From an uncultured Elusimicrobiaceae bacterium (GTDB lineage Bacteria > Elusimicrobiota > Elusimicrobia > Elusimicrobiales > UBA9959), in assembly GCA_964622585.1 (NCBI GenBank), contig CAZUQT010000001.1:1-59285 (forward strand): a stretch of 59,285 nucleotides of DNA, given 5' to 3'. The position numbers and the translations under genes are program-made. The notes under the pieces were generated by a model. That model was given only the letters and a program-made list of their open reading frames with translations, made no database searches and had not been told where the DNA came from. Within the stretch, counting starts at the first letter, position 1. The number at the start of each line of letters is the position of its first letter. This document shows positions 1 to 59,285 of this stretch, piece by piece.

Positions 1-804
1 GAAATAGTTCCGCCCAAAGCCTGTCCCTCCTGCGCCTCCGAGCTTTTTAAAGACGAGGAGGAAGTCGCCCTGCGCTGCGTCAACCCGTCGTGCCCCGTCC
101 AGTTCAAGCGCTCCCTCCTGCACTTCGCCTCCCGCGACGCGATGAACATCGAGGGCTTCGGCGTTTCTTCTACGGAGCAGCTTGTGGACAAGGGCCTGGT
201 GAAGGGCTTTCCGGATATCTACCGCCTCAGAAAAGAGGACCTGCTGGGGCTGGAGCTTTTTAAGGATAAAAAAGCCGATAACCTCCTGGCGCAGATAAAC
301 AAGAGCAAAGAACAGCCGCTCTCCCGCCTTATCTACGCCCTCGGCATACGCCATATCGGAGAAAAGAACGCGCGCGTGCTGGCGCAGCATTTTAAAACCA
401 TGAAGGCCTTCATGGGCTCCGGCCTGGAGGAATTGGCCCGCGTCAGCGACGTCGGGCCCGTAATAGCCGAGGCCGTCACCGAATTTTTCAAATCCGGGGC
501 CACCCGGAAGATGGTCGCTGAACTGGGCGAACTGGGACTGCGCCTCGACGAGCCGGAGCGCAAAAATACCGGCGGAGCGCTCGCCGGGAAGACTTTCGTT
601 TTTACGGGGGAGCTGAAGACCATGACGCGCGACGAGGCGCAGGCGAAAGTGCTGGAGCAGGGGGGGAAGGAAACATCGAGCGTCTCGTCCAAGACTTCCT
701 ACGTGGTCGTGGGCGAGGCCCCGGGCTCCAAATACGATAAAGCGAAAAAATTAGGCGTGCCCGTGCTTTCCGAAGAGGAATTCATACGGCTTATTTCCAG
801 TTAA
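1..804 (+). CDS. ligA: NAD+-dependent DNA ligase LigA, C-terminal portion (5' end outside the window)
   Basis: Frame 1 is open from nt 1 to the TAA at 802-804, so the ATG at 142 is internal. Translation from nt 1 is EIVPPKACPSCASELFKDEEEVALRCVNPSCPVQFKRSLLHFASRDAMNIEGFG, i.e. the LigA Cys4 zinc finger plus the start of the HhH region. It continues with GIRHIGEKNARVLA (HhH) and a C-terminal BRCT (GKTFVFTGEL...YVVVGEAPGSKYDKAKKLGVPVLSEEEF). Confidence 0.93.
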   Translation, partial: EIVPPKACPSCASELFKDEEEVALRCVNPSCPVQFKRSLLHFASRDAMNIEGFGVSSTEQLVDKGLVKGFPDIYRLRKEDLLGLELFKDKKADNLLAQINKSKEQPLSRLIYALGIRHIGEKNARVLAQHFKTMKAFMGSGLEELARVSDVGPVIAEAVTEFFKSGATRKMVAELGELGLRLDEPERKNTGGALAGKTFVFTGELKTMTRDEAQAKVLEQGGKETSSVSSKTSYVVVGEAPGSKYDKAKKLGVPVLSEEEFIRLISS

Positions 805-833
805 GGGGACGTCAGCGCCCCGGGAGCAGAAAA

Positions 834-2462
834 ATGGACTATAAAATTTTAGCGGCCGCCCTGGCTATTTCGGCTCAATGTCCTCTTAAAGCCGCGCCGG
901 CGGTGGAAACCTCCCTTTTGACCGCTGCCCCGCCCAAGGCGGCCAGCCTGAACGAAGTGGTCAAGTTCAGGACGAAAGCCGGCTATCACTTTAACCTGGA
1001 AGCCCCGCAGGAATGCGGCGATTCGGAAGCTTTCGAGATCACTAAGCCTTCGCTGAAGTGCAAATTCGCCGCCGCCGGTGAGCAGATAGTCAGCCTGAAG
1101 ATCTGCGACGATGGCGGGACGGCCTGCATGTTCGAGGATTTTACCGTGCTGGTGAAGGGCGAAGCTAAACAGCCAGCCGCTAAAACCTCGAAAACGGCTA
1201 AGGATACCGGGCTCGACGGCTTCCTGCTGAACGACCCCGCGGCCGCGCTCGAGCAGGCTAAAAAAGAACATAAACTGCTTTTTATCGATTTTTTCGGCAG
1301 GTGGTGTCCGCCGTGCAGGGTGATGGAAGATACCGTTCTGACGCACCCGGCCTTCCTCGAGGCCACGCGGGAGATGGTGCGCATCAGCCTCGACGTGGAC
1401 AGGCCGGAGGTGCGCGAATGGCGCTCCCTCTTCAAGCCCGGCGGTTATCCGACCTACCTCATAGCCGACGCCGAACTGAACGAGATAGGGCGCTGGAGCG
1501 GGAGCTGTAATCTCTCGGCTTTCAATTCATGGGTCGGGGAACAAGTGCGCTGGAAAGACCAGCCTATTGAAAAAGCCAAGGCCGCCGCCGGGCTGGACGA
1601 GGCGGGCAGGCTGCGCATCGCTAAAAATTATATGGCCGCGGAGAAATGGGCGGAGGCGCGAAAAGCGCTGGCCGGCATAAATACCCGGTCCGCCGCTTAC
1701 CTGGACGCGCAGGCGCAGATCTCAGGGGCCGAATCGACCGAGACGGTAAAAATGCTGCCGCTTTACATGGGCTTTATAGACCGCTTCGACGGGCATGACG
1801 GCTTGCCGGCGGAGGGCGCGGTCCTGGACTGGATAGCGGCCCTCCATAAACTCAACCCGGAGGCCGCGAAGCCTTACGTATCCGGCCTGGACGCGCTCAT
1901 AGAGCGCCTGAATAATTCAAAGGACGCGCTGGAAGAGGGTTATGCTCCCACGGATGTTCTTTACCAGGCGGCCACGGATATGGACGAAGCCGGGCTCGCG
2001 GACCTGTCGAACGGACTTTATATCCGCGCGGCCGGGGCTTACGGTGAGCAGGCGGATAAAGCGGAGAAGCCCGAGCTCGCCAAGGGCTTGCGCATGTCGC
2101 AGGCCCGCTGCCTTATGGGCGCTAAGCTCTACAAGGACGCGGCCGCGGTTTACGGCGGGCTCGTGGAAAAATTCCCGGGCGAGTACGCTTTCCACCGTTC
2201 GTACGCAAGTGCGCTGCTGCAGCTGAAGAATTACCCCGAGGCCCTAAAAGAAGCCTGCCTCGCGGTCGATCTTTCCTACGGGGACATCCATTCCAGCGCC
2301 GTGATCCTGAAAGCCAGGATAGAACTGGCCCAGAAGAATAAAGCCGGGGCGCTTAAGACGATCAAGGACGCGCTTGCTAAACTGGAGGCCTCCAAGGACA
2401 ACTCTCCCTCGGCTTCGCGCGGCCTTAAGGCCTACCTGAAGGATTTAACCGCGCCCGAGTAA
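834..2462 (+). CDS. secreted thioredoxin-fold protein (WCPPC) with an N-terminal Cys-containing beta module and a C-terminal TPR-like helical region
   Basis: The ATG follows an SD-like GGGAG. There is a signal-like N-terminus (ILAAALAISAQCPLKAAPA). Residues ~40-110 end in VSLKICDDGGTACMFEDFTVLV, a pattern that recalls DsbD-alpha/DsbC-N type modules. The thioredoxin active-site motif is FIDFFGRWCPPCRVME. The C-terminal ~300 aa are helical and TPR-like (YKDAAAVYGGLVEKFPGEYAFHRSYASALLQLKNYPEALKEA). Confidence 0.8.
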   Translation: MDYKILAAALAISAQCPLKAAPAVETSLLTAAPPKAASLNEVVKFRTKAGYHFNLEAPQECGDSEAFEITKPSLKCKFAAAGEQIVSLKICDDGGTACMFEDFTVLVKGEAKQPAAKTSKTAKDTGLDGFLLNDPAAALEQAKKEHKLLFIDFFGRWCPPCRVMEDTVLTHPAFLEATREMVRISLDVDRPEVREWRSLFKPGGYPTYLIADAELNEIGRWSGSCNLSAFNSWVGEQVRWKDQPIEKAKAAAGLDEAGRLRIAKNYMAAEKWAEARKALAGINTRSAAYLDAQAQISGAESTETVKMLPLYMGFIDRFDGHDGLPAEGAVLDWIAALHKLNPEAAKPYVSGLDALIERLNNSKDALEEGYAPTDVLYQAATDMDEAGLADLSNGLYIRAAGAYGEQADKAEKPELAKGLRMSQARCLMGAKLYKDAAAVYGGLVEKFPGEYAFHRSYASALLQLKNYPEALKEACLAVDLSYGDIHSSAVILKARIELAQKNKAGALKTIKDALAKLEASKDNSPSASRGLKAYLKDLTAPE

Positions 2463-2471
2463 AACGGACCT

Positions 2472-3971
2472 ATGGATAAAACAGCGTACCTGAGCGTTTA
2501 CGACAAGACAGGGCTGGAGGAATTCGCCCTCGGCCTGGAAGCGCTCGGCTTCGGGATCTACGCTTCCGGTTCCACCTATAAACTTCTGGCCGAGGCCGGC
2601 ATCGAGGCGGAGGAAGTCCGGTATTCCCCGCCGGTGCCTTACGCCGTGCTTAAGGCTATGTCGGGGCGTTTCCCCGCCGTTTCCGAGAACGGAGTGGAGC
2701 TGCCGGGCTTTTACGTAGTGGCCGCCAACCTTTACCCCATAGCCAGCATAGTCGGCCAGGAGGAGTTCGCCATCGGGGAGCTCTCCAGCTATCTTGACCA
2801 GGCCAACTCCGCCGTGCTGCGCGCCGCCGCCCGCGATTTCGAGAATGTTATTACGGCGTCCAGCCCGGCGGATTACGCGCCTTTGCTCCTCGCCCTTAAA
2901 GAGGCCGGCGGCCTCGAGCCGGAAGTGAAGAAGCAGCTGGCCGCCAGGGCCTGGCAGCACCTGGCCGCTTACGACGCCACCGTGGCGCAGTACCTTTCCG
3001 AGACCGGAAACCTGCTGGGCGACGAAGTGGTGCTGAGCCTGAAAAAAGTCTCGGACCTGGAGTACGGGGAGAACCGTCACCAGAGAGCCGCTTTCTACGC
3101 CCTCAGCGGCGCCCGCCCGCGCGGCCTCAACGCCGCGAAGACCCTGGCCGGGGCCGGGCTAAACCTCAATCACTACCTCGACCTGGATACCGCCTTCGAG
3201 CTCGCTCTCGAATTCGAAGAGCCGGTCTGCGCTATTTCAAAGCACGACAGGCCGACCGGAGTCTGCGCCGCCGGCACGCAGGCGGAGTCCCTGCGCTGCG
3301 CCTTAAAGAGCGACCCTGCGGGGGCGGTCGGCGGAACCGCCGCTTTCAACCGGCAGGTAGAGAGCGAGACGGCCGCGGTTCTGGCCGGAACTTTTATCGA
3401 AAGCGTGATCGCCCCGGAATACAGCCCCGAGGCGCTTAAAATACTGCGCGCCAAGGAAGGCCTGCGGGTGCTGTCGCTTTCCGCCCCCGTGCTTTCCCCT
3501 TACGAGGTGGAGCTGCACTCCGTTTCCGGCGGAGTGCTGATAGAGTCCAAGGACAACAGGCTTTTTTCCTCGGAGCCCGCCTGCGTCACCAGGCGCAAGC
3601 CCTCCGACGCCGAGCTGCGGGCGCTGCTTCTGGCCTGGAAAACCGTCAAATACGCCAAGACCTACGCCGCCGTGCTCGCCGAGGGGCACAATGTCCTGGC
3701 CGTCAGCGCTTCGGAAAGCTCCAGTTACGACGCGGTCAGGAGCGCCCTCTGGAAAATGCGCGACAAGCGCTCCATCCTGCCCGGCTCCGGCCCGCTGGTA
3801 ATGGCCGCCGACGCGGCGCTCCCTCTCAAAACGCTGCAGGCCGCGCTGGCCGGCGGCGTCAGCGCCGTCATCCAGCCCGGCGGCTGGCAGGACGACGAAG
3901 ACTGCATAAAACTCTGCGACTCCAAGAACGCCGCGATGCTCTTCGCCGGTATAAGACATTTCAGGCACTGA
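2472..3971 (+). CDS. purH: PurH-family protein (AICAR transformylase/IMP cyclohydrolase-like), divergent at several conserved motifs
   Basis: Family landmarks present: YLSVYDKTGLEEFA (MGS-like N-terminus), LEYGENRHQRAAFY, SKHDRPTG, FIESVIAPEY, and the typical C-terminus VIQPGG...MLFAGIRHFRH. It starts 9 nt after the upstream stop. The motif deviations are listed in the findings. Confidence 0.75.
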   Translation: MDKTAYLSVYDKTGLEEFALGLEALGFGIYASGSTYKLLAEAGIEAEEVRYSPPVPYAVLKAMSGRFPAVSENGVELPGFYVVAANLYPIASIVGQEEFAIGELSSYLDQANSAVLRAAARDFENVITASSPADYAPLLLALKEAGGLEPEVKKQLAARAWQHLAAYDATVAQYLSETGNLLGDEVVLSLKKVSDLEYGENRHQRAAFYALSGARPRGLNAAKTLAGAGLNLNHYLDLDTAFELALEFEEPVCAISKHDRPTGVCAAGTQAESLRCALKSDPAGAVGGTAAFNRQVESETAAVLAGTFIESVIAPEYSPEALKILRAKEGLRVLSLSAPVLSPYEVELHSVSGGVLIESKDNRLFSSEPACVTRRKPSDAELRALLLAWKTVKYAKTYAAVLAEGHNVLAVSASESSSYDAVRSALWKMRDKRSILPGSGPLVMAADAALPLKTLQAALAGGVSAVIQPGGWQDDEDCIKLCDSKNAAMLFAGIRHFRH

Positions 3972-4099
3972 ACTAACCGCGGGTAGAGCGAAGCGACACA
4001 ATTCAACTGTATCTAACAGGATGCGAAGTCGGGGGGCTGGCAAGCGGGGGGAATAGATGACCCCAATTTCCTTTCGAGAAATAACAATTTTTAAAAATT

Positions 4100-6010
4100 A
4101 TGACTGACTCTTCTAAGCACCCAAAATATATTCTGGCAATCTTGCTTTGTTTCTTTTGTTCGCTTAATAGCCTTGATGCCAAAGTTTCTGGGAAAGAAAT
4201 TGATAGTGTTATGCAAAGTCTGAAAGACAGAAGTTTTTTTAAGTGGCAATCTGCGCTTTCAGAGCTCAGGAATAGAAAGGATGCTGAGCAGTTTATCCCG
4301 GAGTTAAGCAAACTGCTGACAGGGGCAGAACAGGCATATGCATACAGAGCAAGCGAAGCATTAGCGGCCCTCGGAAAAGAATCAATCCCGGCTTTAAGAC
4401 AGGCGCTTAAAATAGTTCCAGACAGAGAGGGGATAATCATCAAGGCCCTAGGCACTATAGGGGAAGATGCCCTTCCGGAACTTACTACCATAGCAGACGA
4501 CCCCTTAAGAAATTTATCTACCCGCAGTTTAGCTCTGAATGCGATAGGAGATATTAATATGCCTGCAGGGAGAAAGATTCCTTTGCTCGAAAGGTATCTT
4601 TCCGACCCTTCAGAGACTGTGCAAAACGAGGCAATCGTTGCAATAGCTAAATCCGGCCCTGCAGCCAAAGATGCTTTATCAAAACTGCTTCGCTTTCTTG
4701 AAAGTCCGTCAGTCTCCATTAGACGTGCCGCTGCAAGCGCGATAGCCGACATAGTCGATAGATCCGCTGTGCGAGTTGTCCCTCAATTGATTAAAGCCTT
4801 GGCGCATAAAGATCTTGAAGTTAGAATATCCATGGTTAGAGCCCTGGGTAACATTGGTGCCGTTAGTGATGACATCGTGCCGGCGTTAATTCTGTTGATT
4901 GCCGATGAGCAGGGGGGGGCTCCGAGCACCATTGAACCCCATAGTAATATGCTCAATGACGTATATAGCATTGTTCCTGCTTCGAGCGAGAGACGTAATA
5001 ATAGCAATAGACAGGTAAAGTCAGCCGCAATTGCCGCGCTGGGGAGGATAGGGCCTCCGGCGATAAACGCAATCCCGGATTTAGTGGCGGAATTTAACGG
5101 GGACGATGAGCTGGCCACGCAGGTTATTGAAGCTATTGTCAAGATCGGTCCCAGTTCGTCTTCTGAACTCTCAGCCTTAGTGGATGGACTTTTCTCTTCG
5201 GTTCAAAGAATTCGGGCAAGCTGTGTGGAGGTGTTAAGACGGTTGGGGCCTAAGGCAGCGGTTGCTATGGGTAAAGAACTCGGTTCGTCTGGCGGCGAGC
5301 GGAAAATTGTTATTCTGGAAGCTCTTGGCTATATGGGACCTGGTGCTAAAGACTCTCTCCCGGAACTGATGTCGTCTTTACGAGACAAAAGTATCGCTGT
5401 CCGCCAAAAAGCTCTGGTAGCACTTGGTTATATAGGTCCGGAGGCTGCGCCGGCCATTCCTGAAATTAGTCAGCTCCTTAAAGGAAAAAGTGCCGGGGTA
5501 ACAGAAAGAGCAAGAGAAGCGCTGGACAGGATCGGCCCGACCAAAATTCCGGAATACATAGATATTGGTGCTGATCGTCAATTGCAGGCCGCTTTAGAAA
5601 AGCAATACGACAAAGCGGAAGAAAAGCTTTATAACAATACGCCGTTTTACGTGGTGGCGGGAGAGTTCCGTAAGGTAATGTGGATGCGTCCTGAGGTATT
5701 TGGCCGGCACGAGAGTCTTGATTGTTCGCTGTGTGACGAGGATTATCCGTATAGAGCGAAAGAAGTCTTGGCTCAAATTGACGCGTTAATGAAATGGACC
5801 GGGAGCCCTACGGGTGAGCCGATATTGGTCTCAACGATAAAATACATGGACAAGCAATACATGGATAGCAGGGAATTTTATGAGCTGCTTGCGTTGCGGC
5901 GGGAATGGGCATCTGCAAATCAGGGGTGGCTGATATCTACAGGTGGGCTGAATTGGAACCGCTATATGTCGACTTCTGCTGACAGGCCGCAGCGACAGCA
6001 CCCAAAATAA
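4100..6010 (+). CDS. secreted HEAT / PBS-lyase-type repeat protein (AT-richer gene) with a non-repeat C-terminal ~140 aa
   Basis: Signal-like N-terminus (KYILAILLCFFCSLNSLDA/K). There are more than ten ~30-aa helical repeats of the form ..VR..A..ALG.IGP.A..A.P.L..LL.D (e.g. VRISMVRALGNIGAV, VRQKALVALGYIGPEAAPAIPEISQLLKG). Codon usage visibly shifts to A/T-ending codons relative to the flanking genes. Confidence 0.8.
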   Translation: MTDSSKHPKYILAILLCFFCSLNSLDAKVSGKEIDSVMQSLKDRSFFKWQSALSELRNRKDAEQFIPELSKLLTGAEQAYAYRASEALAALGKESIPALRQALKIVPDREGIIIKALGTIGEDALPELTTIADDPLRNLSTRSLALNAIGDINMPAGRKIPLLERYLSDPSETVQNEAIVAIAKSGPAAKDALSKLLRFLESPSVSIRRAAASAIADIVDRSAVRVVPQLIKALAHKDLEVRISMVRALGNIGAVSDDIVPALILLIADEQGGAPSTIEPHSNMLNDVYSIVPASSERRNNSNRQVKSAAIAALGRIGPPAINAIPDLVAEFNGDDELATQVIEAIVKIGPSSSSELSALVDGLFSSVQRIRASCVEVLRRLGPKAAVAMGKELGSSGGERKIVILEALGYMGPGAKDSLPELMSSLRDKSIAVRQKALVALGYIGPEAAPAIPEISQLLKGKSAGVTERAREALDRIGPTKIPEYIDIGADRQLQAALEKQYDKAEEKLYNNTPFYVVAGEFRKVMWMRPEVFGRHESLDCSLCDEDYPYRAKEVLAQIDALMKWTGSPTGEPILVSTIKYMDKQYMDSREFYELLALRREWASANQGWLISTGGLNWNRYMSTSADRPQRQHPK

Positions 6011-6060
6011 TGGTGAAAAGGGTTGTAAGCGATGTTCGCTGCCACTATCGCTTTGCTCCA

Positions 6061-6290
6061 TCCCGAGAGGTCGCTCCGAACCCATACCCTTGCCGCCCCT
6101 CCGCTCAACTATATTCGTCAGCACGTTTTTCGATAAATGAGTAACCTGGGCGGAGACCATGCGGGCAGGGTTAGCAAAAGCTCCCCGGAGGGCGAGGCTT
6201 GCGTAAGCGCCGAGCCCGAGGGCAGCAGGCGCGCGCACGGTGTGCGCGACGCCGGTTTTGCGTTCCTGCCCGCATGGTAGGCCGCCCAGC
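6061..6290. repeat. structured intergenic repeat, copy A (inverted relative to copy B)
   Basis: The reverse complement of 6061-6290 aligns end to end with 12110-12337. The 23-nt core ATGGGTTCGGAGCGACCTCTCGG is present as its reverse complement at 6063-6085. An internal 14-bp inverted repeat is ACCATGCGGGCAGG (6156-6169) / CCTGCCCGCATGGT (6265-6278). Confidence 0.85.
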
Positions 6291-6376
6291 CGCCCATTGC
6301 TTACTCGTGTCGACGCGTGTGTTTTGCGCTCATGCCCCTATGACACGCCGTTGGCCGAGTGTACACCTCGAACGCT

Positions 6377-6391
6377 TATAATTGTTATAAT
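6377..6391 (+). promoter_or_regulatory. two TATAAT boxes directly upstream of the glnS ATG (candidate short-leader or leaderless promoter)
   Basis: TATAAT occurs at 6377-6382 and 6386-6391. The glnS ATG at 6398 is 6 nt after the second box, with no SD between (TTTTAG). No convincing -35 was found. Confidence 0.3.
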
Positions 6392-6397
6392 TTTTAG

Positions 6398-8092
6398 ATG
6401 GAAACTCCGGAACCTAAATCTAATTTTATTCGCGAAATAATAGACGCCGACCTGGCCTCGGGCAAGTTCGGCGGCCGCGTCCATACCCGCTTTCCGCCGG
6501 AGCCCAACGGCTACCTCCATATCGGCCACGCCACCTCCATCATCCTCAACTCCGGCCTGGCGGCCCATTACAAGGGCAAATTCAACCTCCGCTTCGACGA
6601 CACCAACCCCTCCAAGGAGGAGCAGGAATACGTCGATTCCATCATCGAGGACGTGAAGTGGCTCGGCGGCGATTTCGAGGACCGCCTGTTCTTCGCCTCT
6701 GACTATTTCCAGCAGATGTACGACTGGGCCGTAGAGCTAGTCAAGAAAGGCAAGGCCTTCGTCTGCGACCTGAACGCGGAGGAAGTCCGCAAGACCCGCG
6801 GCATCCCCGGCGAGGCCGGCAAGGACAGCCCTTTCCGCAACCGCAGCGTCGCCGAGAACCTGGACCTGTTCGAGCGCATGAAGCGCGGGGAATTTCCCGA
6901 CGGCTCGCGCACCCTGCGCGCGAAGATCGACATGGCGCATCCAAATCTTAACATGCGCGACCCCGTGATGTACCGCATTTTGCACGCCGAGCACCACCGC
7001 CAGGGCAATAAGTGGTGCATCTACCCCATGTACGACTGGGCTCACGGCCTGGAGGACTCCATCGAGAAGATCACCCATTCCATCTGCACCCTGGAATTCG
7101 CCGACCACCGGCCGCTCTACGACTGGTTCATCGACCAGCTCGGGATCTACCACCCGCAGCAGATCGAGTTCGCGCGGCGCACTATCAGCAATATGGTGAC
7201 CAGCAAGCGCAAACTGCTGGAGCTCGTCAGGGACAAGCATGTAGAGGGCTGGGACGACCCGCGCATGCCCACCGTCTGCGGCCTGCGCCGCCGCGGCTAT
7301 ACCGCCGCCGCCCTGCGCGCCTTCTGCGACGACGCCGGCATCTCCAAGGTGCCCGGGATCTCCGATATCTGGGTACTCGAGAACGCGCTGCGCAACGAGC
7401 TCAATAGATCCGCGCCCCGCGCTATGGCCGTGCTCAAGCCGGTCAAGGTCGTCCTCACGAATTACCCCGAAGGCCAGACCGAGGAAATGACCTGCAATAA
7501 TAACCCCGACGACCCGTCGGCCGGGACCCGCAAGGTCCCGTTCTCCCGCGAGCTCTATATCGAGCAGGACGATTTCAAGGAAGTTCCGCCGAAGAAGTTC
7601 TTCCGCATGACCCCCGGACAGGAAGTCCGCCTGCGCGCCGCCTATATAGTCAAATGCGAAAGCGTCGAGAAAGACGCCGCCGGCAATGTCACCGAGGTGC
7701 GCTGCACCTATGACCCCGCCACCAAAGGCGGCGACGCGCCCGACGGCCGAAAGATAAAAGGCACTATTCACTGGGTGTCCGCGCGGCACGCCTTCCGCGC
7801 CCCGGTGCGCCTTTACGACGCGCTTTTCACCAAGCGCAACCCCGACGACGTGGAAGAGGGGCACGATTACAAGGAGAATATGAACCCGAACTCCCTCGAG
7901 GCGGTCTCCGGCGCCTGCCTGGAGCCCTCCCTCGCAGCGGCCGCGCCCGGCACGCGCTGGCAGTTCGAGCGGCTCGGCTATTTCTTCGCCGACCCGAAGG
8001 ATTCAAAGCCCGGCGCGCCGGTGTTCAACCGCACGGTCACCCTGAAGGACACCTGGGCCAAGATCGAGCAGAAGGATCCGGCGGCCAGATAG
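6398..8092 (+). CDS. glnS: glutaminyl-tRNA synthetase
   Basis: Contains [16 protein letters not shown] (HIGH region), MVTSKRKL (KMSKS equivalent) and a C-terminal anticodon-binding region typical of GlnRS; 564 aa. Confidence 0.93.
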
Positions 8093-8110
8093 CGGCGGGC
8101 AGACCGACTT

Positions 8111-8953
8111 ATGAAACGCATAAAGAGCATAATCCTTTTTTACAACTCCAAAAGCAGCAAAGCGGTGGGCTACGCTTCCGCCGTCGAGCGCAAACTGCGC
8201 GGCGCGGGGGTCAAGGTTCAGAGGGTCTGCGTTAACGACGCCTGCTGCGATATCAGGAACGCGGACGCTGCGGTTACCGTCGGCGGCGACGGTACGGTGC
8301 TTTACGCCGCCCGCCACGTGATAAAGCGCGGCATCCCGGTGCTGGGCATAAACGCCGGCGGCCTGGGCTTCCTAAGCGGCATGGAGCAGAAAGAATTCAT
8401 GAAAAGCGCCGGCCTTTTCCTGGCCGGCGGGTTCAGCAAGATCAAGCGCAGCCTGCTTTCCGTAAGCGTGAGCCGCGGGCGCACAACAGTTTTCGGCCCT
8501 CTTCCCGCGCTGAACGACGCTGTGATACGCAGCCCCGAGGCGCGCGCCTTTACGCTGCGGGCCTCCTACGGCCGCCAGTTCCTGTCGGAGTATTTCGGCG
8601 ACGGGCTTATCATTTCCACCCCGAGCGGCTCTACGGCCTACAGCCTTGCCGCCTCCGGGCCGATCGTGTTGCCGGACCTGGAGGTTTTTCTCCTTTCCCC
8701 GATCTGCCCGCACACCCTGACCCACCGCCCCATAGTGCTTTCCGCGAAGGAAGAGCTGGAGGTCACCGTGGTCGGAGGCCGCTCCGGGCCGCAGCTTATG
8801 TCCCTCTCCATCGACGGGCAGGAAAACTTTATCCTTGAGCCCGGAGATATAGTCAGGGTCCTGAGACACCGGCGCAGTTTCGAGATGCTTGCGCCCGACG
8901 GCTTTTCCTATTTCGATATCCTCCGCCGCAAGCTGAGCTGGGGGGAGAGATAG
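8111..8953 (+). CDS. nadK: NAD+ kinase
   Basis: Contains VTVGGDGTVLYAARH (GGDGT motif) and TPSGSTAYSLAASGPI; 280 aa. It starts 18 nt after the glnS stop. Confidence 0.9.
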   Translation: MKRIKSIILFYNSKSSKAVGYASAVERKLRGAGVKVQRVCVNDACCDIRNADAAVTVGGDGTVLYAARHVIKRGIPVLGINAGGLGFLSGMEQKEFMKSAGLFLAGGFSKIKRSLLSVSVSRGRTTVFGPLPALNDAVIRSPEARAFTLRASYGRQFLSEYFGDGLIISTPSGSTAYSLAASGPIVLPDLEVFLLSPICPHTLTHRPIVLSAKEELEVTVVGGRSGPQLMSLSIDGQENFILEPGDIVRVLRHRRSFEMLAPDGFSYFDILRRKLSWGER

Positions 8954-8962
8954 GCGGTAAGC

Positions 8963-10612
8963 ATGCTGAAGAAACTTTCCATAAAGAATTTCGCGGTGAT
9001 AGAAGCCCTGGAGCTGGAGCCGGCGCCGGGACTTAATATTTTCACGGGCGAGACCGGGGCCGGCAAATCCATAATAATTTCCGCGCTCGGCTTCCTGCTC
9101 GGAGAGCGCTCGGGGTCCGATATCCTGAGGCCCGGCGCCGTTTCCGCTGAAGTGGAGGGGGCGTTCCTCGTAGAAAATCTGCCCCCGGCTCTGGCAGAGC
9201 GCTGGGGCGTGAAGTCCGGCGCCGTGGTCATACGCCGCCAGGCCGACGCTAAAGGCCGCACCAAGGCGGCTATAAACGGTTCGCCGGCCACGCTTGCGCA
9301 ACTTTCGGAGCTGGGCGGCTTCCTCGTGGATTTCCACGGCCAGAACGAGCACCAGAGCCTGCTGAAGCCGGAAACGCAGAGGGACCTGCTTGACCGCTAC
9401 GGCAAGCTGGAGAAAGAGGTCAAATCGGTCTTAGAAGCCTGGCAGGCGGCCCATTCGCTTGAGGAGAGCCTCAACACCGTTTCGATGTCGGAGGACGAGC
9501 GCGCCCGCCTGCTTGACCTGTACCGCTTCCAGCTGAACGAGATAGAATCGGCGAATTTAAAAGAAGGCGAGGAGGAGGAATTGGAAGCCCTCTGGCCGCG
9601 CCTTAAGAATTCCGAGAAACTTTTTACCCTTTCAGGTGAAACGCACGCTTTTGTCGACGACGCCGCGGGGAATGCCGAAAAGGCAGCGGAGAAAATAAAG
9701 GCGCTGTCGGCTATCGACCCTTCAGCGGAGCACCTGACCGCGAGGCTGGCTTCGGCGGCGCTGGAGCTGCGCGACCTTTCCGGCGAGCTGCGCTCCTACG
9801 GGAAAGGCGTGCATTCCAATCCTTCCGAGGTGGACCGCTGCCTTTCCCGACTTGAAAAGTTCAAGACCCTTAAAAAGAAATACGGCGCCGACATCCCCGC
9901 GGTGCTGGCCAAAGCCGCCGAGCTGCGCGCGAAGGTGAACAGCCTCGACGATCTGACGCTGGACCGCTCCGAGCTGGAGAAAAAACTGGCCGCGGCCCGC
10001 GGCAAGCTTGAAAAGGCCGCGCTGGCCCTGCATGAAAAGCGCCTCGCTGCCGCCAAAAAACTTTCGGCCGAGATACTTAAAGAGGCCCAGGGCCTCGGTT
10101 TCAAGGAAGTCCGCTTTTCCGTTGACACCGCCTACGACGAGGCGGCCATCGCCTCTTCCGGCGGCGACTCCGTGGAATATCTTTTCACCGCCAATCCCGG
10201 CTACCCGCTGCGGCCGCTGCGCTATACGGCTTCCGGCGGTGAGATGGCGCGCATTATGCTCGCTCTTAAGACCGCTCTTTCCCGAGCGGACCGCATAGGC
10301 GCCCAGGTCTTCGACGAGGTGGACGCCGGAGTAGGCGCGGTCACCGGCCGCCTGGTGGGGGAAAAACTCGCCCGGCTGGCGGCCGATAAACAGATCTTCT
10401 GCATCACGCATCTGCCGCAGGTGGCGGCTTTCGGCGGGGCGCATTTCTTCGTCGAGAAAGCCGTCAAGAACGGCGTTTCCGCCGCCGCCGTGAACCGCCT
10501 CGACCCCTCCGCCCGCGAGCGCGAGATCGCCAGGATGCTGGGCGGGAAGAAACAATCCTCGGAACTGGGGCTCAAACACGCTAAAGAGCTTCTGGAAGAA
10601 AGCCAAAAGTAA
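8963..10612 (+). CDS. recN: DNA repair protein RecN
   Basis: N-terminal MLKKLSIKNFAVIE...FTGETGAGKSIII (Walker A), a long coiled-coil middle, and C-terminal ASGGEMARIMLAL plus VFDEVDAGVG (signature/Walker B); 549 aa. Confidence 0.92.
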   Translation: MLKKLSIKNFAVIEALELEPAPGLNIFTGETGAGKSIIISALGFLLGERSGSDILRPGAVSAEVEGAFLVENLPPALAERWGVKSGAVVIRRQADAKGRTKAAINGSPATLAQLSELGGFLVDFHGQNEHQSLLKPETQRDLLDRYGKLEKEVKSVLEAWQAAHSLEESLNTVSMSEDERARLLDLYRFQLNEIESANLKEGEEEELEALWPRLKNSEKLFTLSGETHAFVDDAAGNAEKAAEKIKALSAIDPSAEHLTARLASAALELRDLSGELRSYGKGVHSNPSEVDRCLSRLEKFKTLKKKYGADIPAVLAKAAELRAKVNSLDDLTLDRSELEKKLAAARGKLEKAALALHEKRLAAAKKLSAEILKEAQGLGFKEVRFSVDTAYDEAAIASSGGDSVEYLFTANPGYPLRPLRYTASGGEMARIMLALKTALSRADRIGAQVFDEVDAGVGAVTGRLVGEKLARLAADKQIFCITHLPQVAAFGGAHFFVEKAVKNGVSAAAVNRLDPSAREREIARMLGGKKQSSELGLKHAKELLEESQK

Positions 10613-10639
10613 GTCAAGCATCGGAAATAAAGGAAACAT

Positions 10640-12094
10640 ATGAACCGCGTCAGATTCGCTCCCTCCCCCACCGGCCACCTCCACATCGGCGGCGCCCGCA
10701 CCGCGCTGTTTAACTACCTTTTCGCCAAGAAAGTCGGCGGAACCTTTATCCTGCGCATAGAGGATACCGACGAGGACCGCTCGACCGCGGAATCCGTAAA
10801 GTCAATATACGAGAGCATGCGCTGGCTGGACCTGGCCTGGGACGAGGGCGTCATGGCCGACGGCACGGAGAAGGGCGCCTACGGGCCCTACGTGCAGAGC
10901 GTGCGCGAGTCGCAGGGAATCTACCGCAAATACGCCGACCAGCTGATCGCGGAAGGGAAGGCCTACCGCTGCTACTGCACGCCGGAGGAGCTCGACGAGG
11001 TGCGCAAGAAAGCGGCGCTGGAAAAGCGTCCGCTCACTTACGGGGGGCGCTGCAGGAACCTTACCGAAGAACAGAAAAAAGAATTCGAAGCCCAGGGCCG
11101 CAAGTCGGTGGTGCGCTTCCGCATGCCCGACACCGGCTTCACCGGCTGGCACGACCTGATCCACAAGGACGTTAAGTTCGAGAACAAGCTCCTCACCGAT
11201 TTCGTGATGCTGAAAACTTCCGGCTACCCGACCTACAACTTCGCCTGCGTGGTGGACGACCATTTGATGGAGATCTCCCATGTGATCCGCGGCGACGACC
11301 ATATCTCCAATACCCCGCTGCAGATCTGCCTTTATAATGCCCTGGGCTGGAAGCTGCCGGAGTTCGCCCACCTTTCGATGATCCTCGGCCCAGACGGCAC
11401 GCGCCTCTCCAAGCGGCACGGCGCTACCAGCGTGGGCGAGTACCATAAGCAGGGTTACCTGTCGGAGACCATGAAGAACTACCTGGCCCTGCTGGGCTGG
11501 TCGAACGCGGAAAGCCAGCAGATCTTCAAGAAAGGAGAGCTGGAAGAGAAGTTCGACCTGAAAGGCTGCCAGAAAAGCCCCGCGATCTTCGACCCGGTGA
11601 AACTGGACTGGATGAACGGCGAATATATACGCCTGATCCCGAAAGAGGATTTCATGGCGCTCGCCATGCCGTTCATAAAGGAGTCCGGCCTGGACACTTC
11701 TACCGGCAAAGTTCCGCTTATCGACATCGTGGCTCTTGAGCAGGAGAAATGCAAACTCCTTGCCGACCTTCCCGCCAAGATAGAGTTCTTCTTCAAAGAC
11801 CCGGTTTACAACCCGGAGGCGGTTGAAAAGACCCTTAAGGCCCCTGAAGTCCCGAAAATACTTAACGGGATAAAAGAGGCTTACGCCGCCCTGCCCGAGT
11901 TCAAGGAAGCCGCCATCGAAGCCGCCACCCGCGCTTTCGCCAAGGCCAATACTCTCAAAGCCGGCCAGGTCTTCCACCCCGTCCGCGTAGCCCTCTCCGG
12001 CCGCGCCGAAGGCCCCACCCTCTTCAGGATGATAGAGTATATCGGAAAAGAGGAATCCCTGAAGCGCTTGGATAAAGCGCTGACGCTTATTTAG
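10640..12094 (+). CDS. gltX: glutamyl-tRNA synthetase
   Basis: Contains RFAPSPTGHLHIGGARTALFNYLFA (HIGH) and RLSKRHG (KMSKS), with an SD-like AAGGAAA upstream of the ATG; 484 aa. Confidence 0.93.
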   Translation: MNRVRFAPSPTGHLHIGGARTALFNYLFAKKVGGTFILRIEDTDEDRSTAESVKSIYESMRWLDLAWDEGVMADGTEKGAYGPYVQSVRESQGIYRKYADQLIAEGKAYRCYCTPEELDEVRKKAALEKRPLTYGGRCRNLTEEQKKEFEAQGRKSVVRFRMPDTGFTGWHDLIHKDVKFENKLLTDFVMLKTSGYPTYNFACVVDDHLMEISHVIRGDDHISNTPLQICLYNALGWKLPEFAHLSMILGPDGTRLSKRHGATSVGEYHKQGYLSETMKNYLALLGWSNAESQQIFKKGELEEKFDLKGCQKSPAIFDPVKLDWMNGEYIRLIPKEDFMALAMPFIKESGLDTSTGKVPLIDIVALEQEKCKLLADLPAKIEFFFKDPVYNPEAVEKTLKAPEVPKILNGIKEAYAALPEFKEAAIEAATRAFAKANTLKAGQVFHPVRVALSGRAEGPTLFRMIEYIGKEESLKRLDKALTLI

Positions 12095-12108
12095 AGCTTT
12101 ATAGCTTG

Positions 12109-12424
12109 CTTGGGCGGCCTACCGTGGGGACGGGGTCATCAAAACCGGTGTCTCGCACACCGTGCTCGCACCTGCCGCTCTCGGCCTCGGCGCTACGCAA
12201 GCCTCGGCCTCCGAGGGGCTTTTTCTGACCCCGTCCCCACGGTCTCCGCCCAGAGGCTCATTGGACAGAAGGCGGGCTGACGCATAAATTGAGTGGAGCG
12301 GGTGGCAAGGGTATGGGTTCGGAGCGACCTCTCGGAGGGCGAGGCTTGCGTAAGCGCCGAGCCCGAGAGAGGAGCGCGGCCACGGTGTGGCCGACGCCGT
12401 GAGCGACGGACCCATACCCTTGCC
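12109..12424. repeat. structured intergenic repeat, copy B (composite: full unit plus a second hairpin unit) between convergent gltX and the giant gene
   Basis: 15-bp inverted repeat ACCGTGGGGACGGGG (12121-12135) / CCCCGTCCCCACGGT (12229-12243). 14-bp inverted repeat GGCAAGGGTATGGG (12304-12317) / CCCATACCCTTGCC (12411-12424). The 23-nt family core is at 12313-12335. The subunit GGCGAGGCTTGCGTAAGCGCCGAG occurs in both orientations. Confidence 0.85.
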
Positions 12425-12438
12425 AGGCCCCGCGAACC

Positions 12439-15400
12439 TTAGTGTATCACACCTATCTTCCTCATGATCACCTTGCTGCCTTTGGGGCTGGAGGCCTTCA
12501 CGCGCACTATATAGCGGCCCTTGGAGACCGTGCCGCCCAGGCCGTTCTGGCCGTTCCAGAGCACGTGGTTCGGGCCCAGTTTGCCGCCGTCCGAGCCGCT
12601 GGAGAACCTGAATTCGCGCACCACGTAGCCAAGCAGGTCATAGATCGTCATCGTCACTTCGGCATTGTCATTTAAGGAGTAAGTTATATCGACCCTGCCT
12701 TCAACGCCGCCCTTGCGCAGGTCAACCGGGTTTGGATAGCTTGAAACCTTGGTAAGCAGCTCCTTGCCTATAGTGGTCCCGGCCGGGGTGGAAACGGTGG
12801 ACCACTCGGAATGCTGGCCGGCGAAGTTCCAGCTGCGCACCCTGTAGGTATAGTAAGTGCCCAGCGGCCTGGGCGTTTCCCCGGGCACGGTGGCGTCGCC
12901 GACCGTATAGATATTGTTTATAGCGCCGCCGGTCTTGAAACCTGGCAGGGCCGCTACCGTCCTCCAGACGGGGCTGATGCCCTCGCGCTCCTGTATCTCG
13001 TAGGACATCACATTGGACTCAGGGTCCTCCGAGGCGGCCCACTTGAGGGTATACGCCTGACCCGAAGCCTGGCCTCTGGCCACCTGCGGCTCGGGCGCGC
13101 CGGGACTCGTGGGATTAGTGACGTCGATGCGGTAGATCATTATCGGCACGCCGTTCTCGCTGGGGATATAGCGGCCGTCCGCCATTATACCGCGCACGGA
13201 GACGAGGTAGCCGCGGTCGGAAACCGTCTCTCCCCAGGAGGTATGCGGACCCCGGAAAGAGCCCTGTATGCCGCGCTGGACTATCTTGAACGAAACATTG
13301 TCCAGCTTGTTCACCAGCATGATCTCGTTGCCGACGTAAACGATACCCTCGGCGGCGAACCCGTCGGCGGACTGCACGGTGAACGAGGAGGAGTTAACCT
13401 CTATGCGGGTAAGCAGCTTGGTGAAGTGGCCGGGCGACAGCGCGACATTGGTCACTTTGCCGGCCAGCACGGGCCCCGTCCCGGCGGGCTGCCAGGAATT
13501 TTTAATATTGGTGGGTTCGTTGTAGTTGCCGCCGAGCGAAACCTCGTACGAAGCTACGGGGCCGGAGGCGGGGTTCCACATAGCCGACAGCTCCGTGGTC
13601 TTGGCGGACCAGGCGGAGGGCACGGAACCGAGGTCGGAAACGGCCAGCAGCACCCTGGCGTTCCTGACGTTATCGCCCAGGAAGTAGAGAGGCTTGCCGG
13701 TGCCGTCGTCCATTATGCGGTCCGGCACATAGTCCATATTGCTCTCATAATCCAGGATCCCGTCGCCGTCGATATCGAAGGAGGGCAGGCCGGTATTATT
13801 GAGGCTGATATTAGTGCACCTGCCGGTGCCGTAATAATCGAAGTTATCCGGCTTCCCGTCCCCGTTTATATCGAGCAGCGGCTCGCCGGCCTTGCAGCCG
13901 GCAGGGGGCGAGTTGTAGATCCAGTAGGCGGGATCCGCCAGGGGCATATTATTGGCGCCCAGCAACACGCTGCTGGAGACGCTAAGCTGCGCGTAGACGG
14001 GGTAGCCGTTGGAGGCCAGCATGATAGGCCTGTAGACCGGGGTGAGGGGAATGATGGCCGGCGAGATCAGAACCCGGTTGGACGTCATCGGGTAGCTGTC
14101 GCCCGCATACTGCCCGGCGGCGAGCGGCTGGCCGCTCAGCCCGCGGAAGTCGACGAAGGAGTTAAGCGACAGGCTGGCGAGGTGGCCCAGCGTGTCGGCG
14201 CCGGAAAGGTCGGTGGCCGAGCTGATATCGCAGGTCAGGTGCAGGACGACCGCGCCGCTCGAGACTATCAGGTAAGGCAGATTGCCGTCCATTATGCTGA
14301 CCGTGATGCCGTTCTTGAACGAATTGGTGGCGGAATTCACCACGTAGCCCAGGCGGTAATCCATTATCGGGTTAAAGGCCCCGTCGCCGTCGTCCTTCCA
14401 GAGGGAAACGGTGGACAGGTCTCCGTCGCCGTAGCCGGGCGTGAGGCTGTTGATGGAGCCGGCCTGCGTGAACCTGATCTGGCCTATGGCGAGATAGTCG
14501 CTCAGCGTGGCCAGGGTGTAGGTCATCATCGGCACGTTCTTCGTGTTCTTCTCCACCGAATTGGGCGAAACGTTCATGCCGGAGGCGGAAAGGGTTATAG
14601 CCCGTATAGGCACAAGGCTGGAACTGAACGGGTAAACGTCCAGGTAGGTTCCCTTGTTCAGAATCTTGGTCACGCCCATATAGATACTGGGAGAGATATC
14701 ATGCGGGATATTGACCGTCAGCCAGGACCTGTCGCGCACCATAAGGCCGACCTTGTTCGCCTTCACGGCCTGCTCGCCTATGTCGTACACGGCGAAATAG
14801 GTCTGCGGCAGCGGGCTCAAAGTCTGCACTTGGGAAAGGTTGATCTGGATCTGGGTGTTAAGGACGTTGTCCTGGTCGTAGAGATCGACTTTCCGAACCA
14901 CGGCCTGGGCGGGATGGTTGACCTTGGGCGTAGTAAGGTCGCCGAGCTTCTCGCCTCTGGACATGACGTTCAGGTACGGCTTGCCGGAAGGCGTAGTGCC
15001 GGTGCTGTTATAGGTGGCGAGCTCGGCTTCGCTGATATAGATGCGGCCGGCGGACGGGAAGCCGGCGACGGAATCCAGCACCAGGTGGAACGGAACCGTG
15101 TCGGTGGAGGTGAAGGGCGCGTACAGCGTGGTCTTGGCCTCCGAAACGTTCACGTCGTTCACGTCCAGCAGGTCGTTCTGGTTGGAGTCCTGGTAGATCG
15201 AGACGAACTTGACGTCGGTATTCCTGGCGAACGGCGCGTTGGGATCGTTGGAGGCGCCGGTGCGCTGGACTTTTATGGCGCTCCAGCGCGCGTTACCGGC
15301 CTCGGTGGCGAGATTTAGGCGGACTACCGGGACCCTGACCTGGGCCTGGCCCACGCCGCCCGTCTGCACCAGCTCGGCCGCCATATCGTAGACGCCCATG

Positions 15401-18400
15401 GTCACGAAGGAAGGGATCTCCTGCACCGTTATCGGCATGGTATTTATGGGCCAGGTCGAGAGCGCGAGCGTATTGGGGATGCCGATAGTGAAGTCCGCGG
15501 CGGAATTGATAGTGAGGCCCGCGCCGGAGCCCACCTTCGCGAACTGGGACATATCGTAGCTTATGAAAGCGCAGGACGGCACGGTGGTGACCACGATAGC
15601 GTTCTTCAGCACGATATTGACCGTGCCGGAGGAGTAGGCCTCGTTGCCGTAGCTCATCAGGTTCGGGTACATCCCGGTCGTGGTGCTGGCGATATCCACG
15701 GGATCCAGGATGCAGTTGTCGTTGGAGTCCTGCCAGACCTTTATCAGGTCTATGTCGGAGTCGCTGCTGGTCCCGCGGCGGTCAAGCTTTATCGCCTCGA
15801 TGCGGGCAGAAGTCTTGTCGGTGACCATGCGCATGGCCAGCAGGCCGACGCTCTTGTCGTTCTGCACCACCGTCACCGGCGAGATATCCTCGGGAGTGAG
15901 CGAGATATTGTTGAGCGTGGGCATCAGGACCGCGACCGGGCTCTCCACGGGCTTCAGGAAGCTCGCGTTGTGGCCGGAGTTGTCGGGGCCGAAGATAAAG
16001 TTTGTCTCGAACGGGATCTGCACTCCCAGCACGTCGTTCTGCGGCTGCAGCTGGGCGTGGGAGAACCGTGCGGTCTTGTCGATGTCCATCGAGATGAAGA
16101 CCACGGTGGGCGTGGCGCTTACGACCACGTAGTCCTGCTTGTTCAGGGCGGGGTCCACCACGTAGACGGTGGCCTTGCCCACGGGGTCGTTCACCCCGAA
16201 GCGCCCGGTGCCTATCACCGTGTCCGCGGTGTTCATGCCGGTAGCGGCGTCGCGGTCGAACACCCCGTTGCCGTTATCCTTCCAGACCCTTATGTTGGCC
16301 ACGTCGGAGTCGTAGCCGTTGATGCCGGCCGGCTGCCTGCGGACCAGCTTGAAGCCCTTCCAGCGCACGCCGTAGCCGGAGGTCGTCAGCGACATCTTCA
16401 GGAAAGGATAGTTATCGGTACCCTGCGAGACCATGATACCCAGCGCGGTTCCGGAGCTGTGGGTGACGATCGGCGTGCTGAAGGCGCCCCGGGTAACCAT
16501 CCACAGCGAGGTTCCGACAATACCGTCGTATTTTATTATCTCGTTGTCCGCCGTGAGGTAGCCGGACGTGGGCAGGCCCGCGGTAGAGACCACCGCCCAG
16601 GCGGCGTCGCTGGCCCCCGTGGTGTTCACATCCGCCGCCAGGCGTATGGCGGGCGCCGACGCCCCCCCGTTAGGAGCGAAGATCTGCTCGGTCAGCACCG
16701 TAATGGTGCTGGGCGCCGAGATGATCTCGCGGACCTTGGAGGTGAAGGTCAGGTTGGAAGCCGCCTGCGAGAAGTAGTTCGGCAGGGAGATGGAGTTCTT
16801 GGCCGGGTCGTCCGCGCCCGGGCTGTTCTGAGCGAAGGATTCCGGCTTGAGATAGGCGCCGATGAAGCGCGAGTTGCCGAAAGCGTCGTTGGGCAGGGCG
16901 GAGTCCTTCATGTCGTAGGTCAGGAAATAGCGCCGCGAGAGCGCGCGGGCGGTGGCCTCGTCCGGCGTGATCACGCGCTGCGTGGAGAGGTCCACCCTGG
17001 CCGCCAGCGGGCCGAAGATAGTGTTGCCGAAAGTCCCGGAACCGACCAGCGTGTCGTTGGCGCCCAGGAAGCCGTTATTGTCCTTGTCGTACCAGACCTT
17101 TACGGCCGCTACGTCGTTGGCGGCGGTGGCGTCCTTGATGACCGTGCCGGTGGCGTAAACCAGCAGCCAGCGCCAGACCGCGTCGGCCACGTCGGTTTCT
17201 ACAGTAAAGCTCAATATCGGCTGGTTGACGGCTTTCTGCTGGAGCGTGTCCCCGGTAATGGTGTCGGTAGCCCTCACCATGACCGAGTCGGCGTATTCAG
17301 CCACGCCGCCTATCAGCGAGAGAGTCTTGCCCGGGCTGGAAACGCCTATATTGGCGGGGCTCATGAACTTGGGCGCGTCGATGAGGAAGTAGTCGGTAGA
17401 GCGCGCAGCCATGCCGAGATAGGAGAAATTGGAGACATTGGCCAGCGGGTCTATGTCGTAGGTGACGAAGTAGTCCTTGGGCTCGGTGAAGATCACCTGC
17501 CCGTCCATGTTGCCTCCCTCCCCTATCAGCGGCAGGATGGCCTGGCCGGAGATCACGGTGCCGCTGGACCAGAGCACTTTGGCGGTCCCTTCCGCGGCGC
17601 GGGTGATCCCGCCGAAAGTGTTGGTCAGGACGTCCACGCTGCTATAATAGACGACTTCCTTTAAAGCCGGGTCCGCCTGGCCGTCGTTGATCACCAGCCT
17701 GCCCGGCGCGCGCGGGAAGGGGCTGTCGGACGGGAAGAACTTCTGGATATCCACTACGCGGATGACCGTATCGGTGGAGACCAGCGGGGTCTTGAGGGTG
17801 TCGTACGGGAACTTCCTGTCCTGCGAACCGATCAGAATGACCTCGGTATCTTTCACCGTGGTAGTGGTCTCCAGCAGGCCGTCCTTGTTGGAATCGTGCC
17901 AGACGCTTATCTTCTTGACGTCGGTGACCTTGTTCCACGCGGGCGTATTCCCGTTCTCGGCGCCGGTCACCCAGCGGTCCAGCTTGAGGCCCTTCCAGAC
18001 CGCGGAACCGATGGTGTCCTTGATCTGCATCGTGAGGCGGACCACGGCCTTGTTCTTGTCGTTCTGGGTCACGAAAGAGGGCTTGCTGAAGTCGTTGGGC
18101 GCCGACTTGTTCACGTCCGCCAGGTAGACCATGTCCGCGGTGGCGTACAGCGGAACCGTGGAGGAAGCGACGGGCGAGAAGGCGCCCACCACGCCATCCA
18201 TGAGGCTTACGGCCGAGTTCTCGAGGCGCGCGCCGTGGGTTATCATGGTGGCCGGGTCCGGGGGCATCGGCGAAGGGATGGCGTCCGGCTTGAACTCGTA
18301 GACCACGTAATACGTGCGGGTAGCTATGGAGACCAGGCCGTCCACGCCGGGGTTATAGAGCGGCAGGACGAAGGTCCCGGGGTCGGCCGGGTTGAAGACG

Positions 18401-21400
18401 GGCGGGTTGGCGGGGTCCGTAACTTCCTTGTCTATAGCCTTGTCGAAAGTGCGCACGGTGGACGTGGAGGTGTCGGTATCCGTTTCCAGGAACAGCCGCA
18501 CGCTCTTCAGGTCCGAACCGGAGCCGGTGCCGGTCTTGATTATCCTGAAGGACCTTATGGTTCCGACGAAGTTATCCGTCCAGGCCTTTATCGCCAGGAA
18601 CCCGGCGCGGTCCACGCCCTGCTCGACGTAGGCGTTCTTGCCGGCGTCGACCCCGGCCTGCCACCAGGCGCCTATATCCGAACCCTCTATGCGTATGGTA
18701 GCGGGCTGGTTGCGCACCGGGGAGGTCGCGGTGATTATCGGGAAATTATTGTACGCCACGCCGACCAGCGTGGAGTTAAGCACCACGAAGTCCGGGTTGT
18801 CCATCACCAACGCGAAGCTGCGCGGGGTGGCCGCTACCGTGGACATGCGCACCGCGAAGAAGAAATTGCGCGCCGTGTTGGAAACAATTGAGGCCGTGCC
18901 GACCTTGACGCTGAGGTCCTCGAATTTCCAGCCCCGCAGGCTTTCGTCGTAGGTTCCGCTGGACATGAAGATATCTACGGGCTTGGCCCCCAATACAGCT
19001 TCGCCGTCGAAGACGCCCTGCTGGCCGGCCGCCGTATTGTCGGCGTACATCCCGATCTCGATGATATCCGAATTAGCCAGCGTGCCGGAGCTCTTGACCT
19101 GCACCGACTGCATGTAGGACGAAGGCGCGCCCGCGGGCATGGCCTGCATCGTGAGGCGCAGCATGGGCACGGGGGAGGGCACGTCCGCGATGACGCCGTC
19201 GCCCTGGTAGATCGCGTACTTGCTTATCCCTATCGAGGTCTTGGAGACCGGCAGGGGGTCTTCGGGCGCGAAATCCCTCGGAGTTATCACCAGGCCGGAC
19301 AGGACCACGTCCGCGTTCGAACCTACGGGCATACCGCGGCTCGAGTCGCCGGTATAGCCGTAGAGCAGGGGATTGTTGTAATCGGTCGCGCTCACTTTCA
19401 GCGTCTCCACCAGGGTATCCTGCACCAGCAGCTGGTGCTCGCCGGCGTCCGCCTGGATAAAGGTGTAGTCGGTGGTATTCGGGGCGGGATAAGCCCACAG
19501 GTCGGCAGAGCCCTTGGTATTGGTCCGCATATTGACCTTGCCCAGGTAATATTTCCCGTTCACGCTGTCGCCGGAGGCTATATTCCCGTACTGGTCGCGG
19601 GCGCGCAGCTTCAGGTAGCCGGCCGAGCGCACGCGCAGCGGGTTGGTGAGAACGTAAGGATGGTGCAGCGTCAGGTAAGCCGCGTTGCCGGGAGTTATGA
19701 ACTGCTCCTGGGTGACCGCCGGCAGGACCTGCGCGTTGGAGAGAATGGTCGAGTTGACGGTGATCGCCGCCGAGCCTACGATAGTGTCCCAGACGTAAAT
19801 ACTGGCGTAGGAGCTGCCCGCAGGCATGTCAAGGTCGTACGGGCTGGTCTTAAGCAGGTGCCAGCTGGGATTGGTGGACAGCGTGGGCGTAGACGCGTCT
19901 ATGCCGCCAAACGTAGTAGTGCGCGCCGCCGAGAACCTGAACCTGACCACCGAAGAGGTGGTGGTATTGTTCTCATAGCGGTCCTTAAGCACCACGCCAA
20001 CCGGGGTCGGGGTGGTTATGCCCAGCAGGTAATCCGAATACTGCACGGTGGTTCCGGCCACCAGGCGGCGGGGCAGGCTGGCGAAAGCGACATGGTCCGG
20101 CAGGTTCGGAGTAACGGTATACGAAGAAATTGCCGGCAGCCAGCCCTTCGACAGCACCGTGGTAATGGTCATCTGGTGCGTAGGCGCGGAGACCAGGGTG
20201 TCTATCAGGTAGAAACTGGTGGTAGCCTGGCCCAGCGCCATCGTGGCGGTGCCGGGCTTCGGGACGAAGCCGGAGGCGTTCGGAGCCGCGAACTTCACGT
20301 CGCCGAGCGAGCTGGAATTCATCGTGAACGCGACGCCGGCGTTGAGAGCGTCCTCCTGGCCGCCTGACACGGGGGTGGGGTTGCCATAATGGTCCTCTAT
20401 GGACATCAGGAAGAACTGCGAGGTGACGCCCGCGGTCAGGACCTGCCCGGCGCTGGAGCTGACATTGACGCGGTAGGTCAGGTCGGGGGTGATCGTGACC
20501 GACTGCGTGGAGGCGGCCCAGCCCGTCATCTCGGGAACCTCGAGCTTCAGGATGGGCTTTATCGGCGCCGCCGAGGAGGGGTAGACGCTGGAGGCCGTAG
20601 TGTCAAGATAATAGAAAGTGGCAGAGTAAACATTGAGCGGTATATCCAGGGTAGTGATCGTGGACGAGAACACCGGCGGGAAAGCGCCGGAGACCTTGCT
20701 CGAAACGGAGAAGGAGAAAGAGTCGTTGATAAGCGAAGGCTGGCGCGTAAAGGTCGAAAGCACCACCGTCACCGGCGCGGTGGCCACCGACGGATTGTCG
20801 AACATGTCGCGCAGCTCGGCTTTGAAGATCTGCAGGTCGAGGAACCTGTCGGTCAGCTTCCCGGCCGTCATGGAGCGTGGCGCATTGCCGAAAGCCACCT
20901 GGGAAATGGCCTGCGGGGTAAGGCGCAGCTGGTGGATGGCCGGCTGCATCGCGCCGGAGCGCGCCTCCAGCTGCCAGTAGCCGGGCCTGCCGTCCTCGAA
21001 GTCGTTGGTCGCCGGGTCCACCCCTGAATAGGAGGAGGTCCTGTCTTTGTAGCGGAAGGAAGCCCTGGTCTTGTTTATCGGGATGATCACCGCGGAAACG
21101 AACTCATTGTCGCCGAAGTCGCGGAAACCATAGTCACCAACGTTGCCGAAAGTGGCCATGGTCCGGCCCAGCCCGGTATGCACCGCCACCTGGTCGGCCG
21201 GGAGGCCCAGGTAAACCCCGGTCTCGCCCTGCTTCGTCACATTGTCGAAATCGTCGCGGCGCTCCACCGTGAACAGCGCGCCGGTCCCGGCCATCTCGTT
21301 TATGCCGACATTGGCCTCGGTCTTTATTTGCGCGTCGCCGGCGTTGGGAACCAGGACCAGCTTGGAGGGATCGCCGCCGGTGGTGGTGAGCACGCCGCTC

Positions 21401-24400
21401 AGGTTCTGCCTGGCCGCGGCGTAATTGTCATAAGCGGCCTGGCTGGAGGGAACCGTGGTGGTACCTATCCAGATGCGGGCCCAGTCCCCCGACTTGCTCG
21501 AAACCTGGTAACCGAGCTTGGGAGAAATGCCCACCTGGCCCGAAGTAGAAGTATAGATGAGGGTCGAAACGCCGACATCCTTCCATTGCGTGTCCCAATA
21601 CTTGAGAGCGCCGGTGGAGCCGTACACCCGGCCCATCATCACGTAAGCCGGCAGCCCGGCCGAGGGGATGTCGTTGTCGAAGGAGTCGGCGAGCTGGCCG
21701 GTCAGCTCGCGCACGGCGCGGCTGTCCGCCTTGCCGGCGGGAACCTCTTCGTCCGCGTTCGGAGTGACGCGGTAGATCATGGGCGGGCCGGGGATCACGC
21801 CGATGGCCAGCGGCGGGTCCACTTTAATGGTGGTGAAGAACGAGTCATGCGCCCCTATCGTATCCGGGCCGGCCTTGCGCAGGACGAACCAGTTCACGAG
21901 GTTCTTTACGCCGTAATCGGAGTAAGCGTAGACGGTGGTAGCCTGAGTAAGGCTCGGGTCCTGCAGGCTCTTTACCTGGTCGGTGACCACGAAAGTCACG
22001 GTGCCGAGGTAAACGTTAGGGCCGGTGGAACAGATGTTTCCGTAGGTGTCGTGCACGGTCAGCTCCGCCGAGAAAGGTATGCCGGCCACCACGGTGGTGG
22101 AGGTAACCACGTAACCCATGCTGACCGCCGGGCCGGGATTGACGGTCAGCGTGGAGATGCCGGAGCTGTAAAGTTCCGTGCCAGCCGCGGAGGCCGCGGA
22201 GGTCGCGGCCAGCACGGTGTAGGTCGTGATGGAGACGCGCGGGGCGATGGAGAACACCGCGCTGCCGTTGGAAAGCGTCTGGACGTCGGGAACGCCGGCG
22301 TGCGGGTCGCCGGGCAGCTTAACGCGCACCTCCGGCATGACGGCTACCGGGTTGGTATCCTGCCCCGCGGCCGTGGCTTCCGTCGCCCTGTTAAAGAAGA
22401 TATCGGTCAGGTAAACCCCGGCGAACAGGGCGCCGCCGCCTATGGTGTGCTGGGAAGGAGGGCCGCTGCGCCCGGGCCATGCCAGGGAGGCGGAGGTGTT
22501 GCGGCAGGGAGGGTTTATCACGCACTTGCCTTCCACCAGGGACTGGCCCGGAAGAACGACCTCGAGACGCACGGCGGTGGAGGCGTAGACCTTGAAAGAG
22601 ACCTTGGCCGCCGCGTCGTCCGAGAGACAGGCCCCGCCGGCGTTTTCCGAACAGTCGTAGTTGTCGGAAGCGTCGACCGGATACACCTTGGCCGAGGCCA
22701 GGTTGGTCTTGGTGACCAGATTGAGCGGTATCTGCCGGGTCCCGTAGTTCAGGGGCGCGCTGTCGAAGTCTATATCGTAGATGTCCGAGGTCACGACATA
22801 GACCGTGGGCCCGACCGACAGGTCTTTATAGACGTTCATATAGCGGTCGACAAGGTTGACGGTGGCGTTAAGGCCCGCTCCGGCCGTCTGGGTATTAGGC
22901 GGGGACAGGGCCTTTTTACCTCCGGCCGGGTAATTGCCGGAGCCGGGGTCGGCCTGCTCGCCCGGCATCAGGAGCTGCAGGCCCATGGGTTTCGCGGGCC
23001 GCACGGTAAAGGTCGAGGACTGGGGCTCCGGGTTCAGGCCCGAAGAGGAGTCGGCGGTGACGGTCAGGTAATGAGTGGCGGCGGTGCGCATATTTACCAG
23101 GATCAGGTCGGAATAGCCCGAAGCGGTATTTATGGACGCGGTGGCCACGGGCAGAGCATAGGGGTCCGTGGGCGTATTGACGGTTATATCCGCGGGTTTA
23201 CCGGGAACCAGATTGAAGTAATCGTCCACTACGCCCACCTGCACCGAGAAGTCCTCTCCGGCCGTCTTCACGGTAGGCTGGCCGCCGCGCCCGGTAGCGG
23301 AGACCTGGCTGAAAGTCTCTCCCGAAACCGAAGGCATTATCAGCAGCAGGCGGCGCGGAACTCCGGGCACCACATGGATGGAAGTGGCGAGGTCGAAAGC
23401 GCCGGCCATGGTCGGCGGGCCCGGGGAGACGGCCTCGGCCCTGAAGACGGTATTGCCTGCTCTGATCGGCGTCACGGTGAAAGTCCCGGAGCCGGTTATA
23501 ACCTGGGAGGCGGGCACGATCAGCGCCTGGGGGTCGTTGACGGAAACAAGGCGGACTTCCTGGGTGGCGCCGGGCGTAAGGTTCCAGGCATAGTCGGTGA
23601 TATCCACGGTAACGGTGAAGGGGAAGCCCGCCTGCTGGCCTATATCGCTGCCGGAACGGCCGTTAGTGACGGACCCGCTGACGCGGTTCTCGCCGGGGAT
23701 CATCGCCCGCAGCCTGGTGGGCACGTAAGGGTCGAGAAGGAGGCCGCCGCTCACGGTGGTCCCGAGCGGATTGCTGACCGGGTTGTAATCGGCGACGGTG
23801 ATCGTCCTCGCGCCGGCCGTCCTCAGTGAGATATTGCTCACGGCGGCGCTGCCGTCCACCATAGTGAAGTCTCCGAGCGAGGGGTTGAACGGATCGTTGG
23901 AGGTCACGCGGATGGTCTTGTCGAGGGCGGGGTCGGGAACCCTGTTATAGCGGTTATCGGCCGCGTAAACCTCGGCGTTGAAATAAATGCTGGCCGTCTG
24001 GGTGGAAATGGCCCCGGCCACGCCGTAGGGAGGAACGACTTTGCCGGGCACCAGATACTGGGTGGGCAGCAGAACTATCAGGCGCGAAGCCGGCCCGGGG
24101 TTCACTGTTATGCCGGAATCCGTGCTGGTGGCAAGCTTGGGCGTCGTATTATCGAAGTCGATGGCGTCTATCACCAGGTTCGAGGTCGCGGCGCTGGGAA
24201 CGAAGCCCGTTATAGCGGCGGCGCCGCTGTCGAGCAGCTGGGCGGGCGGCATCACGGCGTAGATGTCGTTGGAAAGAAGCTTCACGCTGCGCCCGTCGTT
24301 GGCGAGGTTGCCGAAGACGTCCACGGACCTGACGGTTATAGTGTAGGTGGTACCGGCTATCAGCGGGCCGGCCGTGCCTGTCTTGCCTTCGCCTATGCCC

Positions 24401-27400
24401 TCGGCCACGGTCTCGTTGGGAACCATCAGCAGCAATTTCTTGGCGGGAGCCGGGTTGACGATCATGCCGCTGACCGTATCGGTGCTGAACTGCGTTCCGA
24501 TACCGCCGAAGCCGCTTACCCGGACGGAAAGGCCGGCCGACTGGTTGCGGGTCACCGGGATCACGGTGAAATTAGTGGTACCGTCGATCAGGCTGCGCTG
24601 GTAGGGAGTCGGGTGCATCCCGCGCAGCTGTATATTGGCGTCATTGAGGAAATCTATCTGGACATTGGGCGTGTTGGAGGACACGGCCATAAAGGGCGTG
24701 GTTCCTTTCACAACGTTATAATACTGGTCCACAAGATAAACCGTCATCTGCGCGGTATCGCCGGCCGTCAGCGCGGCCGGGGCGCCGGATTTGCCGCCGG
24801 GCGAGGGGTTGGCGCCGTAAGGAGGCAGGCCGGACAGCAGGCCCTGGCCGGGAGGAACGACAAGGTGCAGCTTGACCGGGCGGTTCCACCACACCGTCAC
24901 CGGTTCGGGCGTGAAATATACCGAGGTTCCGCCGCTCAGCAGCAGGGCCTGGCTCTCTACCTTTATCGTCTGCGTTCCGGCCACCACGGGGTTGAAGCTT
25001 ACGGTGGTGCTGCCGCCCGCAAGGGTATAGGACGACGGGTTGATATCGTACGGGTCCGTGGGAATGGAGGCGAAGACCTTGAAGTTGGCCGTCAGGTCGG
25101 TATTATAGAATTCATCCACGCCGTAAACCCTGGTCTGGAAAGTGGTTCCGGCCAGCAGCGGGGCGATGGTCCCCGACTTGCCGTAAGGCTGCGCGTCGAA
25201 CTTGCCCTGGACGCGGTCTTCGCCCGGGAACAGCGCGAGCAGGCGGTCCGCGGGATTCGCGATCACGGGCACATTTGAGGAAGGGTTGCGCATATTGCCG
25301 GTGATAAGACCCTGGCTCGAGGCCAGCACGTTCCAGCCGGTGTCGTTGGCGGAAACGAAGGTCCTGGAAACCGTGGTGGAACCGGTGAAGTTAATATAAG
25401 TATCGGAAGAAACATTATTGTTGTTGGGGTCGGTATCCGTCACGTAGACATGGGCGTACGAGGAAACCACCAGGTTCCAGTACTGGTCCGTGACCTGCAG
25501 GAGGAAGGGCACGCTGGTTCCGGCGGTCTTGGTGCGCGGCGTGCCGGTGCTGCCTTCCACGCCGGCCTCGGTGCGGCCGGGGGCCGGCAGCTGGCCGGCG
25601 CTGTCCAGGTCGGCTATGACCTGTACGCGGTCCGCGGTGGTCGGGGACACGGTCACGTTATTGGAGCCGTAAATGCCGGGGTTGTCGCGGTCTTCCGTGC
25701 GCAGCGTGCGGACCGCGGCCTTGCGCAGGCGCAGCGGGGCGGTATAGATACCGTAGTCGCCGATCACGAAAGTGTGGGTCATCGGCAAGCCGGTAAGATT
25801 ATCCGGAGAAGAATTATTGTCCATGACCTCGGGGCCGCCTGGAACGCCATCCACGTAATAATTGACGGTTCCGTTGTATGCGGCGGCGGTCTGGCCGGAG
25901 CCGTTCAGGCCGTCCATGGCCCTCACCCGCAGGTAGACGTCGGAGCCGGCCACGGCGCTGTTTATAACGGTATTGCAGCCGGAATCCTGGCACATTATAA
26001 CTTCGAAGCTCTGGGCCGGGGCCGCGATGTAGAACTTGGGCCCCTGGTCGACTATGCTCTCCGTATTGCCGGCATTATCGGTAACGCGCACCCATGAGAC
26101 ATAAGGCTCGCCGCGGACCCAGCAGGTATGGGCGGCGCGCTCGGCGTCGTTATCGCAGACCAGGCCCGTATACTGCCAGTTGCCCAGGGTATCGGTGAAC
26201 TGACCCGGCGTCCAGACGGGGACCCCGGAGGACGGCGTCCAGGTGGAACCGTTCCAGAAATAGCCGGTGTCGTCGTAGCCGCCGGAGTTTATAGGCCCGA
26301 GGGCCGGGAGAACGAAAGGCGCGGTATCCCTGAAGACCAGCGTTTCCACTTTGCCGCGGTGCCAGGACTGGTCCGGATAGACGCCGGAACCGGTTCCGTT
26401 TATGCCGTTGGTAAAGCCGGTATCAGAGGCATTGCCGAGGATCGCCTTGTTGTCATTGTACACGGCCGTATTGACGGGTGTGACCACGGCCGACTGCGGC
26501 TCGGTGGTATCCCACAGGAAGCGGGAGGCCCCGACGATGTTCTGCACATTGCCGATCGAATCGGTGGCGGAAGACTTGATAACGTAATGATAACCCGTAG
26601 TGAAGGTAAGCAGCGTGGGCGAGTAAGTCCACGAGGACTGGTAAAGGTTCTGCGGCAGGATCGGCAGCCAGGTCTCGGCCGTATTAACGAAAGCCGAGCC
26701 GTCGAAGTACTTCGCGCCGCCGGGCTCGTTCTCGCTCCTGATAGAGATCTTCGCGCTGGCCACCGTGGTCACCGCGTCCATGGAGGTGCCCCAGATGAGG
26801 GGCATGGTGTTATAGGAGGTGTCGATGCCGGGCATCACGGGCGCGGACACCGGGGGCACGTTATCGAACACGAAAGTGCGGGTGGTCAGGGAGACCTCGT
26901 CGTTGGTCGTGCCGTCCCTGGCCTTGGTCACTATATAGAAGGTCTTGCCGTTTCCGCCGTCATGCGTTCCTTCCTTCCAGGCGAAGGTGGCGGCACCTGG
27001 ATTGTTGAAGTCGAAGCTGGCGTCGTTATAGGCCCAGGGGTTGGGCGTGGCCTTGGAGCCGGGGGCGCTCGCTATCGACCACCAGCCCGTGTCGGAAGCC
27101 GACCAGTGGGGAACGACGGGCTGCCAGTAATAGGTGGTCGGGCCCGACAGGTACCACATGCGGATATTCACGTTGCTTATCGGAGAGGTCAGGTCGTAAG
27201 AAGTTCCGCTTATCGACGTCATGGAGTAATAAAGCGTGCCGTTGATCGGCGGGTAAGACACCAGCGAGACGGGCGCGACGTCGTCGAAGCTGAAGGTGGA
27301 GGAGGCCACCGAGTAATTGCCGGCGCGGTCCGTGACCTTCGCCTCCACGCGCAGCGCGCCGTCGCGGTTGGGCCATGGCAGGGAGGAGGAATTGTAGCTC

Positions 27401-30400
27401 CAGTTAAAGCTTCCGCCGGCGGACGAGGAGCCCAAAGCCACGTTCCAGATATTCGGGAAAGAGGGGCACTCATTGCCCACCCAGCCGGGGAGGAGGGTAC
27501 CGCCGCAGTTGCCGGTGCCCTCCATCCAGAATTTATTCAGCGTCATGTCGTAGGCGCGTATCTGCGGGAAATTGGTATTGAAAGCGTCGGCCGCCGTGCC
27601 GGTGATCAGCGGCAGAGTGATCTTCCTGGTATTGTTAAAGGGAAGAGAGACGAAGGCCGTAGGGCTGGAGACGTCGAACGTGAAGGAGTTTCCGGCGAGG
27701 ATGACGCTCTGCGTATTGCCGGCCACGTCGTAGGCGCGCGTCATGACGGTATAGAGCAGCCCGTCCTGCAGGCCGGTATTATTATCCGAAGGCGGCAGGT
27801 CCGTGTTCTTGGTCCAGTTCAGGCCGGCCGAGGACGGCAGCCAGGTCTCCAGGCCCCACGTGGAACCGCTCCAGTAATCGCCGTTGGGGCGCTGGATCTT
27901 TATCTGCGTAGCGGCCGAGCCGCCCACCATGCCCGACGGGTTGGAATTGACGTCCTGCGCGGTCCCGCTCACCGAAACAAGGGCGTTAAGGAAATCCCCG
28001 TTGAGCGGCAGCGTGGGGCTTGAGAGGGGCTTCGAGATATCGTAACGCACCACGGTGGCGGAAGGCGGCGTCAGGAGGTTGCCGGCCACATCGTCGGCCG
28101 TGACCTGGATATTGTAGTTCTTATTGTCCGTAAGCGGAGGCGGCGCCGCCACGCTCCAGGTGTAAGCGGGCCCTGTGCCGGAGATGGCCGCGGTCAGCCA
28201 CTTCTGCGTCACGGAATTGAAAGTCGAGGACAGCGAGTCGTAATAGAGCAGGGTGTCCGCTTCCTGCACGGAGACGGAGGCGGATCTGATGCCGAACTGC
28301 TCGTAGGCCGTACCGCTGACCGAAGTCAGGGCTTTTATATTAGCGCGCAGGTCGGGCAGGCTGTAGGGATAGAGGATGGCCGCGGCCGGAGGCGTAGTGT
28401 CGTAAGTGAAAGTTACGGATGATATCGCCGTTTCGATGTTGGACGGGGAAACATCGTCCGAAGCGCGCACTTTCATGAGGTATGTATAACCGTCGCGCAG
28501 GGCGGGCCCGATGAAGCTCCAGTTGCCGCCGGCATAAGCCGCGCCCAGGGTGGGCTCGCCGAGCTGCCTGAAGACCTCGGAAGTGGCGGTGAAAGTCCCT
28601 GGACCGGCAAGACCGTCCCAGTGGGCGGCCGCGGGCGAGACCTCGGCTAGGCTGACCGCAAGCTGGCTCAGAGCCGAAATACCTGCCAAATTGTCCACGG
28701 CGGTGCCTGTGACCGTCGCCCAGTTGCTCGCCTTTATCTTCAGGCCTTCCCGCGGGTAGGTTATCCTGGAGACGGGCTTTGTGACGTCGTAGATCACATT
28801 GGCGTTGGTGACCACATTGGCCAGCAGCGAGGCCGGGTTGGGCACGGGCACGGCATTGTCCTGCGCGCGCGCCCTGAACCGGTAGACTTTATCCGGAACC
28901 ATGGCGCCCGACAGGCCGGCGGGCTGGTAGATCCAGGTTCCGGAGGACGGGCCCTGGGGGGTCCACACGCCGGCATTGTACCAGGAGTTAGTGTCGTTCA
29001 GCGTGGAGGAGGAGAAGCCCGCGGCGTTATCGAAATAGTAAGTGTCCGCGCCGGACAGGTAGGAGACCTGGGCCTGTATATTGGAGGCGCCGGCTATGCC
29101 GGAATTGGTCAGCCAATTCGGGTCGTCGGCGGTGCCGCTGAGCGAGACCACGGACGATATCTTTGAATTGGCGGCGGGGACGAGCACCGCGAGCGCCGGG
29201 GCGGCCTTGTCCACGGTGAAAGTCACCGAGGAACTGTTGCCGGCGAAGTTCGTCTGGACATTGCCGGCTTTATCGGTGGCCTCGGCCCAGATAGTGTAGG
29301 ACCCGTCGTCCGCCCAGACCGGCATATTGGTGTAGGACCAGGAAGACTGGTATATGGAAGCGGCGGGCCAGACCGCGGGGGCGGGCTGCCAGCCCGAGAC
29401 ATGGTCCCAGTACTGGTTGAAATTATTGTACTTGATCCCGACCTTCACGCCCTGGATCTGCATACCGGGCTGGTAGCCGATGCTGTTCGCCAGCACGTTC
29501 TCTTCGGTGAGCGTGCCGCTGGCCGCGCTGACCCCGGAGCGCCTCTGCCCCGGCGTCACGGAAGTGACCACGGCGGTCGGAACCGTGACGTCGAAATTGA
29601 AGACCAGGTTGACGTCGGAGAACTCGGACTCGATGCCTACCAGCGTGCTGTTGCTGTAGGTATTATCCAGGGATTTGGCGCGCACGCGGTATTGCGCGCC
29701 GTTGGTGTACGCGGCGGTCGGGAAGGAGACCGCGTATTCCCAGGAGGAGACCGCAACGTAATAGCTGCCCTGGTTCCCCGCCTGGTTCCAGGAGGCGGTG
29801 AAGGAGTTGGTGGCGTTGTCCCAGTACTTCGAGATATCCGGGCCGTTGACGGCGTAGAGTTCCGCCCAGACCTTGCCGATGCCGGAGGCGGGCGGGGAGA
29901 CGCCGGGAGGGTCCTGGGCCAGGCCGCCAAGCTTCGGGATGGACTTATAATACAGCTGCGCGGCCGACGGCAGCTGCACCAGGGCCGTGGGCGGGGCCGT
30001 GTCGAAGTAAACGGTATTGACCACCGGGCCGCCCTCATACACTTCGGAAAAGCTGATACCGACGGAACGGAAGGTGTAGGAAGAGCCGCTCAGGAACTGG
30101 GGCAGCGAGGCGCTCTGGCTCCAGGTATGGTCGGGCAAAGGCGTGATGGCCACGCTCGAGAGCGAGAGCTGCCAGGCGCTGTTGAAATCCCAGTACCAGT
30201 TATCGCTCAGGCGCCTGAGCTCCAGCCCGACGCGCTTGGTGTCCGCGTTGGCCGTGCCGCTCACTGTAGTGAGCGACTTGTAGTACTTCAGGTTCTCCGG
30301 CAGATTCACGCGGGTGGCAGAAGGCGGCGGCATGAACCTGAAGCGGCGCGAGCCCCACGAGGCCTCGCCGTTGGTCATATTATCCGAGGCGCTGGACCTT

Positions 30401-33400
30401 ATCACGTAGTAGCAATAGGCCCTGAAGACCACGGCGGAGGTGTTGTAGGTCCAGGAGCTGGTCCCCGCGTCGTAGGTATTCGCTCCCTGCCAGCTCTCGC
30501 CCGGCTGCCAGTTGGAGCCGTTATAGTAATAACCGTTGATGCTGGTGTCGGTACAGGTGTTCTCCGGGGCCTGCGAGGGGTCCTGCTGTATGCGCACCTG
30601 CACGCTGGAAATGCCGGAAGTAAAGTCGAAGGCCGTTCCGACGACGCTGCTGACCACCAGGTAGAAGCCGTTCTCGGCCGGAGGAGAGACGATCTTCGAG
30701 ATCGGGAGCATCAGGTCCAGGGTGAAAGTGGACTGGTTCAGGCTGAAATCGGTATAGTTGCCGGCCCTGTCCTGCGCCTTGACCTTGATCACGAAGGTCG
30801 CGCTGGACCTGCCCACGGACCAGGATTTGGCGTCCGCGGTATTGTTGGGCAGCGAAGACGCCGCCACGGACCAGTTGGTGGCGGCCGTTATGGCGCCGGA
30901 GCTGTACGCGGTCTGCCAGACGGGCGGCACGGCGTTGAAGTTCCAGTATTGCTGCGGCTTCCTGTCGGTATCCGCGAGTTCCACCCAAATGGTCTTCAGG
31001 CCGCTCGGGATGCCGCCGCCCGCTACCGGGTCCGCGGCGGTGCCGCTGAGGGCGCCGAGCGTCTGCTGGTAGGTCAGGTGGCCCGGCTGCTGTATGAAAG
31101 CCGTAGGAGTGCTGAAGTCCATCAGGAAAGTCGAGGTGGCGTAAAGAACCTCGGTATTCGGACCACCGTTGTTGGGCTGCGTGGCGTCGCGGGCCTCGGA
31201 CTGTATCTCGAACCGGTAGCCGTCGGCGTTATTTACGCCGCCGGTACCGTAGAAAGTGACGCCCGGCAGCGTCCGGGTCCAGGGGGTAAGGGCGGCGTCC
31301 ACGTCCGCGAACTGCCAGTCGCTGGGGCCGCCGGCCCAGTTGCTGTTCAGCGTGCTGTAGTAATAGCGCGTACCGGCTGAGTCGAGGCGCGAGAAGCGCA
31401 CCCTCACCCTGGCCAGGTCCGAGGGCGTGCCGTTGCTGAAGTCGGAGGCCGTGCCGGACAGGAAAGTTATCGGGGCGTTAAGGTAAGCGCCGCTGGACGG
31501 GAAAGTGACCTTGGAAGTAGGCAGCACGGGGTCCAGAACGAAGGTGGCGTCGGGAGCGGCCGGGGCCAGGACCCCGGGCCGGGACTGGTTGCCGGCCAGG
31601 TCCTTCGCCCGTATGTAAAGCCTGAACTGGAAGGATGAACCGGGCGGCGGAGCCTTCAGGCTGTTGAACTCGGTGTTCAGGTTGGCGTCCGTCAGGTTCC
31701 AGGAACCGCCGTCGAAAGAAGTGGCGTTGCGCCAGTGCGTCGCCGGGTTCCAGACAGTGTCCCAGCTCGAGCCGTTCCAGTAGTCGCCGCCGACGCGCTG
31801 TATGACCAGCTGGATGCCGTCCACGGGGTTAAGGTTGCTGTAGCTCTCGAGCACCGTGCCGGAAATGACCGGCAGCGCGGTGTAGGCGAGGTTGCCCGGC
31901 ATGACGATAGTGGTGGTGGGCGCGGAGTTGTCGTAGCAGAAAGATCTCTCGACGTAAATTTCCTGGTTGAAAGAGCGGTCCGTGGCGCGCGCCCTCACCG
32001 TGTAGGTGCTGCCTTCCAGCAGGGGCGCGGCCGGCGGCCAGGTATCCGGCGCGCGCGGGTAGGACCACCTGACTCCCGACACTATGTTCGTGGTCAGCAC
32101 CGCGTCATAGTTCTGGACGGTGGGCGTGATCACGGCCCTGCGCCAGAACGAACCGGGGGTGAAAGCCGTGCCGTTGTAAGTGTCTCCGGAAGACTGCACG
32201 GCTATCTGCACCTCTACCCCGTCCACGGCGATACCGCTCAGGGCCTGGGTGGCGGCGTAAGTCACCCAGTCCGCGGCCGAGCCGGAGGAAACGGTTATCT
32301 GCGCGAGGTTGTGGAAAGCGGCCAGCGGTACAGCTATGGTGGTGGAGGGCTTGTTCACATCGTAGATGAATTCGCGCACATAAGTCCCGTCCGGAACCTG
32401 GTTGGCGGCGTAGTCGGCGGCTTTCATCTCGATCCTGAAGCGTTTGTTGTCCGGCCAGGCCGGTTCCGTGTAGGACCAGGGGGAGAGACTGTTGACGCCA
32501 AGCCAGGTGGAGGCTACTACCGTCCAGGCCGAGCCGTTCCACTTCGGCATGGTGGTGAAATCCCCGGACTGCGAGATATCCGCTATCTGGGCCCTGATAG
32601 GCGGAACTATGCCGGCGGGGCTGTCGAGCGAGCTGCCCAGCAGCTGGCCGGTGGTCCTGCCGGGGCCGTAGAAAGCGTTCACCCCGCCCATGGGCGTGGA
32701 AACCGTGATGACCGGGTAGTTGAAGTCGGAAGTTACGGTTATGGGCGCCGGCGTCTCCGCGTTTCCGGCTTTGTCCAGGCCGGCTACGGAGATAGTGTAG
32801 ACATGGTTGTCGATGGTGATAGTGGGCGGGTCCCAGGTGGCCGGCGGATAGCTCCAGGTTATGGTGGAAGCGGAAGAAGTATAATCCACCGGCAGTTCCA
32901 GCACCGTACCGGAGCTCCAGCCCTGCGCGATATGGCCGCTCCAGTACCAGGTGTCAGCGCCCACCACATTGGTGATCTTCAGCTTGAGACCGGAGGCGGC
33001 CGCAAGTCCCGACAGGCCGCCGTAGCAGGTTCCTGAGATAACCGGCAGGGTCCCTTGTATGAAGCTGCCGTCCGTGGGGGTGGAGACGCGCGAGACCGGC
33101 GGCGTACCGTCCACGATGAAGTGCAGCAGCGTCCACGGGTTCTGTTCGTTGCCTCCGGGTTCGGCAAGATCGAAAGCGCGCACCCGCAGGGTATAGGGCC
33201 TGTCCGAGATCCATTTGCCGAAACCGCCGGTGACGCCGTCGAACGGATAACGCCAGGTAGTGGTACCTATGACTTCTTTCCAGGCCCCGTCGAAAGTCAC
33301 GGTCCAGGAACTGAAAGCCGCGCCGGTCCAATAATAGGTGTCGTTCCCTTCCAGGTAACTCAGGTTTATGAGCGGGGTGCTCACCTTAACCCCGACGAAA

Positions 33401-36400
33401 GGCAGGGCGGCGTCGGTGGCCGTACCGTTTATAGGATTGATCCCGCTGAGCACGGACGGCTTATAGTTCCCCCCGTCGACAGGCTGTATCATGAAGGTCT
33501 GCGGCGGCGTGGTGTCCCAGATAAAGGTTATGGAGGAGATGCCGGCGGTGAACCCGGGCTGGGCGTTGGAGGCCCTGTCCACCGCGCGGGATTGGATTAT
33601 ATACGGCCTGCCGGACACCATCGCGGCGGGCAGAGAGCCGTGCGAATAGCTCCATACGCCCAGCCCGGAGACCACGTTGAAACTGGAGCTCACGGAGGAG
33701 AAAGCCCCGGCCCCGTTATGCCAGTATTCGGGCACACCGGTCTCGTTATAGATCTGCAGTTCCACGCGCTGCAGGTCCGCCTTCAGGTTGGGCGGGTTGG
33801 CGCCGGTCGGGTCGAATGCCGTGCCGGTTATGGACGTCAGTTGCCGCAGCACCGCAAGCGGAGCGGGATAAGTGAAACCGGAACTGGGGGGCGAGGTATC
33901 GTAGATCACACTGTAGGACGGCATTTTCGTTTCATCGTTCTCGTAATTCCCGGCCTTATCTTCCGGCTTGACATAAACGGTGTAGCGGTTTCCATCCAGC
34001 ATCTTCGGAGTCACCAGCGTGGCGGTGCTCCAATCCCCGATGCTCCAGTCCGCCGGAGAGGCCGCCAGTATGCTGCTGGAGGACAGGAGGCTGTCGAAAG
34101 TTAGGCCGTTCCAGTACCGGCCCTGGAAGTCCTTTACATAAACGAACACCCGGTTCATACCCTCCCGGTTGGCATCAGGGAGTTCGGAGCGGCCGGGGTC
34201 GAAAGCCGTGCCTTTTATTGAGGTCATGGAGTTCACGTAAAGCTGGCCAGGAACCTTCACGCCGCTCAAAGGCTTGGTATTATCGACTATGACGCTGCGG
34301 TTGGTGGGCGGTATCTCCTGCTCATTGCCGGAGTTAAAGCCGACAGTGGTGAAGGTATAGGAGGCATTGTCCACCGTGAAGGCCTTGGACGCGGTAAAAC
34401 CCATCGCCCAGCCCCCCGCTCCCCCGAGCACATTGATATAGGTATAGGTATCCGTGTCCATCCAGTAGCCGCCGTCGGGTTCGTACCAGTAGGAGGCGGG
34501 TTCTTTGAGACGTTTCAGGTGTATCTGTATGCTGTTGGGGGAAAGCGCGTTGAAGCGCAGGTTGGAGCCGATGCCTATAAGAGAGTTGAGGGCCGAACTC
34601 TGGTAGTTCCCCATTTCATTGGCCGGAGTGGTTATATTGGTATCGGCTGCCGGCGTCACGAAATTAAAAGTGATGTCATAGGCGCTTGCGCCGGGGAGCG
34701 TGCGCTCGTTCCCGGCCTTGTCCAGGGCCAGCGTCTGCAGTTCATAGGTTCCGCCGTTGTACCAGCTCAGCGCCGAGGTGTCCCAGCTCCAGGTCCCGGG
34801 CTGGCCTTTCGGATCGCTAATAGTACCGGTGGAGAACCAGAGGCGGTCGAGAGGGTAGATCCCGGCGGGGCAGGACGGCCAGGAATTTGTGGCGTTGTCA
34901 TAGCAGGCCTGCGGAGCGCTTACCCTTTTCAAGGCTATTTTAACCACCCCGGAGTTCTTCAGTTCTCCGGGCGCGGGGTCGCTGGCGGTACCGGAAACAA
35001 GGTTTATCGCGGAGAGCGAAGAATTGTTAGCGGGCACGATGGCTCTCGAATCCGGAGGCGTGGCGTCTCCGGCGAAATAGTTGGTGGTATACGTCACCTG
35101 CATATTGCCCACTATGTCGGTGGTCCTGCTTATGGCGTAATAGGTCGTGTTGTTCGTTATGGCCCCGGTAATATCGTAAACCCAGGTTCCGGAGGAAACG
35201 CCGGAGAAGGACGCCGTATGCCACTTCTGCCCCGGGGTGAAGGAGTTGACGCCGTCCCACCAGTTATTATCGGTAAGGCGCTGCAGCGCTACCTGCACCC
35301 CGCCGGCCGCTATGCCCGACTCATAGTTGCGCGGGGCCGGCCAGCCGAGCAGGTTTTCCACAGAGTCGTCGGCCGTACCGCTTATCACCGACACGCCCCC
35401 CTGGATGAAAGAGTTATGGGCCGGAGAAGTCACTTTCGAAGCCGGCGGCGTAGTATCCAGCAGGAAAGTGAAGGTGGAGAAATAGGCCAGATTTGAATTG
35501 TTCTTAGCCTGGTCTATGGCATTGCTGTAAACGCTGTATTCATACCCGTTGTCCTGCGAGGCGGGAGGCACGGTCATAGACCAGGGGCTGCTGAAACCGG
35601 CGAGGAAATAATCGCTCACGGTCGCGGTCCAGTTGTTATTTATGAAATGCCAGTAGGCGTTGTCGGAGCGGCGCATGCGCAAGCGCACCTCGCTTACGCC
35701 GCTGGGCTCAATGCCGCCTTCGAAGGCCGTTCCGGCTACGAGGCCGGTGCCCACCGCGATGGCGTAGCGGTCGGGCGCTATTACGCCGGTCACAGGCAAA
35801 AGAGTGTCGTACGTAAAATAAAGGGCGGGTGAATTATCCGCGTTCAGGTCCCCGTCTATCTGGGCGCCGCTGGGAGTGGCCTGCCAGTTCCCGGCCTTGT
35901 CATAGCCGCGCGCCCAGACCGAGATCTTGTAATTATTGACGGGTGAAAGCGGTGGCATGGCCAGGAACCAGGCGCCATTGGCATAAGTAGCGGTGCTCCA
36001 ATGCGTATATTTGGTGCCGGCATTATCCCAGTCGCCGTTGGTTCCGCTGGTCCCCCCGTTCCAGGTGGCGTTCCAGGAACCGCGCGCTTTCACCATCACC
36101 TGCACCCCGGAGATCACCCCGGTGTCGGTCACCACTCCGTAAATGAACGGCACGCTGTTCTGCGCCGTGAGATTCGCCGGCGCGGTAGTCACGGCCACGG
36201 GCGCTTCATTATCGAACTGCACTATCCTGCCGGCCTGAGCCGGAATGTCGGCGTTCAGGGGCGACGGGGAAGCCTGGCCGAATTCCCTGTTGAGGGCCGT
36301 GTCGTAGGCGTAGGTTACCACGCGATAGTCCCGGCGCTTGTTCGTAGCTATGGCCGACTTTAAGTTGACGGGGAAATTATAAGTCCAAGTGACGGTGGCC

Positions 36401-39400
36401 ATCCCCAGCGTATACGGCGACGTATCCACGGAAGTCTCGAACCATACGGGCTCGGACTGGTCAAAAGCGGAACCTCCCCACCAGCTGCCTCCCACCAGGC
36501 GTATCCCGGCCTTCACGGTATAAGTGCCCAGGCGCGCCTCCCAGGCCCTCGGACCCAGCCTTTCGTCGTTCGCCTCGCCGGAAACGGAGGTGAACGTATT
36601 CACGAACTCGGCAGAGGGAGAGAGCACTGTGGAAGTGGGCGTTTCCAGGTCGAACCTGGTTTCCACGCTCGCCACCGTGGAATCATTGCCGGCCAGGTCG
36701 GTGGTCTTCGCCTCGTACCTGTAGCGGTGGTCGCTGATAAAGACGAGATTAGGGCTGTTATAAGTCCAGGCTGCCGGCGTCCCACGCGCCGGCAGCCAGA
36801 CCGGGCATCCCGCGAAACCGGCGCCGGTAAAACACTGCGCGGTTTCTATGTCCGTTATTTTCACGGCGGCCGTGCTGGCCCCGGTATTGGGAGAGAACTG
36901 GGTGCTGGTGCCTGTCCCGGCCAGCGGGGTTGAAACTAAGATCTGGGAATAAGTGGCGCCGTTGAGCGGGAAATCCAGGGAGACCAGCGGGCCGGTAATG
37001 TCATACGTCACTGTATTAGTGGAGTATACCGAGGAGTAATTGCCGGCATAATCCAGCGCGCGCGCCACAGTGGTGTATTCGGCGTCGTCGCGCAGCATGG
37101 AGGCGGGCACGGTGTAATACCAGGAAGTCGCGCCGAGCGGGGCGACGTTTATCCAGGTATTTGCGGCGGAGGTCCAGGCGGAACCGTCCCAGTAGCGCTG
37201 GGCGGCGCCGGCGCCGGTAGAGATGTTGAGCTCGACCCTGCTGAAGCCGGCCATATCGGCCGCGGCCGTACCGCCTATACCAGGCAGGGTGCGCACGGCG
37301 CTTACCGCGGGGGTGGTGATAAGGACGGAGGGCGGGGTGTCGTCCACTATGAAGTACCTGACATTGACGCCGCGCGTCTGCGGGTCTTCCTGGTTGCCCC
37401 CCCCGCTGTCCTGGGCCTGCTGGGAATCGTCGGTGGCCCGGCTCTCGAGTTTATACTCCAGGTCCCCGAGCCCCGCTTTCCAGATTATATCGGGATCGTA
37501 GCTCCAGGGATAATTCGGCGGGCTCGCGCTTATGGACGTTATTTTCCAGGAGTTCGCGAGCGCCACCGTACCGGAGCTGAAGCCCGGCGACTGCCAGTAC
37601 CAGGTGTCGTTCCCGGAAAGATAGGAGAGCCTGATATCCACCTGCGCCACGGTGGAATTATTCACGGAATAATGAGTGTCGTTTGACGTGCCGATAAAGA
37701 GGCTCCCCGTGCCGGTCTTGCCGATATTGGCGGACTTGTACCTGCCGCTGAAGCCGTTCCCGTCGTCCAGCGGCGTAGTGATGGAGGAGTACGGCGGCCA
37801 TTTGTCGATGTGGATGACGACGGAGGAGACGCCCGCCTGGAAAGTGTCCTGCTCGTTGCCGGCGATATCGAGCGCCTTGGCGAGTATGAGATAGCTCAGG
37901 CCGGAAGGTTCGGCCGTGAAGGCTCCGTCCAGGGTAACAGGGGCGGTGGACCAGGCGGCTCCGTCCGGGGAGAGCACGCCAAGCGTCTTCATGGAGAGCC
38001 AGACCGGATTCACGCCGCCGATCCCGAAACTCGTGCCGTCGAACCACTTCGGCGAGACGCCCAGCTGCCTCATGGCCAGGTAAACCTCGGCGTTGCCGTA
38101 ATTGTCCGTGACGGTACCCGAGGCCATGCTTATCTGGCGTATACCGCTGTTGTTCAGGTCCCGCGGCAGCTTCAGGACCGCGGTCGGGGAGCTCCTGTCT
38201 ATAGTGAACTGGAATGGGATCGCGGAACCCGGGTTGCCGGCCTTGTCGGTGGCGACCAGTTCCACTATGTAGGAATGATCCGGCTCGAAGGCCGCCCCGG
38301 CCAGGAAATACGAGGTGGTGTAGTCGACGGTGCCGGTCTTCAGCGTTCCGTTCCAGACCAGCGTGGCCGGCAGGTAGGTGTCGTCGCCGGGCGCGCCGGA
38401 AATGGTAAAAGTGGACGCCGTCCAGTTCCAGTATTTCGCCTCGAGCTCGCGCTTCACGCGGAAATAGGCCGACACCACGTCGCCGGCGCCCGTGTCCGAG
38501 ACCGTCCCGGCCAGCGCCGTCAGGGAACCGCGGTAAGCTTTGTCGGGGTTGGTTATTACCGCGAAGGGAGCCGTCGGGTCCATCACGAATTCCCTGCCCG
38601 CGCCCGCGCTTTCTACCAGGCCGTTGGTATGCTCGGCCCTTGAAACCACGCGGTACTTGTGGTTAGCGGTCCAGGAACTGGTTCCGATGCTCCACTGCCA
38701 GCCGGGATTCGGGAAGCTGTCCACGCCCAGGTAGCCGGGGTTCAGGGCCCAGGCCGAGTTGGTGGAAACCCAGAGATGGCCGTCCCAGACCTTGTCGTCA
38801 TTGCCGGTGCCCTGGGTAAGGTCGCCGCCGTAGTCCGTTATCCTCAGCGCCACGGTGGTGGCGTAAACGGCCGTACCGATTATAGTCAGCGGAGAGGCGT
38901 TCTTATAATGCGGGTACGTGTCCGGCGGCGTGGAAAGATAAGAGGCCGGCGGCGGCGGGAACAGCCTGAACTGTATCAGGGAGGAGGGGTTAGGGCCGGC
39001 CGCGCCCGGTTTGACGACCTCGTTATTGGCCATGTCGACGGCCTTGGCGAAGATCTGGTACTGCACGCCGGCCTGCACGGTATACCAGGTGGGCGTCGAG
39101 GCCCCGGTGGCCTGCCAGGCGTTGCCGGTAACGACAGCGTCGTAGAAAATTTCGGTGTTGGAGTTCCAACTGCTGACGGAGACGTCCCAATACTTATTGG
39201 CGTAAGGATTGTCCATGCAGCGGTAAGAGACCTGGACCTTTTTAAGCTGTCCGGGGGCGATATCCGAAGCCGTGCCGGTTATAGAGGTAAGCTCGGCGTG
39301 CACGTCCAGGCCGTGCGTAGGGTAGGTGACGGTGGAAAGCGGGTTGGTGAAGTCGGCCTTGATCAGCGTGGCGGTGGAATAGACCAGCTGGCGGTTGGTG

Positions 39401-42400
39401 GCCTTGTCCACGGCCCAGGCGTTGATCTCGTATTCCTCGCCGCTGGCCCACGGGACCGCGTTCAGCTGCCACCAGGTGGCGCCGGAACTCAGCGTGCCCT
39501 GCGTCCTGGCATTGTTCTCTACGGCGGCGTCGGCCCAGGAAGAGCCGGCCACGCTCCAGTACTTATTCTGATCGACCGTGCCCACGGTCTTTTTGATGCG
39601 GATGAGCAGGTCGCTGACCATGCCATTCGGCGTGTCATAGGAGTCTCCGGTAACTTTGCCGGTCTGGCTTATATAGCCGGCGTCGACCGGGTAGGTGATA
39701 GCCGCGGTCGGGCGCGACACGTCGTAGACAAAACTGGACTTTATCTTCATGCCCTCCTGGTTCAGGGCCGCGTCGCGGGCGTCGGTCCAGATGTTGAATA
39801 CCACGCCGTCGTTACCGGTGAAGATATTGGGGTTAACGGGAGAAAAGGTCCAGTTGGCGAACGGCCCGGAGGCGCCGAACGGAGTGGCGGCGGCCCAGGC
39901 AGCTCCGTTCCAGTAATTCATGTCGGTCTGGCGCTGGAAATACACCGGGATCTGGTTAACGCCTGAAGCGCTTGGATCTACGCTGGTCCCGGTGATAGCC
40001 GCGGGGATATAGTTAAGATACAGGCCGTTGGAGGGGAAGGTTACTGACGACATGGGGACCTCGGTGTCATAAAGGAAGGTGGCGGTAGAGTAGGTCGTAT
40101 CCCAGTTCCCGGCTATATCCTTCGACTTCGCGCGCACCCTGTAAGTGAAGGCGGTGGCCCAGCTGGAGACCTGTATGTTATAGCTCCAGGTGGAGGAAGT
40201 CGTCCAAATGGTGGACGCGACAGGCAGCCATGGCGCATTGCCCTCGGACTGAAGCGTCCCGGACCAGGCCCCGGGGAGTGAAGGATCGTAATAGCGCTGG
40301 GTATCGGTCAAAAACACGGTTATCCTGTTCTCGGCGATCTTAAGGTTGTCGTCGGAAGTTCCGGTTATGGTCGCCATACCGACACTATTATGCGCGGGGG
40401 CGTTCGGCATGGTTATGGCGGTGACCGGTTTCTGATTATCGTAAGACACTACGATCCCGACCCCGGACGGGATATCGGCGCCAAGAGGCTGGCCGCCGCC
40501 GGGACCGTATTCCGGGTTAAGAGCCAGGTCATAGGACCACGGGACTATGCGGTAGGAAGCGTTCTGGTTGTCCGTGCGGTTGAGGTATGTCTGAAGCGCG
40601 GACGGCAGCGCATAGGAGAATTTGCCCGCGTTCACTCCTTCGGTGGTGAGATTGACCTCGAACCAGACCGGGGCGGTATTGCCGCTGTTGCAGTTGGCGC
40701 CGTTCCACCAGCCGGTACCCAGGCCGGCATTCTGTTTTATGGCCACTTTCACGGTGTATGTGCCCAGGTCCGCCCTGTAAGTATCGGTACCGTCGGCCGC
40801 CGTGCCCGATAAATATGTAAAGCCGGTGGTAAAGCCCGCCAGCGGGTAAGTGACGGTGGAGGTGGGTTTGCTTATATCGTAGTTTATCGCCACCACGGCT
40901 TCCGATGAAGAGTTGCCCGCATAGTCCAGAGCTTTCGCCCTTATCTGGTACTGCTCATTATTCGTGAAAGCCAGGTCGGGGTCATTGTAGCTCCAGTTGT
41001 TCACGGTTCCCTGCGCCGGGAGCCATTGCACCGAAGCGACGAATGCCGTGCCGTCGAAATATCTCGTTCCGGACGAGATCTGCACCCTGACCTCGCTTAC
41101 CTGGGAATAGGGGTCGACCTGGTCGGCCTGGTTGGAGGAACCGGTTATGGCGGTGGACAGTTTAATCTGCGAATAAGCGGCGCCGTTCAAAGGGTACGAG
41201 ATCGAGACATACGGGGGCACCGCGTCGAACGTAAAGACATAGGTAGAGTAGAGCGTGGAATAGTTGCCCGCGTAATCCTTCGCGCGTGCGTCGGCGGTAT
41301 AAACCTTGTCGCTGGCCAGGATAGCGCCTGGGATAGTGTAATACCAGGAGGTCTCCCCCTGCCTGGTGGTCGTTATCCAGGTATCGGCGACGGCGGTCCA
41401 GACGGCGCCCGTCCAGTATCTTGTATTGCCGCCCGCCCCGGTGGAGATCCTTATTTCGGTCAGTTCATGCCCGGCCTTATCGGCGTTGGCCGTGCCGTAA
41501 ATGGTGAAAGCCGTCCTGTGCGCGAGAGCCGTGGGAGAAGTTATCAGCACCGAAGGCGGCGTAGTGTCTATGATAACGTCCACCGGCGTTCCGAAAGAGC
41601 CCTGGTTCTGGGGCACGGCATTGTCCATGCCGCGGACCTTGAGCATATATTTCTGGTCCGAAACCATGTTTACCGCCGCCAGCGTATAGTCCCAGATAGG
41701 CGGGGTGAAGGCGGCGGGCTGGAACTCGGAAGGCGTGGTGGACCAAGCGCCGCCGGTCCAATAATAGGTGGTCTGCCCCTCCAGCCTGCCTATTTGCACC
41801 TTCACATTGCCGACGCCGCTGACGCCGCCCGGAGTGTCGGTAACGCTGCCGGAGATGGTCCACGCGCCGGCCGGGTTCACCCTGCCGTTACCGTCGGGGT
41901 CCTCATAGCCCGTCACGACCGCCGCCGGCGGATCCGCGTCCCAGATAATAGTAAATGAGGACGCGTCCAGCGTAAAGATCTGCTGGGTATTGCCCTGCGG
42001 CAGCGAAGTGTCCCTCGCCCTGGAGCGCACTATGTATGTGCACCCTTGTGAAAAGAAACCTGAAGGCGGCATAACATAATGGGTCCAGGAAGAAACGGCT
42101 ACTCCGGGAACGTGGATAGTCGAGGTACCCCAGTAGATAGAAGAATCCTCGTTTGAATCCGAGGCGTCCCAGTTGCGGATAGTCCAGTTCCAGTACCTTA
42201 GTGGGTAATCGTTCACACCCACGGTCTGGGCCGGCATCTTGATATGGACCAGCACTTTGTCCAGCTTGCCTGTGCCGCCGCCTGCCCCGGCTATATCCCA
42301 GGCCGTGCCCGAGACGGAATCCAGGGAGGACCTGACCTGGCCGCTAAGGGCCACTGCGGTCGAGTTCACGGCGACAAAATTGGTAAGCCGCGCCACGGGC

Positions 42401-45400
42401 GTGCTCCGGTCCACCAGGAAATCCACGGCCGCGCCGATCTGCGCATTCGCGGCCAGGTCCGTAGCTTTGGAGGTTATCCTGTAGCTTGCGCCGTCCGTCC
42501 AGACGGGCAGGCCCGTGCCCAACGACCAGCTGCCCGCCGTCAAAGTGGTGGTGGCCCAGACTATGCTGTCCTGCCAGGCCATGGTCACGGGGTTCCAGTA
42601 AGTGGCCGGCTGGGTCAGGTCCTGAATGGTTATCTCGTTCTTCTGCACCAGGCCGGGAGCCGTGTCGGAAGCGCTGCCGGAAATCTGGCCCAGGGTCTGA
42701 TAAATAGCCGGGGCGGGCGCCGAAACGACCGTGTTCGGGAGCGAGATATCATAAGTGACCGTATTCCCGATCAGGTCTATGACCTGCTCTTCGCCCGCCG
42801 GCCCGATGCCTTTGGAAAGGAAATAATACGAAGTATTATCCGTCCAGGCCGAGGTGGAGATATTATCCGTCCAATCCCAGAACAGGCTGGCATCGCCCAG
42901 GATACTGACATTGCTGGTGTTAAGATATGCCCGCGGCGCCGCTTGCAGGGAGCCGGGCGCCGAGAAAGAGCTGCCGTACCAGTAATAGCCGTCGCTTTTC
43001 CTTTCCGCCGAGATCTTTACGCTGGCGATATTGGAATAGGTGAATTTAGAGGCGCCGCCGGAAATCGACTGCGGTTTGGTCTTCACATAACTGTTATTCA
43101 CCGGGGCGTTGATCCAGGTGGCGGGGAAAGGCGCGCTGTAATTGAAATTCTTACGCCAGATCGTCGCCTCCGTATTGTCGGCCTTGTCGCTGGCATAGGC
43201 TCTTACGGAATACCAGGCATTGTTATACTGCCAAAGCGTGTCCGGCACATTGTAAGACCAGTTCGCGCCCGCCAGGGTGACGGAAGAAACCGGCAGCCAG
43301 GTAGTATTGTTGTTCTGCCAGCTGGTTCCGTTGAAAGACCAGGTGATGGCGCCGTTCTGGCCGCTGGGGGTATAACCGAACTGCAGGTGGATCTTGCTGA
43401 CTTCTCCGGGCGCAGCGTCGCCGGCCGTGCCGGTCACCTGCGGCAGGGGGATTTCGCCGTAGGTCAGGCCTTCGCCCGGCAGCGTGATAGTGGAATAAGG
43501 GGCCGTGAAATCCGCCTTTATGTTGGTGGCGGTGGAGAAGACCAGCTCGGTATTTCCGGCCTTGTCCACGGCATAGGAGTTGATCTCGTAGATTTCCCCG
43601 GTCTGCCAGGGGGTGGTGTTCAGCTGCCACCAGGTGGCGGCGGAGCTCAGCGTGCCGTAGCTGACGGCGCTGTTCCAGACTTCGGGAGCGCTCTGTACGG
43701 TCCAGCTTGAATCCGCCACACGCCAGTAATGGCCGGCTTTCGGCCCGGTCAGCTGTTTTATCCTCAGCTTGACGTCGCCGGTCTTGCCGTACGGGATATC
43801 GTAGGAGCCGCCCTCTATCCTGCCGGTCTGGCTTATATAGCCGTTATTATACGGGTAGACTATAGAACTGGTGGGCTTTGTTATGTCGTAAACGAAAGTG
43901 GACTTGACGGCCAGGGTCTCGGTATTGCCCGCCAGATCCTTGGCCCGGGTTTCAATGGTATACCTTTCGCCATCTATATAGGCGGCATCCGCCGTCAACC
44001 CTGCTCCCCTGTTCCAGTTCGCATAAGGCGGGACGACGGCAAAGGGGTTAGGCGCGACCTGCCAGGAATTAACGCCGTCCCAGTAGTCGCCGTTGGATTT
44101 TCTGAAATAGAAATTAACCTCGTTGACTCCGGCAAAGGCGTCGAAACTTGTGCCGAGTATGGTGATCGGCTTAGCCGACAGGTTCAGGTACGAACCGTCC
44201 GCGGGATAAGTAACGGTGGAAACCGGAATCTCCGTGTCGAACTGGAAGGTCGCGGTAGCGTAGGCTATATCCCAGTTCCCCGCCTTGTCCATGGAGCGGG
44301 TCCTCACCCTGAAATGCGCGCCGCTGGTCCAGGTGGAATCCTGTACGGCATAAGACCAGGTGGCGGAGGTGGTCCAGATGCTGGTTTGCGGCGCCACCCA
44401 GGGCGCGTCATTGTCGGAAAGACAGCCCACCGTCTTCCAGGGCGGGTCCAGCGCCGGGTCGTAACATTTGTTCTGGTCGTAGTTGAAGATACTGAAATAG
44501 ACGGCGCCGATGCCTGTATTATCGCCGGCCTCGCCGCTCAGGCCGGTCAGGGTCCTGTAAGCCGGCAGCACCGGCGCCAGCAGCAGGCTGACGGGGCGCT
44601 GATTAAGGAAGTCCCTGGTAGAATAGACCACGGAATAATTGCCGGCGTAATCCAGCGCCCTGGCGCTCACGGTATAGGTGGCCTTTTCCACCAGCAGGGA
44701 CGGCGCAATGGTGTAGTACCAGGAGGTCGGCCCCAGTTTAATGGAATCGTTCCAGGTTTCGGGCGCGGCCACCCAGAGCGAGGAACCGGAATCCCAGTAC
44801 CTGATGGCGGCGCCGGTACCGGTGGAGATCCTCACCTGCGTTTTGTTCAAACCGGAAAGAGCGGCGTCGGCCGTTCCGTAGATGGCGGTGGCGGAGTTAA
44901 GCGACAGTTCCGTGGGCGTGGTAATAGCCACCAGCGGCGGCGTATTATCCACTATAAAGGTTTTGGTGGTATAAGCGGTCTCCCAGTTCCCTTCCCCGGT
45001 ATCGTCCGAAAGCCTGGCGTCGTCCATTACGCGCGCCTGCATTTTATATTCCATGTCCGCGCCCGGCCATACGATGTCGGTAAGGTAGTCCCAGTTCCAG
45101 GTCGGAGCGGAGCCGGAGAGGTTGGCGCCCTGCCAGGCGGTGTTCTCTGTTACGGTCCAGGAACTGAAAGCCGCGCCGGTCCAGTAATAGGTGTCGCCTC
45201 CCGACAGGTAGGATAAACGCACCTGCGCGAGGTTGACGCCGGAACTGGTGGAAGCCGGCAGGTCATAGGCCGTCCCTTTAAAATGCGTGGAGTTGCCGGT
45301 CTGGCCCGCAAGCCCCGGCTTGTACCTGCCGCTCACGCCGTCCGCGTCGTCGACCGGCATGATCGTCGCCGAAACCGGCTTGTCCTTGTCCAGCCGTATC

Positions 45401-48400
45401 ACCATCGACGACATATCCACCGTGAACTGCGTCTGCATATTCCCAGCGGTGTCCGAAGAACGCACCAGCACCAGGTAGTTGAACCCCGACGCGAAGGCGG
45501 TATCCAGGCCGGCCGGCGCGTATATCCAGCTTGTGGCGTCTGGAGAAAGGAAACCGTTCGCCCCGTTCACCGTTATCCAGTTAGGATTGTCTCCCGTGAT
45601 ATTAAAACTGGTCCCGTCATACCAGAATTGCGTGGGGCTGTATTTGCGCACGGCTATCTGCACGCTCTTATTCGATAAAGCGTCAAAAGCCGTTCCGGAA
45701 ATAGAGGGCAGGGAACGCAGGCCGTTCTTATTAGCGTCCCGCGGCACGACTATTCTCGCCGAAGGAGGCGTTTTGTCGTAAGTAATGCTGACGCCTACGC
45801 CGGGCGGGATATCGGCCTCGAGAGGCTGGCCGGTATTGGGGCCGTATTCCCGGTTCTGCGCCAGGTCATAAGACCATATGACCAGCTTGTACGTTACGCC
45901 TTCGTTGGCGTCATTGTCCATAGCGGCCTTCAGCGCGGCCGGCAGGGTGTATCTGAAATTGGTGGGGTAACCGCCGGCGCCGGTATCGTTATAAACCTCG
46001 TACCATACGGGGTCCGTGCCGCCGAAATCGACAGTGGCCTGTTTCCACCAGCCCGCGGGGGCCGTCACTCTTTTTATGGCCACGTTTACCGTATAAGTGC
46101 CCAATTTCGACTCGAAGCTCTTCACGCCGTAACGTTCGTCCGAGGCGGTGCCGTAGAGCTGGGCGAAACCTGTGGTAGTTCCGGCCAGGGGGTAGGTAAC
46201 GGTGGCGGTCGGCTTGTCTATATCGTAGGCGAAAACGCGCTGGGAGACGGAGGAACGGTTCCCGGCGAAGTCCTCCGACCTGACCTCTACCCTGTATTGC
46301 TTGTCGTTGGAGAAATTAAGCGTGGCGTCATTGTACGCCCAGCTGGCCAGTGTTCCGCCGTTCGCTCCCAGCCATTTGGGGCAGCCGCCGTAACCGCCCG
46401 CCCCGTTATAACAGGTCCCGCCGGCTATATCGGTTATCTGCACGGTAACCGTGCTTACCAGCGAATAAGGAGAGACCTGCCCCGGCTGGCTTGAAGCGCC
46501 GGCCAGCGGAGTAGAAACGCTCACCTGGGAATAAACGACGCTGTCGAGCGGATAAGACAATGAAGCCGCCGGCGGCGTAATGTCATACGTAAATATATAG
46601 GTGGAAAAAACGGCGGAGTAGTTTCCGGCGTGATCGAGCGCCCTCGCCGACACGGTATAGATAGCGTCGTCCCTGAGCATGCCCGGGTCCACTGTATAGT
46701 ACCAGGAGGCCGGCCAGACCAGGCCGGCCGTATTCCAGGTCCCGGCCGCCGACGTCCACGCCGAACCGTTCCAGTACTTTGTCCCGTCAACGCCTGTAGT
46801 TGAGATGCGGACCTCCGTCCATTTATGGCCGGCCAGGTTCGCGGAGGCGGTTCCGCCTATGCCGGGGATATAATTTAAAGCCTGCACGGCTGGGGTATCT
46901 ATGCCGACGGTCGGCGGCGTATTATCCACTATGAATTTCTTGGTAACGTAAGGGGCCTGCTCCCAGTTGCCGTCGCCGGTGCCGTCCGCCAGCCGCGTGG
47001 CGTCTTTGGATTTCACTTCAAGGGCGTACTCTTTGTCTCCGGCCGGCCAGGTGATATCCGGGGTGTACAGCCAGGCCCCGGCCCCGGATGCGTTCTGCCA
47101 TGCCGCCGCCCCGGCGGCCGTTCCGGAACTGAAAGACGCTCCGGTCCAGTAGTATGTGTCCCCTGCATTCAGATATGTAAGTTTTATCCGGGTGCCCAGA
47201 CTATCCACGCCCACGCCCGCGCCGTCAGTGGCGTTCCCGTAGAACCTTGTGCCCCCCAGGGATTGGCCTATATTGGCCGGGGTGTACCTGCCGCTTGTCC
47301 CGTCGCCGTCGTCCACGGGCAGCGTGACGGAAGTTACCGGAGGTGTTTTATCCACGGTTATAACCATGGAAGAGATGTTAAGCGCCAGGTCCGTCTGCAG
47401 ATTACCGGCCACGTCGGTGGAACGCACCAGTAACAGATATTTGGTAACGCCGGTGAATTTTGCATCCAGAGCCGCCGGGGCCAGCATCCAGCTGGTGGCG
47501 TCGGCGGACAGGTAACCGCTGGTATTGCCCTTCAGATCTATCCATACCGGGGCCGCGCCGACCACGTTAAAGCCGGCGCCGTCGAACCACAACTGCGGGC
47601 TGCCCCATTGCTGTATCGCCACTTGCACGTTTTCGTTCCTGCCGTTGTCCAGGGCCGTGCCGGAAATAGCGGGGATGGAATTTATGCCGGCGAGTCCGGG
47701 GGCCGGGACCACTATCCTGGCCGTTGGGGACGCCGTGTCTATGGTAAAAGAAAGCGGGGTAGTAAGTTTTATCCGGCCGGCTTTATCCGTAATGCGGACC
47801 TGCGCCTCATAAGTTTTGCTGTTCTCCCAGACGGGGACCCCGTTATAGGTCCAGGGTTCAAGGTTTGAGTTGAAAGCGCCGTCGTCGGCCGTGACCGCAA
47901 GCCAGATAGGCGGCCCGTTTATCCAGGTACTCCCGTTCCAGAACGAGCTCTGCGCCGCGGTGGAAACGGCCACCTCAACCACATTCACCAGACCCACGCC
48001 GATATCAGTGGCTGTACCGTAAATTTTAGGCACGCTTTTTTCATATATGGCGTTCGGTTCTATCAGGGTGGAACCGGGGTCGTCGCCGTCCACGTAAAAA
48101 TACCTCTGGGAAAAAGGCGTAATTTCCAGCGTGGAGCCGGAAGCCGCCCTTGACTGCACGCTGAACCTGTTGGTCCCTGCCGGCCAGATCCCGGCCACGC
48201 TTTTCGCCCAGCTAAGGTCGTTGGTCCCGAAGAAGCCGCAGGTTGACTGGTTCACCACGTATGTGGTATCCGCGCAACCGGCCAGATAGGTCACGGTGGA
48301 GACCCAGGCGGGAACCCAAGCCGCGTCCCATAAAGTGCAGGAACCCGCGAGATAAGTCAAACATTTCGCGGTCACCCAGACCATATCGGGGTCCGCGGTT

Positions 48401-51400
48401 TCGTTTATTATCCTTATCTGCCCGGTGGTCGCCGCCGCGAGCGTTCCGTTTATCACGGCCAGGTCCGGTTTGTAATAAGGGGAGCCGGCCGGCGGATTTA
48501 AAATAACCGAAACGGGCGACGGGACTATCTTCTGTATCTCGATATAAGAAGATTGCGCCGGCGGCGAAGTCACCCCGGCTTGCCCGGGGAAAGCGTTCTT
48601 ATTACCCACCGCGTCGGTGGTCCTGACAAATATCCGGTACTTCTGATTATCGGTAAGGACCGGGATGCTGGAGGCTGAAACGGTCCAGTTCACGGGGGTA
48701 GCGGTATCGGTGGAAGCGTCCACATAAGCGGCCTCCGGCGGCGGGTTTATCCCGTCGCCCAGGTTGAAAGTCCCGGCCGTAAGAGGGTCCCACCATTGCC
48801 CGCTGGTAATACTGTAGAAAGCCGCCTGCACTTTCTGTATCCGCGTATTGGTGTCGTTAGCAGTGCCGGAAACGGAGGTGAGCAGATAGATGCTGTATGT
48901 GTTTGGAACCTGCACCAGGGCGGTCGGCACCGTTTTATCGGCCCTGATCGTGATCTGGTTCCTGCCGGCCTGAAAAACCGACTCTTCATTGGACTTTAAG
49001 GCGTTTACGGCGTCAAGCGCATTATCGAAGCTCTTTATCTTCACCCTGTAAGGCCTGCCGTCCTGCATCGCGGCGTAAAGCGTGGAAGTGTTGTAGGAAT
49101 AAGTGCTGTCGGCCACCAGGTTCATGTCCTTCCAGGTCGTGACAGTGTTGCAAACACCGGAGAAATCCGTGCCGTTCCAGCAGTTAAGCGTAACCTCGTC
49201 CCTCACCTCGGTCTGCATCTTGTTTATTGAGCCGCCGGAGGCCAGGCCCGCCAGCGGCAGGTCCAGGGCGGTTCCCTTTATGAAGTCCAGCGTGTACCCG
49301 GCATTGGAACTGTACCAGGCGCTGTCGGACGGCGTTGTTATGGTGGAGGTGGGAGGCTGCACTTCGTATTTGAAAGACTTCTTCAAAGTCGTGGACGAGC
49401 CTATGTTCCTGTAGCTTGTATCGGGCAGGTCCACATTATCCTGCGACCAGGCGTACACCTTGAATTCCTCGGCGGTAGGCACCCCGGTCCAGAAACCGCC
49501 CATGGCCTGGTGCACCCAGTCGGCCGCCGGGGACTGGCAGGAGTCGTTCCTGCCCGCCTGCCAGCCGTTGACGGTGCCGTTCCACCATAAAAGGTCGGAC
49601 TGCCTTTGTATGCCTATGCAGGTCATGTTCAGACCCGCCTGCCTGGTGGTATCCGGCATGTCCTTCGCCGTTCCCGAGATATTGGTAAGGGCCGTATCGG
49701 AATAAGTCGCTCCCTGCGTTGGGTTTAAAACCACGGTGTCGGGCGCCGTAGCGTCGTATTTAAAGACCACCGTGGAATAAACCGTGGAATAATTACCCGC
49801 CTTGTCCACGTCCCTGCCGACATAAGTGTATTGTTCTCCGGAGAGCCAGGCTATGTTGGAGGACTGCCACGTCTCGTACGGGACCGTGGTGGTGGTCCCG
49901 GCCACGTTCCAGATGCTTCCGGTCTGGTCTATCCAGGAGGAAGAGACCTTGTTCCACTTGGCAAGCGGCGGGTGCTCCAGCGTGTATTCCACCGAATTCA
50001 CTTTCGAGAAACCGTCATTGGCGGTACCGAGCAGCCTGGTCAAGGAATTAAGACCGTAATTCCCGCCCGCCGCCGGGAAATTTATCCGCACCGTGGGGAC
50101 CTCGCTGTCGTACAGGAAATAGCCGCTCGTGGCCGGGGACAGCGCCGTGCCGGTGGAATTGCCGGCGGCGTCGTCGGCGTAAACCTTGACGTTATACCAG
50201 AACCCGTTCTGCCAGTTGGTCGATACGCCGACGCTGAAAGAGGAAGGGTCCGAAGAGGGGGCGTACTGCGCGGAAGCGAAAACAGGGGACCCGGCGCAGT
50301 TGGTTCCCCACTTATCGGCGCCGCCCTGTTCGTAAACGCAGTAATAAACGCGCCTCGTGCCTATGACATTATCCACCACATTGTCCGCCAGGGAGCCCTG
50401 TAAAAAGTTAAACGCGCTCCTCCACACATTGGACGGATCGCCCTGCGAAACGGGCGCGTTCGGCATCAGCGCCTCCGGCACGCTTACCGTGATAGTGGGC
50501 GCGGTGACATCGTAGTAAAAATCCCTGGAGAGACCCAGCGTCTCGGGGTTGAATTTATCCGAGGCGCGCGGTTGTATCCTGTATTTCCTGCCGTCTATCC
50601 AGGCCGGGAGCTTGGGATGGGAGATATCGTCCGGCGCCGCTTTCACTATAAAACCCAGGGATTTATCCACGCATTCGTCGCCGCAGGTAAAATTAGTGAG
50701 CGCGCCGGGAGGTGAAGGCAGTTTCACCAGATAATACCAGGTATCCGAGGCCAGGAAACCGGTGGCGTCATAGCCGGTCCAGTAAGTATCGTCGTTGCCC
50801 GTGCCCTCCCCTATGGTTCCGTTGGGGCCGGCGTTTATCAGCCGCATCTGCGCGCTTTTCAGGCCCACGCCGGCGTCCGCGGCCGTACCCTGTATGGCCG
50901 CAAGGGAGTTGACGCTTGAATTCGGCGCCGGGACGGTGAAATTCAGGCCCGGCCCCGATTTATCTATCTTGAAAGTCACGGCGCTTGAAGGGTTGCCGAA
51001 GCCCCTGTCGTTCGTCTTGCCCCTGCTTACAAGGGTATAACTGCCGCCGTCCGCCTGGGCCGCCGCGTTGTTAGGCCAGGCCATGTTCGTCCACGCCGTT
51101 ATGCCGCTTGTGACCTGCAGCCACTGTTCCCCGGAAACAGCCGGGTCCACATAGTTTACGCTGTCCCACTGCCAGCCGTCCGCGCGGGTGATCCTCATCT
51201 GCGGCGCTATATTGCTCTGCCCGGCCGCCGGCGCAAAACCGGAGATGCCCGTGATCTGGGCTATACCGCTGGAATACATTACAGGCTCCACCGGGTAAGA
51301 CAAGTCCGATGTGGGCACGGTTATGGTGGCGGCCCCGGTTTTAAAACCGTCGCGGCCGTCCCAGTTGGAAACGACCATGTTCATAGGCCCGGCCGCTACG

Positions 51401-53136: not shown

Positions 53137-53153
53137 TCAGGGAACGCCGCCTG

Positions 53154-53939
53154 CTATTCCAGGCTTTTCAAGACATTATCCGCCCACCTGGAGAGTTTTT
53201 CGTCCTTACCGGACTTAAGGGCGGCCAAAGCCGCCGCCGCTTTCGGGGTCCCTATCTTGCCCAGGCTCTCTACCGAGGCTTTTTTAACAAATTCGTCATT
53301 GTCCTCGACCGCGGCCTTAAGCAGGGCTTCAATGCCTTCGTCAGCCTTCAGTCTGCCCAGGACCTCTGCCGCCTTCCAGCGGGTGTTCCTGTCCGGATCA
53401 GCCAGGAGCGAGGAGAGGGACGGCACTGCCCGCTTGTCATCCAGGTCGCCCAGGCCCTCCATCAGCCCCAGCCTGGACTCTTTATCCGCCCCGGCCAGGG
53501 CGTCCGAAAGGGTTTGAAAAGCCGAATTATCCTTTGACCCGCCTATCAGCCTGGCGGCTTTCTCTTTTATGAGCGGGTCCTCATCCGCAAGGGATTCCCT
53601 CAGCAGCGAAATTTTTTCCGGGTTTTGAGGCCCCGAGAGCGACTCCAGAGCTTTCCTCCGCTTTTTGTGGTCGGCGTCTTTCAGGTCTTTCCTGACCGCG
53701 TTCAGGTCCTGCGCGGGCGCGGCGGCGGAACTTATGGCCAGGGCGGGCGGGGTTTTTTTATTTACCGCGCTGTTCTTCAGCCCCGCCTTCACTCCGGTTT
53801 TAGCGGCCGGCACCTTAGCCTCTTCGGCGGAAAAAACGGACGCCGGGCAGAGCAGGATGAAATACGCGGAAGAAAGCAGGAGTGCCATCGCGGCTATCGC
53901 TCCGCCCGATCCTGCCGCCGCAGCGTTTTTCTGTTTCAT
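53154..53939 (-). CDS. small secreted HEAT / PBS-lyase-type repeat protein directly upstream of the giant gene
   Basis: I prefer the ATG at 53939, which has an AGGGAAG SD-like element ~5 nt upstream, over the TTG at 54080 used by the ORF track. Signal-like N-terminus GGAIAAMALLLSSAYFILLCPASVFS/AEE. HEAT-like repeats include DPLIKEKAARLIGGS, DKESRLGLMEGLGDLDDKRAVPSLSSLLADPDRNTRWKAAEVLGRL and DEFVKKASVESLGKIGTPKAAAALAAL. Confidence 0.8.
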   Translation of the reverse strand: MKQKNAAAAGSGGAIAAMALLLSSAYFILLCPASVFSAEEAKVPAAKTGVKAGLKNSAVNKKTPPALAISSAAAPAQDLNAVRKDLKDADHKKRRKALESLSGPQNPEKISLLRESLADEDPLIKEKAARLIGGSKDNSAFQTLSDALAGADKESRLGLMEGLGDLDDKRAVPSLSSLLADPDRNTRWKAAEVLGRLKADEGIEALLKAAVEDNDEFVKKASVESLGKIGTPKAAAALAALKSGKDEKLSRWADNVLKSLE

Positions 53940-54111
53940 AATCTTCCCTGCGCACGGCAGGCTTATAATCAGACTTATGTACGGCCCGAACTGCTGCAAA
54001 ACAAAAAACGACCGCGCCACGCGGCAATATTTCTTTTTAGTCCGTTCTGACCGCAAAAGGCCGTGAAACGGTACGCGCAAAAGAATTGCCGCAAAGCGTA
54101 GATATTAAAAC

Positions 54112-54140
54112 ATTATAATATAAAAACAGCGTTTCGAGAA
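54112..54140 (-). promoter_or_regulatory. weak candidate promoter for the HEAT + giant gene unit in an AT-rich patch
   Basis: The minus strand reads TTCTCG (54140-54135), 17 nt, TATAAT (54117-54112), inside the only strongly AT-rich stretch (54100-54160) upstream of the HEAT gene. The -35 is poor. Confidence 0.3.
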
Positions 54141-54302
54141 TATTATATATATATGAACGGGCCGGAGCCCGCCTGGAAGATCTCTCTACACCCTTGGCCG
54201 CGCTGAACATTTTTCCTCCCCGACTTTCCTATTGAGGTTGAGCCTCGATAAATTCCTGCCGAGGCTTCGCCTCGCCAAAAAGGCCCTGCTTCCCGGACAG
54301 CC

Positions 54303-54374
54303 AAAAAAAGACCGCTTCTGCTCTCTTCGCCTTAACCCGGTGCTGGGCTAATACCCCGAAGACAGCAGAAACGG
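54303..54374 (-). terminator. intrinsic-terminator-like hairpin with a U7 tract (minus strand)
   Basis: The minus strand reads CCGTTTCTGCTGTCTTCG (54374-54357), a 27-nt loop, CGAAGAGAGCAGAAGCGG (54329-54312), then TCTTTTTTTGG (T7 = 54309-54303). The 18-position stem has 16 Watson-Crick pairs, one G-U and one mismatch. Confidence 0.6.
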
Positions 54375-54508
54375 CCTAAATCCGTTCCAAACACGCCGGC
54401 ACTGACCGGACGGTCTTTCATCTTCGGCAGCCTGACCCCCGCGTATTTAGCGGGTCTTAGCTTTGCGCCGCCGGCTTTAGCCGGCTTTGCTATTATCGGA
54501 CACTACCC

Positions 54509-54652
54509 AAATAAAACGCCTCGCCCATCTGGGACACACACCGCGCCTACACTACCGCACCGCGTCTGTCTGCGACCGCAACCGCCCGCAACTGCACCGC
54601 ACCTGCTCACTACCAAGCCAGATGGGCGAGGCACTGCACTACACCGCACTGC
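54509..54652 (-). ncRNA. candidate ~145-nt small RNA or leader element (promoter-to-U-tract unit), family unknown
   Basis: It starts ~7 nt downstream of a consensus promoter (next feature). A 15-bp perfect inverted repeat, GCCTCGCCCATCTGG (54632-54618) / CCAGATGGGCGAGGC (54532-54518), encloses 85 G/U-rich nt. GTTTTATTT (54517-54509) follows at once. No plausible ORF. Confidence 0.45.
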
Positions 54653-54658
54653 AAATAT

Positions 54659-54686
54659 ATTATAGCAGATAGAGAGCTGTTGTCAA
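54659..54686 (-). promoter_or_regulatory. near-consensus sigma70-type promoter (minus strand) with extended -10
   Basis: The minus strand reads TTGACA (54686-54681), 16 nt, TGcTATAAT (54667-54659). A second TTGACA lies at 54708-54703. The GTCAAG/CTTGAC half-sites in 54682-54709 form short inverted repeats. Confidence 0.6.
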
Positions 54687-54750
54687 GGCCCAATTCTTGA
54701 CTTGTCAAGACCATGGCCGCGCCGCATCCAGGGCCATGTTCTTCGGACGG

Positions 54751-55866
54751 CTAGCGGCGCGCCCCGGCGTCAAAAAGGCCGGCGGCAGCGGCATAGGCCG
54801 CGTCTCCGAGCAGGGTCGTCTCCCTGGAATCGTCCCAGACCCGGCCTGGCGCGCCGGCTTTAAGGTCAGGCTCCGCGCCCTTCCCCTCCATATCCAGTCC
54901 TGAAGGCGGGAACATCCTCGCTACGGACAGTTCCAGGCCGCGCCCGTCGCCGAGGCTGAAGGCGCGCACCAGCGAGACGCTGCCGGCCATGGGCTCCCCT
55001 ACCAGCGCGGCACCGGAGAGTTCTTTAAGGGAGCGGGCGAAAACTTCAGCGGCCTTGGAGGTTCCTGAATTGACGATCGCGACCTGTCTCATCCCGGCGA
55101 ACCGCCCCTTTTCCGCCGCGCCGTAAAGGGCCGAATAGCCTTTATGGCGGGACCTGACCTCGAAAACCGGGCCGGCTTTGGGCGCGAAAGCCCTAAGGAC
55201 CTCCGCCGCCTCCGCGGGCACGCCGCCCGGATTGTCCCGGAGATCGAAAATAACGTTCACGGCCCCCACCCGGTACAGCGCGTCCAGGCCGGCCAGCACG
55301 GCCTTCGAGGAACCCTCGAAAAAAAGGCCCAGGCGCAGAAAAGCCGTGCGGGAATCCCGGTCGTAAAAAGCGAAAGAGGGAGGGAAGAAGAAATCGTTCC
55401 TGGCCACATCGGCCTCGAAAGGACCGGCGGCGCCCCGGTGCTCCGCTTTCAGACGGAAGAAAGCGCCGCCCTCCACGCGCCGGCGGACCGCGTCCGGAGA
55501 GGCCGCCTCGCCGTCCAGCGCCAGCACCCTGTCCCCGTCCCTGAAGCCGGCCGCGGCCCCTGGCGAGTCGCTGAAAACTTTCAGGATAAAGATCCCGCCG
55601 CGGCGCTCTCCGAAGAGGAGGCCGGATGAAAAATTCCTTTCCGAGGGCCTGGCCTTAACCGGCCGCCTGGCTTTCAGCACCAGCGCGTGCCGGTCCAGCT
55701 CGGCGAGCCCGGCGGCGCCTTTCTCCTTCAGCAGGCCGGAGATCTTCTGCGGGGAATATTCCTCGTAGCTGTGGCGGGAAAATATTTTAAGGACTTCCTG
55801 CTCGGGAAGCTTCCCGGAGCAGGCCGCGGCGAAAAGCGGGAAAATCAAAAGCAGCTTTTTTTTCAT
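54751..55866 (-). CDS. S41-family (C-terminal processing peptidase-like) PDZ lipoprotein with non-canonical dyad positions
   Basis: Lipoprotein-type signal MKKKLLLIFPLFAAAC/SG. PDZ-like segment GIFILKVFSDSPGAAAGFRDGDRVLALDGE. S41 core motifs VIFDLRDNPGGV and VAIVNSGTSKAAEVFARSLK...LVGEPMAGSVS...PPSGLDMEGKGAEPD. SD GGAG lies upstream of the ATG at 55866. Confidence 0.8.
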   Translation of the reverse strand: MKKKLLLIFPLFAAACSGKLPEQEVLKIFSRHSYEEYSPQKISGLLKEKGAAGLAELDRHALVLKARRPVKARPSERNFSSGLLFGERRGGIFILKVFSDSPGAAAGFRDGDRVLALDGEAASPDAVRRRVEGGAFFRLKAEHRGAAGPFEADVARNDFFFPPSFAFYDRDSRTAFLRLGLFFEGSSKAVLAGLDALYRVGAVNVIFDLRDNPGGVPAEAAEVLRAFAPKAGPVFEVRSRHKGYSALYGAAEKGRFAGMRQVAIVNSGTSKAAEVFARSLKELSGAALVGEPMAGSVSLVRAFSLGDGRGLELSVARMFPPSGLDMEGKGAEPDLKAGAPGRVWDDSRETTLLGDAAYAAAAGLFDAGARR

Positions 55867-55906
55867 TAATTACTCCGAAGCGTGAAGTCAGAACTGCGCC
55901 GGGCGC

Positions 55907-57400
55907 TTACTGTCCGGCCATGACGGCGCCGCTCGTAGTGGCGTCGCCTCCGCTGTACATCGCGGCGCCGCAGGGGTCATTGGGGAGGAAAGGCCCATAC
56001 AGCGGGCAATTCTGGCTGGCCGTATTAGGCGGCAGGCAGCAGCAGGGCGCCTGGGCCGTGCAGCCGCACTCGCCGCCGAAGCCTTCGGTCTCTACAATAT
56101 CCCCTATACCCACCGCGGTTATATCCGGCTGGTCCTCCGGATTGACGAAGGATTCCGGGCCGTCGGGAGGCCTGGGCCCGGCGCGGCCGTCTCCGGGAGG
56201 TTTAGGCCCGGCGCGGTCGTCTCCGGGAGAATCGGTGCCCGGAAGACCCTTGAATAAATTATTGATCATGCTGCCTGAAAACTCGCCGGCTTCTTTTTTC
56301 GCCTGGTAGTCCTTATCGGCGGCAAGCGCCTCTCTGCTTCCTTCCTTGTCTATCTTCGGCTTGGCCACGTCGGATACCGACAGGCCCTTGGCGCCCCCGG
56401 CGCTGAGGTCCTGGTCGCGCAGGAAGCCGGGGATGGCGTCCGGATTCACTTTATCCAGCTTGCGCATTTCTTCGTCGTACTTGATAGCGGTGGTGGCCTC
56501 GGCGCTGCCGTCGAAAGCCCGGGCCGTCCAGCCCCTGGCCGCGTCTTTGGAGGCGAGGCGCGCGCCGTATAAAGAGGCCTTGAAAGAGCCTTTCATAGCG
56601 TCCAACACCGAGCCCCGCCCGGCCTGCTTGGGCGACATCCTGGCTGTTTCCCGCTGGTCCGAAGCCTTGCCTATCGCGACGCCGTTGCCCTGGAAAGCCG
56701 GGGCTCCGGCGGGAAGGCCGGAAACACTGCCTTTCGAGCTCTTGGCTCCCATGGGGCCGGCCGAGAGGAAGGCCCTGGCCTGCAGTTTTTCAGCCATTCC
56801 CCCCTGCCCCGCTGGGGCCGCCCCGGGAGCTCCCCCGGAAGAAGAATCCCCCTCCTGGCTGCCGGAGCTGCCGCCGGAGCCGGAGCTTTGAGTCGCGCGC
56901 TTCCCGGCCGCGTCCGCCACCAGTTCTTCCTTAGTGCGGACCAGGGAAGGATTGACCCTGTCGCCGGCGGCCCCGCCCGAGGGCCCGCCCGCGGCCTGTT
57001 GCCCGGCGCCTTCCTGGTCCTGCCGGAAATATTCCCTGTTCCCCGCCTGGCCCGCCTTTCCGTCGTAAATAGTGCTGTTGGCCGAGAGCTGCTCATAGTC
57101 CTGGCCGCTGCCCAGCTTATGCGCGGCCTTGCTCATGCCGGTGACCGCGTAGAAGCCGCCGCCGGACAGAAGCAGGAGGATAAGGCCCAGCGAAAGCAGC
57201 CAGAATTTTTTCTCTTTATTGCTTTTTTTCTCTTCGGGCGTTTCTTCTCTTTCGGGTTCTTCTTCCACGTACTCCTGCTCAGGGACTTGCCCCTCAGCCG
57301 GCGCCTGTCCGTCTGCGAACTGGTCCTTTATTTCCCGTTCGGCGGGCTCATTCTCCGCTCTTTCCTGTCCCGCCGCCTCTTTTTCTTCATCTGAAGGCAT
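55907..57400 (-). CDS. hypothetical bitopic membrane protein: acidic N-terminus, one TM, Gly/Ser/Ala-rich ectodomain, Cys-rich C-terminus
   Basis: The ATG at 57400 has a GGAGG SD 5 nt upstream. The N-terminal ~65 aa are Glu-rich, followed by the TM segment FWLLSLGLILLLLSGGGFYAVTG. A low-complexity region follows (SSGSGGSSGSQEGDSSSGGAPGAAPAGQGG). The C-terminus is GGECGCTAQAPCCCLPPNTASQNCPLYGPFLPNDPCGAAMY (7 Cys in ~40 aa). I recognise no family. Confidence 0.7.
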   Translation of the reverse strand: MPSDEEKEAAGQERAENEPAEREIKDQFADGQAPAEGQVPEQEYVEEEPEREETPEEKKSNKEKKFWLLSLGLILLLLSGGGFYAVTGMSKAAHKLGSGQDYEQLSANSTIYDGKAGQAGNREYFRQDQEGAGQQAAGGPSGGAAGDRVNPSLVRTKEELVADAAGKRATQSSGSGGSSGSQEGDSSSGGAPGAAPAGQGGMAEKLQARAFLSAGPMGAKSSKGSVSGLPAGAPAFQGNGVAIGKASDQRETARMSPKQAGRGSVLDAMKGSFKASLYGARLASKDAARGWTARAFDGSAEATTAIKYDEEMRKLDKVNPDAIPGFLRDQDLSAGGAKGLSVSDVAKPKIDKEGSREALAADKDYQAKKEAGEFSGSMINNLFKGLPGTDSPGDDRAGPKPPGDGRAGPRPPDGPESFVNPEDQPDITAVGIGDIVETEGFGGECGCTAQAPCCCLPPNTASQNCPLYGPFLPNDPCGAAMYSGGDATTSGAVMAGQ

Positions 57401-57488
57401 AGAACCTCCGACCGCGCGTACGACAAATAGAACTTAAGGTCTGGGGACTGGTAACTCACCATCTCCAAGGCCTTTATTTCACCTGAAT

Positions 57489-57517
57489 GTTATAGCAGAG
57501 GAAACGCCGAAATTCAA
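57489..57517 (-). promoter_or_regulatory. candidate sigma70-type promoter for the Cys-rich protein / S41 peptidase unit
   Basis: The minus strand reads TTGAAT (57517-57512), 17 nt, TGcTATAAC (57497-57489), about 85 nt upstream of the ATG at 57400. It shares the CTGCTATAA motif with the promoter at 54659-54686. Confidence 0.45.
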
Positions 57518-57556
57518 GGGGTGGAGCGCCGGCCCTTAAAAGCCCGGCGCCGCGGA

Positions 57557-59188
57557 CTAGGCCCCGGGAACCCCTGTTTTCAGCGGCTTCGGGGGTTTGC
57601 CGTATTCGGCGAAGACAGCGACTATCTCGTCGTAATCCAGCTCCTCGCGGGCGAGGAGCTCCTTGACGAAGCGCTCCACTATAGGCCAGTTCTCCCTGAG
57701 GAGCGCGTCCACCAGGGCGTACTGCTCCTTGATTATGTCCTGCGACTCGCGGTTAAGGGTATTATTTATATCGCTGGAGCGCTCGTGCTGGGGAATAACG
57801 GTAAAATCCCCCAGGAAACCGGTCTTGCCCATGCCCAGCTTCCACACCATATTGTGCGCCAGCCTGGTGATATTGGCGAAGTCGGAGCTGACTCCCTCCG
57901 TGGTCACCCCGTACTTTATTTTCTCGGCGGCGTAGCCGCCCAGCGAGGTGCGGATATGGGCCAGCAGGGTGTCGCTGTCAGCGGCGTAAATTTCCTCGGC
58001 GGGCACGGAATGCACCACGCCCATGGCGCCGCCGCGGTTCAGGATGGAGACCTTGAACACGTCGTTGGTGGGATGGGTCAGGTAAAGGGCCAGCAGGTGG
58101 CCGGCCTCGTGGAAGGCGGTCATCTCTTTCTCCCGCGCGGTCATATTCAGGCGGTGGGCCACGCCCAGGTCCACGCGCTCGATGGCCTCGCTGAAATCCT
58201 TGTAGGTGATCATGTCGCGCGAGCCCCGGGCGGCTATCAGCGCGGCTTCCTTTATTATGTTCTCTATCTCCGCCGGCGTCTTGTGCACGGCTTTGCGGGC
58301 CAGGCGCCCCACCTCAAGGGCCGGATCATATTTCACCTTGCCGAGGTAGTAGCCGAAGAGCGCCTCGCGCTCCTCCAGGTTAGGGCGCCCGACGAAGATC
58401 TTGCGGTCGAAGCGGCCCGGCCTCAGCAGCGCGTCGTCGAGGATCTCCTCGAGCGCGTTGGTGGCCGCGAACACCACCACGTTGGCGCCCGACTCGAGGC
58501 CGTCCATCTCTACGAGCAGCTGGTTCTGCGTGCTGTTGGTCTCGGAGCCGCCGCCGAAGGCGTCGTAGAGCACGCGCTTGCGCCCGATGACCTCTATCTC
58601 GTCGATGAAAATTATGCAGGAACCGTGGGCCTGCGCGTATTCCTTGGCCTGCTTGAAAAGCTTGCGCACGCGGCTCGCGCCCACGCCGACGAAGACCTCG
58701 ACGAATTCGGACCCCGAGATGGAGATGAACGGCACCCCGGCCTCCGTCGCCACGGCCTTGGCCAGCAGGGTCTTGCCGCAGCCCGGGGGCCCGACGAGCA
58801 GGACGCCTTTCAGGATCTTCCCGCCGATCGCCTTTACGCGGGTGCGGTCCTTGATGAGCTGCACCACCTCCCACGCCTCGCGCTTGGCCTCCGTCAGCCC
58901 TATCACGTCGGAGAACTTGATATTGACCGCCGCGGCGTCCACCTTGCTCTTTTTCAGAGCGCTCAGGCCGCCCGACTGCATCAGGTACAGGAACCCGACG
59001 AAAATGACCGTATTCAGCACCATCCAGGGCATGCTGGCCACGTTCATGCTGATGATATAGCGGCGGGTGTTCTCCTCGACGCCGGCGAGGTACCAGATGG
59101 GAAAGAGCACCGCCCCGACGACGATGGCCGCTATCGAAAGCCCCACCCAGTGCCGCTGAAAGAACAGTTTAATTTTAAACCAAAGCAT
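57557..59188 (-). CDS. ftsH: FtsH-family ATP-dependent zinc metalloprotease (short form, minimal extracytoplasmic loop)
   Basis: Walker [16 protein letters not shown], Walker [35 protein letters not shown], zinc motif HEAGHLL. Two N-terminal TM segments are separated by only ~17 aa; 543 aa. SD AAGGAAA lies upstream of the ATG at 59188. Confidence 0.9.
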
Positions 59189-59220
59189 AGTTTTTCCTTA
59201 ATTAAAGCCATTCCCCGGAA

Positions 59221-59285
59221 CGCCATGGGCATGGGTTCGGAGCGACCTCTCGGAGGCCGACGCTTGCATAAGCGCGGAGGCCGAG
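59221..59285. repeat. structured intergenic repeat, copy C (truncated by the window end)
   Basis: CATGGGCATGGGTTCGGAGCGACCTCTCGGAGGCCGACGCTTGCATAAGCGCGGAGGCCGAG aligns with copy B 12304-12367. The 23-nt core ATGGGTTCGGAGCGACCTCTCGG is identical at 59231-59253. Confidence 0.8.

Follow-up and report, generated by a model that had tools for sequence, protein, structure and literature searches.

The window analyzed here, a stretch of 59,285 nucleotides from an Elusimicrobiales bacterium, contains on its minus strand a single uninterrupted ORF of 40.7 kb, preceded by a promoter, a c-di-GMP-I riboswitch aptamer and a small gene coding for a HEAT-repeat protein. The features of the region, in the direction of transcription of the giant gene, are as follows.

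54659-54686, minus strand: sigma-70-type promoter (TTGACA, 16 nt, TATAAT, TG extension; 12/12 matches), upstream of the riboswitch
54423-54501, minus strand: aptamer of a c-di-GMP-I riboswitch (RF01051), within the 5' leader of the HEAT and giant genes
54303-54376, minus strand: long GC-rich hairpin followed by U7, from the sequence and the MFE and centroid folds
53154-53939, minus strand: small secreted HEAT-repeat protein, 261 aa from an ATG at 53939, with a signal peptide (HEAT_2, E = 2e-33)
12439-53136, minus strand: giant ORF, 13,565 codons from a GTG
52864-53079, minus strand: long N-terminal signal region, aa 20-91
51628-52863, minus strand: head, a beta-propeller with Asp-box-like motifs, aa ~92-503
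51319-51627, minus strand: Ig-like domain after the propeller, aa ~504-606
26020-51318, minus strand: 65 tandem type-1 Ig-like extender modules, aa 607-9039
19270-26019, minus strand: type-2 module region, aa 9040-11289
14017-19269, minus strand: eight type-3 modules, aa ~11290-13040
13657-13899, minus strand: cluster of calcium-type DxDGDG loops (DINGDGKPD, DIDGDGILD, DDGTGKP)
12727-13128, minus strand: FN3 domain, aa ~13337-13470
12442-12714, minus strand: C-terminal beta-sandwich sorting/anchoring domain (CTD), aa ~13475-13565
12111-12438, no strand assigned: copy of a dispersed palindromic intergenic repeat of ~330 nt

The ORF listing and translation confirmed the minus-strand frame of the original prediction with exact coordinates. 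Its only stop codon is the terminal one, where 391 stops would be expected in 13,565 codons at the ORF's own base composition (log10 of the probability of no stop, -172). The remaining five frames of the same interval carry 67 to 683 stops each, and their longest open run is 933 codons. The composition is also like that of the housekeeping flanks, as had been proposed, with a GC3 of 0.79 against 0.80-0.87. Translation probably starts at the ATG at codon 20 (window position 53079), giving a product of 13,546 aa, because P0048, a homologue, has a homologous extension, ML.A...KA..NK.IF..KS, at its N-terminus. The calculated mass of the giant protein is 1,448 kDa. The longest internal DNA repeat of the gene is 192 nt at 73% identity, with no near-identical copies; no tandem repeats were found in the gene, and no tRNA genes were found across the window.

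Synteny with all relatives breaks at the dispersed repeat immediately beyond the 3' end of the ORF. Window positions 6063-12399 match the GluRS contig of STB_10, and positions 12294-24241 match the contig of the same genome that carries the giant gene; the repeat is the only place where these matches overlap. On this sequence evidence the repeat probably marks a chimeric join or a repeat-mediated rearrangement, and the housekeeping genes described earlier as the flank on the 3' side are probably not native neighbors of the giant gene, given the break in synteny. A probable repeat-mediated mis-join is thereby flagged in a public MAG contig of the Elusimicrobiales.

That the 40.7-kb frame is itself an assembly artefact, produced by chimeric joining or by the collapse of shorter, repeat-rich genes, is very unlikely. 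The same contig apparently has this one join (12.1-12.4 kb), just outside the ORF; most other assemblies break within the giant gene; and in one relative, L003, frameshifts split the gene into at least four ORFs. Against this, the internal repeats are too dissimilar to mislead an assembler, the frame is open despite the number of stops expected, and orthologues of more than 10,000 aa are intact in three independent assemblies (14,428, 11,823 and at least 10,786 aa, lengths read indirectly from look-ups of neighbor genes). Moreover, the 11.9-kb alignment of the window with STB_10 is perfectly collinear in frame, and the total length of the body after the head agrees to within one module (12,968 aa in the window and 13,096 aa in STB_10). 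Over the last 3,933 codons, the dN/dS between the two is 0.08, with no gap codons. This value, together with the long orthologues in independent assemblies, fits the earlier suggestion of selection for the full length. We conclude that the giant ORF is a real, selected gene coding for a fiber-like surface protein of ~1.45 MDa.

The C-terminal 600 aa were found in 77 species-representative genomes, nearly all from Elusimicrobiota. A C-terminal search of a protein database returned proteins of at most 1,865 aa, and the three that were traced to contigs (3/3) were contig-end fragments; the giant proteins themselves thus appear to be absent from the database searched. Searching public genomes for orthologues and neighbors, as suggested with the original prediction, yielded intact giants and conserved partner genes. 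The statement that genes this large are very rare in bacteria, in turn, proved overstated. According to a preprint (bioRxiv 10.1101/2023.11.21.568195), proteins of at least 10,000 aa are frequently detected in Elusimicrobiota, and BV-BRC contains more than 7,400 proteins of at least 10,624 aa. Giant size alone is therefore not novel.

The only hydrophobic segment in the whole protein (aa 66-92) is the h-region, APVAFFAAAALFFIFQSSAFA, of a Sec signal peptide that was identified by inspection. It follows a conserved N-terminal extension, homologous to the N-terminus of P0048, and cleavage of the signal region likely occurs between AFA and AP. Signal peptides start all head homologues. The giant protein has 45 cysteines, most of them in close pairs within modules, and this pairing, together with the single hydrophobic segment, suggests that the protein is extracytoplasmic. 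Self-HMMs delimited a unique head region of aa 1-606. An AF2 model of the head (pLDDT 82.4, pTM 0.85), searched with Foldseek, revealed a sialidase-like beta-propeller, followed by an all-beta, Ig-like domain (model residues 417-518) that is found repeated in other proteins of the head family. The unique N-terminal head with a signal peptide proposed earlier is thus supported. The IPT-like domain placed after it is present as an Ig-like all-beta domain, but Pfam and profile searches detected no IPT/TIG family at aa ~504-606.

The top Foldseek matches of the head were the bacterial sialidase 1eut (E = 1.5e-10), Neu2, the glycoside hydrolase BT3686, fucose lectins and the integrin alpha propeller. 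Together with the Asp-box-like motifs visible in the sequence, although these were spotted by eye only, the matches to sialidases and glycoside hydrolases could mean that the fiber is tipped by an active enzyme that, kept at a distance from the cell, degrades polymers or prey surfaces, as proposed for the Omnitrophota giants. We consider an enzymatic tip improbable. The identity to sialidases is 11-13%, with TM scores of 0.35-0.5, and the non-catalytic lectin and integrin propellers score similarly. The head has no Pfam or NCBIfam match, GH33 and BNR families included. A single arginine (R107) is conserved across the head family, with no Arg triad, in a weak test that relied on alignment columns and not on superposed active-site structures; most of the conserved columns hold Gly, Pro or hydrophobic residues. 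The giant protein also lacks the defining features of the Omnitrophota giants, numerous TM regions and a SecA domain, as given in the abstract of the preprint.

An exhaustive HMMER search returned only 32 relatives of the head among 1.84e9 representatives, and a word-indexed homology search returned one homologue only. STB_10, which is 95.5% identical to the window at the DNA level over the 3' 12 kb, carries two heads that are 25% and 32% identical to the head of the window. These comparisons indicate exchange or duplication of the head among strains that are otherwise nearly identical, a pattern that would be expected of a ligand-binding tip.

The stalk that follows the head is built of three types of module. 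A self-HMM gave exactly 65 type-1 matches, contiguous and end to end over aa 607-9031, in agreement with the number estimated before, with a period of ~128 aa, a pairwise identity mostly of 20-55% and a consensus that includes GTA.D...YW.G..W...A.D.AGN...F..D. Against the PDB, the type-1 profile matched the BIg domain of SiiE (2yn3, E = 3.9e-6), the RII region of MpAFP (4p99, E = 3e-3) and an RTX adhesin (5irb, E = 6e-3); in Pfam, the modules gave weak matches to Big_13 and Big_3_2. For the whole giant protein, Pfam and NCBIfam returned weak matches to Big_13, Big_3_2, FlgD_ig and DUF7151 only. The type-2 region comprises 11 HMM-supported modules of ~122 aa (aa 9179-10663) and about six further divergent segments that share with them only the motif AG...D.[YF].N. 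Thus, of the ~17 Big_1-like modules proposed, 11 stood by HMM; the count of 17 fits the span and rests on the motif, without statistical support, hhalign of the divergent segments at aa 10,450-11,290 with the type-2 modules being not significant. The assignment to Big_1 found no Pfam or profile support. Profile searches gave no PDB or Pfam assignment for the type-2 modules, and profile-profile comparison no link between types 1 and 2. The eight type-3 modules, recognized by an acidic VWxDxNxNGxxD loop and an HMM, have a beta-sandwich core (AF2 pLDDT 80-95), with an insert of ~75 aa in 3/8. Their number and their lack of a named family were as first described, and searches against the PDB gave no significant match in sequence or fold (best Foldseek E = 0.026). 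The original prediction had suggested profile scans and AF2/Foldseek models for the modules; these gave matches for the type-1 modules and for the head, FN3 and C-terminal domains and left types 2 and 3 unmatched.

The protein consists mostly of rather featureless beta-sandwich repeats, its conservation in the phylum is wide and the purifying selection on it strong, and so it could serve as a static spacer or an S-layer-like component of the envelope rather than as a ligand-binding adhesin. A structural coat or sheath of this sort nevertheless seems a poor prospect. The distal head is hypervariable and duplicated between near-identical strains, which fits ligand recognition and not a lattice; control by a c-di-GMP riboswitch fits conditional adhesion; and the single-copy fiber architecture is unlike that of self-assembling S-layer proteins.

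In the C-terminal region, the calcium-type loop cluster described earlier was found, with DxDGDG loops at aa 13089 and 13121. The loop residues are invariant in orthologues (columns D124, N126, G127, D128 and D132 of profile A5), and the loops may bind Ca2+ and so rigidify the protein. One of the two FN3-like domains proposed was confirmed by a PDB profile search, in which positions 372-437 of profile A5 matched FN3 domains of titin and contactin (E = 3e-5 to 2e-4); the second was not. The last ~90 aa, which end in a conserved RKIGVIH, scored 26.8 bits with FlgD_ig (cutoff 27) and 19.2-19.3 bits with Por_Secre_tail/TIGR04183 (cutoff 23; PF18962, E = 0.066), in both cases just under the curated cutoff. 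They also matched the PorZ and PorU tails in an NCBIfam scan and the FlgD Ig domain in the PDB (E = 7e-3). Among the tails of orthologues, 7/7 matched the PorU CTD and 6/7 matched TIGR04183 (best E = 6e-6). The proposal of a sorting-type C-terminal domain is thus supported, the CTD resembling those of type 9 secretion system (T9SS) substrates across the orthologue family. The type B CTD is not among the NCBIfam matches of the C-terminus, which list type A-related, FlgD, PorU-tail and PorZ-tail models only.

Upstream of the giant gene, the RF01051 aptamer scored 53.9 bits (gathering score, 35) and covered model positions 1-87 of 87. It lies 1.29 kb upstream of the start of the giant gene and ~0.5 kb upstream of the start of the HEAT gene. 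An aptamer was present at the same position in STB_10 and in 7/7 metagenome loci coding for heads, found by a scan with an alignment of six closer head sequences. The fold of the 221-nt leader had a z of -3.75, and the hairpin with its U7 tract, present in both the MFE and centroid folds, is probably an intrinsic terminator and the expression platform of the riboswitch. The HEAT gene stops only 15 nt before the giant ORF, making co-transcription probable. HEAT-like ORFs of ~215-290 aa likewise separate the aptamer from the head gene at loci L081 and L085-L090, and the order riboswitch, HEAT gene, giant gene was seen in the window and in eight other loci. Direct control of the giant gene by the riboswitch is unproven, because another AT-rich stretch resembling a promoter and another terminator-like hairpin lie in the ~340 nt between the riboswitch terminator and the HEAT start. 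Our literature search found no report of a c-di-GMP-I riboswitch controlling a gene of more than 10,000 aa or of paired riboswitches flanking one giant gene, and no paper joining Elusimicrobia, c-di-GMP and riboswitch. The riboswitch and the conserved partner genes, the features most telling on function, were absent from the original prediction.

These partner genes are known from relatives. A gene of the PorV/PorQ family adjoins the giant gene in 40/77 related loci; the adjacent product scored 112 bits on the NF033709 PorV/PorQ model (cutoff 90), and the NCBI naming of these neighbors is also PorV/PorQ. A second c-di-GMP aptamer precedes PorV/Q in 11/11 relatives tested. The cluster reads giant gene, riboswitch, PorV/Q-TPR, FliG_M/C-TPR, a coiled-coil protein of ~800 aa, (FlbD), MotA and MotB, an order found in 25-40 species. 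The FliG-like protein has a signal/anchor segment and a TM helix followed by cytoplasmic FliG_M/C domains, and with such a membrane anchor it is not a normal rotor protein. One distant genome has the PorV/Q cluster without an adjacent giant gene. The window itself has no PorV/PorQ cluster, since its left flank joins inside the dispersed repeat.

This cluster suggests that the giant could be a mobile motility adhesin, the cargo of an undescribed envelope machine (PorV/PorQ-TPR, FliG-TPR, coiled-coil protein, FlbD and a MotA/MotB stator) that would secrete, tension or move it along the surface, as an analogue of SprB/SprF and GldLM gliding in Bacteroidota. The order conserved over so many species and the anchored FliG-like protein speak for such a role, as does the precedent of SprB, a giant adhesin of Ig repeats that the neighboring gene's product, SprF, anchors and a proton-driven motor moves (PMC9143113). 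However, neighboring genes need not work together, and flagellar loci normally have the arrangement FlbD-MotA-MotB; a cluster with no giant gene beside it is also known, the window lacks the cluster, and neither a type B CTD nor a PorP/SprF-family match was seen. We therefore regard a motility role as rather unlikely. Equally tentative is the idea of an undescribed, phylum-wide machine of the envelope, with the giant at its working end, joining T9SS-like CTD/PorV-type sorting outside Bacteroidota to a non-flagellar MotA/MotB pair and the anchored FliG-like protein, under paired riboswitches. If real, it would secrete, tension or move a sub-micron adhesin fiber with a propeller tip exchangeable between strains.

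The reading that we prefer, with a probability of about 0.6, is that the giant is a c-di-GMP-regulated, outer membrane-anchored fibrillar adhesin with a variable lectin-like tip. Direct support exists for the ORF and its conservation under purifying selection, for the module architecture and the fold of the head, and for the riboswitches and the linkage to PorV/PorQ. Transcription from the strong promoter would pass the c-di-GMP-I riboswitch with its terminator-type platform before reaching the HEAT and giant genes, so the output of both proteins would be tied to the level of c-di-GMP, the sessile-versus-motile signal. The ~1.45-MDa product would be exported by Sec via its N-terminal signal region. 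Its T9SS/FlgD-like CTD may then be recognized by a dedicated FadL-type outer membrane protein of the PorV/PorQ family, encoded in relatives immediately downstream and behind the second riboswitch, which would hold the C-terminus at the outer membrane. The ~90 beta-sandwich modules (65 SiiE/MpIBP-like Ig extenders, type-2, type-3 and FN3) could form a stalk a few hundred nm long, projecting the lectin- or sialidase-like propeller, which would bind a carbohydrate-bearing surface. The core of the original prediction, a Sec-exported giant beta-sandwich surface fiber with a distal head and a C-terminal anchor or sorting domain, holds.

Most reports of giant bacterial genes treat them as curiosities and give no context; here the context is unusually informative. 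The gene family is present in dozens of species of Elusimicrobiota, a phylum of which hardly any members have been cultured and whose cell biology is barely studied. The gene is accompanied by two RNA switches for c-di-GMP, which signals bacteria to settle; the PorV/PorQ-type partner of relatives is of a sort usually assigned to the secretion systems of Bacteroidota, with a stator and FliG-like set beside it; and the presumed binding tip differs between near-identical strains. Testable predictions on attachment to surfaces or hosts follow, and the locus offers a natural case for the regulation, export and anchoring of a 1.4-MDa protein.

Among known systems, SprB/SprF of Flavobacterium johnsoniae, a T9SS type B cargo and its partner, likewise combines a giant Sec-exported protein, Ig-like repeats and a C-terminal beta-sandwich sorting domain with an adjacent gene for an outer membrane partner of the FadL-type 14-strand family, and with a genetic association with a proton-channel motor. 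PorV and PorP-like FadL-type barrels bind CTD cargo (PMC9143113). The Elusimicrobia giant differs from SprB in that it belongs to a different phylum, is about twice the size, is probably riboswitch-controlled and is only hypothetically mobile; its CTD is type A/FlgD_ig-like and not type B, the partner in relatives is of the PorV/PorQ family fused to TPRs and not PorP/SprF, and the motor genes are MotA/MotB with a FliG-like protein instead of GldLM. The T9SS is regarded as confined to Bacteroidota, as stated in the abstract of one report (PMC11611037).

The RTX/T1SS adhesins SiiE (Salmonella), MpIBP (Marinomonas) and LapA/FrhA likewise have tens of tandem BIg extenders and a distal ligand-binding region, and the output of LapA and of large Vibrio adhesins is under c-di-GMP control (PMC6890996). 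The giant has the opposite polarity and would leave the cell by another route, with an N-terminal Sec signal and a C-terminal anchor, and its c-di-GMP input would come via riboswitches and not via LapD/LapG proteolysis. Identity with an RTX/T1SS adhesin was rejected given the N-terminal signal peptide and the beta-sandwich CTD; no RTX nonapeptide motifs (GGxGxDxUx) were found in the protein, and no T1SS genes (ABC transporter, MFP, TolC) in the flanks of the window or of relatives. In having a canonical aptamer that exceeds the gathering score and a 5' leader that carries a probable terminator, the locus resembles other c-di-GMP-I (GEMM-I) regulons. Riboswitches of this class commonly regulate genes for adhesins, pili and motility, Vc1-gbpA of Vibrio cholerae being one example.

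The giants of Omnitrophota/PVC (West-Roberts et al., 2023; bioRxiv 10.1101/2023.11.21.568195) are in the same size class (at least 10,000 aa, "large"); those of Omnitrophota are described as carrying numerous TM regions along with SecA DEAD domains and are associated with predation. In the Elusimicrobia protein, the modules follow a regular, adhesin-like order behind one signal peptide, and with a single hydrophobic segment and no SecA DEAD-like Pfam domain the protein was rejected as a giant of the type described there. The giant is best seen as a variation on a known kind of giant adhesin, and not as unprecedented.

The minus-strand frame at 12439-53136 runs for 13,565 codons from a GTG to a single terminal stop, as originally predicted. 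Its own base composition would lead to 391 expected stops (log10 P = -172), and the remaining five frames over the same interval contain 67-683 stops, with a longest open run of 933 codons. The predicted compositional likeness to the flanks and size of about 1.4 MDa were also found: GC3 is 0.79 in the giant gene and 0.80-0.87 in the flanking housekeeping genes, and the computed mass of the product is 1,448 kDa. The window comprises one whole NCBI contig of 59,285 bp. Housekeeping proteins of the window group at 90% identity or more with proteins of Elusimicrobiales and Elusimicrobiota MAGs. The strongest DNA repeat within the ORF is 192 nt long at 73% identity, and TRF detected no tandem repeats in it. 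In the closely related MAG STB_10 (GCA_028713125.1), the orthologue is annotated as one product of 14,428 aa, lies on a contig of 310 kb and is preceded by the same gene order (FtsH-like, 497-aa protein, S41 peptidase, small HEAT-repeat protein, giant). After the N-terminal head, the difference in length between the two giants amounts to about one module, and their final 11.9 kb share 95.5% DNA identity, with 0 gap codons and dN/dS = 0.08. Giant products of 11,823 aa and at least 10,786 aa are present in two more species, and the last 600 aa were found in 77 species-representative genomes, of which nearly all carry the label Elusimicrobia or Elusimicrobiota; in most other assemblies the gene is interrupted by assembly breaks. 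We conclude that the giant ORF is not an assembly artefact. The claim that the gene is under selection agrees with the long orthologues in independent assemblies and this dN/dS. In ANAN16 scaffold_2144 (locus L003, 1-14722) the orthologue lies in at least four consecutive ORFs, all on the same strand, which points either to frameshifts introduced in sequencing or assembly or to decay of this copy.

The window differs from its relatives in that GluRS comes after the giant gene. Window 6063-12399 matches the GluRS contig of STB_10 (729 kb) and window 12294-24241 its separate giant-gene contig (310 kb), and the two matches overlap solely inside a dispersed palindromic repeat of ~330 nt. Thus, the left flank (1-12094, ligA through GluRS) is probably not a native neighbour of the giant gene, and the junction at 12095-12438 possibly reflects an error in joining the public contig or else a rearrangement mediated by the repeat; the giant ORF is unaffected by it. 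The repeat is intergenic, with long internal inverted repeats (GGCAAGGGTATGGGT...ACCCATACCCTTGCC), and its copies are:

window 6063-6342: copy
window 12111-12438: copy at the synteny break beside the giant gene
window 59224-59285: copy at the contig end
L004 (locus in a relative) 11804-11962 and 13778-14120: copies
L081 (giant-gene locus of STB_10) 243-642: copy
L084 (locus in a relative) 3305-3592 and 9466-9785: copies

The element resembles a MITE or REP-like element; Rfam gave no match at the gathering score. Adjoining one copy is a gene for a 636-aa HEAT/Armadillo-repeat protein (4100-6010, plus strand), with a GC of 0.48 and a GC3 of 0.45 as compared to ~0.80-0.87 in its neighbours. The syntenic purH-GlnRS interval of STB_10 lacks this gene, which was probably inserted recently or acquired horizontally.

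The order of modules along the giant was derived by self-comparison and self-trained HMMs. The sole hydrophobic segment of the product, at aa 66-92, accords with the predicted signal peptide. It is preceded by a long N-terminal extension, and because this extension is homologous to the beginning of a homologous protein (P0048), the true start is probably the ATG at codon 20. Exactly 65 type-1 Ig-like modules, the number originally predicted, follow one another head-to-tail at aa 607-9031, with pairwise identities mostly of 20-55%; the best solved relatives of their profile are the BIg extenders of the giant adhesins SiiE and MpAFP and an RTX adhesin. About 17 type-2 modules had been proposed for aa 9040-11289. 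The HMMs support 11, and the other ~6, divergent segments share with them only an AG...D.[YF].N motif, with no significant similarity in profile-profile comparison. All eight type-3 modules were recovered (aa ~11290-13040), each with a VWxDxNxNGxxD loop and three with an insert of ~75 aa. No sequence relatives of type-2 or type-3 modules were found in the PDB, and the AlphaFold model of type-3, confident in its core (pLDDT 80-95), had no significant fold match. Further on, the calcium-type loops are present as a motif, two DxDGDG loops invariant among orthologues, and of the two proposed FN3-like domains, one was borne out by a profile search (titin and contactin, E = 3e-5). The 45 cysteines lie mostly in close pairs inside modules, as would suit an oxidising environment outside the cytoplasm. 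A motif of ~40 aa, G.(I/L)Y(I/V)..(E/N)E(I/L)..Y......L.V..RG..G(T/S)....H..G, recurs in type-3 modules and the region before FN3 (window ~13237-17690), and resembles a small, self-contained insert domain:

aa ~11816-11860: motif copy
aa ~12192-12230: motif copy
aa ~12699-12745: motif copy
aa ~13254-13300: motif copy

The head (aa ~92-606) is modelled with confidence by AlphaFold (pLDDT 82, pTM 0.85) as a beta-propeller and, after it, an Ig domain. Pfam and NCBIfam returned no match for the head; by fold it comes closest to sialidases from bacteria and human, a glycoside hydrolase, fucose lectins and the integrin alpha propeller with its thigh. With a single Arg conserved across the head family, the head is unlikely to have an active site of the sialidase type. 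This family is small (32 matches among 1.84 billion representatives), and one member is found on a complete 1,681-aa protein. The N-terminus of the STB_10 orthologue (L081 15963-21632) carries two tandem propeller heads as opposed to one in the window. Against the window head these have 25% and 32% identity and no similarity at the DNA level, as opposed to 95.5% identity over the 3' third of the gene. The HEAT protein encoded directly upstream is also divergent (214 aa in STB_10, 261 aa in the window, 41% identity). Together, these differences suggest a cassette-like replacement of the 5' end.

Upstream of the giant gene, and on its strand, is a regulatory element:

54423-54501, minus strand: c-di-GMP-I riboswitch (53.9 bits; gathering score 35)

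A perfect sigma-70 promoter stands before the aptamer, and a long hairpin and its U7 tail come after it; next is the gene for the secreted 261-aa HEAT-repeat protein, which stops 15 nt short of the giant ORF. STB_10 and the best seven metagenome loci found by searching with the head show this arrangement too (aptamer, gene for a small secreted HEAT-like protein, head-bearing gene), and in these loci the aptamer is 1.05-1.4 kb upstream of the ORF start. We found no paper in the literature searched that links Elusimicrobia to c-di-GMP riboswitches. Past the riboswitch terminator and upstream of the HEAT start (54100-54230, minus strand) are a 35-codon ORF (MFSAAKGVERSS...) preceded by a Shine-Dalgarno sequence and a promoter-like AT-rich stretch, and a second terminator-like hairpin lies at 54011-54025; taken together, these three features may add another layer of regulation. 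Further upstream, the conserved 497-aa protein (55907-57400, minus strand), encoded between the FtsH-like and S41 peptidase genes in a synteny kept in STB_10, is acidic at the N-terminus and rich in Cys at the C-terminus (CGCTAQAPCCC), contains one TM helix and a low-complexity Gly/Ser/Ala region, and matches nothing in Pfam or NCBIfam.

A sorting-type C-terminal domain had also been proposed. In the window this domain (~90 aa) falls slightly short of the curated cutoffs of FlgD_ig (26.8, cutoff 27) and of the T9SS type A tail (19.3, cutoff 23); the corresponding domains of seven orthologues consistently match the C-terminal tails of PorU, PorZ and TIGR04183. In relatives, a PorV/PorQ-family outer-membrane protein with a TPR fusion is encoded downstream of the giant (NF033709, 112 bits, cutoff 90), in agreement with its NCBI annotation, and a second c-di-GMP-I riboswitch lies within a few hundred bases 3' of the giant stop in all 11 loci tested, distant ones included. 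This conserved cluster continues in the order riboswitch, PorV/PorQ-TPR, FliG_M/C-TPR (a membrane-anchored protein that has a TM helix and is periplasmic in its N-terminal part), a coiled-coil protein of ~800 aa, FlbD, MotA and MotB. It is missing from the window:

L004 12082-20600: riboswitch-to-MotB cluster
L006-L055, L100, L101 (loci in relatives): the same cluster

The best-supported reading is that the giant is a Sec-exported fibre, anchored at the outer membrane and regulated by c-di-GMP. Ig-type domains are roughly 3.5-5 nm long, so that a stalk of about 90 beta-sandwich modules would extend for roughly 0.3-0.45 micron. The variable propeller at its tip would bind surface glycans, and the HEAT protein is possibly a periplasmic chaperone. 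The riboswitch would control the giant gene by turning it either ON or OFF. Rigidification by Ca2+ and a route of passage through the outer membrane would be further, putative steps. The C-terminal domain would be retained at the outer membrane by a FadL-family barrel of the PorV/PorQ type, with the closest parallels in PorV and type A cargo and in SprF, the product of an adjacent gene, which anchors SprB (PMC9143113). The most interesting rival reading is that MotAB, FliG-TPR and PorV/Q form a machine for the secretion or movement of the adhesin; the cluster may encode a non-flagellar, stator-driven envelope machine. Linkage of the giant to PorV/Q is seen in 40 of the 77 loci and to MotAB in 25-27, and one distant genome has the cluster with no adjoining giant gene.

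Among known systems, an RTX/T1SS adhesin was rejected because the giant has a signal peptide and lacks RTX repeats, and its flanks contain no T1SS genes, and an Omnitrophota-type giant protein because TM arrays and a SecA domain are lacking. Nor can the giant be filed as T9SS cargo, since its C-terminal domain is sub-threshold and Elusimicrobiota lie outside Bacteroidota, the sole phylum with known T9SS (PMC11611037). The supposed rarity of such large genes calls for a qualification: public data contain thousands of proteins of at least 10,000 aa, which are reported to be often found in Elusimicrobiota (10.1101/2023.11.21.568195), and PMC11573180 places Elusimicrobia among the phyla with the strongest tendency to have proteins of >5,000 aa. 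Size alone is therefore not new; the interest rests, rather than on gene length, on the conserved riboswitch-HEAT-giant-riboswitch-PorV/Q-stator arrangement and the swappable head.

Follow-up and report, generated by a model that had tools for sequence, protein, structure and literature searches.

The window, a stretch of 59,285 nucleotides from an uncultured Elusimicrobiaceae bacterium, is likely the downstream part of a conserved Elusimicrobia surface-structure locus with at least three transcription units, in which an operon for a HEAT-repeat protein and a giant protein is gated by a riboswitch. The anatomy of the locus, the assignment of the riboswitch to its family and the conserved position and gene order are established. 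The first unit would be a short-form FtsH membrane protease, a frequent yet dispensable neighbour, the second a pair of genes for a Cys-rich and an S41-like protein, and the third the regulated HEAT-giant operon.

Layout of the locus

The ORF listing of the window places five co-directional ORFs on the minus strand (Table 1), as the sequence-only reading had stated. That all five products are targeted to the envelope, as it had also stated, agrees with the TM helices, the lipobox-like sequence and the signal peptides judged directly from the sequences, and its remark that classical secretion genes are absent holds within the window. The five genes had been taken as one module. The gene order is indeed conserved, but a promoter, a riboswitch and a terminator split the Cys-rich/S41-like pair from the HEAT and giant genes. 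Because the riboswitch, with its promoter, operator and terminator, precedes the HEAT gene, HEAT and the giant form a separately regulated operon. The two genes are 75 nt apart in the window with no terminator in between, and in L030-L032 they overlap or lie 7-30 nt apart. The Cys-rich and S41-like genes are separated by 40 nt in the window and overlap or almost abut in L032 and L008.

Promoters had been proposed at three places. The one before the RNA element is a consensus sigma-70 promoter; the one before the Cys-rich/S41-like pair is present too, and is weak because it falls under the promoter scanner's criteria. Before HEAT and the giant there is a conserved TATAAT-containing element, which may be an RNA element instead.

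Table 1. Positions of ORFs, regulatory elements and regions of the giant protein in the window
Feature	Position	Strand	Description
FtsH-type protease ORF	57557-59188	-	543 aa, ORF listing
Candidate promoter of Cys-rich/S41-like pair	57489-57517	-	TTGAAT-17-TATAAC, read from sequence
Bitopic Cys-rich protein ORF	55907-57400	-	497 aa, ORF listing
S41/PDZ-like lipoprotein ORF	54751-55866	-	371 aa, ORF listing
Palindromic operator-like site	54697-54708	.	TTGAC-NN-GTCAA, 22-26 nt upstream of the -35 hexamer
Sigma-70 promoter P1	54659-54686	-	TTGACA-16-TG-TATAAT, extended -10
Structured leader domain	54509-54632	-	15-bp closing stem, GCGGUG-repeat-rich loop, then GUUUUAUUU
GEMM-I (c-di-GMP-I) riboswitch aptamer	54423-54501	-	RF01051, 53.9 bits
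Expression platform	54303-54388	-	Helper hairpin, terminator hairpin, T7 tract
Conserved AT-rich element	54100-54152	-	…CGAAAC-N12/13-TATATTATAAT-GTTTAATATCT, contains TATAAT
HEAT-repeat protein ORF	53154-54080	-	Likely start ATG 53939
Giant Ig-repeat ORF	12439-53136	-	13,565 aa, ORF listing
Giant N-terminus	51334-53136	-	~50-aa extension, signal-peptide h-region, head domain aa ~90-600
Giant repeat region	26059-51333	-	65 tandem Ig-like modules, ~123 aa each, aa 602-9026 (hmmsearch)
Giant C-terminal 4,539 aa	12442-26058	-	Modules, divergent region, terminal beta-sandwich

The riboswitch and its leader

Transcription would start at the sigma-70 promoter, flanked by the palindromic operator, and run through the structured leader, then the GEMM-I-type aptamer and then the intrinsic terminator; read-through would give the secreted HEAT-repeat protein and the 13.5-kaa Ig-repeat protein. 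The promoter fits the consensus at 12 of 12 positions, and TTGACA-N-TA(T/C)AAT is kept in 10 of 14 leaders. The operator-like palindrome, with a variable central dinucleotide, recurs in 13 of the 14 riboswitch leaders and occurs once only in the window. The leader domain folds with -73.6 kcal/mol (z -5.1), and its closing stem covaries (CAUCUGG/CCAGAUG in the window, CUUUUGG/CCAAAAG in L010 and L019). This domain, ahead of the aptamer, carries a U tract.

The RNA element had been read as sRNA-like. It is not an sRNA, but a cis-acting c-di-GMP-I riboswitch with its own terminator (E 8.8e-8 against RF01051, whose gathering score is 35). Compensatory double changes occur in 6 of 18 aptamer pairs, and the pocket nucleotides are A20, A47 and C92, the A at position 20 being invariant in all 15 aptamers compared. 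About 20 loci have a GEMM-I aptamer at the equivalent position, between the S41-like gene and HEAT/giant or directly before the giant (the window, L004, L006, L007, L009, L010, L018-L022 and L025-L033); in L027 HEAT and the giant are each preceded by a copy. Since position 20 is A, the ligand would be c-di-GMP, 3',3'-cGAMP or both: this nucleotide is a cGAMP/bispecific signature, found in GEMM-Ib and in the bispecific Vc2 G20A mutant (PMC6140456).

The expression platform begins with a helper hairpin (GGAACGG/CCGUUUC), followed by the intrinsic terminator, a 67-nt hairpin (54376-54310, -42 kcal/mol) with a T7 tract (54309-54303). Terminators of -18 to -47 kcal/mol with T tracts are present in 12 of 15 leaders. 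On its 5' strand the terminator carries a motif, CUGUCUUCGG, that is kept across clades and complements the 3' tail of the aptamer (CCGAAGA, with C92 and the P1 strand). Because of this complementarity, an antiterminator would be favoured as long as the aptamer is free, and termination once ligand is bound. The riboswitch would thus be an OFF switch, with the giant made at low dinucleotide. In L007 the antiterminator has 11 contiguous complementary bases (duplex z -3.5, matched by none of 200 shuffles), and it is the minimum-energy fold of the whole leader. In the window clade, even the ligand-free leader has the terminator as its minimum-energy fold (-90.5 kcal/mol versus -72.1 for the forced antiterminator), and the antiterminator duplex z-scores reach no more than -1.2 to -1.7, so that only in the L007 clade is the OFF direction firm.

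A conserved AT-rich element, found in 12 of 14 leaders and unique in the window, lies downstream of the terminator. It could be an RNA element or, alternatively, a second promoter, which would be able to bypass the riboswitch. We regard it as a substantial minority possibility that this promoter dominates or that the riboswitch is an ON switch, so that the dinucleotide raises or barely affects production of the giant. Such a reading would accommodate the ligand-free fold of the window clade, its 13-bp outer terminator stem outside the proposed antiterminator, the TATAAT of the AT-rich element and the fact that c-di-GMP usually promotes adhesion; an ON switch, however, sits poorly with a terminator that is a self-contained hairpin sharing no strand with the aptamer, with the conserved complementarity between aptamer tail and terminator, with a helper hairpin that covers CCGUUUC and with the L007 fold.

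Conservation of the gene neighbourhood

The order Cys-rich–S41-like–HEAT–giant was found in 12 of 16 independent long Elusimicrobia contigs, that is, in every contig long enough to reach the giant. It persists down to 28–38% protein identity, and the synteny is therefore real. Homologous giants of 2,224-16,733 aa occupy the equivalent position in other loci and, where aligned, are 28-82% identical to aa 601-2000 of the window giant. Among the loci examined, no giant of the window's family was seen without Cys-rich, S41-like and HEAT neighbours. The neighbourhood comparison that the sequence-only reading had called for thus came out largely in its favour. Of the proposed module, the Cys-rich, S41-like, HEAT and giant genes stand; FtsH is a facultative neighbour, dispensable for the arrangement, and the locus runs further upstream in relatives. 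In 11 loci FtsH immediately precedes the Cys-rich gene; in 3, insertions separate the two, and 6 lack FtsH (L007, L013, L021 and L030-L032).

Several junctions carry inserted unrelated genes (CreD, EamA, radical SAM, methyltransferase and an MFS/spermine-synthase fusion). In some lineages the riboswitch first heads glycosyltransferase/radical-SAM genes: in L029 and L020/21, GT2, radical-SAM and methyltransferase genes come first after it. L013 has the Cys-rich/S41-like pair and lacks the riboswitch, HEAT and a visible giant. It also has one PorV-like gene, the only such gene among the related loci.

These comparisons bear on whether the linkage reflects common descent only, with FtsH, Cys-rich, S41-like and HEAT as envelope housekeeping genes and a functionally independent giant that merely stayed adjacent. 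We find this somewhat unlikely. All loci come from one phylum and are mostly labelled Elusimicrobiales, but the order has been kept despite divergence to 35-39% (Cys-rich), 36-50% (S41-like) and 28% (giant head). The insertions at several junctions also suit common descent; yet at least six independent ones have occurred and none breaks the gene order. FtsH does look like a housekeeping gene, being 65-98% identical across loci and missing from several, and L013 keeps its pair without HEAT, riboswitch or giant. The Cys-rich and giant-head families, on the other hand, are small and confined to Elusimicrobia (73 clusters and 36 representatives).

In relatives the locus continues, past the end of the window contig, into Flp/TadE/TadG-like pilin genes and a two-component system. 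Directly upstream in L026-L033 are genes for a Flp-type pilin (~84 aa, G/QTTVEY), a TadG-like protein (~385 aa) and a TadE-like protein (~194 aa, GQAMTE motif), preceded by the two-component system. It is unlikely, in our estimate, that the Cys-rich, S41-like, HEAT and FtsH genes belong functionally with these pilin-like genes, as a pilus-related module, and that the giant is a separately regulated neighbour. The directly adjoining trio and a promoter/riboswitch boundary that comes after the S41-like gene would fit such an arrangement, but in most loci the riboswitch leaves HEAT on the side of the giant, the assignments as pilins stay under threshold (TadE, 19.8 bits versus a cut-off of 22.9), and the flanks retrieved hold no Tad assembly ATPase, secretin or prepilin peptidase.

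Accessory proteins

The sequence-only reading had counted two proteases. The first, judged from its domains, is an FtsH-type membrane AAA+/M41 zinc protease (Pfam AAA, 137 bits; Peptidase_M41, 125 bits) with HEAGH in its translation. It is a short form, with two N-terminal TM helices and a loop of only ~15 aa where the periplasmic domain would be; its match to TIGR01241 begins at model position 103 and scores 469.7 bits, under the 600 cut-off.

The second, the S41-like protein, has a lipobox-like MKKKLLLIFPLFAAAC, a PF03572 Peptidase_S41 match of 86 bits and weak PDZ matches (Pfam). When aligned with CtpA (PDB 9jr1) and the corresponding S->A/K->A mutant (9ku3), the window protein shows K in place of the nucleophile and S in place of the catalytic Lys. 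Across 26 locus sequences (~20 distinct) the nucleophile position is M, K or R, with Ser in L031 only, and the catalytic Lys position varies among S, K, D and R; the catalytic Ser is thus replaced in 25 of the 26 and the Lys is not conserved. The protein is a probable pseudo-protease and, since the Ser/Lys dyad is lost, probably acts in binding or as a scaffold.

The S41-like gene always comes after the Cys-rich gene, and the two stay paired in every locus examined. The Cys-rich protein belongs to an uncharacterised family and has no Pfam or NCBIfam match. It consists of an acidic cytoplasmic N-terminus, KK..KEKK followed by a single TM helix, and a mostly disordered periplasmic part, with ECGC..APCCCLP..NCP.YGPFLP.DPCG as C-terminal motif (conserved motifs taken from alignments of homologues). 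Every named cluster among its 73 homologue clusters is from Elusimicrobia. The AF2 model has a pLDDT of 51.6, with the TM helix at 58-97 and helices at 265-296 and 352-381.

From adjacency, the giant would be the target of the Cys-rich, S41-like and HEAT proteins. They would work non-catalytically in the periplasm, in tethering, chaperoning or quality control; alternatively, they would act on the neighbouring Flp-type pilus. The earlier proposal, in which FtsH and S41 as two proteases would process the giant together with a scaffold under tuning by a trans-acting small RNA, is in keeping with the Peptidase_M41 and Peptidase_S41 matches and the conserved adjacency to the giant. It is now very improbable, S41 catalysis and the small RNA being largely refuted by the dyad loss and by the identity of the cis-acting riboswitch, and FtsH being absent from six loci.

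The HEAT protein and the giant protein

The HEAT protein (Pfam HEAT_2, 115 bits), encoded by the first gene of the riboswitch-controlled operon, has 261 aa from its likely start (53154-53939, minus strand) and a Sec-type signal peptide (MKQKN…VFS/AEE). In L004, L006, L007, L026 and L028 the gene before the giant encodes an orthologue with 35-83% identity, and a profile search also finds HEAT in L011, L015, L017, L019, L024 and L029-L031.

The giant, an Ig-repeat surface protein with a Sec-type signal peptide, probably starts at ATG 53079, M20 of the ORF (12439-53079, minus strand; ~1.4 MDa), since conservation with L004 begins there. Its N-terminal extension contains a duplicated SSLGSLFA. The head domain had one homologue in a word-indexed search and 36 representative clusters among 1.84 billion, nearly all at a protein N-terminus; it was found in 4 GTDB loci, all Elusimicrobia. 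Pfam gives Big_13/Big_3_2 Ig-like matches, and the repeat architecture comes from iterative HMM searches on the giant itself. The C-terminal part holds 10 modules of ~115 aa (aa 9150-10413), a divergent region and 6 spaced modules (aa 11696-12975). The last ~90 aa (12442-12711) form a predicted FlgD_ig/T9SS-CTD-like beta-sandwich that scores under threshold for both FlgD_ig (23.7 bits, cut-off 27) and TIGR04183 (21.2 bits, cut-off 23); PF13860 is present in 19 of 24 tail homologues.

Comparison with known systems

A riboswitch-controlled adhesin operon is a known kind of system. The window element has the aptamer fold of the GEMM-I c-di-GMP and GEMM-Ib cGAMP riboswitches (RF01051; Vc2 of Vibrio cholerae; Gs1761/Gm0970 of Geobacter), above the Rfam gathering threshold, and shares with them A47, C92, a transcription terminator as expression platform and a position upstream of surface or attachment genes; A20 it shares with GEMM-Ib. 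It differs in its Elusimicrobia host, in gating a 40-kb gene and in the conserved structured leader and operator that precede the aptamer. Our literature search found no paper joining Elusimicrobia with a GEMM-I riboswitch.

The Lap system of Pseudomonas comprises the giant adhesin LapA, the periplasmic protease LapG and the c-di-GMP receptor LapD. By analogy, the window would combine a giant repeat adhesin, a cyclic-dinucleotide input and nearby-encoded periplasmic or inner-membrane accessory proteins. Unlike Lap, it has no T1SS genes, LapG-type cysteine protease or GGDEF/EAL receptor, its S41-like protein is probably inactive, and the dinucleotide would be read by RNA, at the level of transcription.

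In Prc-NlpI and CtpA-LbcA, an S41 protease is paired with a helical-repeat lipoprotein adaptor. The adjoining S41/PDZ and helical-repeat periplasmic protein genes (here HEAT rather than TPR) may be analogous, with HEAT directly after the S41-like gene in L011, L015, L017, L019, L024 and L033. Here, however, the S41-like protein has lost its dyad, and HEAT, which is no lipoprotein, shares a transcript with the giant in most loci.

Like T9SS CTD cargo (TIGR04183) and FlgD_ig-tailed proteins, the giant ends in a ~80-aa beta-sandwich that opens with a YPNP motif and weakly matches TIGR04183, PorU/PorZ tails and FlgD_ig, most tail homologues carrying PF13860. In contrast to T9SS cargo, it stays under both cut-offs, and there are no T9SS core genes within the window.

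Giant genes of Omnitrophota (bioRxiv 10.1101/2023.11.21.568195) and the proteins of a huge-protein survey (PMC11573180) are, in the portions of these papers drawn on here, metagenome-derived, longer than 10,000 aa and rich in Ig-like repeats, as is the case here; the survey counts Elusimicrobia among the phyla that show a high propensity to encode huge proteins. Neither regulation nor a conserved accessory gene set is reported for Elusimicrobia in those portions. For the giant-protein locus described here, both are defined.

Organization of the locus

The five co-directional minus-strand genes proposed in the sequence-only reading are borne out, as is its gene list, by an ORF listing and by domain searches; all credible genes between 12439 and 59188 lie on the minus strand. 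The window is an entire contig of an Elusimicrobia metagenome-assembled genome (MAG). The features are collected in the table, in which the regulatory elements are ordered in the direction of transcription, from palindrome to HEAT start codon.

Genes and regulatory elements of the window, followed by the segments of the giant protein (aa, amino-acid positions)
Feature	Position	Strand	Basis or remark
Housekeeping genes: ligA fragment, thioredoxin/TPR, purH-like, HEAT protein, glnS, NAD kinase, recN, gltX	1–12094	+	
FtsH-type protease, AAA+/M41	57557–59188	-	Domain search
Cys-rich protein, 497 aa	55907–57400	-	Domain search, without family match
S41-like protein: Peptidase_S41, weak PDZ, lipobox-like signal	54751–55866	-	Domain search
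Palindrome TTGAC-NN-GTCAA	54697–54708		22–26 nt upstream of the -35 hexamer; in 13/14 leaders; once in the window
Sigma-70 promoter, 12/12 consensus, extended -10	54686→54659	-	Sequence scan
Structured leader: covarying 15-bp closing stem, then U tract	54632–54509	-	Fold z -5.1
GEMM-I aptamer	54423–54501	-	RF01051
Helper hairpin, small	Between aptamer and terminator	-	
Terminator hairpin, 67 nt, plus T7	54376–54303	-	-42 kcal/mol
Conserved AT-rich element with TATAAT	54152–54100	-	CGAAAC-N12/13-TATATTATAAT-GTTTAATATCT; 12/14 leaders
HEAT start codon	53939	-	
HEAT protein: HEAT_2 and signal peptide	53154–53939	-	Domain search
Giant ORF, 13,565 aa, Ig-like domains	12439–53136	-	Domain search
Giant, head	aa 1–601		Iterative profile search on the giant itself
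Giant, 65 tandem modules of ~123 aa	aa 602–9026		Iterative profile search
Giant, 10 modules of ~115 aa	aa 9150–10413		Iterative profile search; divergent stretch follows
Giant, 6 spaced modules	aa 11696–12975		Iterative profile search; then C-terminal beta-sandwich

An intergenic, REP/MITE-like repeat of about 200–300 nt with internal palindromes is present in three copies: after the plus-strand HEAT gene (6040–6290), inverted between gltX and the giant's stop codon (12130–12440), and as a partial copy at the contig end upstream of the FtsH gene (59222–59285). The contig break probably falls inside this repeat. A second HEAT protein (HEAT/Armadillo, 636 aa, with signal peptide; 4100–6010, plus strand), distinct from the one in the operon, is encoded by a stretch with a GC content of 0.48 against 0.59–0.63 around it, and this drop may reflect horizontal acquisition. 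The many long plus-strand ORFs antisense to the giant (up to 883 aa; 12811–52536) are most likely not genes but artefacts of coding sequence that is repetitive and rich in GC.

A GEMM-I aptamer lies upstream of the HEAT and giant genes

The element previously taken for an sRNA-like RNA is instead a c-di-GMP-I (GEMM-I) riboswitch. It matches RF01051 at 53.9 bits (gathering score 35; E = 8.8e-8 over the whole window), with an alignment that spans model positions 1–87. Among 15 aptamers, 6 of the 18 predicted pairs show compensatory double changes, supporting the two-helix fold. The ligand-contact nucleotides A47 and C92 are present, and the canonical G20 is replaced by A in all 15; the spacing from position 20 to position 47 is 27 nt, as in Vc2 numbering. 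The GEMM-Ib criterion, an A at the equivalent of Vc2 G20 (A14 of Gs1761), is found in every copy, in the context AAUA|GCAAA. The GGC-variant family RF03167 was rejected for the window aptamer, which scores 47.9 bits, below the threshold of 59, and is not filed there because position 47 is A in all copies. That threshold is exceeded only in the clade of the related loci L007 and L020 (63.1 and 61.5 bits).

An A at position 20 is the hallmark of the cGAMP-sensing GEMM-Ib RNAs (PMC6140456), and because the present aptamers carry it, cGAMP is a possible ligand. The G20A mutant of Vc2 binds both c-di-GMP and cGAMP with nanomolar Kd, and A20 RNAs can be bispecific (PMC6140456); sequence alone therefore cannot settle the ligand. 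Neither GGDEF nor CD-NTase genes were found within the window.

Leader architecture and predicted switching

The palindrome upstream of the promoter is likely a transcription-factor operator, and suggests a dimeric factor. Between promoter and aptamer sits the structured leader, whose loop is rich in GCGGUG repeats followed by GUUUUAUUU; in the L007/L020 clade a shorter hairpin with a U tract takes its position. Its possible roles are pausing, attenuation or the binding of a protein. The AT-rich element, which may be a second promoter, follows the riboswitch terminator and precedes the first gene; in L019 and in the second copy of L027 it sits right ahead of the ATG of the giant. A small ORF downstream of the terminator (Shine-Dalgarno GGAGG, ATG at ~54210), seen in the window, L004, L006 and L010, was not treated as a gene because the corresponding space in L026 is too short to hold it.

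The terminator forms a hairpin on its own, with the conserved motif CUGUCUUCGG in its 5′ strand. C92 and the P1 strand lie within the 3′ tail of the aptamer, CCGAAGA(CAGG), to which this motif is complementary. The complementary stretch in L007 runs to 11 bases without interruption, and the leader of that locus has the antiterminator as its fold of lowest energy. In shuffle controls the antiterminator duplex reached significance only there (z -3.5), the values elsewhere being modest (z -0.7 to -2.2), and we therefore rely on the conserved complementary motif and not on energy. In the window clade, the remainder of the terminator's 5′ strand would be occupied by the helper hairpin (GGAACGG/CCGUUUC); here, however, the terminator is the more stable structure even when no ligand is bound. 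The design suggests an OFF switch, in which ligand binding would lead to termination, and we somewhat favour this for the window.

The HEAT and giant genes are separated by 75 nt with no terminator predicted between them, and in relatives they overlap or nearly abut; they therefore form one operon. It is predicted to be riboswitch-gated and separate from the upstream Cys-rich/S41-like pair.

Conservation of the locus in Elusimicrobia

We examined whether orthologous giants keep these neighbours. A scan with the giant's head, covering one genome per GTDB species, returned four loci, all in Elusimicrobia. A metagenome scan with the Cys-rich alignment added 17 further loci, and a protein search gave 73 Cys-rich clusters, all named ones from Elusimicrobia, of which the neighbourhoods of 10 were examined. 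The window proteins served as queries in tblastn and profile searches of these loci (handles L004 to L033), and RNAs were sought with Rfam and our own covariance model.

The gene order is conserved. The S41-like gene follows the Cys-rich gene in every locus with enough sequence, and a homologous giant of 2,224 to 16,733 aa lies downstream in 12 of the 16 independent long loci, with the lowest identities at 35–39% for the Cys-rich protein, 36–50% for the S41-like protein and 28% for the head. Insertions of unrelated genes at several junctions leave the order unbroken. In three of the four long loci without a visible giant, inserted genes fill the 10 kb examined, and L013 looks like the only true exception.

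The aptamer occurs in about 20 loci, at one of three positions. It lies between the S41-like and HEAT genes (the window, L004/9, L006, L007/18/22, L026, L028, L030, L031 and L032), immediately upstream of the giant (L019, L033 and, as a second copy, L027), or at the start of a block of glycosyltransferase, radical-SAM and methyltransferase genes whose last member is HEAT (L029, L020/21). Our covariance model found no weaker aptamers in L008, L011, L013, L015, L017 or L024.

Blocks inserted between the S41-like and HEAT genes (L029 13293–20045, L020 2266–9026, L017 8603–12595) encode GT2/radical-SAM fusions, B12-binding radical-SAM enzymes and an LPG_synthase_TM/methyltransferase fusion, with GT9 instead in L017. 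The block lies under the riboswitch in L029 and L020/21, which points to modification of a glycan or lipid in connection with the locus. L027 carries two separate aptamer copies, at 12611–12688 before HEAT and at 13879–13956 before the giant. The same locus has a 2dG-II purine riboswitch aptamer (1488–1558; 85.3 bits, gathering score 60) upstream of genes for a 228-aa protein and an Rce1-like protease.

In relatives (L026–L033; for example L029 6106–8102) the conserved locus continues upstream of the FtsH and Cys-rich genes with genes for a candidate Flp-type pilin, TadG-like and TadE-like proteins and a two-component system. The candidate pilin (~84 aa) carries PGQTTVEY (G/QTTVEY), given as PGQTTVEYLLLL in the L029 protein, against the Flp criterion motif G/XXXXEY. 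Both of its companions score below threshold, the TadE-like protein (~194 aa) at 19.8 bits for TadE (cut-off 22.9) and the TadG-like protein (~385 aa) at 12 bits for Tad. Ahead of this trio lie genes for a GerE-type response regulator, two histidine kinases (one hybrid, one dCache), an OmpR-type regulator and a DsbA-like protein. The palindromic operator has an obvious candidate binder in the conserved regulator of GerE type. The window contig ends about 100 nt upstream of the FtsH gene, within the repeat element, so the pilin and two-component genes are simply out of view.

Two presumed proteases and the Cys-rich protein

The S41-like protein was initially read as a protease. The domain is real (PF03572, 86.2 bits), with PDZ_6 and PDZ_2 at 22 bits, below the 27-bit cut-off, and TIGR00225 at 94 bits against a cut-off of 218.6; the catalytic Ser/Lys dyad is missing from the window protein and from nearly all orthologues. 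We placed the dyad by alignment to solved CtpA structures, whose two dyad residues can be recognised from the deposited S→A and K→A mutants. Where Ctp proteases read GSA(S)ASE and FG(K)G, dyad residues in brackets, the window protein has NSGTSKAAE and GEPMAGSVS, with K in place of the Ser and S in place of the Lys. Because the nucleophile is replaced by M, K or R in 25 of the 26 locus sequences and the Lys position is variable, the family is very probably non-catalytic, and reading its S41 match as a protease is risky.

The FtsH-like protein matches the Pfam families AAA and Peptidase_M41, and its translation has all catalytic motifs: Walker A/B, the pore loop and HEAGH (HEXXH). It scores 469.7 bits against TIGR01241 (equivalog cut-off 600), with a match that begins at model position 103; Pfam gives no FtsH_ext match, and the inter-TM loop is about 15 aa, the periplasmic domain being missing. 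The gene directly adjoins the Cys-rich gene in 11 loci; inserted genes split the two in L008, L025 and L028, and FtsH is missing from L007/18, L013, L021 and L030–L032.

An AF2 model of the Cys-rich protein from a 55-sequence alignment is mostly disordered (mean pLDDT 51.6, pTM 0.24). Its low-complexity periplasmic part includes a tandem 30-nt repeat (56164–56223, minus strand) that encodes the duplicated DDRAGPKPPG/DGRAGPRPPD.

The giant protein

A word-indexed search with the head returned a single homologue, P0001, and the head family comprises 36 representative clusters among 1.84 billion, a size comparable to that of the Cys-rich family. All of its nearest relatives come from Elusimicrobia MAGs. 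Ahead of the signal-peptide hydrophobic core there is an extension of ~50 aa (52930–53079, minus strand) in which SSLGSLFA is directly duplicated, and the start is conserved in L004 (MLEAEIKK...); in sequence the extension resembles an extended signal-peptide region.

Two candidate folds for the tail, FlgD_ig and the T9SS sorting domain, are similar beta-sandwiches, and the C-terminal domain scores just short of both (FlgD_ig, 23.7 bits, cut-off 27; TIGR04183, 21.2 bits, cut-off 23). PF13860 (FlgD_ig) is annotated on most homologues of the tail. None of the T9SS core machinery (PorK/L/M/N, Sov, PorU/V) was found within the window, and a PorV-like gene was seen only once, in L013. There, at 16710–21222 (minus strand), the PorV-like outer-membrane gene (PF19572, 41 bits) adjoins one for an fn3-repeat protein of at least 1,148 aa, on the opposite strand and downstream of the only Cys-rich/S41-like pair without riboswitch and HEAT.

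Discussion

The sequences establish the layout of the region, the family to which the riboswitch belongs and the conservation of position and gene order, and they describe a giant surface-protein operon predicted to be gated by a cyclic-dinucleotide riboswitch, within a phylum-specific conserved locus that encodes three uncharacterised envelope proteins. The proposal of a dedicated module for the giant, with two proteases, a scaffold and a regulatory RNA, thus stands as far as synteny is concerned; its components and logic differ, with a riboswitch, a dyad-less S41-like protein and a dispensable FtsH.

Known cyclic-dinucleotide riboswitches follow the same regulatory logic upstream of surface and attachment genes. 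The window locus recalls the Lap system in joining a giant adhesin with an accessory protein of the periplasm and an input from a dinucleotide, but the LapG-type protease, GGDEF-EAL receptor and T1SS genes of that system were not found among the five proteins or in the flanks. Prc–NlpI and CtpA–LbcA also pair an S41 protein with a helical-repeat protein, and differ from the present pair in retaining the dyad. Our best guess is that the Cys-rich, S41-like and HEAT proteins would act in the periplasm, without catalysis, in handling either the giant or the pilus encoded next to it. A bolder and improbable reading is that these three form an undescribed Elusimicrobia-specific apparatus that tethers, chaperones or displays megadalton Ig-repeat proteins, Flp/Tad-like pilins maybe included, gated by a GEMM-Ib-type riboswitch that reads 3′,3′-cGAMP. 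If true, the locus would represent a cGAMP-riboswitch regulon outside the Geobacter lineage.

Almost no Elusimicrobia have been cultivated, and we know of no regulation or partners of their huge proteins. Such proteins are reported to be common in the phylum (PMC11573180). Our literature search found no description of the present locus or of a c-di-GMP riboswitch in Elusimicrobia. Here an RNA of 79 nt is predicted to turn a gene of 40 kb on or off, and the ligand of this sensor is open to assay in vitro with no need for a culture. The giant gene is accompanied throughout the phylum by a defined set of three periplasmic proteins, all uncharacterised. The locus also hints at the physiological signal behind surface display, which would be a cyclic dinucleotide, possibly cGAMP.

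What the first reader, a model, noticed from the sequence alone, without database searches (positions are those of the whole stretch)
54509..54710. Consensus promoter driving a ~145-nt hairpin-closed, GCGGUG-rich RNA ending in a U-tract: candidate novel sRNA or leader
On the minus strand, TTGACA-16 nt-TGcTATAAT (54686-54659) is the best promoter match in the window. It lies in non-coding DNA 65 nt after the S41 gene stop. The predicted transcript begins near 54652. It soon forms a 15-bp perfect stem (54632-54618 with 54532-54518) around an 85-nt G/U-rich interior, and runs straight into GUUUUAUUU (54517-54509). The RNA contains four exact GCGGUG hexamers (one just 5' of the stem, three inside it) plus related GCGGU(U/A) copies and many GG doublets. 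The plus strand correspondingly carries CACCGC repeats. The unit has no ORF. A second TTGACA and GTCAAG/CTTGAC inverted half-sites (54682-54709) overlap the -35 region like an operator. It sits immediately upstream of the HEAT+giant unit, so it could be a trans-acting sRNA, a protein-sequestering RNA or a terminator/antiterminator-type leader.
Basis: partly seen in the sequence, partly recalled or inferred. Interest (0 to 1): 0.65.

Follow-up and report, generated by a model that had tools for sequence, protein, structure and literature searches.

The report
Repeat-rich RNA domain before c-di-GMP riboswitch
The flagged promoter and hairpin are real, but they form the first part of a longer untranslated leader in Elusimicrobia that runs on into a c-di-GMP riboswitch ahead of a 13,565-codon gene; this first part is a conserved RNA domain that matches no described family.

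Summary
These are a unique 12/12 sigma-70 promoter, a 15-bp long-range stem, an 85-nt G/U-rich interior, four GCGGUG copies and a U-tract.

Its own terminator (54374-54303) follows, and then the HEAT and giant genes.

The module recurs once per locus at the same syntenic site (FtsH, unknown, S41, leader, HEAT, giant) in about 30 Elusimicrobia contigs. The closing stem has compensatory changes at 7 of 16 pairs, and its G.U pairs fit only the sense strand. The G/U-rich sequence is an array of G-Y-R-G-U pentamers spaced 5-6 nt apart. It is non-coding, not mobile and absent from Rfam.

Metatranscriptome contigs end near the predicted start. They show both read-through into the aptamer and, in two relatives, signs of 3' ends at the U-tract.

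More distant relatives carry the domain without the aptamer, or the aptamer behind only a small hairpin. The two parts are therefore separable modules.

Best reading: a leaky terminator that encloses a multivalent protein-binding platform, in series with the riboswitch. The binding factor is unknown.

The parts
54696..54709 (-). Palindrome CTTGACAAGTCAAG (core TTGAC-N2-GTCAA), centred about -50 from the start. It is a candidate binding site for a dimeric transcription factor.
   Evidence: Read. It is conserved as TTGAC(GC/AT/TT/CT/AC)GTCAA in nearly all class A, A' and C loci and absent in class B (L038, L041).
54659..54686 (-). Sigma-70 promoter: -35 TTGACA (54686-54681), 16-nt spacer, extended -10 TGcTATAAT (54667-54659).
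   Evidence: 12/12 match and the only one in the window. TTGACAA and TGCTAYAMT are conserved in all 25 distinct leaders.
54633..54652 (-). Predicted +1 (G54652) and the 5' flank GCAGU GCGGU GUAGU GCAGU, which is four G-Y-R-G-U pentamers.
   Evidence: RNA contigs of relatives end at 54637-54648 and are followed by Illumina adapter (X23, X27, X33). The number of units in this flank ranges from 1 to 23 among orthologues.
54618..54632 (-). P1 5' arm GCCUCGCCCAUCUGG. It extends to 54635 with G.U and A-U pairs.
   Evidence: Covariation: 7 of 16 pairs have changes on both sides, and 99.7% of cells are paired.
54533..54617 (-). 85-nt G/U-rich interior with 11 RGU units at 5-6-nt spacing. It holds the invariant block GCGGUCGCAGACAG (54579-54566). 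It also holds the predicted helix P2: GACAGACGCGGUGC (54570-54557) paired with GCGCGGUGUGUGUC (54546-54533), with two G.G mismatches.
   Evidence: Spacing statistics, position weight matrix, unit counts. The blocks are invariant in L002-L006, L036 and L040, which were found through proteins. P2 appears in nearly every MFE fold but has no covariation.
54518..54532 (-). P1 3' arm CCAGAUGGGCGAGGC (extended to 54515).
54509..54517 (-). U-rich tail GUUUUAUUU. Together with P1 it forms the terminator-like site T1.
   Evidence: 19 of 25 leaders begin the tail with GUUU. The X29 contig matches to 54506 and then turns into the A-rich sequence AACAAGAAAAAGAAAG. In the L032-like relative the RNA contig ends inside the U6 tract and depth falls from 61.7 to 18.
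54423..54501 (-). c-di-GMP-I (GEMM-I) riboswitch aptamer.
   Evidence: RF01051 scores 53.9 bits against a gathering score of 35. The related model RF03167 scores 47.9 against 59. The same aptamer is present in L001-L006, L035-L037, L039, L040 and L043.
54303..54374 (-). Riboswitch expression-platform terminator T2. An 18-bp stem (CCGUUUCUGCUGUCUUCG with CGAAGAGAGCAGAAGCGG) encloses about 27 nt and is followed by UCUUUUUUU.
   Evidence: Read and folded. It is conserved in the relatives. RNA contig coverage ends at 54303-54304 in several runs.

Best explanation
The flagged element is the first domain of a composite untranslated leader, about 350 nt from +1 to T2. The leader is specific to one clade of Elusimicrobia.

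A very strong promoter, guarded by an upstream operator, starts transcription at about 54652. The nascent RNA is an array of G-Y-R-G-U pentamers. A C-rich segment (54632-54618) later pairs with 54532-54518 to form a long-range helix, P1. P1 closes about 85 nt of further pentamers plus an invariant core (GCGGUCGCAGACAG and the P2 hairpin).

P1 followed by GUUUUAUUU acts as a leaky intrinsic terminator, T1. Part of the transcripts end there as an abundant RNA of about 145 nt. The rest read on into a c-di-GMP-I riboswitch with its own terminator, T2, which makes the second decision before the HEAT and giant genes.

I infer that the periodic pentamers (a triplet plus a 2-3-nt spacer, about 10 per interior) are a multivalent platform for an oligomeric RNA-binding factor. 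Binding of that factor would set how well P1/T1 forms, and the released short RNA could titrate the same factor. This resembles TRAP-type attenuation in logic but not in sequence.

Shown: promoter, RNA helix, linkage to and co-transcription with the riboswitch, modularity, non-coding and non-mobile nature.
Partly shown: start site and termination at T1.
Inferred: the protein platform and its regulatory effect.
For: - Promoter: unique 12/12 match, conserved.
- RNA 5' ends: contigs of relatives stop at 54637-54648 and run into adapter.
- P1 helix: 16 pairs, 7 with compensatory double changes, 99.7% of cells paired, 0 of 500 shuffles reach the observed score, and shifted registers collapse to 36-60% paired. 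U.G and G.U pairs in L002, L003 and L023 are allowed only on the sense strand. More distant loci (L037, L038, L041) have a P1 of unrelated sequence in the same place.
- P1 stability: 9-25 kcal/mol better than the best fold without P1, and present in every MFE fold.
- Linkage: 25 of 25 real metagenome pattern hits, and every protein-anchored class A locus whose contig reaches upstream of the aptamer, carry the aptamer directly downstream. There is one copy per locus. Synteny is conserved while S41 identity falls to 36-57%.
- Co-transcription: RNA contigs span 54303-54590, 54412-54572, 54405-54606, 54412-54606 and 54471-54648.
- T1 termination: the tail begins GUUU in 19 of 25 leaders. The X33 contig, 100% identical to L032, ends inside the U6 tract at depth 61.7, while the junction contig has depth 18. 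The X29 contig, 99% identical to the window, leaves the genome sequence at 54506 for an A-rich tail.
- Repeats: RGU spacing of 5 nt (126 times) or 6 nt (65 times). The unit is G(82%)-C/U-R-G-U. Interiors hold 5-12 units, median 10. The count is enriched threefold over shuffles.
- Modularity: class B loci (L038, L041) have promoter, domain and terminator but no aptamer. Class C loci (L039, L043) have a mini-hairpin, U4 and the aptamer.
Against: - No binding protein is identified. The neighbouring HEAT protein looks exported (hydrophobic N-terminus).
- An 85-nt interior is far from a canonical terminator loop, and termination efficiency is untested.
- The U-tract is poor in L003, L005, L006, L013 and L018, so termination cannot be the only conserved role of P1.
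- RNA evidence comes from assembled contigs of relatives, not reads of this organism. Contig depth is a poor measure, contigs carry no strand, and DNA contamination is possible. One soil contig (X28) runs through the promoter.
- The interior may be structured (P2 and a three-way junction) rather than a single-stranded platform.
- The invariant blocks were part of the search pattern for 25 loci. Independent support rests on 7 protein-anchored loci.
- The pentamers could be slippage products tolerated in a loop. L004 and L014 differ by exactly one GCGGT unit.
Confidence: 0.45

Rival explanations
1. It is a stand-alone trans-acting sRNA or protein sponge. The RNA of about 145 nt released at T1 is the functional product, for example a decoy for a protein that binds G-Y-R-G-U. 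The downstream riboswitch merely shares the promoter.
For: - The consensus promoter implies high output.
- The domain is detected in more than 20 metatranscriptomes, at depths up to about 100.
- There is a depth drop and a contig end at the U-tract, and a possible tailed 3' end.
- Class B loci have promoter, domain and terminator without any aptamer, which looks like an sRNA gene.
Against: - In class A the domain is always fused to the aptamer, only 11-60 nt away.
- Read-through contigs are common.
- The tail is degenerate in several orthologues.
- No target or partner protein is known.
- There are no GGA motifs, so it is not a Csr/Rsm-type sponge (sequence).
Confidence: 0.25
2. It is an orphan riboswitch aptamer in tandem with c-di-GMP-I. 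The invariant core at a three-way junction (P1, P2, P3) binds a small molecule or ion. Ligand-stabilised P1 is itself the terminator stem, which would give a two-input gate.
For: - The blocks GCGGUCGCAGACAG and GUGUGUGUCCCA are invariant at the junction while the flanking proteins fall to about 43% identity.
- P2 abuts P1 directly.
- P1 is followed directly by a U-tract.
- Tandem riboswitches with separate terminators are an established arrangement (my knowledge: the Bacillus clausii metE SAM plus AdoCbl leader).
Against: - Half of the interior is low-complexity repeat of variable length (30-56 nt).
- Class A' and class B domains lack the invariant blocks altogether.
- There is no covariation inside the interior, and the L006 changes break P2 pairs.
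- The downstream genes give no hint of a metabolite.
Confidence: 0.12
3. It has a passive structural role. The hairpin protects or insulates the 5' end of the riboswitch leader. The C-poor, G-rich repeats are a Rho-resistant spacer that expanded by slippage inside a tolerated loop.
For: - Class C relatives have only a 6-8-bp hairpin at the same place.
- Repeat number varies 1-23 in the 5' flank, and by single 5-nt units between close relatives.
- The composition is 47% G and 19% C. C-poor RNA is a poor Rho substrate (my knowledge).
Against: - The invariant 14-nt and 12-nt blocks, and a fairly constant 5-12 units inside P1, argue for selection on the interior.
- The domain persists without the riboswitch in class B.
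- The U-rich tail is retained in most loci.
Confidence: 0.13
4. The feature acts at the DNA level. GCGGTG/CACCGC repeats could serve as an array of protein sites, as G-quadruplex or R-loop-forming non-template DNA, or as Chi-like motifs. Alternatively the inverted repeats could be the ends of a MITE.
For: - GG tracts recur with 3-nt spacing, so two-tier quadruplexes are possible (sequence).
- The repeats are strictly strand-biased.
Against: - P1 covariation with G.U pairs that are valid only on the sense strand shows selection on RNA.
- 31% of units are GYAGU, which lack the GG tract.
- There is no second copy in the window, all copies sit at one syntenic site, and there are none in IMG/VR viral contigs.
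Confidence: 0.04
5. It encodes a small Cys/Gly-rich peptide: the 48-codon GTG ORF at 54649-54503.
For: An open frame spans the element.
Against: - Distances between conserved blocks take all values modulo 3 among orthologues.
- There is no Shine-Dalgarno sequence.
- A-poor sequence is stop-poor by composition alone.
Confidence: 0.01

Closest known systems
TRAP-controlled trp leader of Bacillus subtilis (attenuation by an 11-mer protein ring binding (G/U)AG triplets)
   Same: Both have a conserved triplet plus a 2-3-nt spacer, giving a 5-6-nt period. Both have about 10 units in an untranslated leader, next to an intrinsic terminator, and the number of units varies between genes or species.
   Different: - The motif here is G-Y-R-G-U, not (G/U)AG.
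- The units lie inside and 5' of the terminator stem rather than over an antiterminator.
- No TRAP-like protein is known in Elusimicrobia.
- The resemblance is one of organisation only, and rests on my recall of the TRAP system.
Tandem riboswitch leaders with two independent terminators (e.g. SAM plus AdoCbl in Bacillus clausii metE)
   Same: Both have two structured domains in series in one leader. Each is followed by its own stem plus U-tract, upstream of one operon.
   Different: Only the second domain is a recognised aptamer (c-di-GMP-I). The first matches no Rfam family at E <= 10, and half of it is low-complexity repeat.
c-di-GMP-I (GEMM-I) riboswitch, Rfam RF01051 / variant RF03167
   Same: The element directly downstream (54501-54423) is a member of this family (53.9 bits against a gathering score of 35). 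As is often the case for this class, it precedes surface or matrix genes.
   Different: The flagged domain is outside the aptamer model. To my knowledge, and in two literature searches, no accessory 5' domain of this kind has been described for GEMM-I.
Protein-sponge sRNAs (CsrB/RsmZ) and riboswitch-linked sRNAs (EutX/Rli55, SreA)
   Same: All have many copies of a short motif in an abundant short RNA made from a strong promoter and ended by a terminator. In the riboswitch-linked cases, a riboswitch sits in the same transcript.
   Different: - There are no GGA motifs here.
- The repeats precede the riboswitch, so the riboswitch cannot decide whether they are transcribed.
- Trans action is untested.

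Membership tests
Any Rfam 15 family (for the 54652-54505 domain) | Covariance-model match at or near the gathering score | tested here: not met
   A sensitive cmscan of 54050-54800 at E <= 10 returned only the aptamer and one spurious plus-strand hit. Nothing fell in 54505-54655.
c-di-GMP-I riboswitch (RF01051), adjacent element | Covariance-model score at or above the gathering score over the full model | tested here: met
   53.9 bits against 35, model positions 1-87 of 87, at 54423-54501 on the minus strand. Orthologues score 52-57 bits.
Intrinsic (Rho-independent) terminator | G+C-rich stem directly followed by a U-tract | tested here: met
   A 15-18-bp stem is followed by GUUUUAUUU. The tail begins GUUU in 19 of 25 orthologues and is poor in L003, L005, L006, L013 and L018.
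Intrinsic (Rho-independent) terminator | Compact hairpin (loop of a few nucleotides) | tested here: not met
   The stem encloses 71-98 nt, and the consensus terminator scan does not report it.
Intrinsic (Rho-independent) terminator | RNA 3' ends in the U-tract | tested here: inconclusive
   There is a contig end inside U6 with a 61.7 to 18 depth drop in an L032-identical RNA contig. The X29 contig leaves the genome sequence at 54506. Read-through contigs also exist. All of this comes from contigs, not reads.
TRAP-type attenuator | (G/U)AG triplets | tested here: not met
   The conserved triplet is (G/A)GU within G-Y-R-G-U.
TRAP-type attenuator | About 9-11 triplets separated by 2-3-nt spacers | tested here: met
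   Spacing is 5 nt (126 times) or 6 nt (65 times). Each interior holds 5-12 units, median 10.
TRAP-type attenuator | Cognate ring-shaped RNA-binding protein in the genome | not testable with these tools
   Only a 59-kb window and short flanks are available, and none of the scanned neighbouring proteins has a recognisable RNA-binding domain.
Csr/Rsm-type sponge sRNA | Multiple GGA motifs, many in hairpin loops | tested here: not met
   There is no GGA in 54652-54509 (sequence).
MITE / mobile repeat | Many dispersed copies bounded by the inverted repeats | tested here: not met
   - The arms occur only once, as this pair, in the window.
- nhmmer finds one copy per locus.
- All copies lie at the same syntenic site.
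- There are no hits in viral contigs.
Protein-coding small ORF | Reading frame conserved among orthologues | tested here: not met
   Block-to-block distances take the values 0, 1 and 2 modulo 3.

The most novel reading that the evidence does not exclude
The G-Y-R-G-U pentamer domain is the RNA half of an undescribed attenuation or titration system in Elusimicrobia. An oligomeric RNA-binding protein, or a small ligand acting at the invariant three-way junction, would control a terminator whose stem encloses its own binding platform. This would work in series with a c-di-GMP riboswitch as a two-input gate for expression of 12,000-13,500-residue proteins. The terminated RNA could double as a trans-acting decoy.
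Probability: 0.3. Interest if true: 0.8.

Novelty: new variant of a known kind. Interest (0 to 1): 0.6.

Why it matters
1. It adds a conserved RNA domain that matches no Rfam family, has strong covariation support, and comes from a phylum with almost no experimentally studied regulation.
2. It shows that some of the largest bacterial genes known (12,000-13,500 codons) sit behind a c-di-GMP-I riboswitch and a second, unknown checkpoint. The giant-gene survey I checked mentions neither. This gives a concrete handle on when such genes are expressed.
3. The periodic pentamer array enclosed by a terminator stem is an unusual design. If a cognate protein exists, it would be a second, independent example of TRAP-like repeat-reading attenuation.
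4. The three natural variants (domain plus aptamer, domain alone, aptamer alone) are ready-made controls for experiments.

Tried and rejected
- **Rfam:** gathering and sensitive scans gave no family for the domain.
- **MITE or mobile element:** rejected.
- **Small peptide:** rejected by the frame test.
- **HEAT protein as the RNA binder:** unlikely, because its N-terminus is hydrophobic and signal-like.
- **Long-range pairing of the invariant AGACAG with CUGUCU in the T2 5' arm:** rejected. The T2 sequence varies (GUCGUCU, GUUGUCU, GCUUUCU) while AGACAG does not.
- **Processive antitermination (EAR/put-like):** rejected as the main idea. It would defeat the riboswitch terminator that lies downstream.
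- **Interior helix P2:** predicted in nearly all folds, but it has no compensatory changes and the L006 substitutions disrupt it, so it is left as unproven.
- **Alternative nascent pairings of the C-rich 5' arm with neighbouring repeats:** these exist but are 9-25 kcal/mol weaker than P1, so they do not amount to a convincing antiterminator.
- **Hammerhead-like reading of the small insert in L002:** rejected. There is no GAAA core and no Rfam hit.
- **Literature:** searches for Elusimicrobia with riboswitch, and for c-di-GMP riboswitch with GU-rich, found nothing relevant.
- **RNA runs of the organism itself:** none found. Only DNA runs hold the full sequence.

Full report
**1. Observation**

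- **Promoter.** TTGACA, 16 nt, TGcTATAAT (54686-54659) scores 12/12. It is the only such match on either strand of the window, and the next best is 10/12.
- **Stem.** GCCUCGCCCAUCUGG (54632-54618) pairs perfectly with CCAGAUGGGCGAGGC (54532-54518) around 85 nt. GUUUUAUUU follows at 54517-54509.
- **Fold.** The 151-nt RNA folds at -73.6 kcal/mol (z = -5.1).
- **GCGGUG copies.** Four lie within about 110 nt, where about 0.07 is expected from the window-wide rate.
- **Corrections.** The palindrome CTTGACAAGTCAAG (54709-54696) lies upstream of the -35 hexamer, not over it. A mechanical 48-codon ORF overlaps the element.

**2.

Rfam finds a c-di-GMP-I riboswitch aptamer at 54501-54423 on the same strand (53.9 bits, gathering score 35). 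It starts 8 nt after the U-tract. It is followed by a second long-stem terminator, T2, at 54374-54303: an 18-bp stem and then UCUUUUUUU.

Downstream come a conserved SD+ATG short ORF, an AT-rich block, the HEAT-repeat gene and a 13,565-codon ORF at 53136-12439.

The sensitive Rfam scan finds nothing in the flagged domain itself.

**3. Relatives**

- **Protein-anchored loci.** The HEAT protein retrieved six orthologous loci from Elusimicrobia MAGs. All carry the aptamer. All five whose contig extends upstream also carry the operator, the promoter and the G/U-rich hairpin domain.
- **Pattern hits.** A pattern from two invariant blocks found 26 metagenome contigs, of which 25 are real. Every real hit has the same promoter upstream and the aptamer downstream.
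- **Synteny.** The gene order FtsH-like, unknown 497-aa protein, S41 peptidase, leader, HEAT, giant is conserved while S41 identity falls to 36-57%.
- **Copy number.** A profile search finds exactly one copy per locus and one in the window. The pattern is absent from IMG/VR viral contigs.
- **Conclusion.** This is a single-copy, vertically inherited regulatory region and not a mobile repeat.

**4. Anatomy of the domain**

- **P1.** The closing helix has 16 pairs. Seven show changes on both sides (C-G to U-A, U-A to A-U, U-A to C-G). Overall 99.7% of cells are paired, no shuffle reaches the observed covariation, and shifted registers collapse to 36-60% pairing.
- **Strand.** U.G and G.U pairs occur in L002, L003 and L023. 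They would be C.A mismatches on the other strand. The selected molecule is therefore the sense RNA.
- **Stability.** P1 is in the MFE fold of every orthologue and is worth 9-25 kcal/mol.
- **Repeats.** The G/U-rich sequence is a tandem array of pentamers, G(82%)-C/U-R-G-U, often with one spacer base. RGU triplets are spaced 5 nt (126 times) or 6 nt (65 times) apart.
- **Unit counts.** The interior holds 5-12 units (median 10). The 5' flank holds 1-23. Close relatives differ by single 5-nt units.
- **Invariant blocks.** GCGGUCGCAGACAG and GUGUGUGUCCCA are invariant in the interior. This includes the seven loci that were found through proteins rather than through the pattern.
- **P2.** Most folds predict P2 (GACAGACGCGGUGC with GCGCGGUGUGUGUC, two G.G mismatches) stacked on P1. 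P2 never covaries, and the L006 changes disturb it.
- **Coding.** Distances between blocks take all values modulo 3, so the region is not coding.

**5. Transcription evidence**

No RNA run holds the organism itself, but more than 20 metatranscriptomes hold related sequence.

- **Limits of coverage.** Laid on the window, RNA contigs cover 54303 to about 54648 and nothing beyond in most runs.
- **5' ends.** In X23 and in X27/X33 the contigs run from the 5' edge straight into the Illumina adapter. The inferred 5' ends are 5'-(GG)GCAGCGCGGUAG... and a point 10 nt beyond 54648. This supports a start at or near the predicted G54652.
- **Read-through.** Contigs spanning hairpin and aptamer show co-transcription: 54303-54590, 54412-54572, 54405-54606, 54412-54606 and 54471-54648.
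- **Ends at T1, first observation.** A contig 100% identical to L032 (depth 61.7) ends inside that locus's U6 tract, while the contig bridging into the aptamer has depth 18.
- **Ends at T1, second observation.** A contig 99% identical to the window follows it to 54506 and then continues as AACAAGAAAAAGAAAG. This may be a post-transcriptional tail.
- **Caveat.** These are assembled contigs without strand information. I treat them as supportive, not decisive.

**6. Modularity**

Loci fetched through more distant S41 homologues give four variants of the same site.

- **Class A** (L036, L040, and L035 after an inserted DUF4143 ATPase gene): the full module.
- **Class A'** (L037): the same operator and promoter, a P1 of unrelated sequence (CCCCGUUAGAGGCGC with GCGCCUCUAACGGGG), a G-rich GCGGU-containing interior without the invariant blocks, a U-rich tail and the aptamer.
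- **Class B** (L038, L041): promoter, G/U leader and P1 domain, with no aptamer. A T2-like terminator follows directly.
- **Class C** (L039, L043; S41 36% identical; 12,230-codon gene): operator, promoter, only a 6-8-bp hairpin plus CGUUUUG, then the aptamer.

The domain and the riboswitch are therefore separable. A hairpin plus U-rich linker before the aptamer is the most widely shared feature.

**7. Mechanism**

*Shown:*
- A strong, operator-flanked promoter.
- A sense-strand RNA helix under selection.
- Obligate linkage to, and co-transcription with, a c-di-GMP-I riboswitch in this clade.

*Partly shown:*
- The start site.
- Partial termination at P1 plus the U-tract.

*Inferred:*
- The periodic pentamers form a multivalent platform for an oligomeric RNA-binding factor, which would modulate P1/T1.
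- The abundant terminated RNA could titrate that factor.

The organisation of a triplet plus a 2-3-nt spacer, with about 10 units next to a terminator, resembles TRAP-binding leaders. The motif differs, and no such protein is known here. This comparison is my recall, not a test.

The riboswitch platform looks like an OFF switch, because the T2 5' arm can pair with the CCGA(U/A)A segments of the aptamer. This is an inference only.

Rival readings are scored in the Rival explanations section: free sRNA or sponge, orphan aptamer, passive insulator or Rho-resistant spacer, and DNA-level roles. I put about 0.85 on 'conserved cis-leader RNA domain of the riboswitch transcript', about 0.6 on 'leaky terminator' and about 0.35-0.4 on 'protein platform'.

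**8. Novelty**

- The aptamer is a known family.
- The 5' domain matches no Rfam family.
- Two literature searches found no description of it.
- The giant-gene survey does not mention riboswitch or c-di-GMP control.
- I rate it a new variant of a known kind: a composite attenuator leader that contains a new RNA motif.

**9. Limits**

- The invariant blocks were used as the search pattern, which is an ascertainment bias.
- Only flanks of contigs were available, so dispersed copies elsewhere in these genomes cannot be excluded beyond about 340 kb of sampled sequence.
- There are no strand-specific reads, and nothing was tested experimentally.

Noticed in passing
window 54423-54501 (-) and 54303-54374 (-): A c-di-GMP-I riboswitch aptamer and its long-stem terminator lie directly downstream of the finding and upstream of the HEAT and 13,565-codon genes. 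The aptamer scores 53.9 bits on RF01051. On the variant model RF03167 (c-di-GMP-I-GGC) it scores 47.9 bits, below that model's gathering score. Distant orthologues L039 and L043 pass the RF03167 threshold, so ligand specificity is not fully certain.
   Followed up: yes
window 54037-54210 (-); AT-rich block 54104-54140: After T2 there is a conserved SD+ATG (GGGAGGAAAAAUG) that opens a 57-codon ORF. In about 10 orthologues the same frame runs on into the HEAT signal peptide. The ORF contains the nucleotide-invariant block TTTGCGAAA..TTTATATTATAATGGTTTAAT. That block reads ..CET..LYYNGLI.. but also looks like a second sigma-70 promoter (TTGCGA, 16 nt, TATAAT). Whether it is a uORF or N-terminal extension, or an internal promoter that bypasses the riboswitch, is unresolved.
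   Followed up: partly
L002 3010-3060, L010, L025 (3' of P1); L003 3335-3385 (5' of P1): A small inserted hairpin is flanked by GAUGA/GAU-type sequences that resemble box C/D (UUGAUGAGCAUAGCUCUCGAUGCGG and CCGAUGGGCAUAGCCCCUGAUACGG). It looks like a kink-turn and sits at different positions in different lineages.
   Followed up: no
L012, L033, L022, L024: first ~100 nt of the leader: These leaders carry an extra long hairpin (GUCCCACCACCCGGCCG...CGGCCGGGUGGUGGGAG) right after the start. About 100 nt of additional pentamer repeats follow before P1.
   Followed up: no
L038 ~3880-3930 and L041 ~3400-3460: In the aptamer-less class B loci the terminator is followed by a perfect heptamer tandem repeat, (CGGCTTA)n, with different copy numbers in the two loci.
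   Followed up: no
L016 1772-8638, L036 4354-6125: In two lineages the same leader precedes a cluster of glycosyltransferase-2/radical-SAM fusion proteins and an LPG-synthase-like/methyltransferase protein, in place of HEAT plus giant. The regulon is therefore 'surface/matrix' rather than one fixed gene.
   Followed up: partly
L035 3803-5005: An AAA_14/DUF4143 ATPase gene is inserted between the S41 gene and the leader. The leader module is intact further downstream (5123-5330).
   Followed up: partly
L001 position 1; L019 end; L009 end: Several assemblies break exactly at or inside the G/U-rich domain. L001 starts at the linker before the aptamer, and L019 ends in the U-tract. This suggests that repeat or strain variation there fragments the assemblies.
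   Followed up: no
window 12439-53136 (-), 4100-6010 (+): The first 1000 residues of the 13,565-codon ORF have no Pfam match. A second, larger HEAT-repeat protein (636 aa) is encoded on the other strand about 48 kb from the leader.
   Followed up: partly
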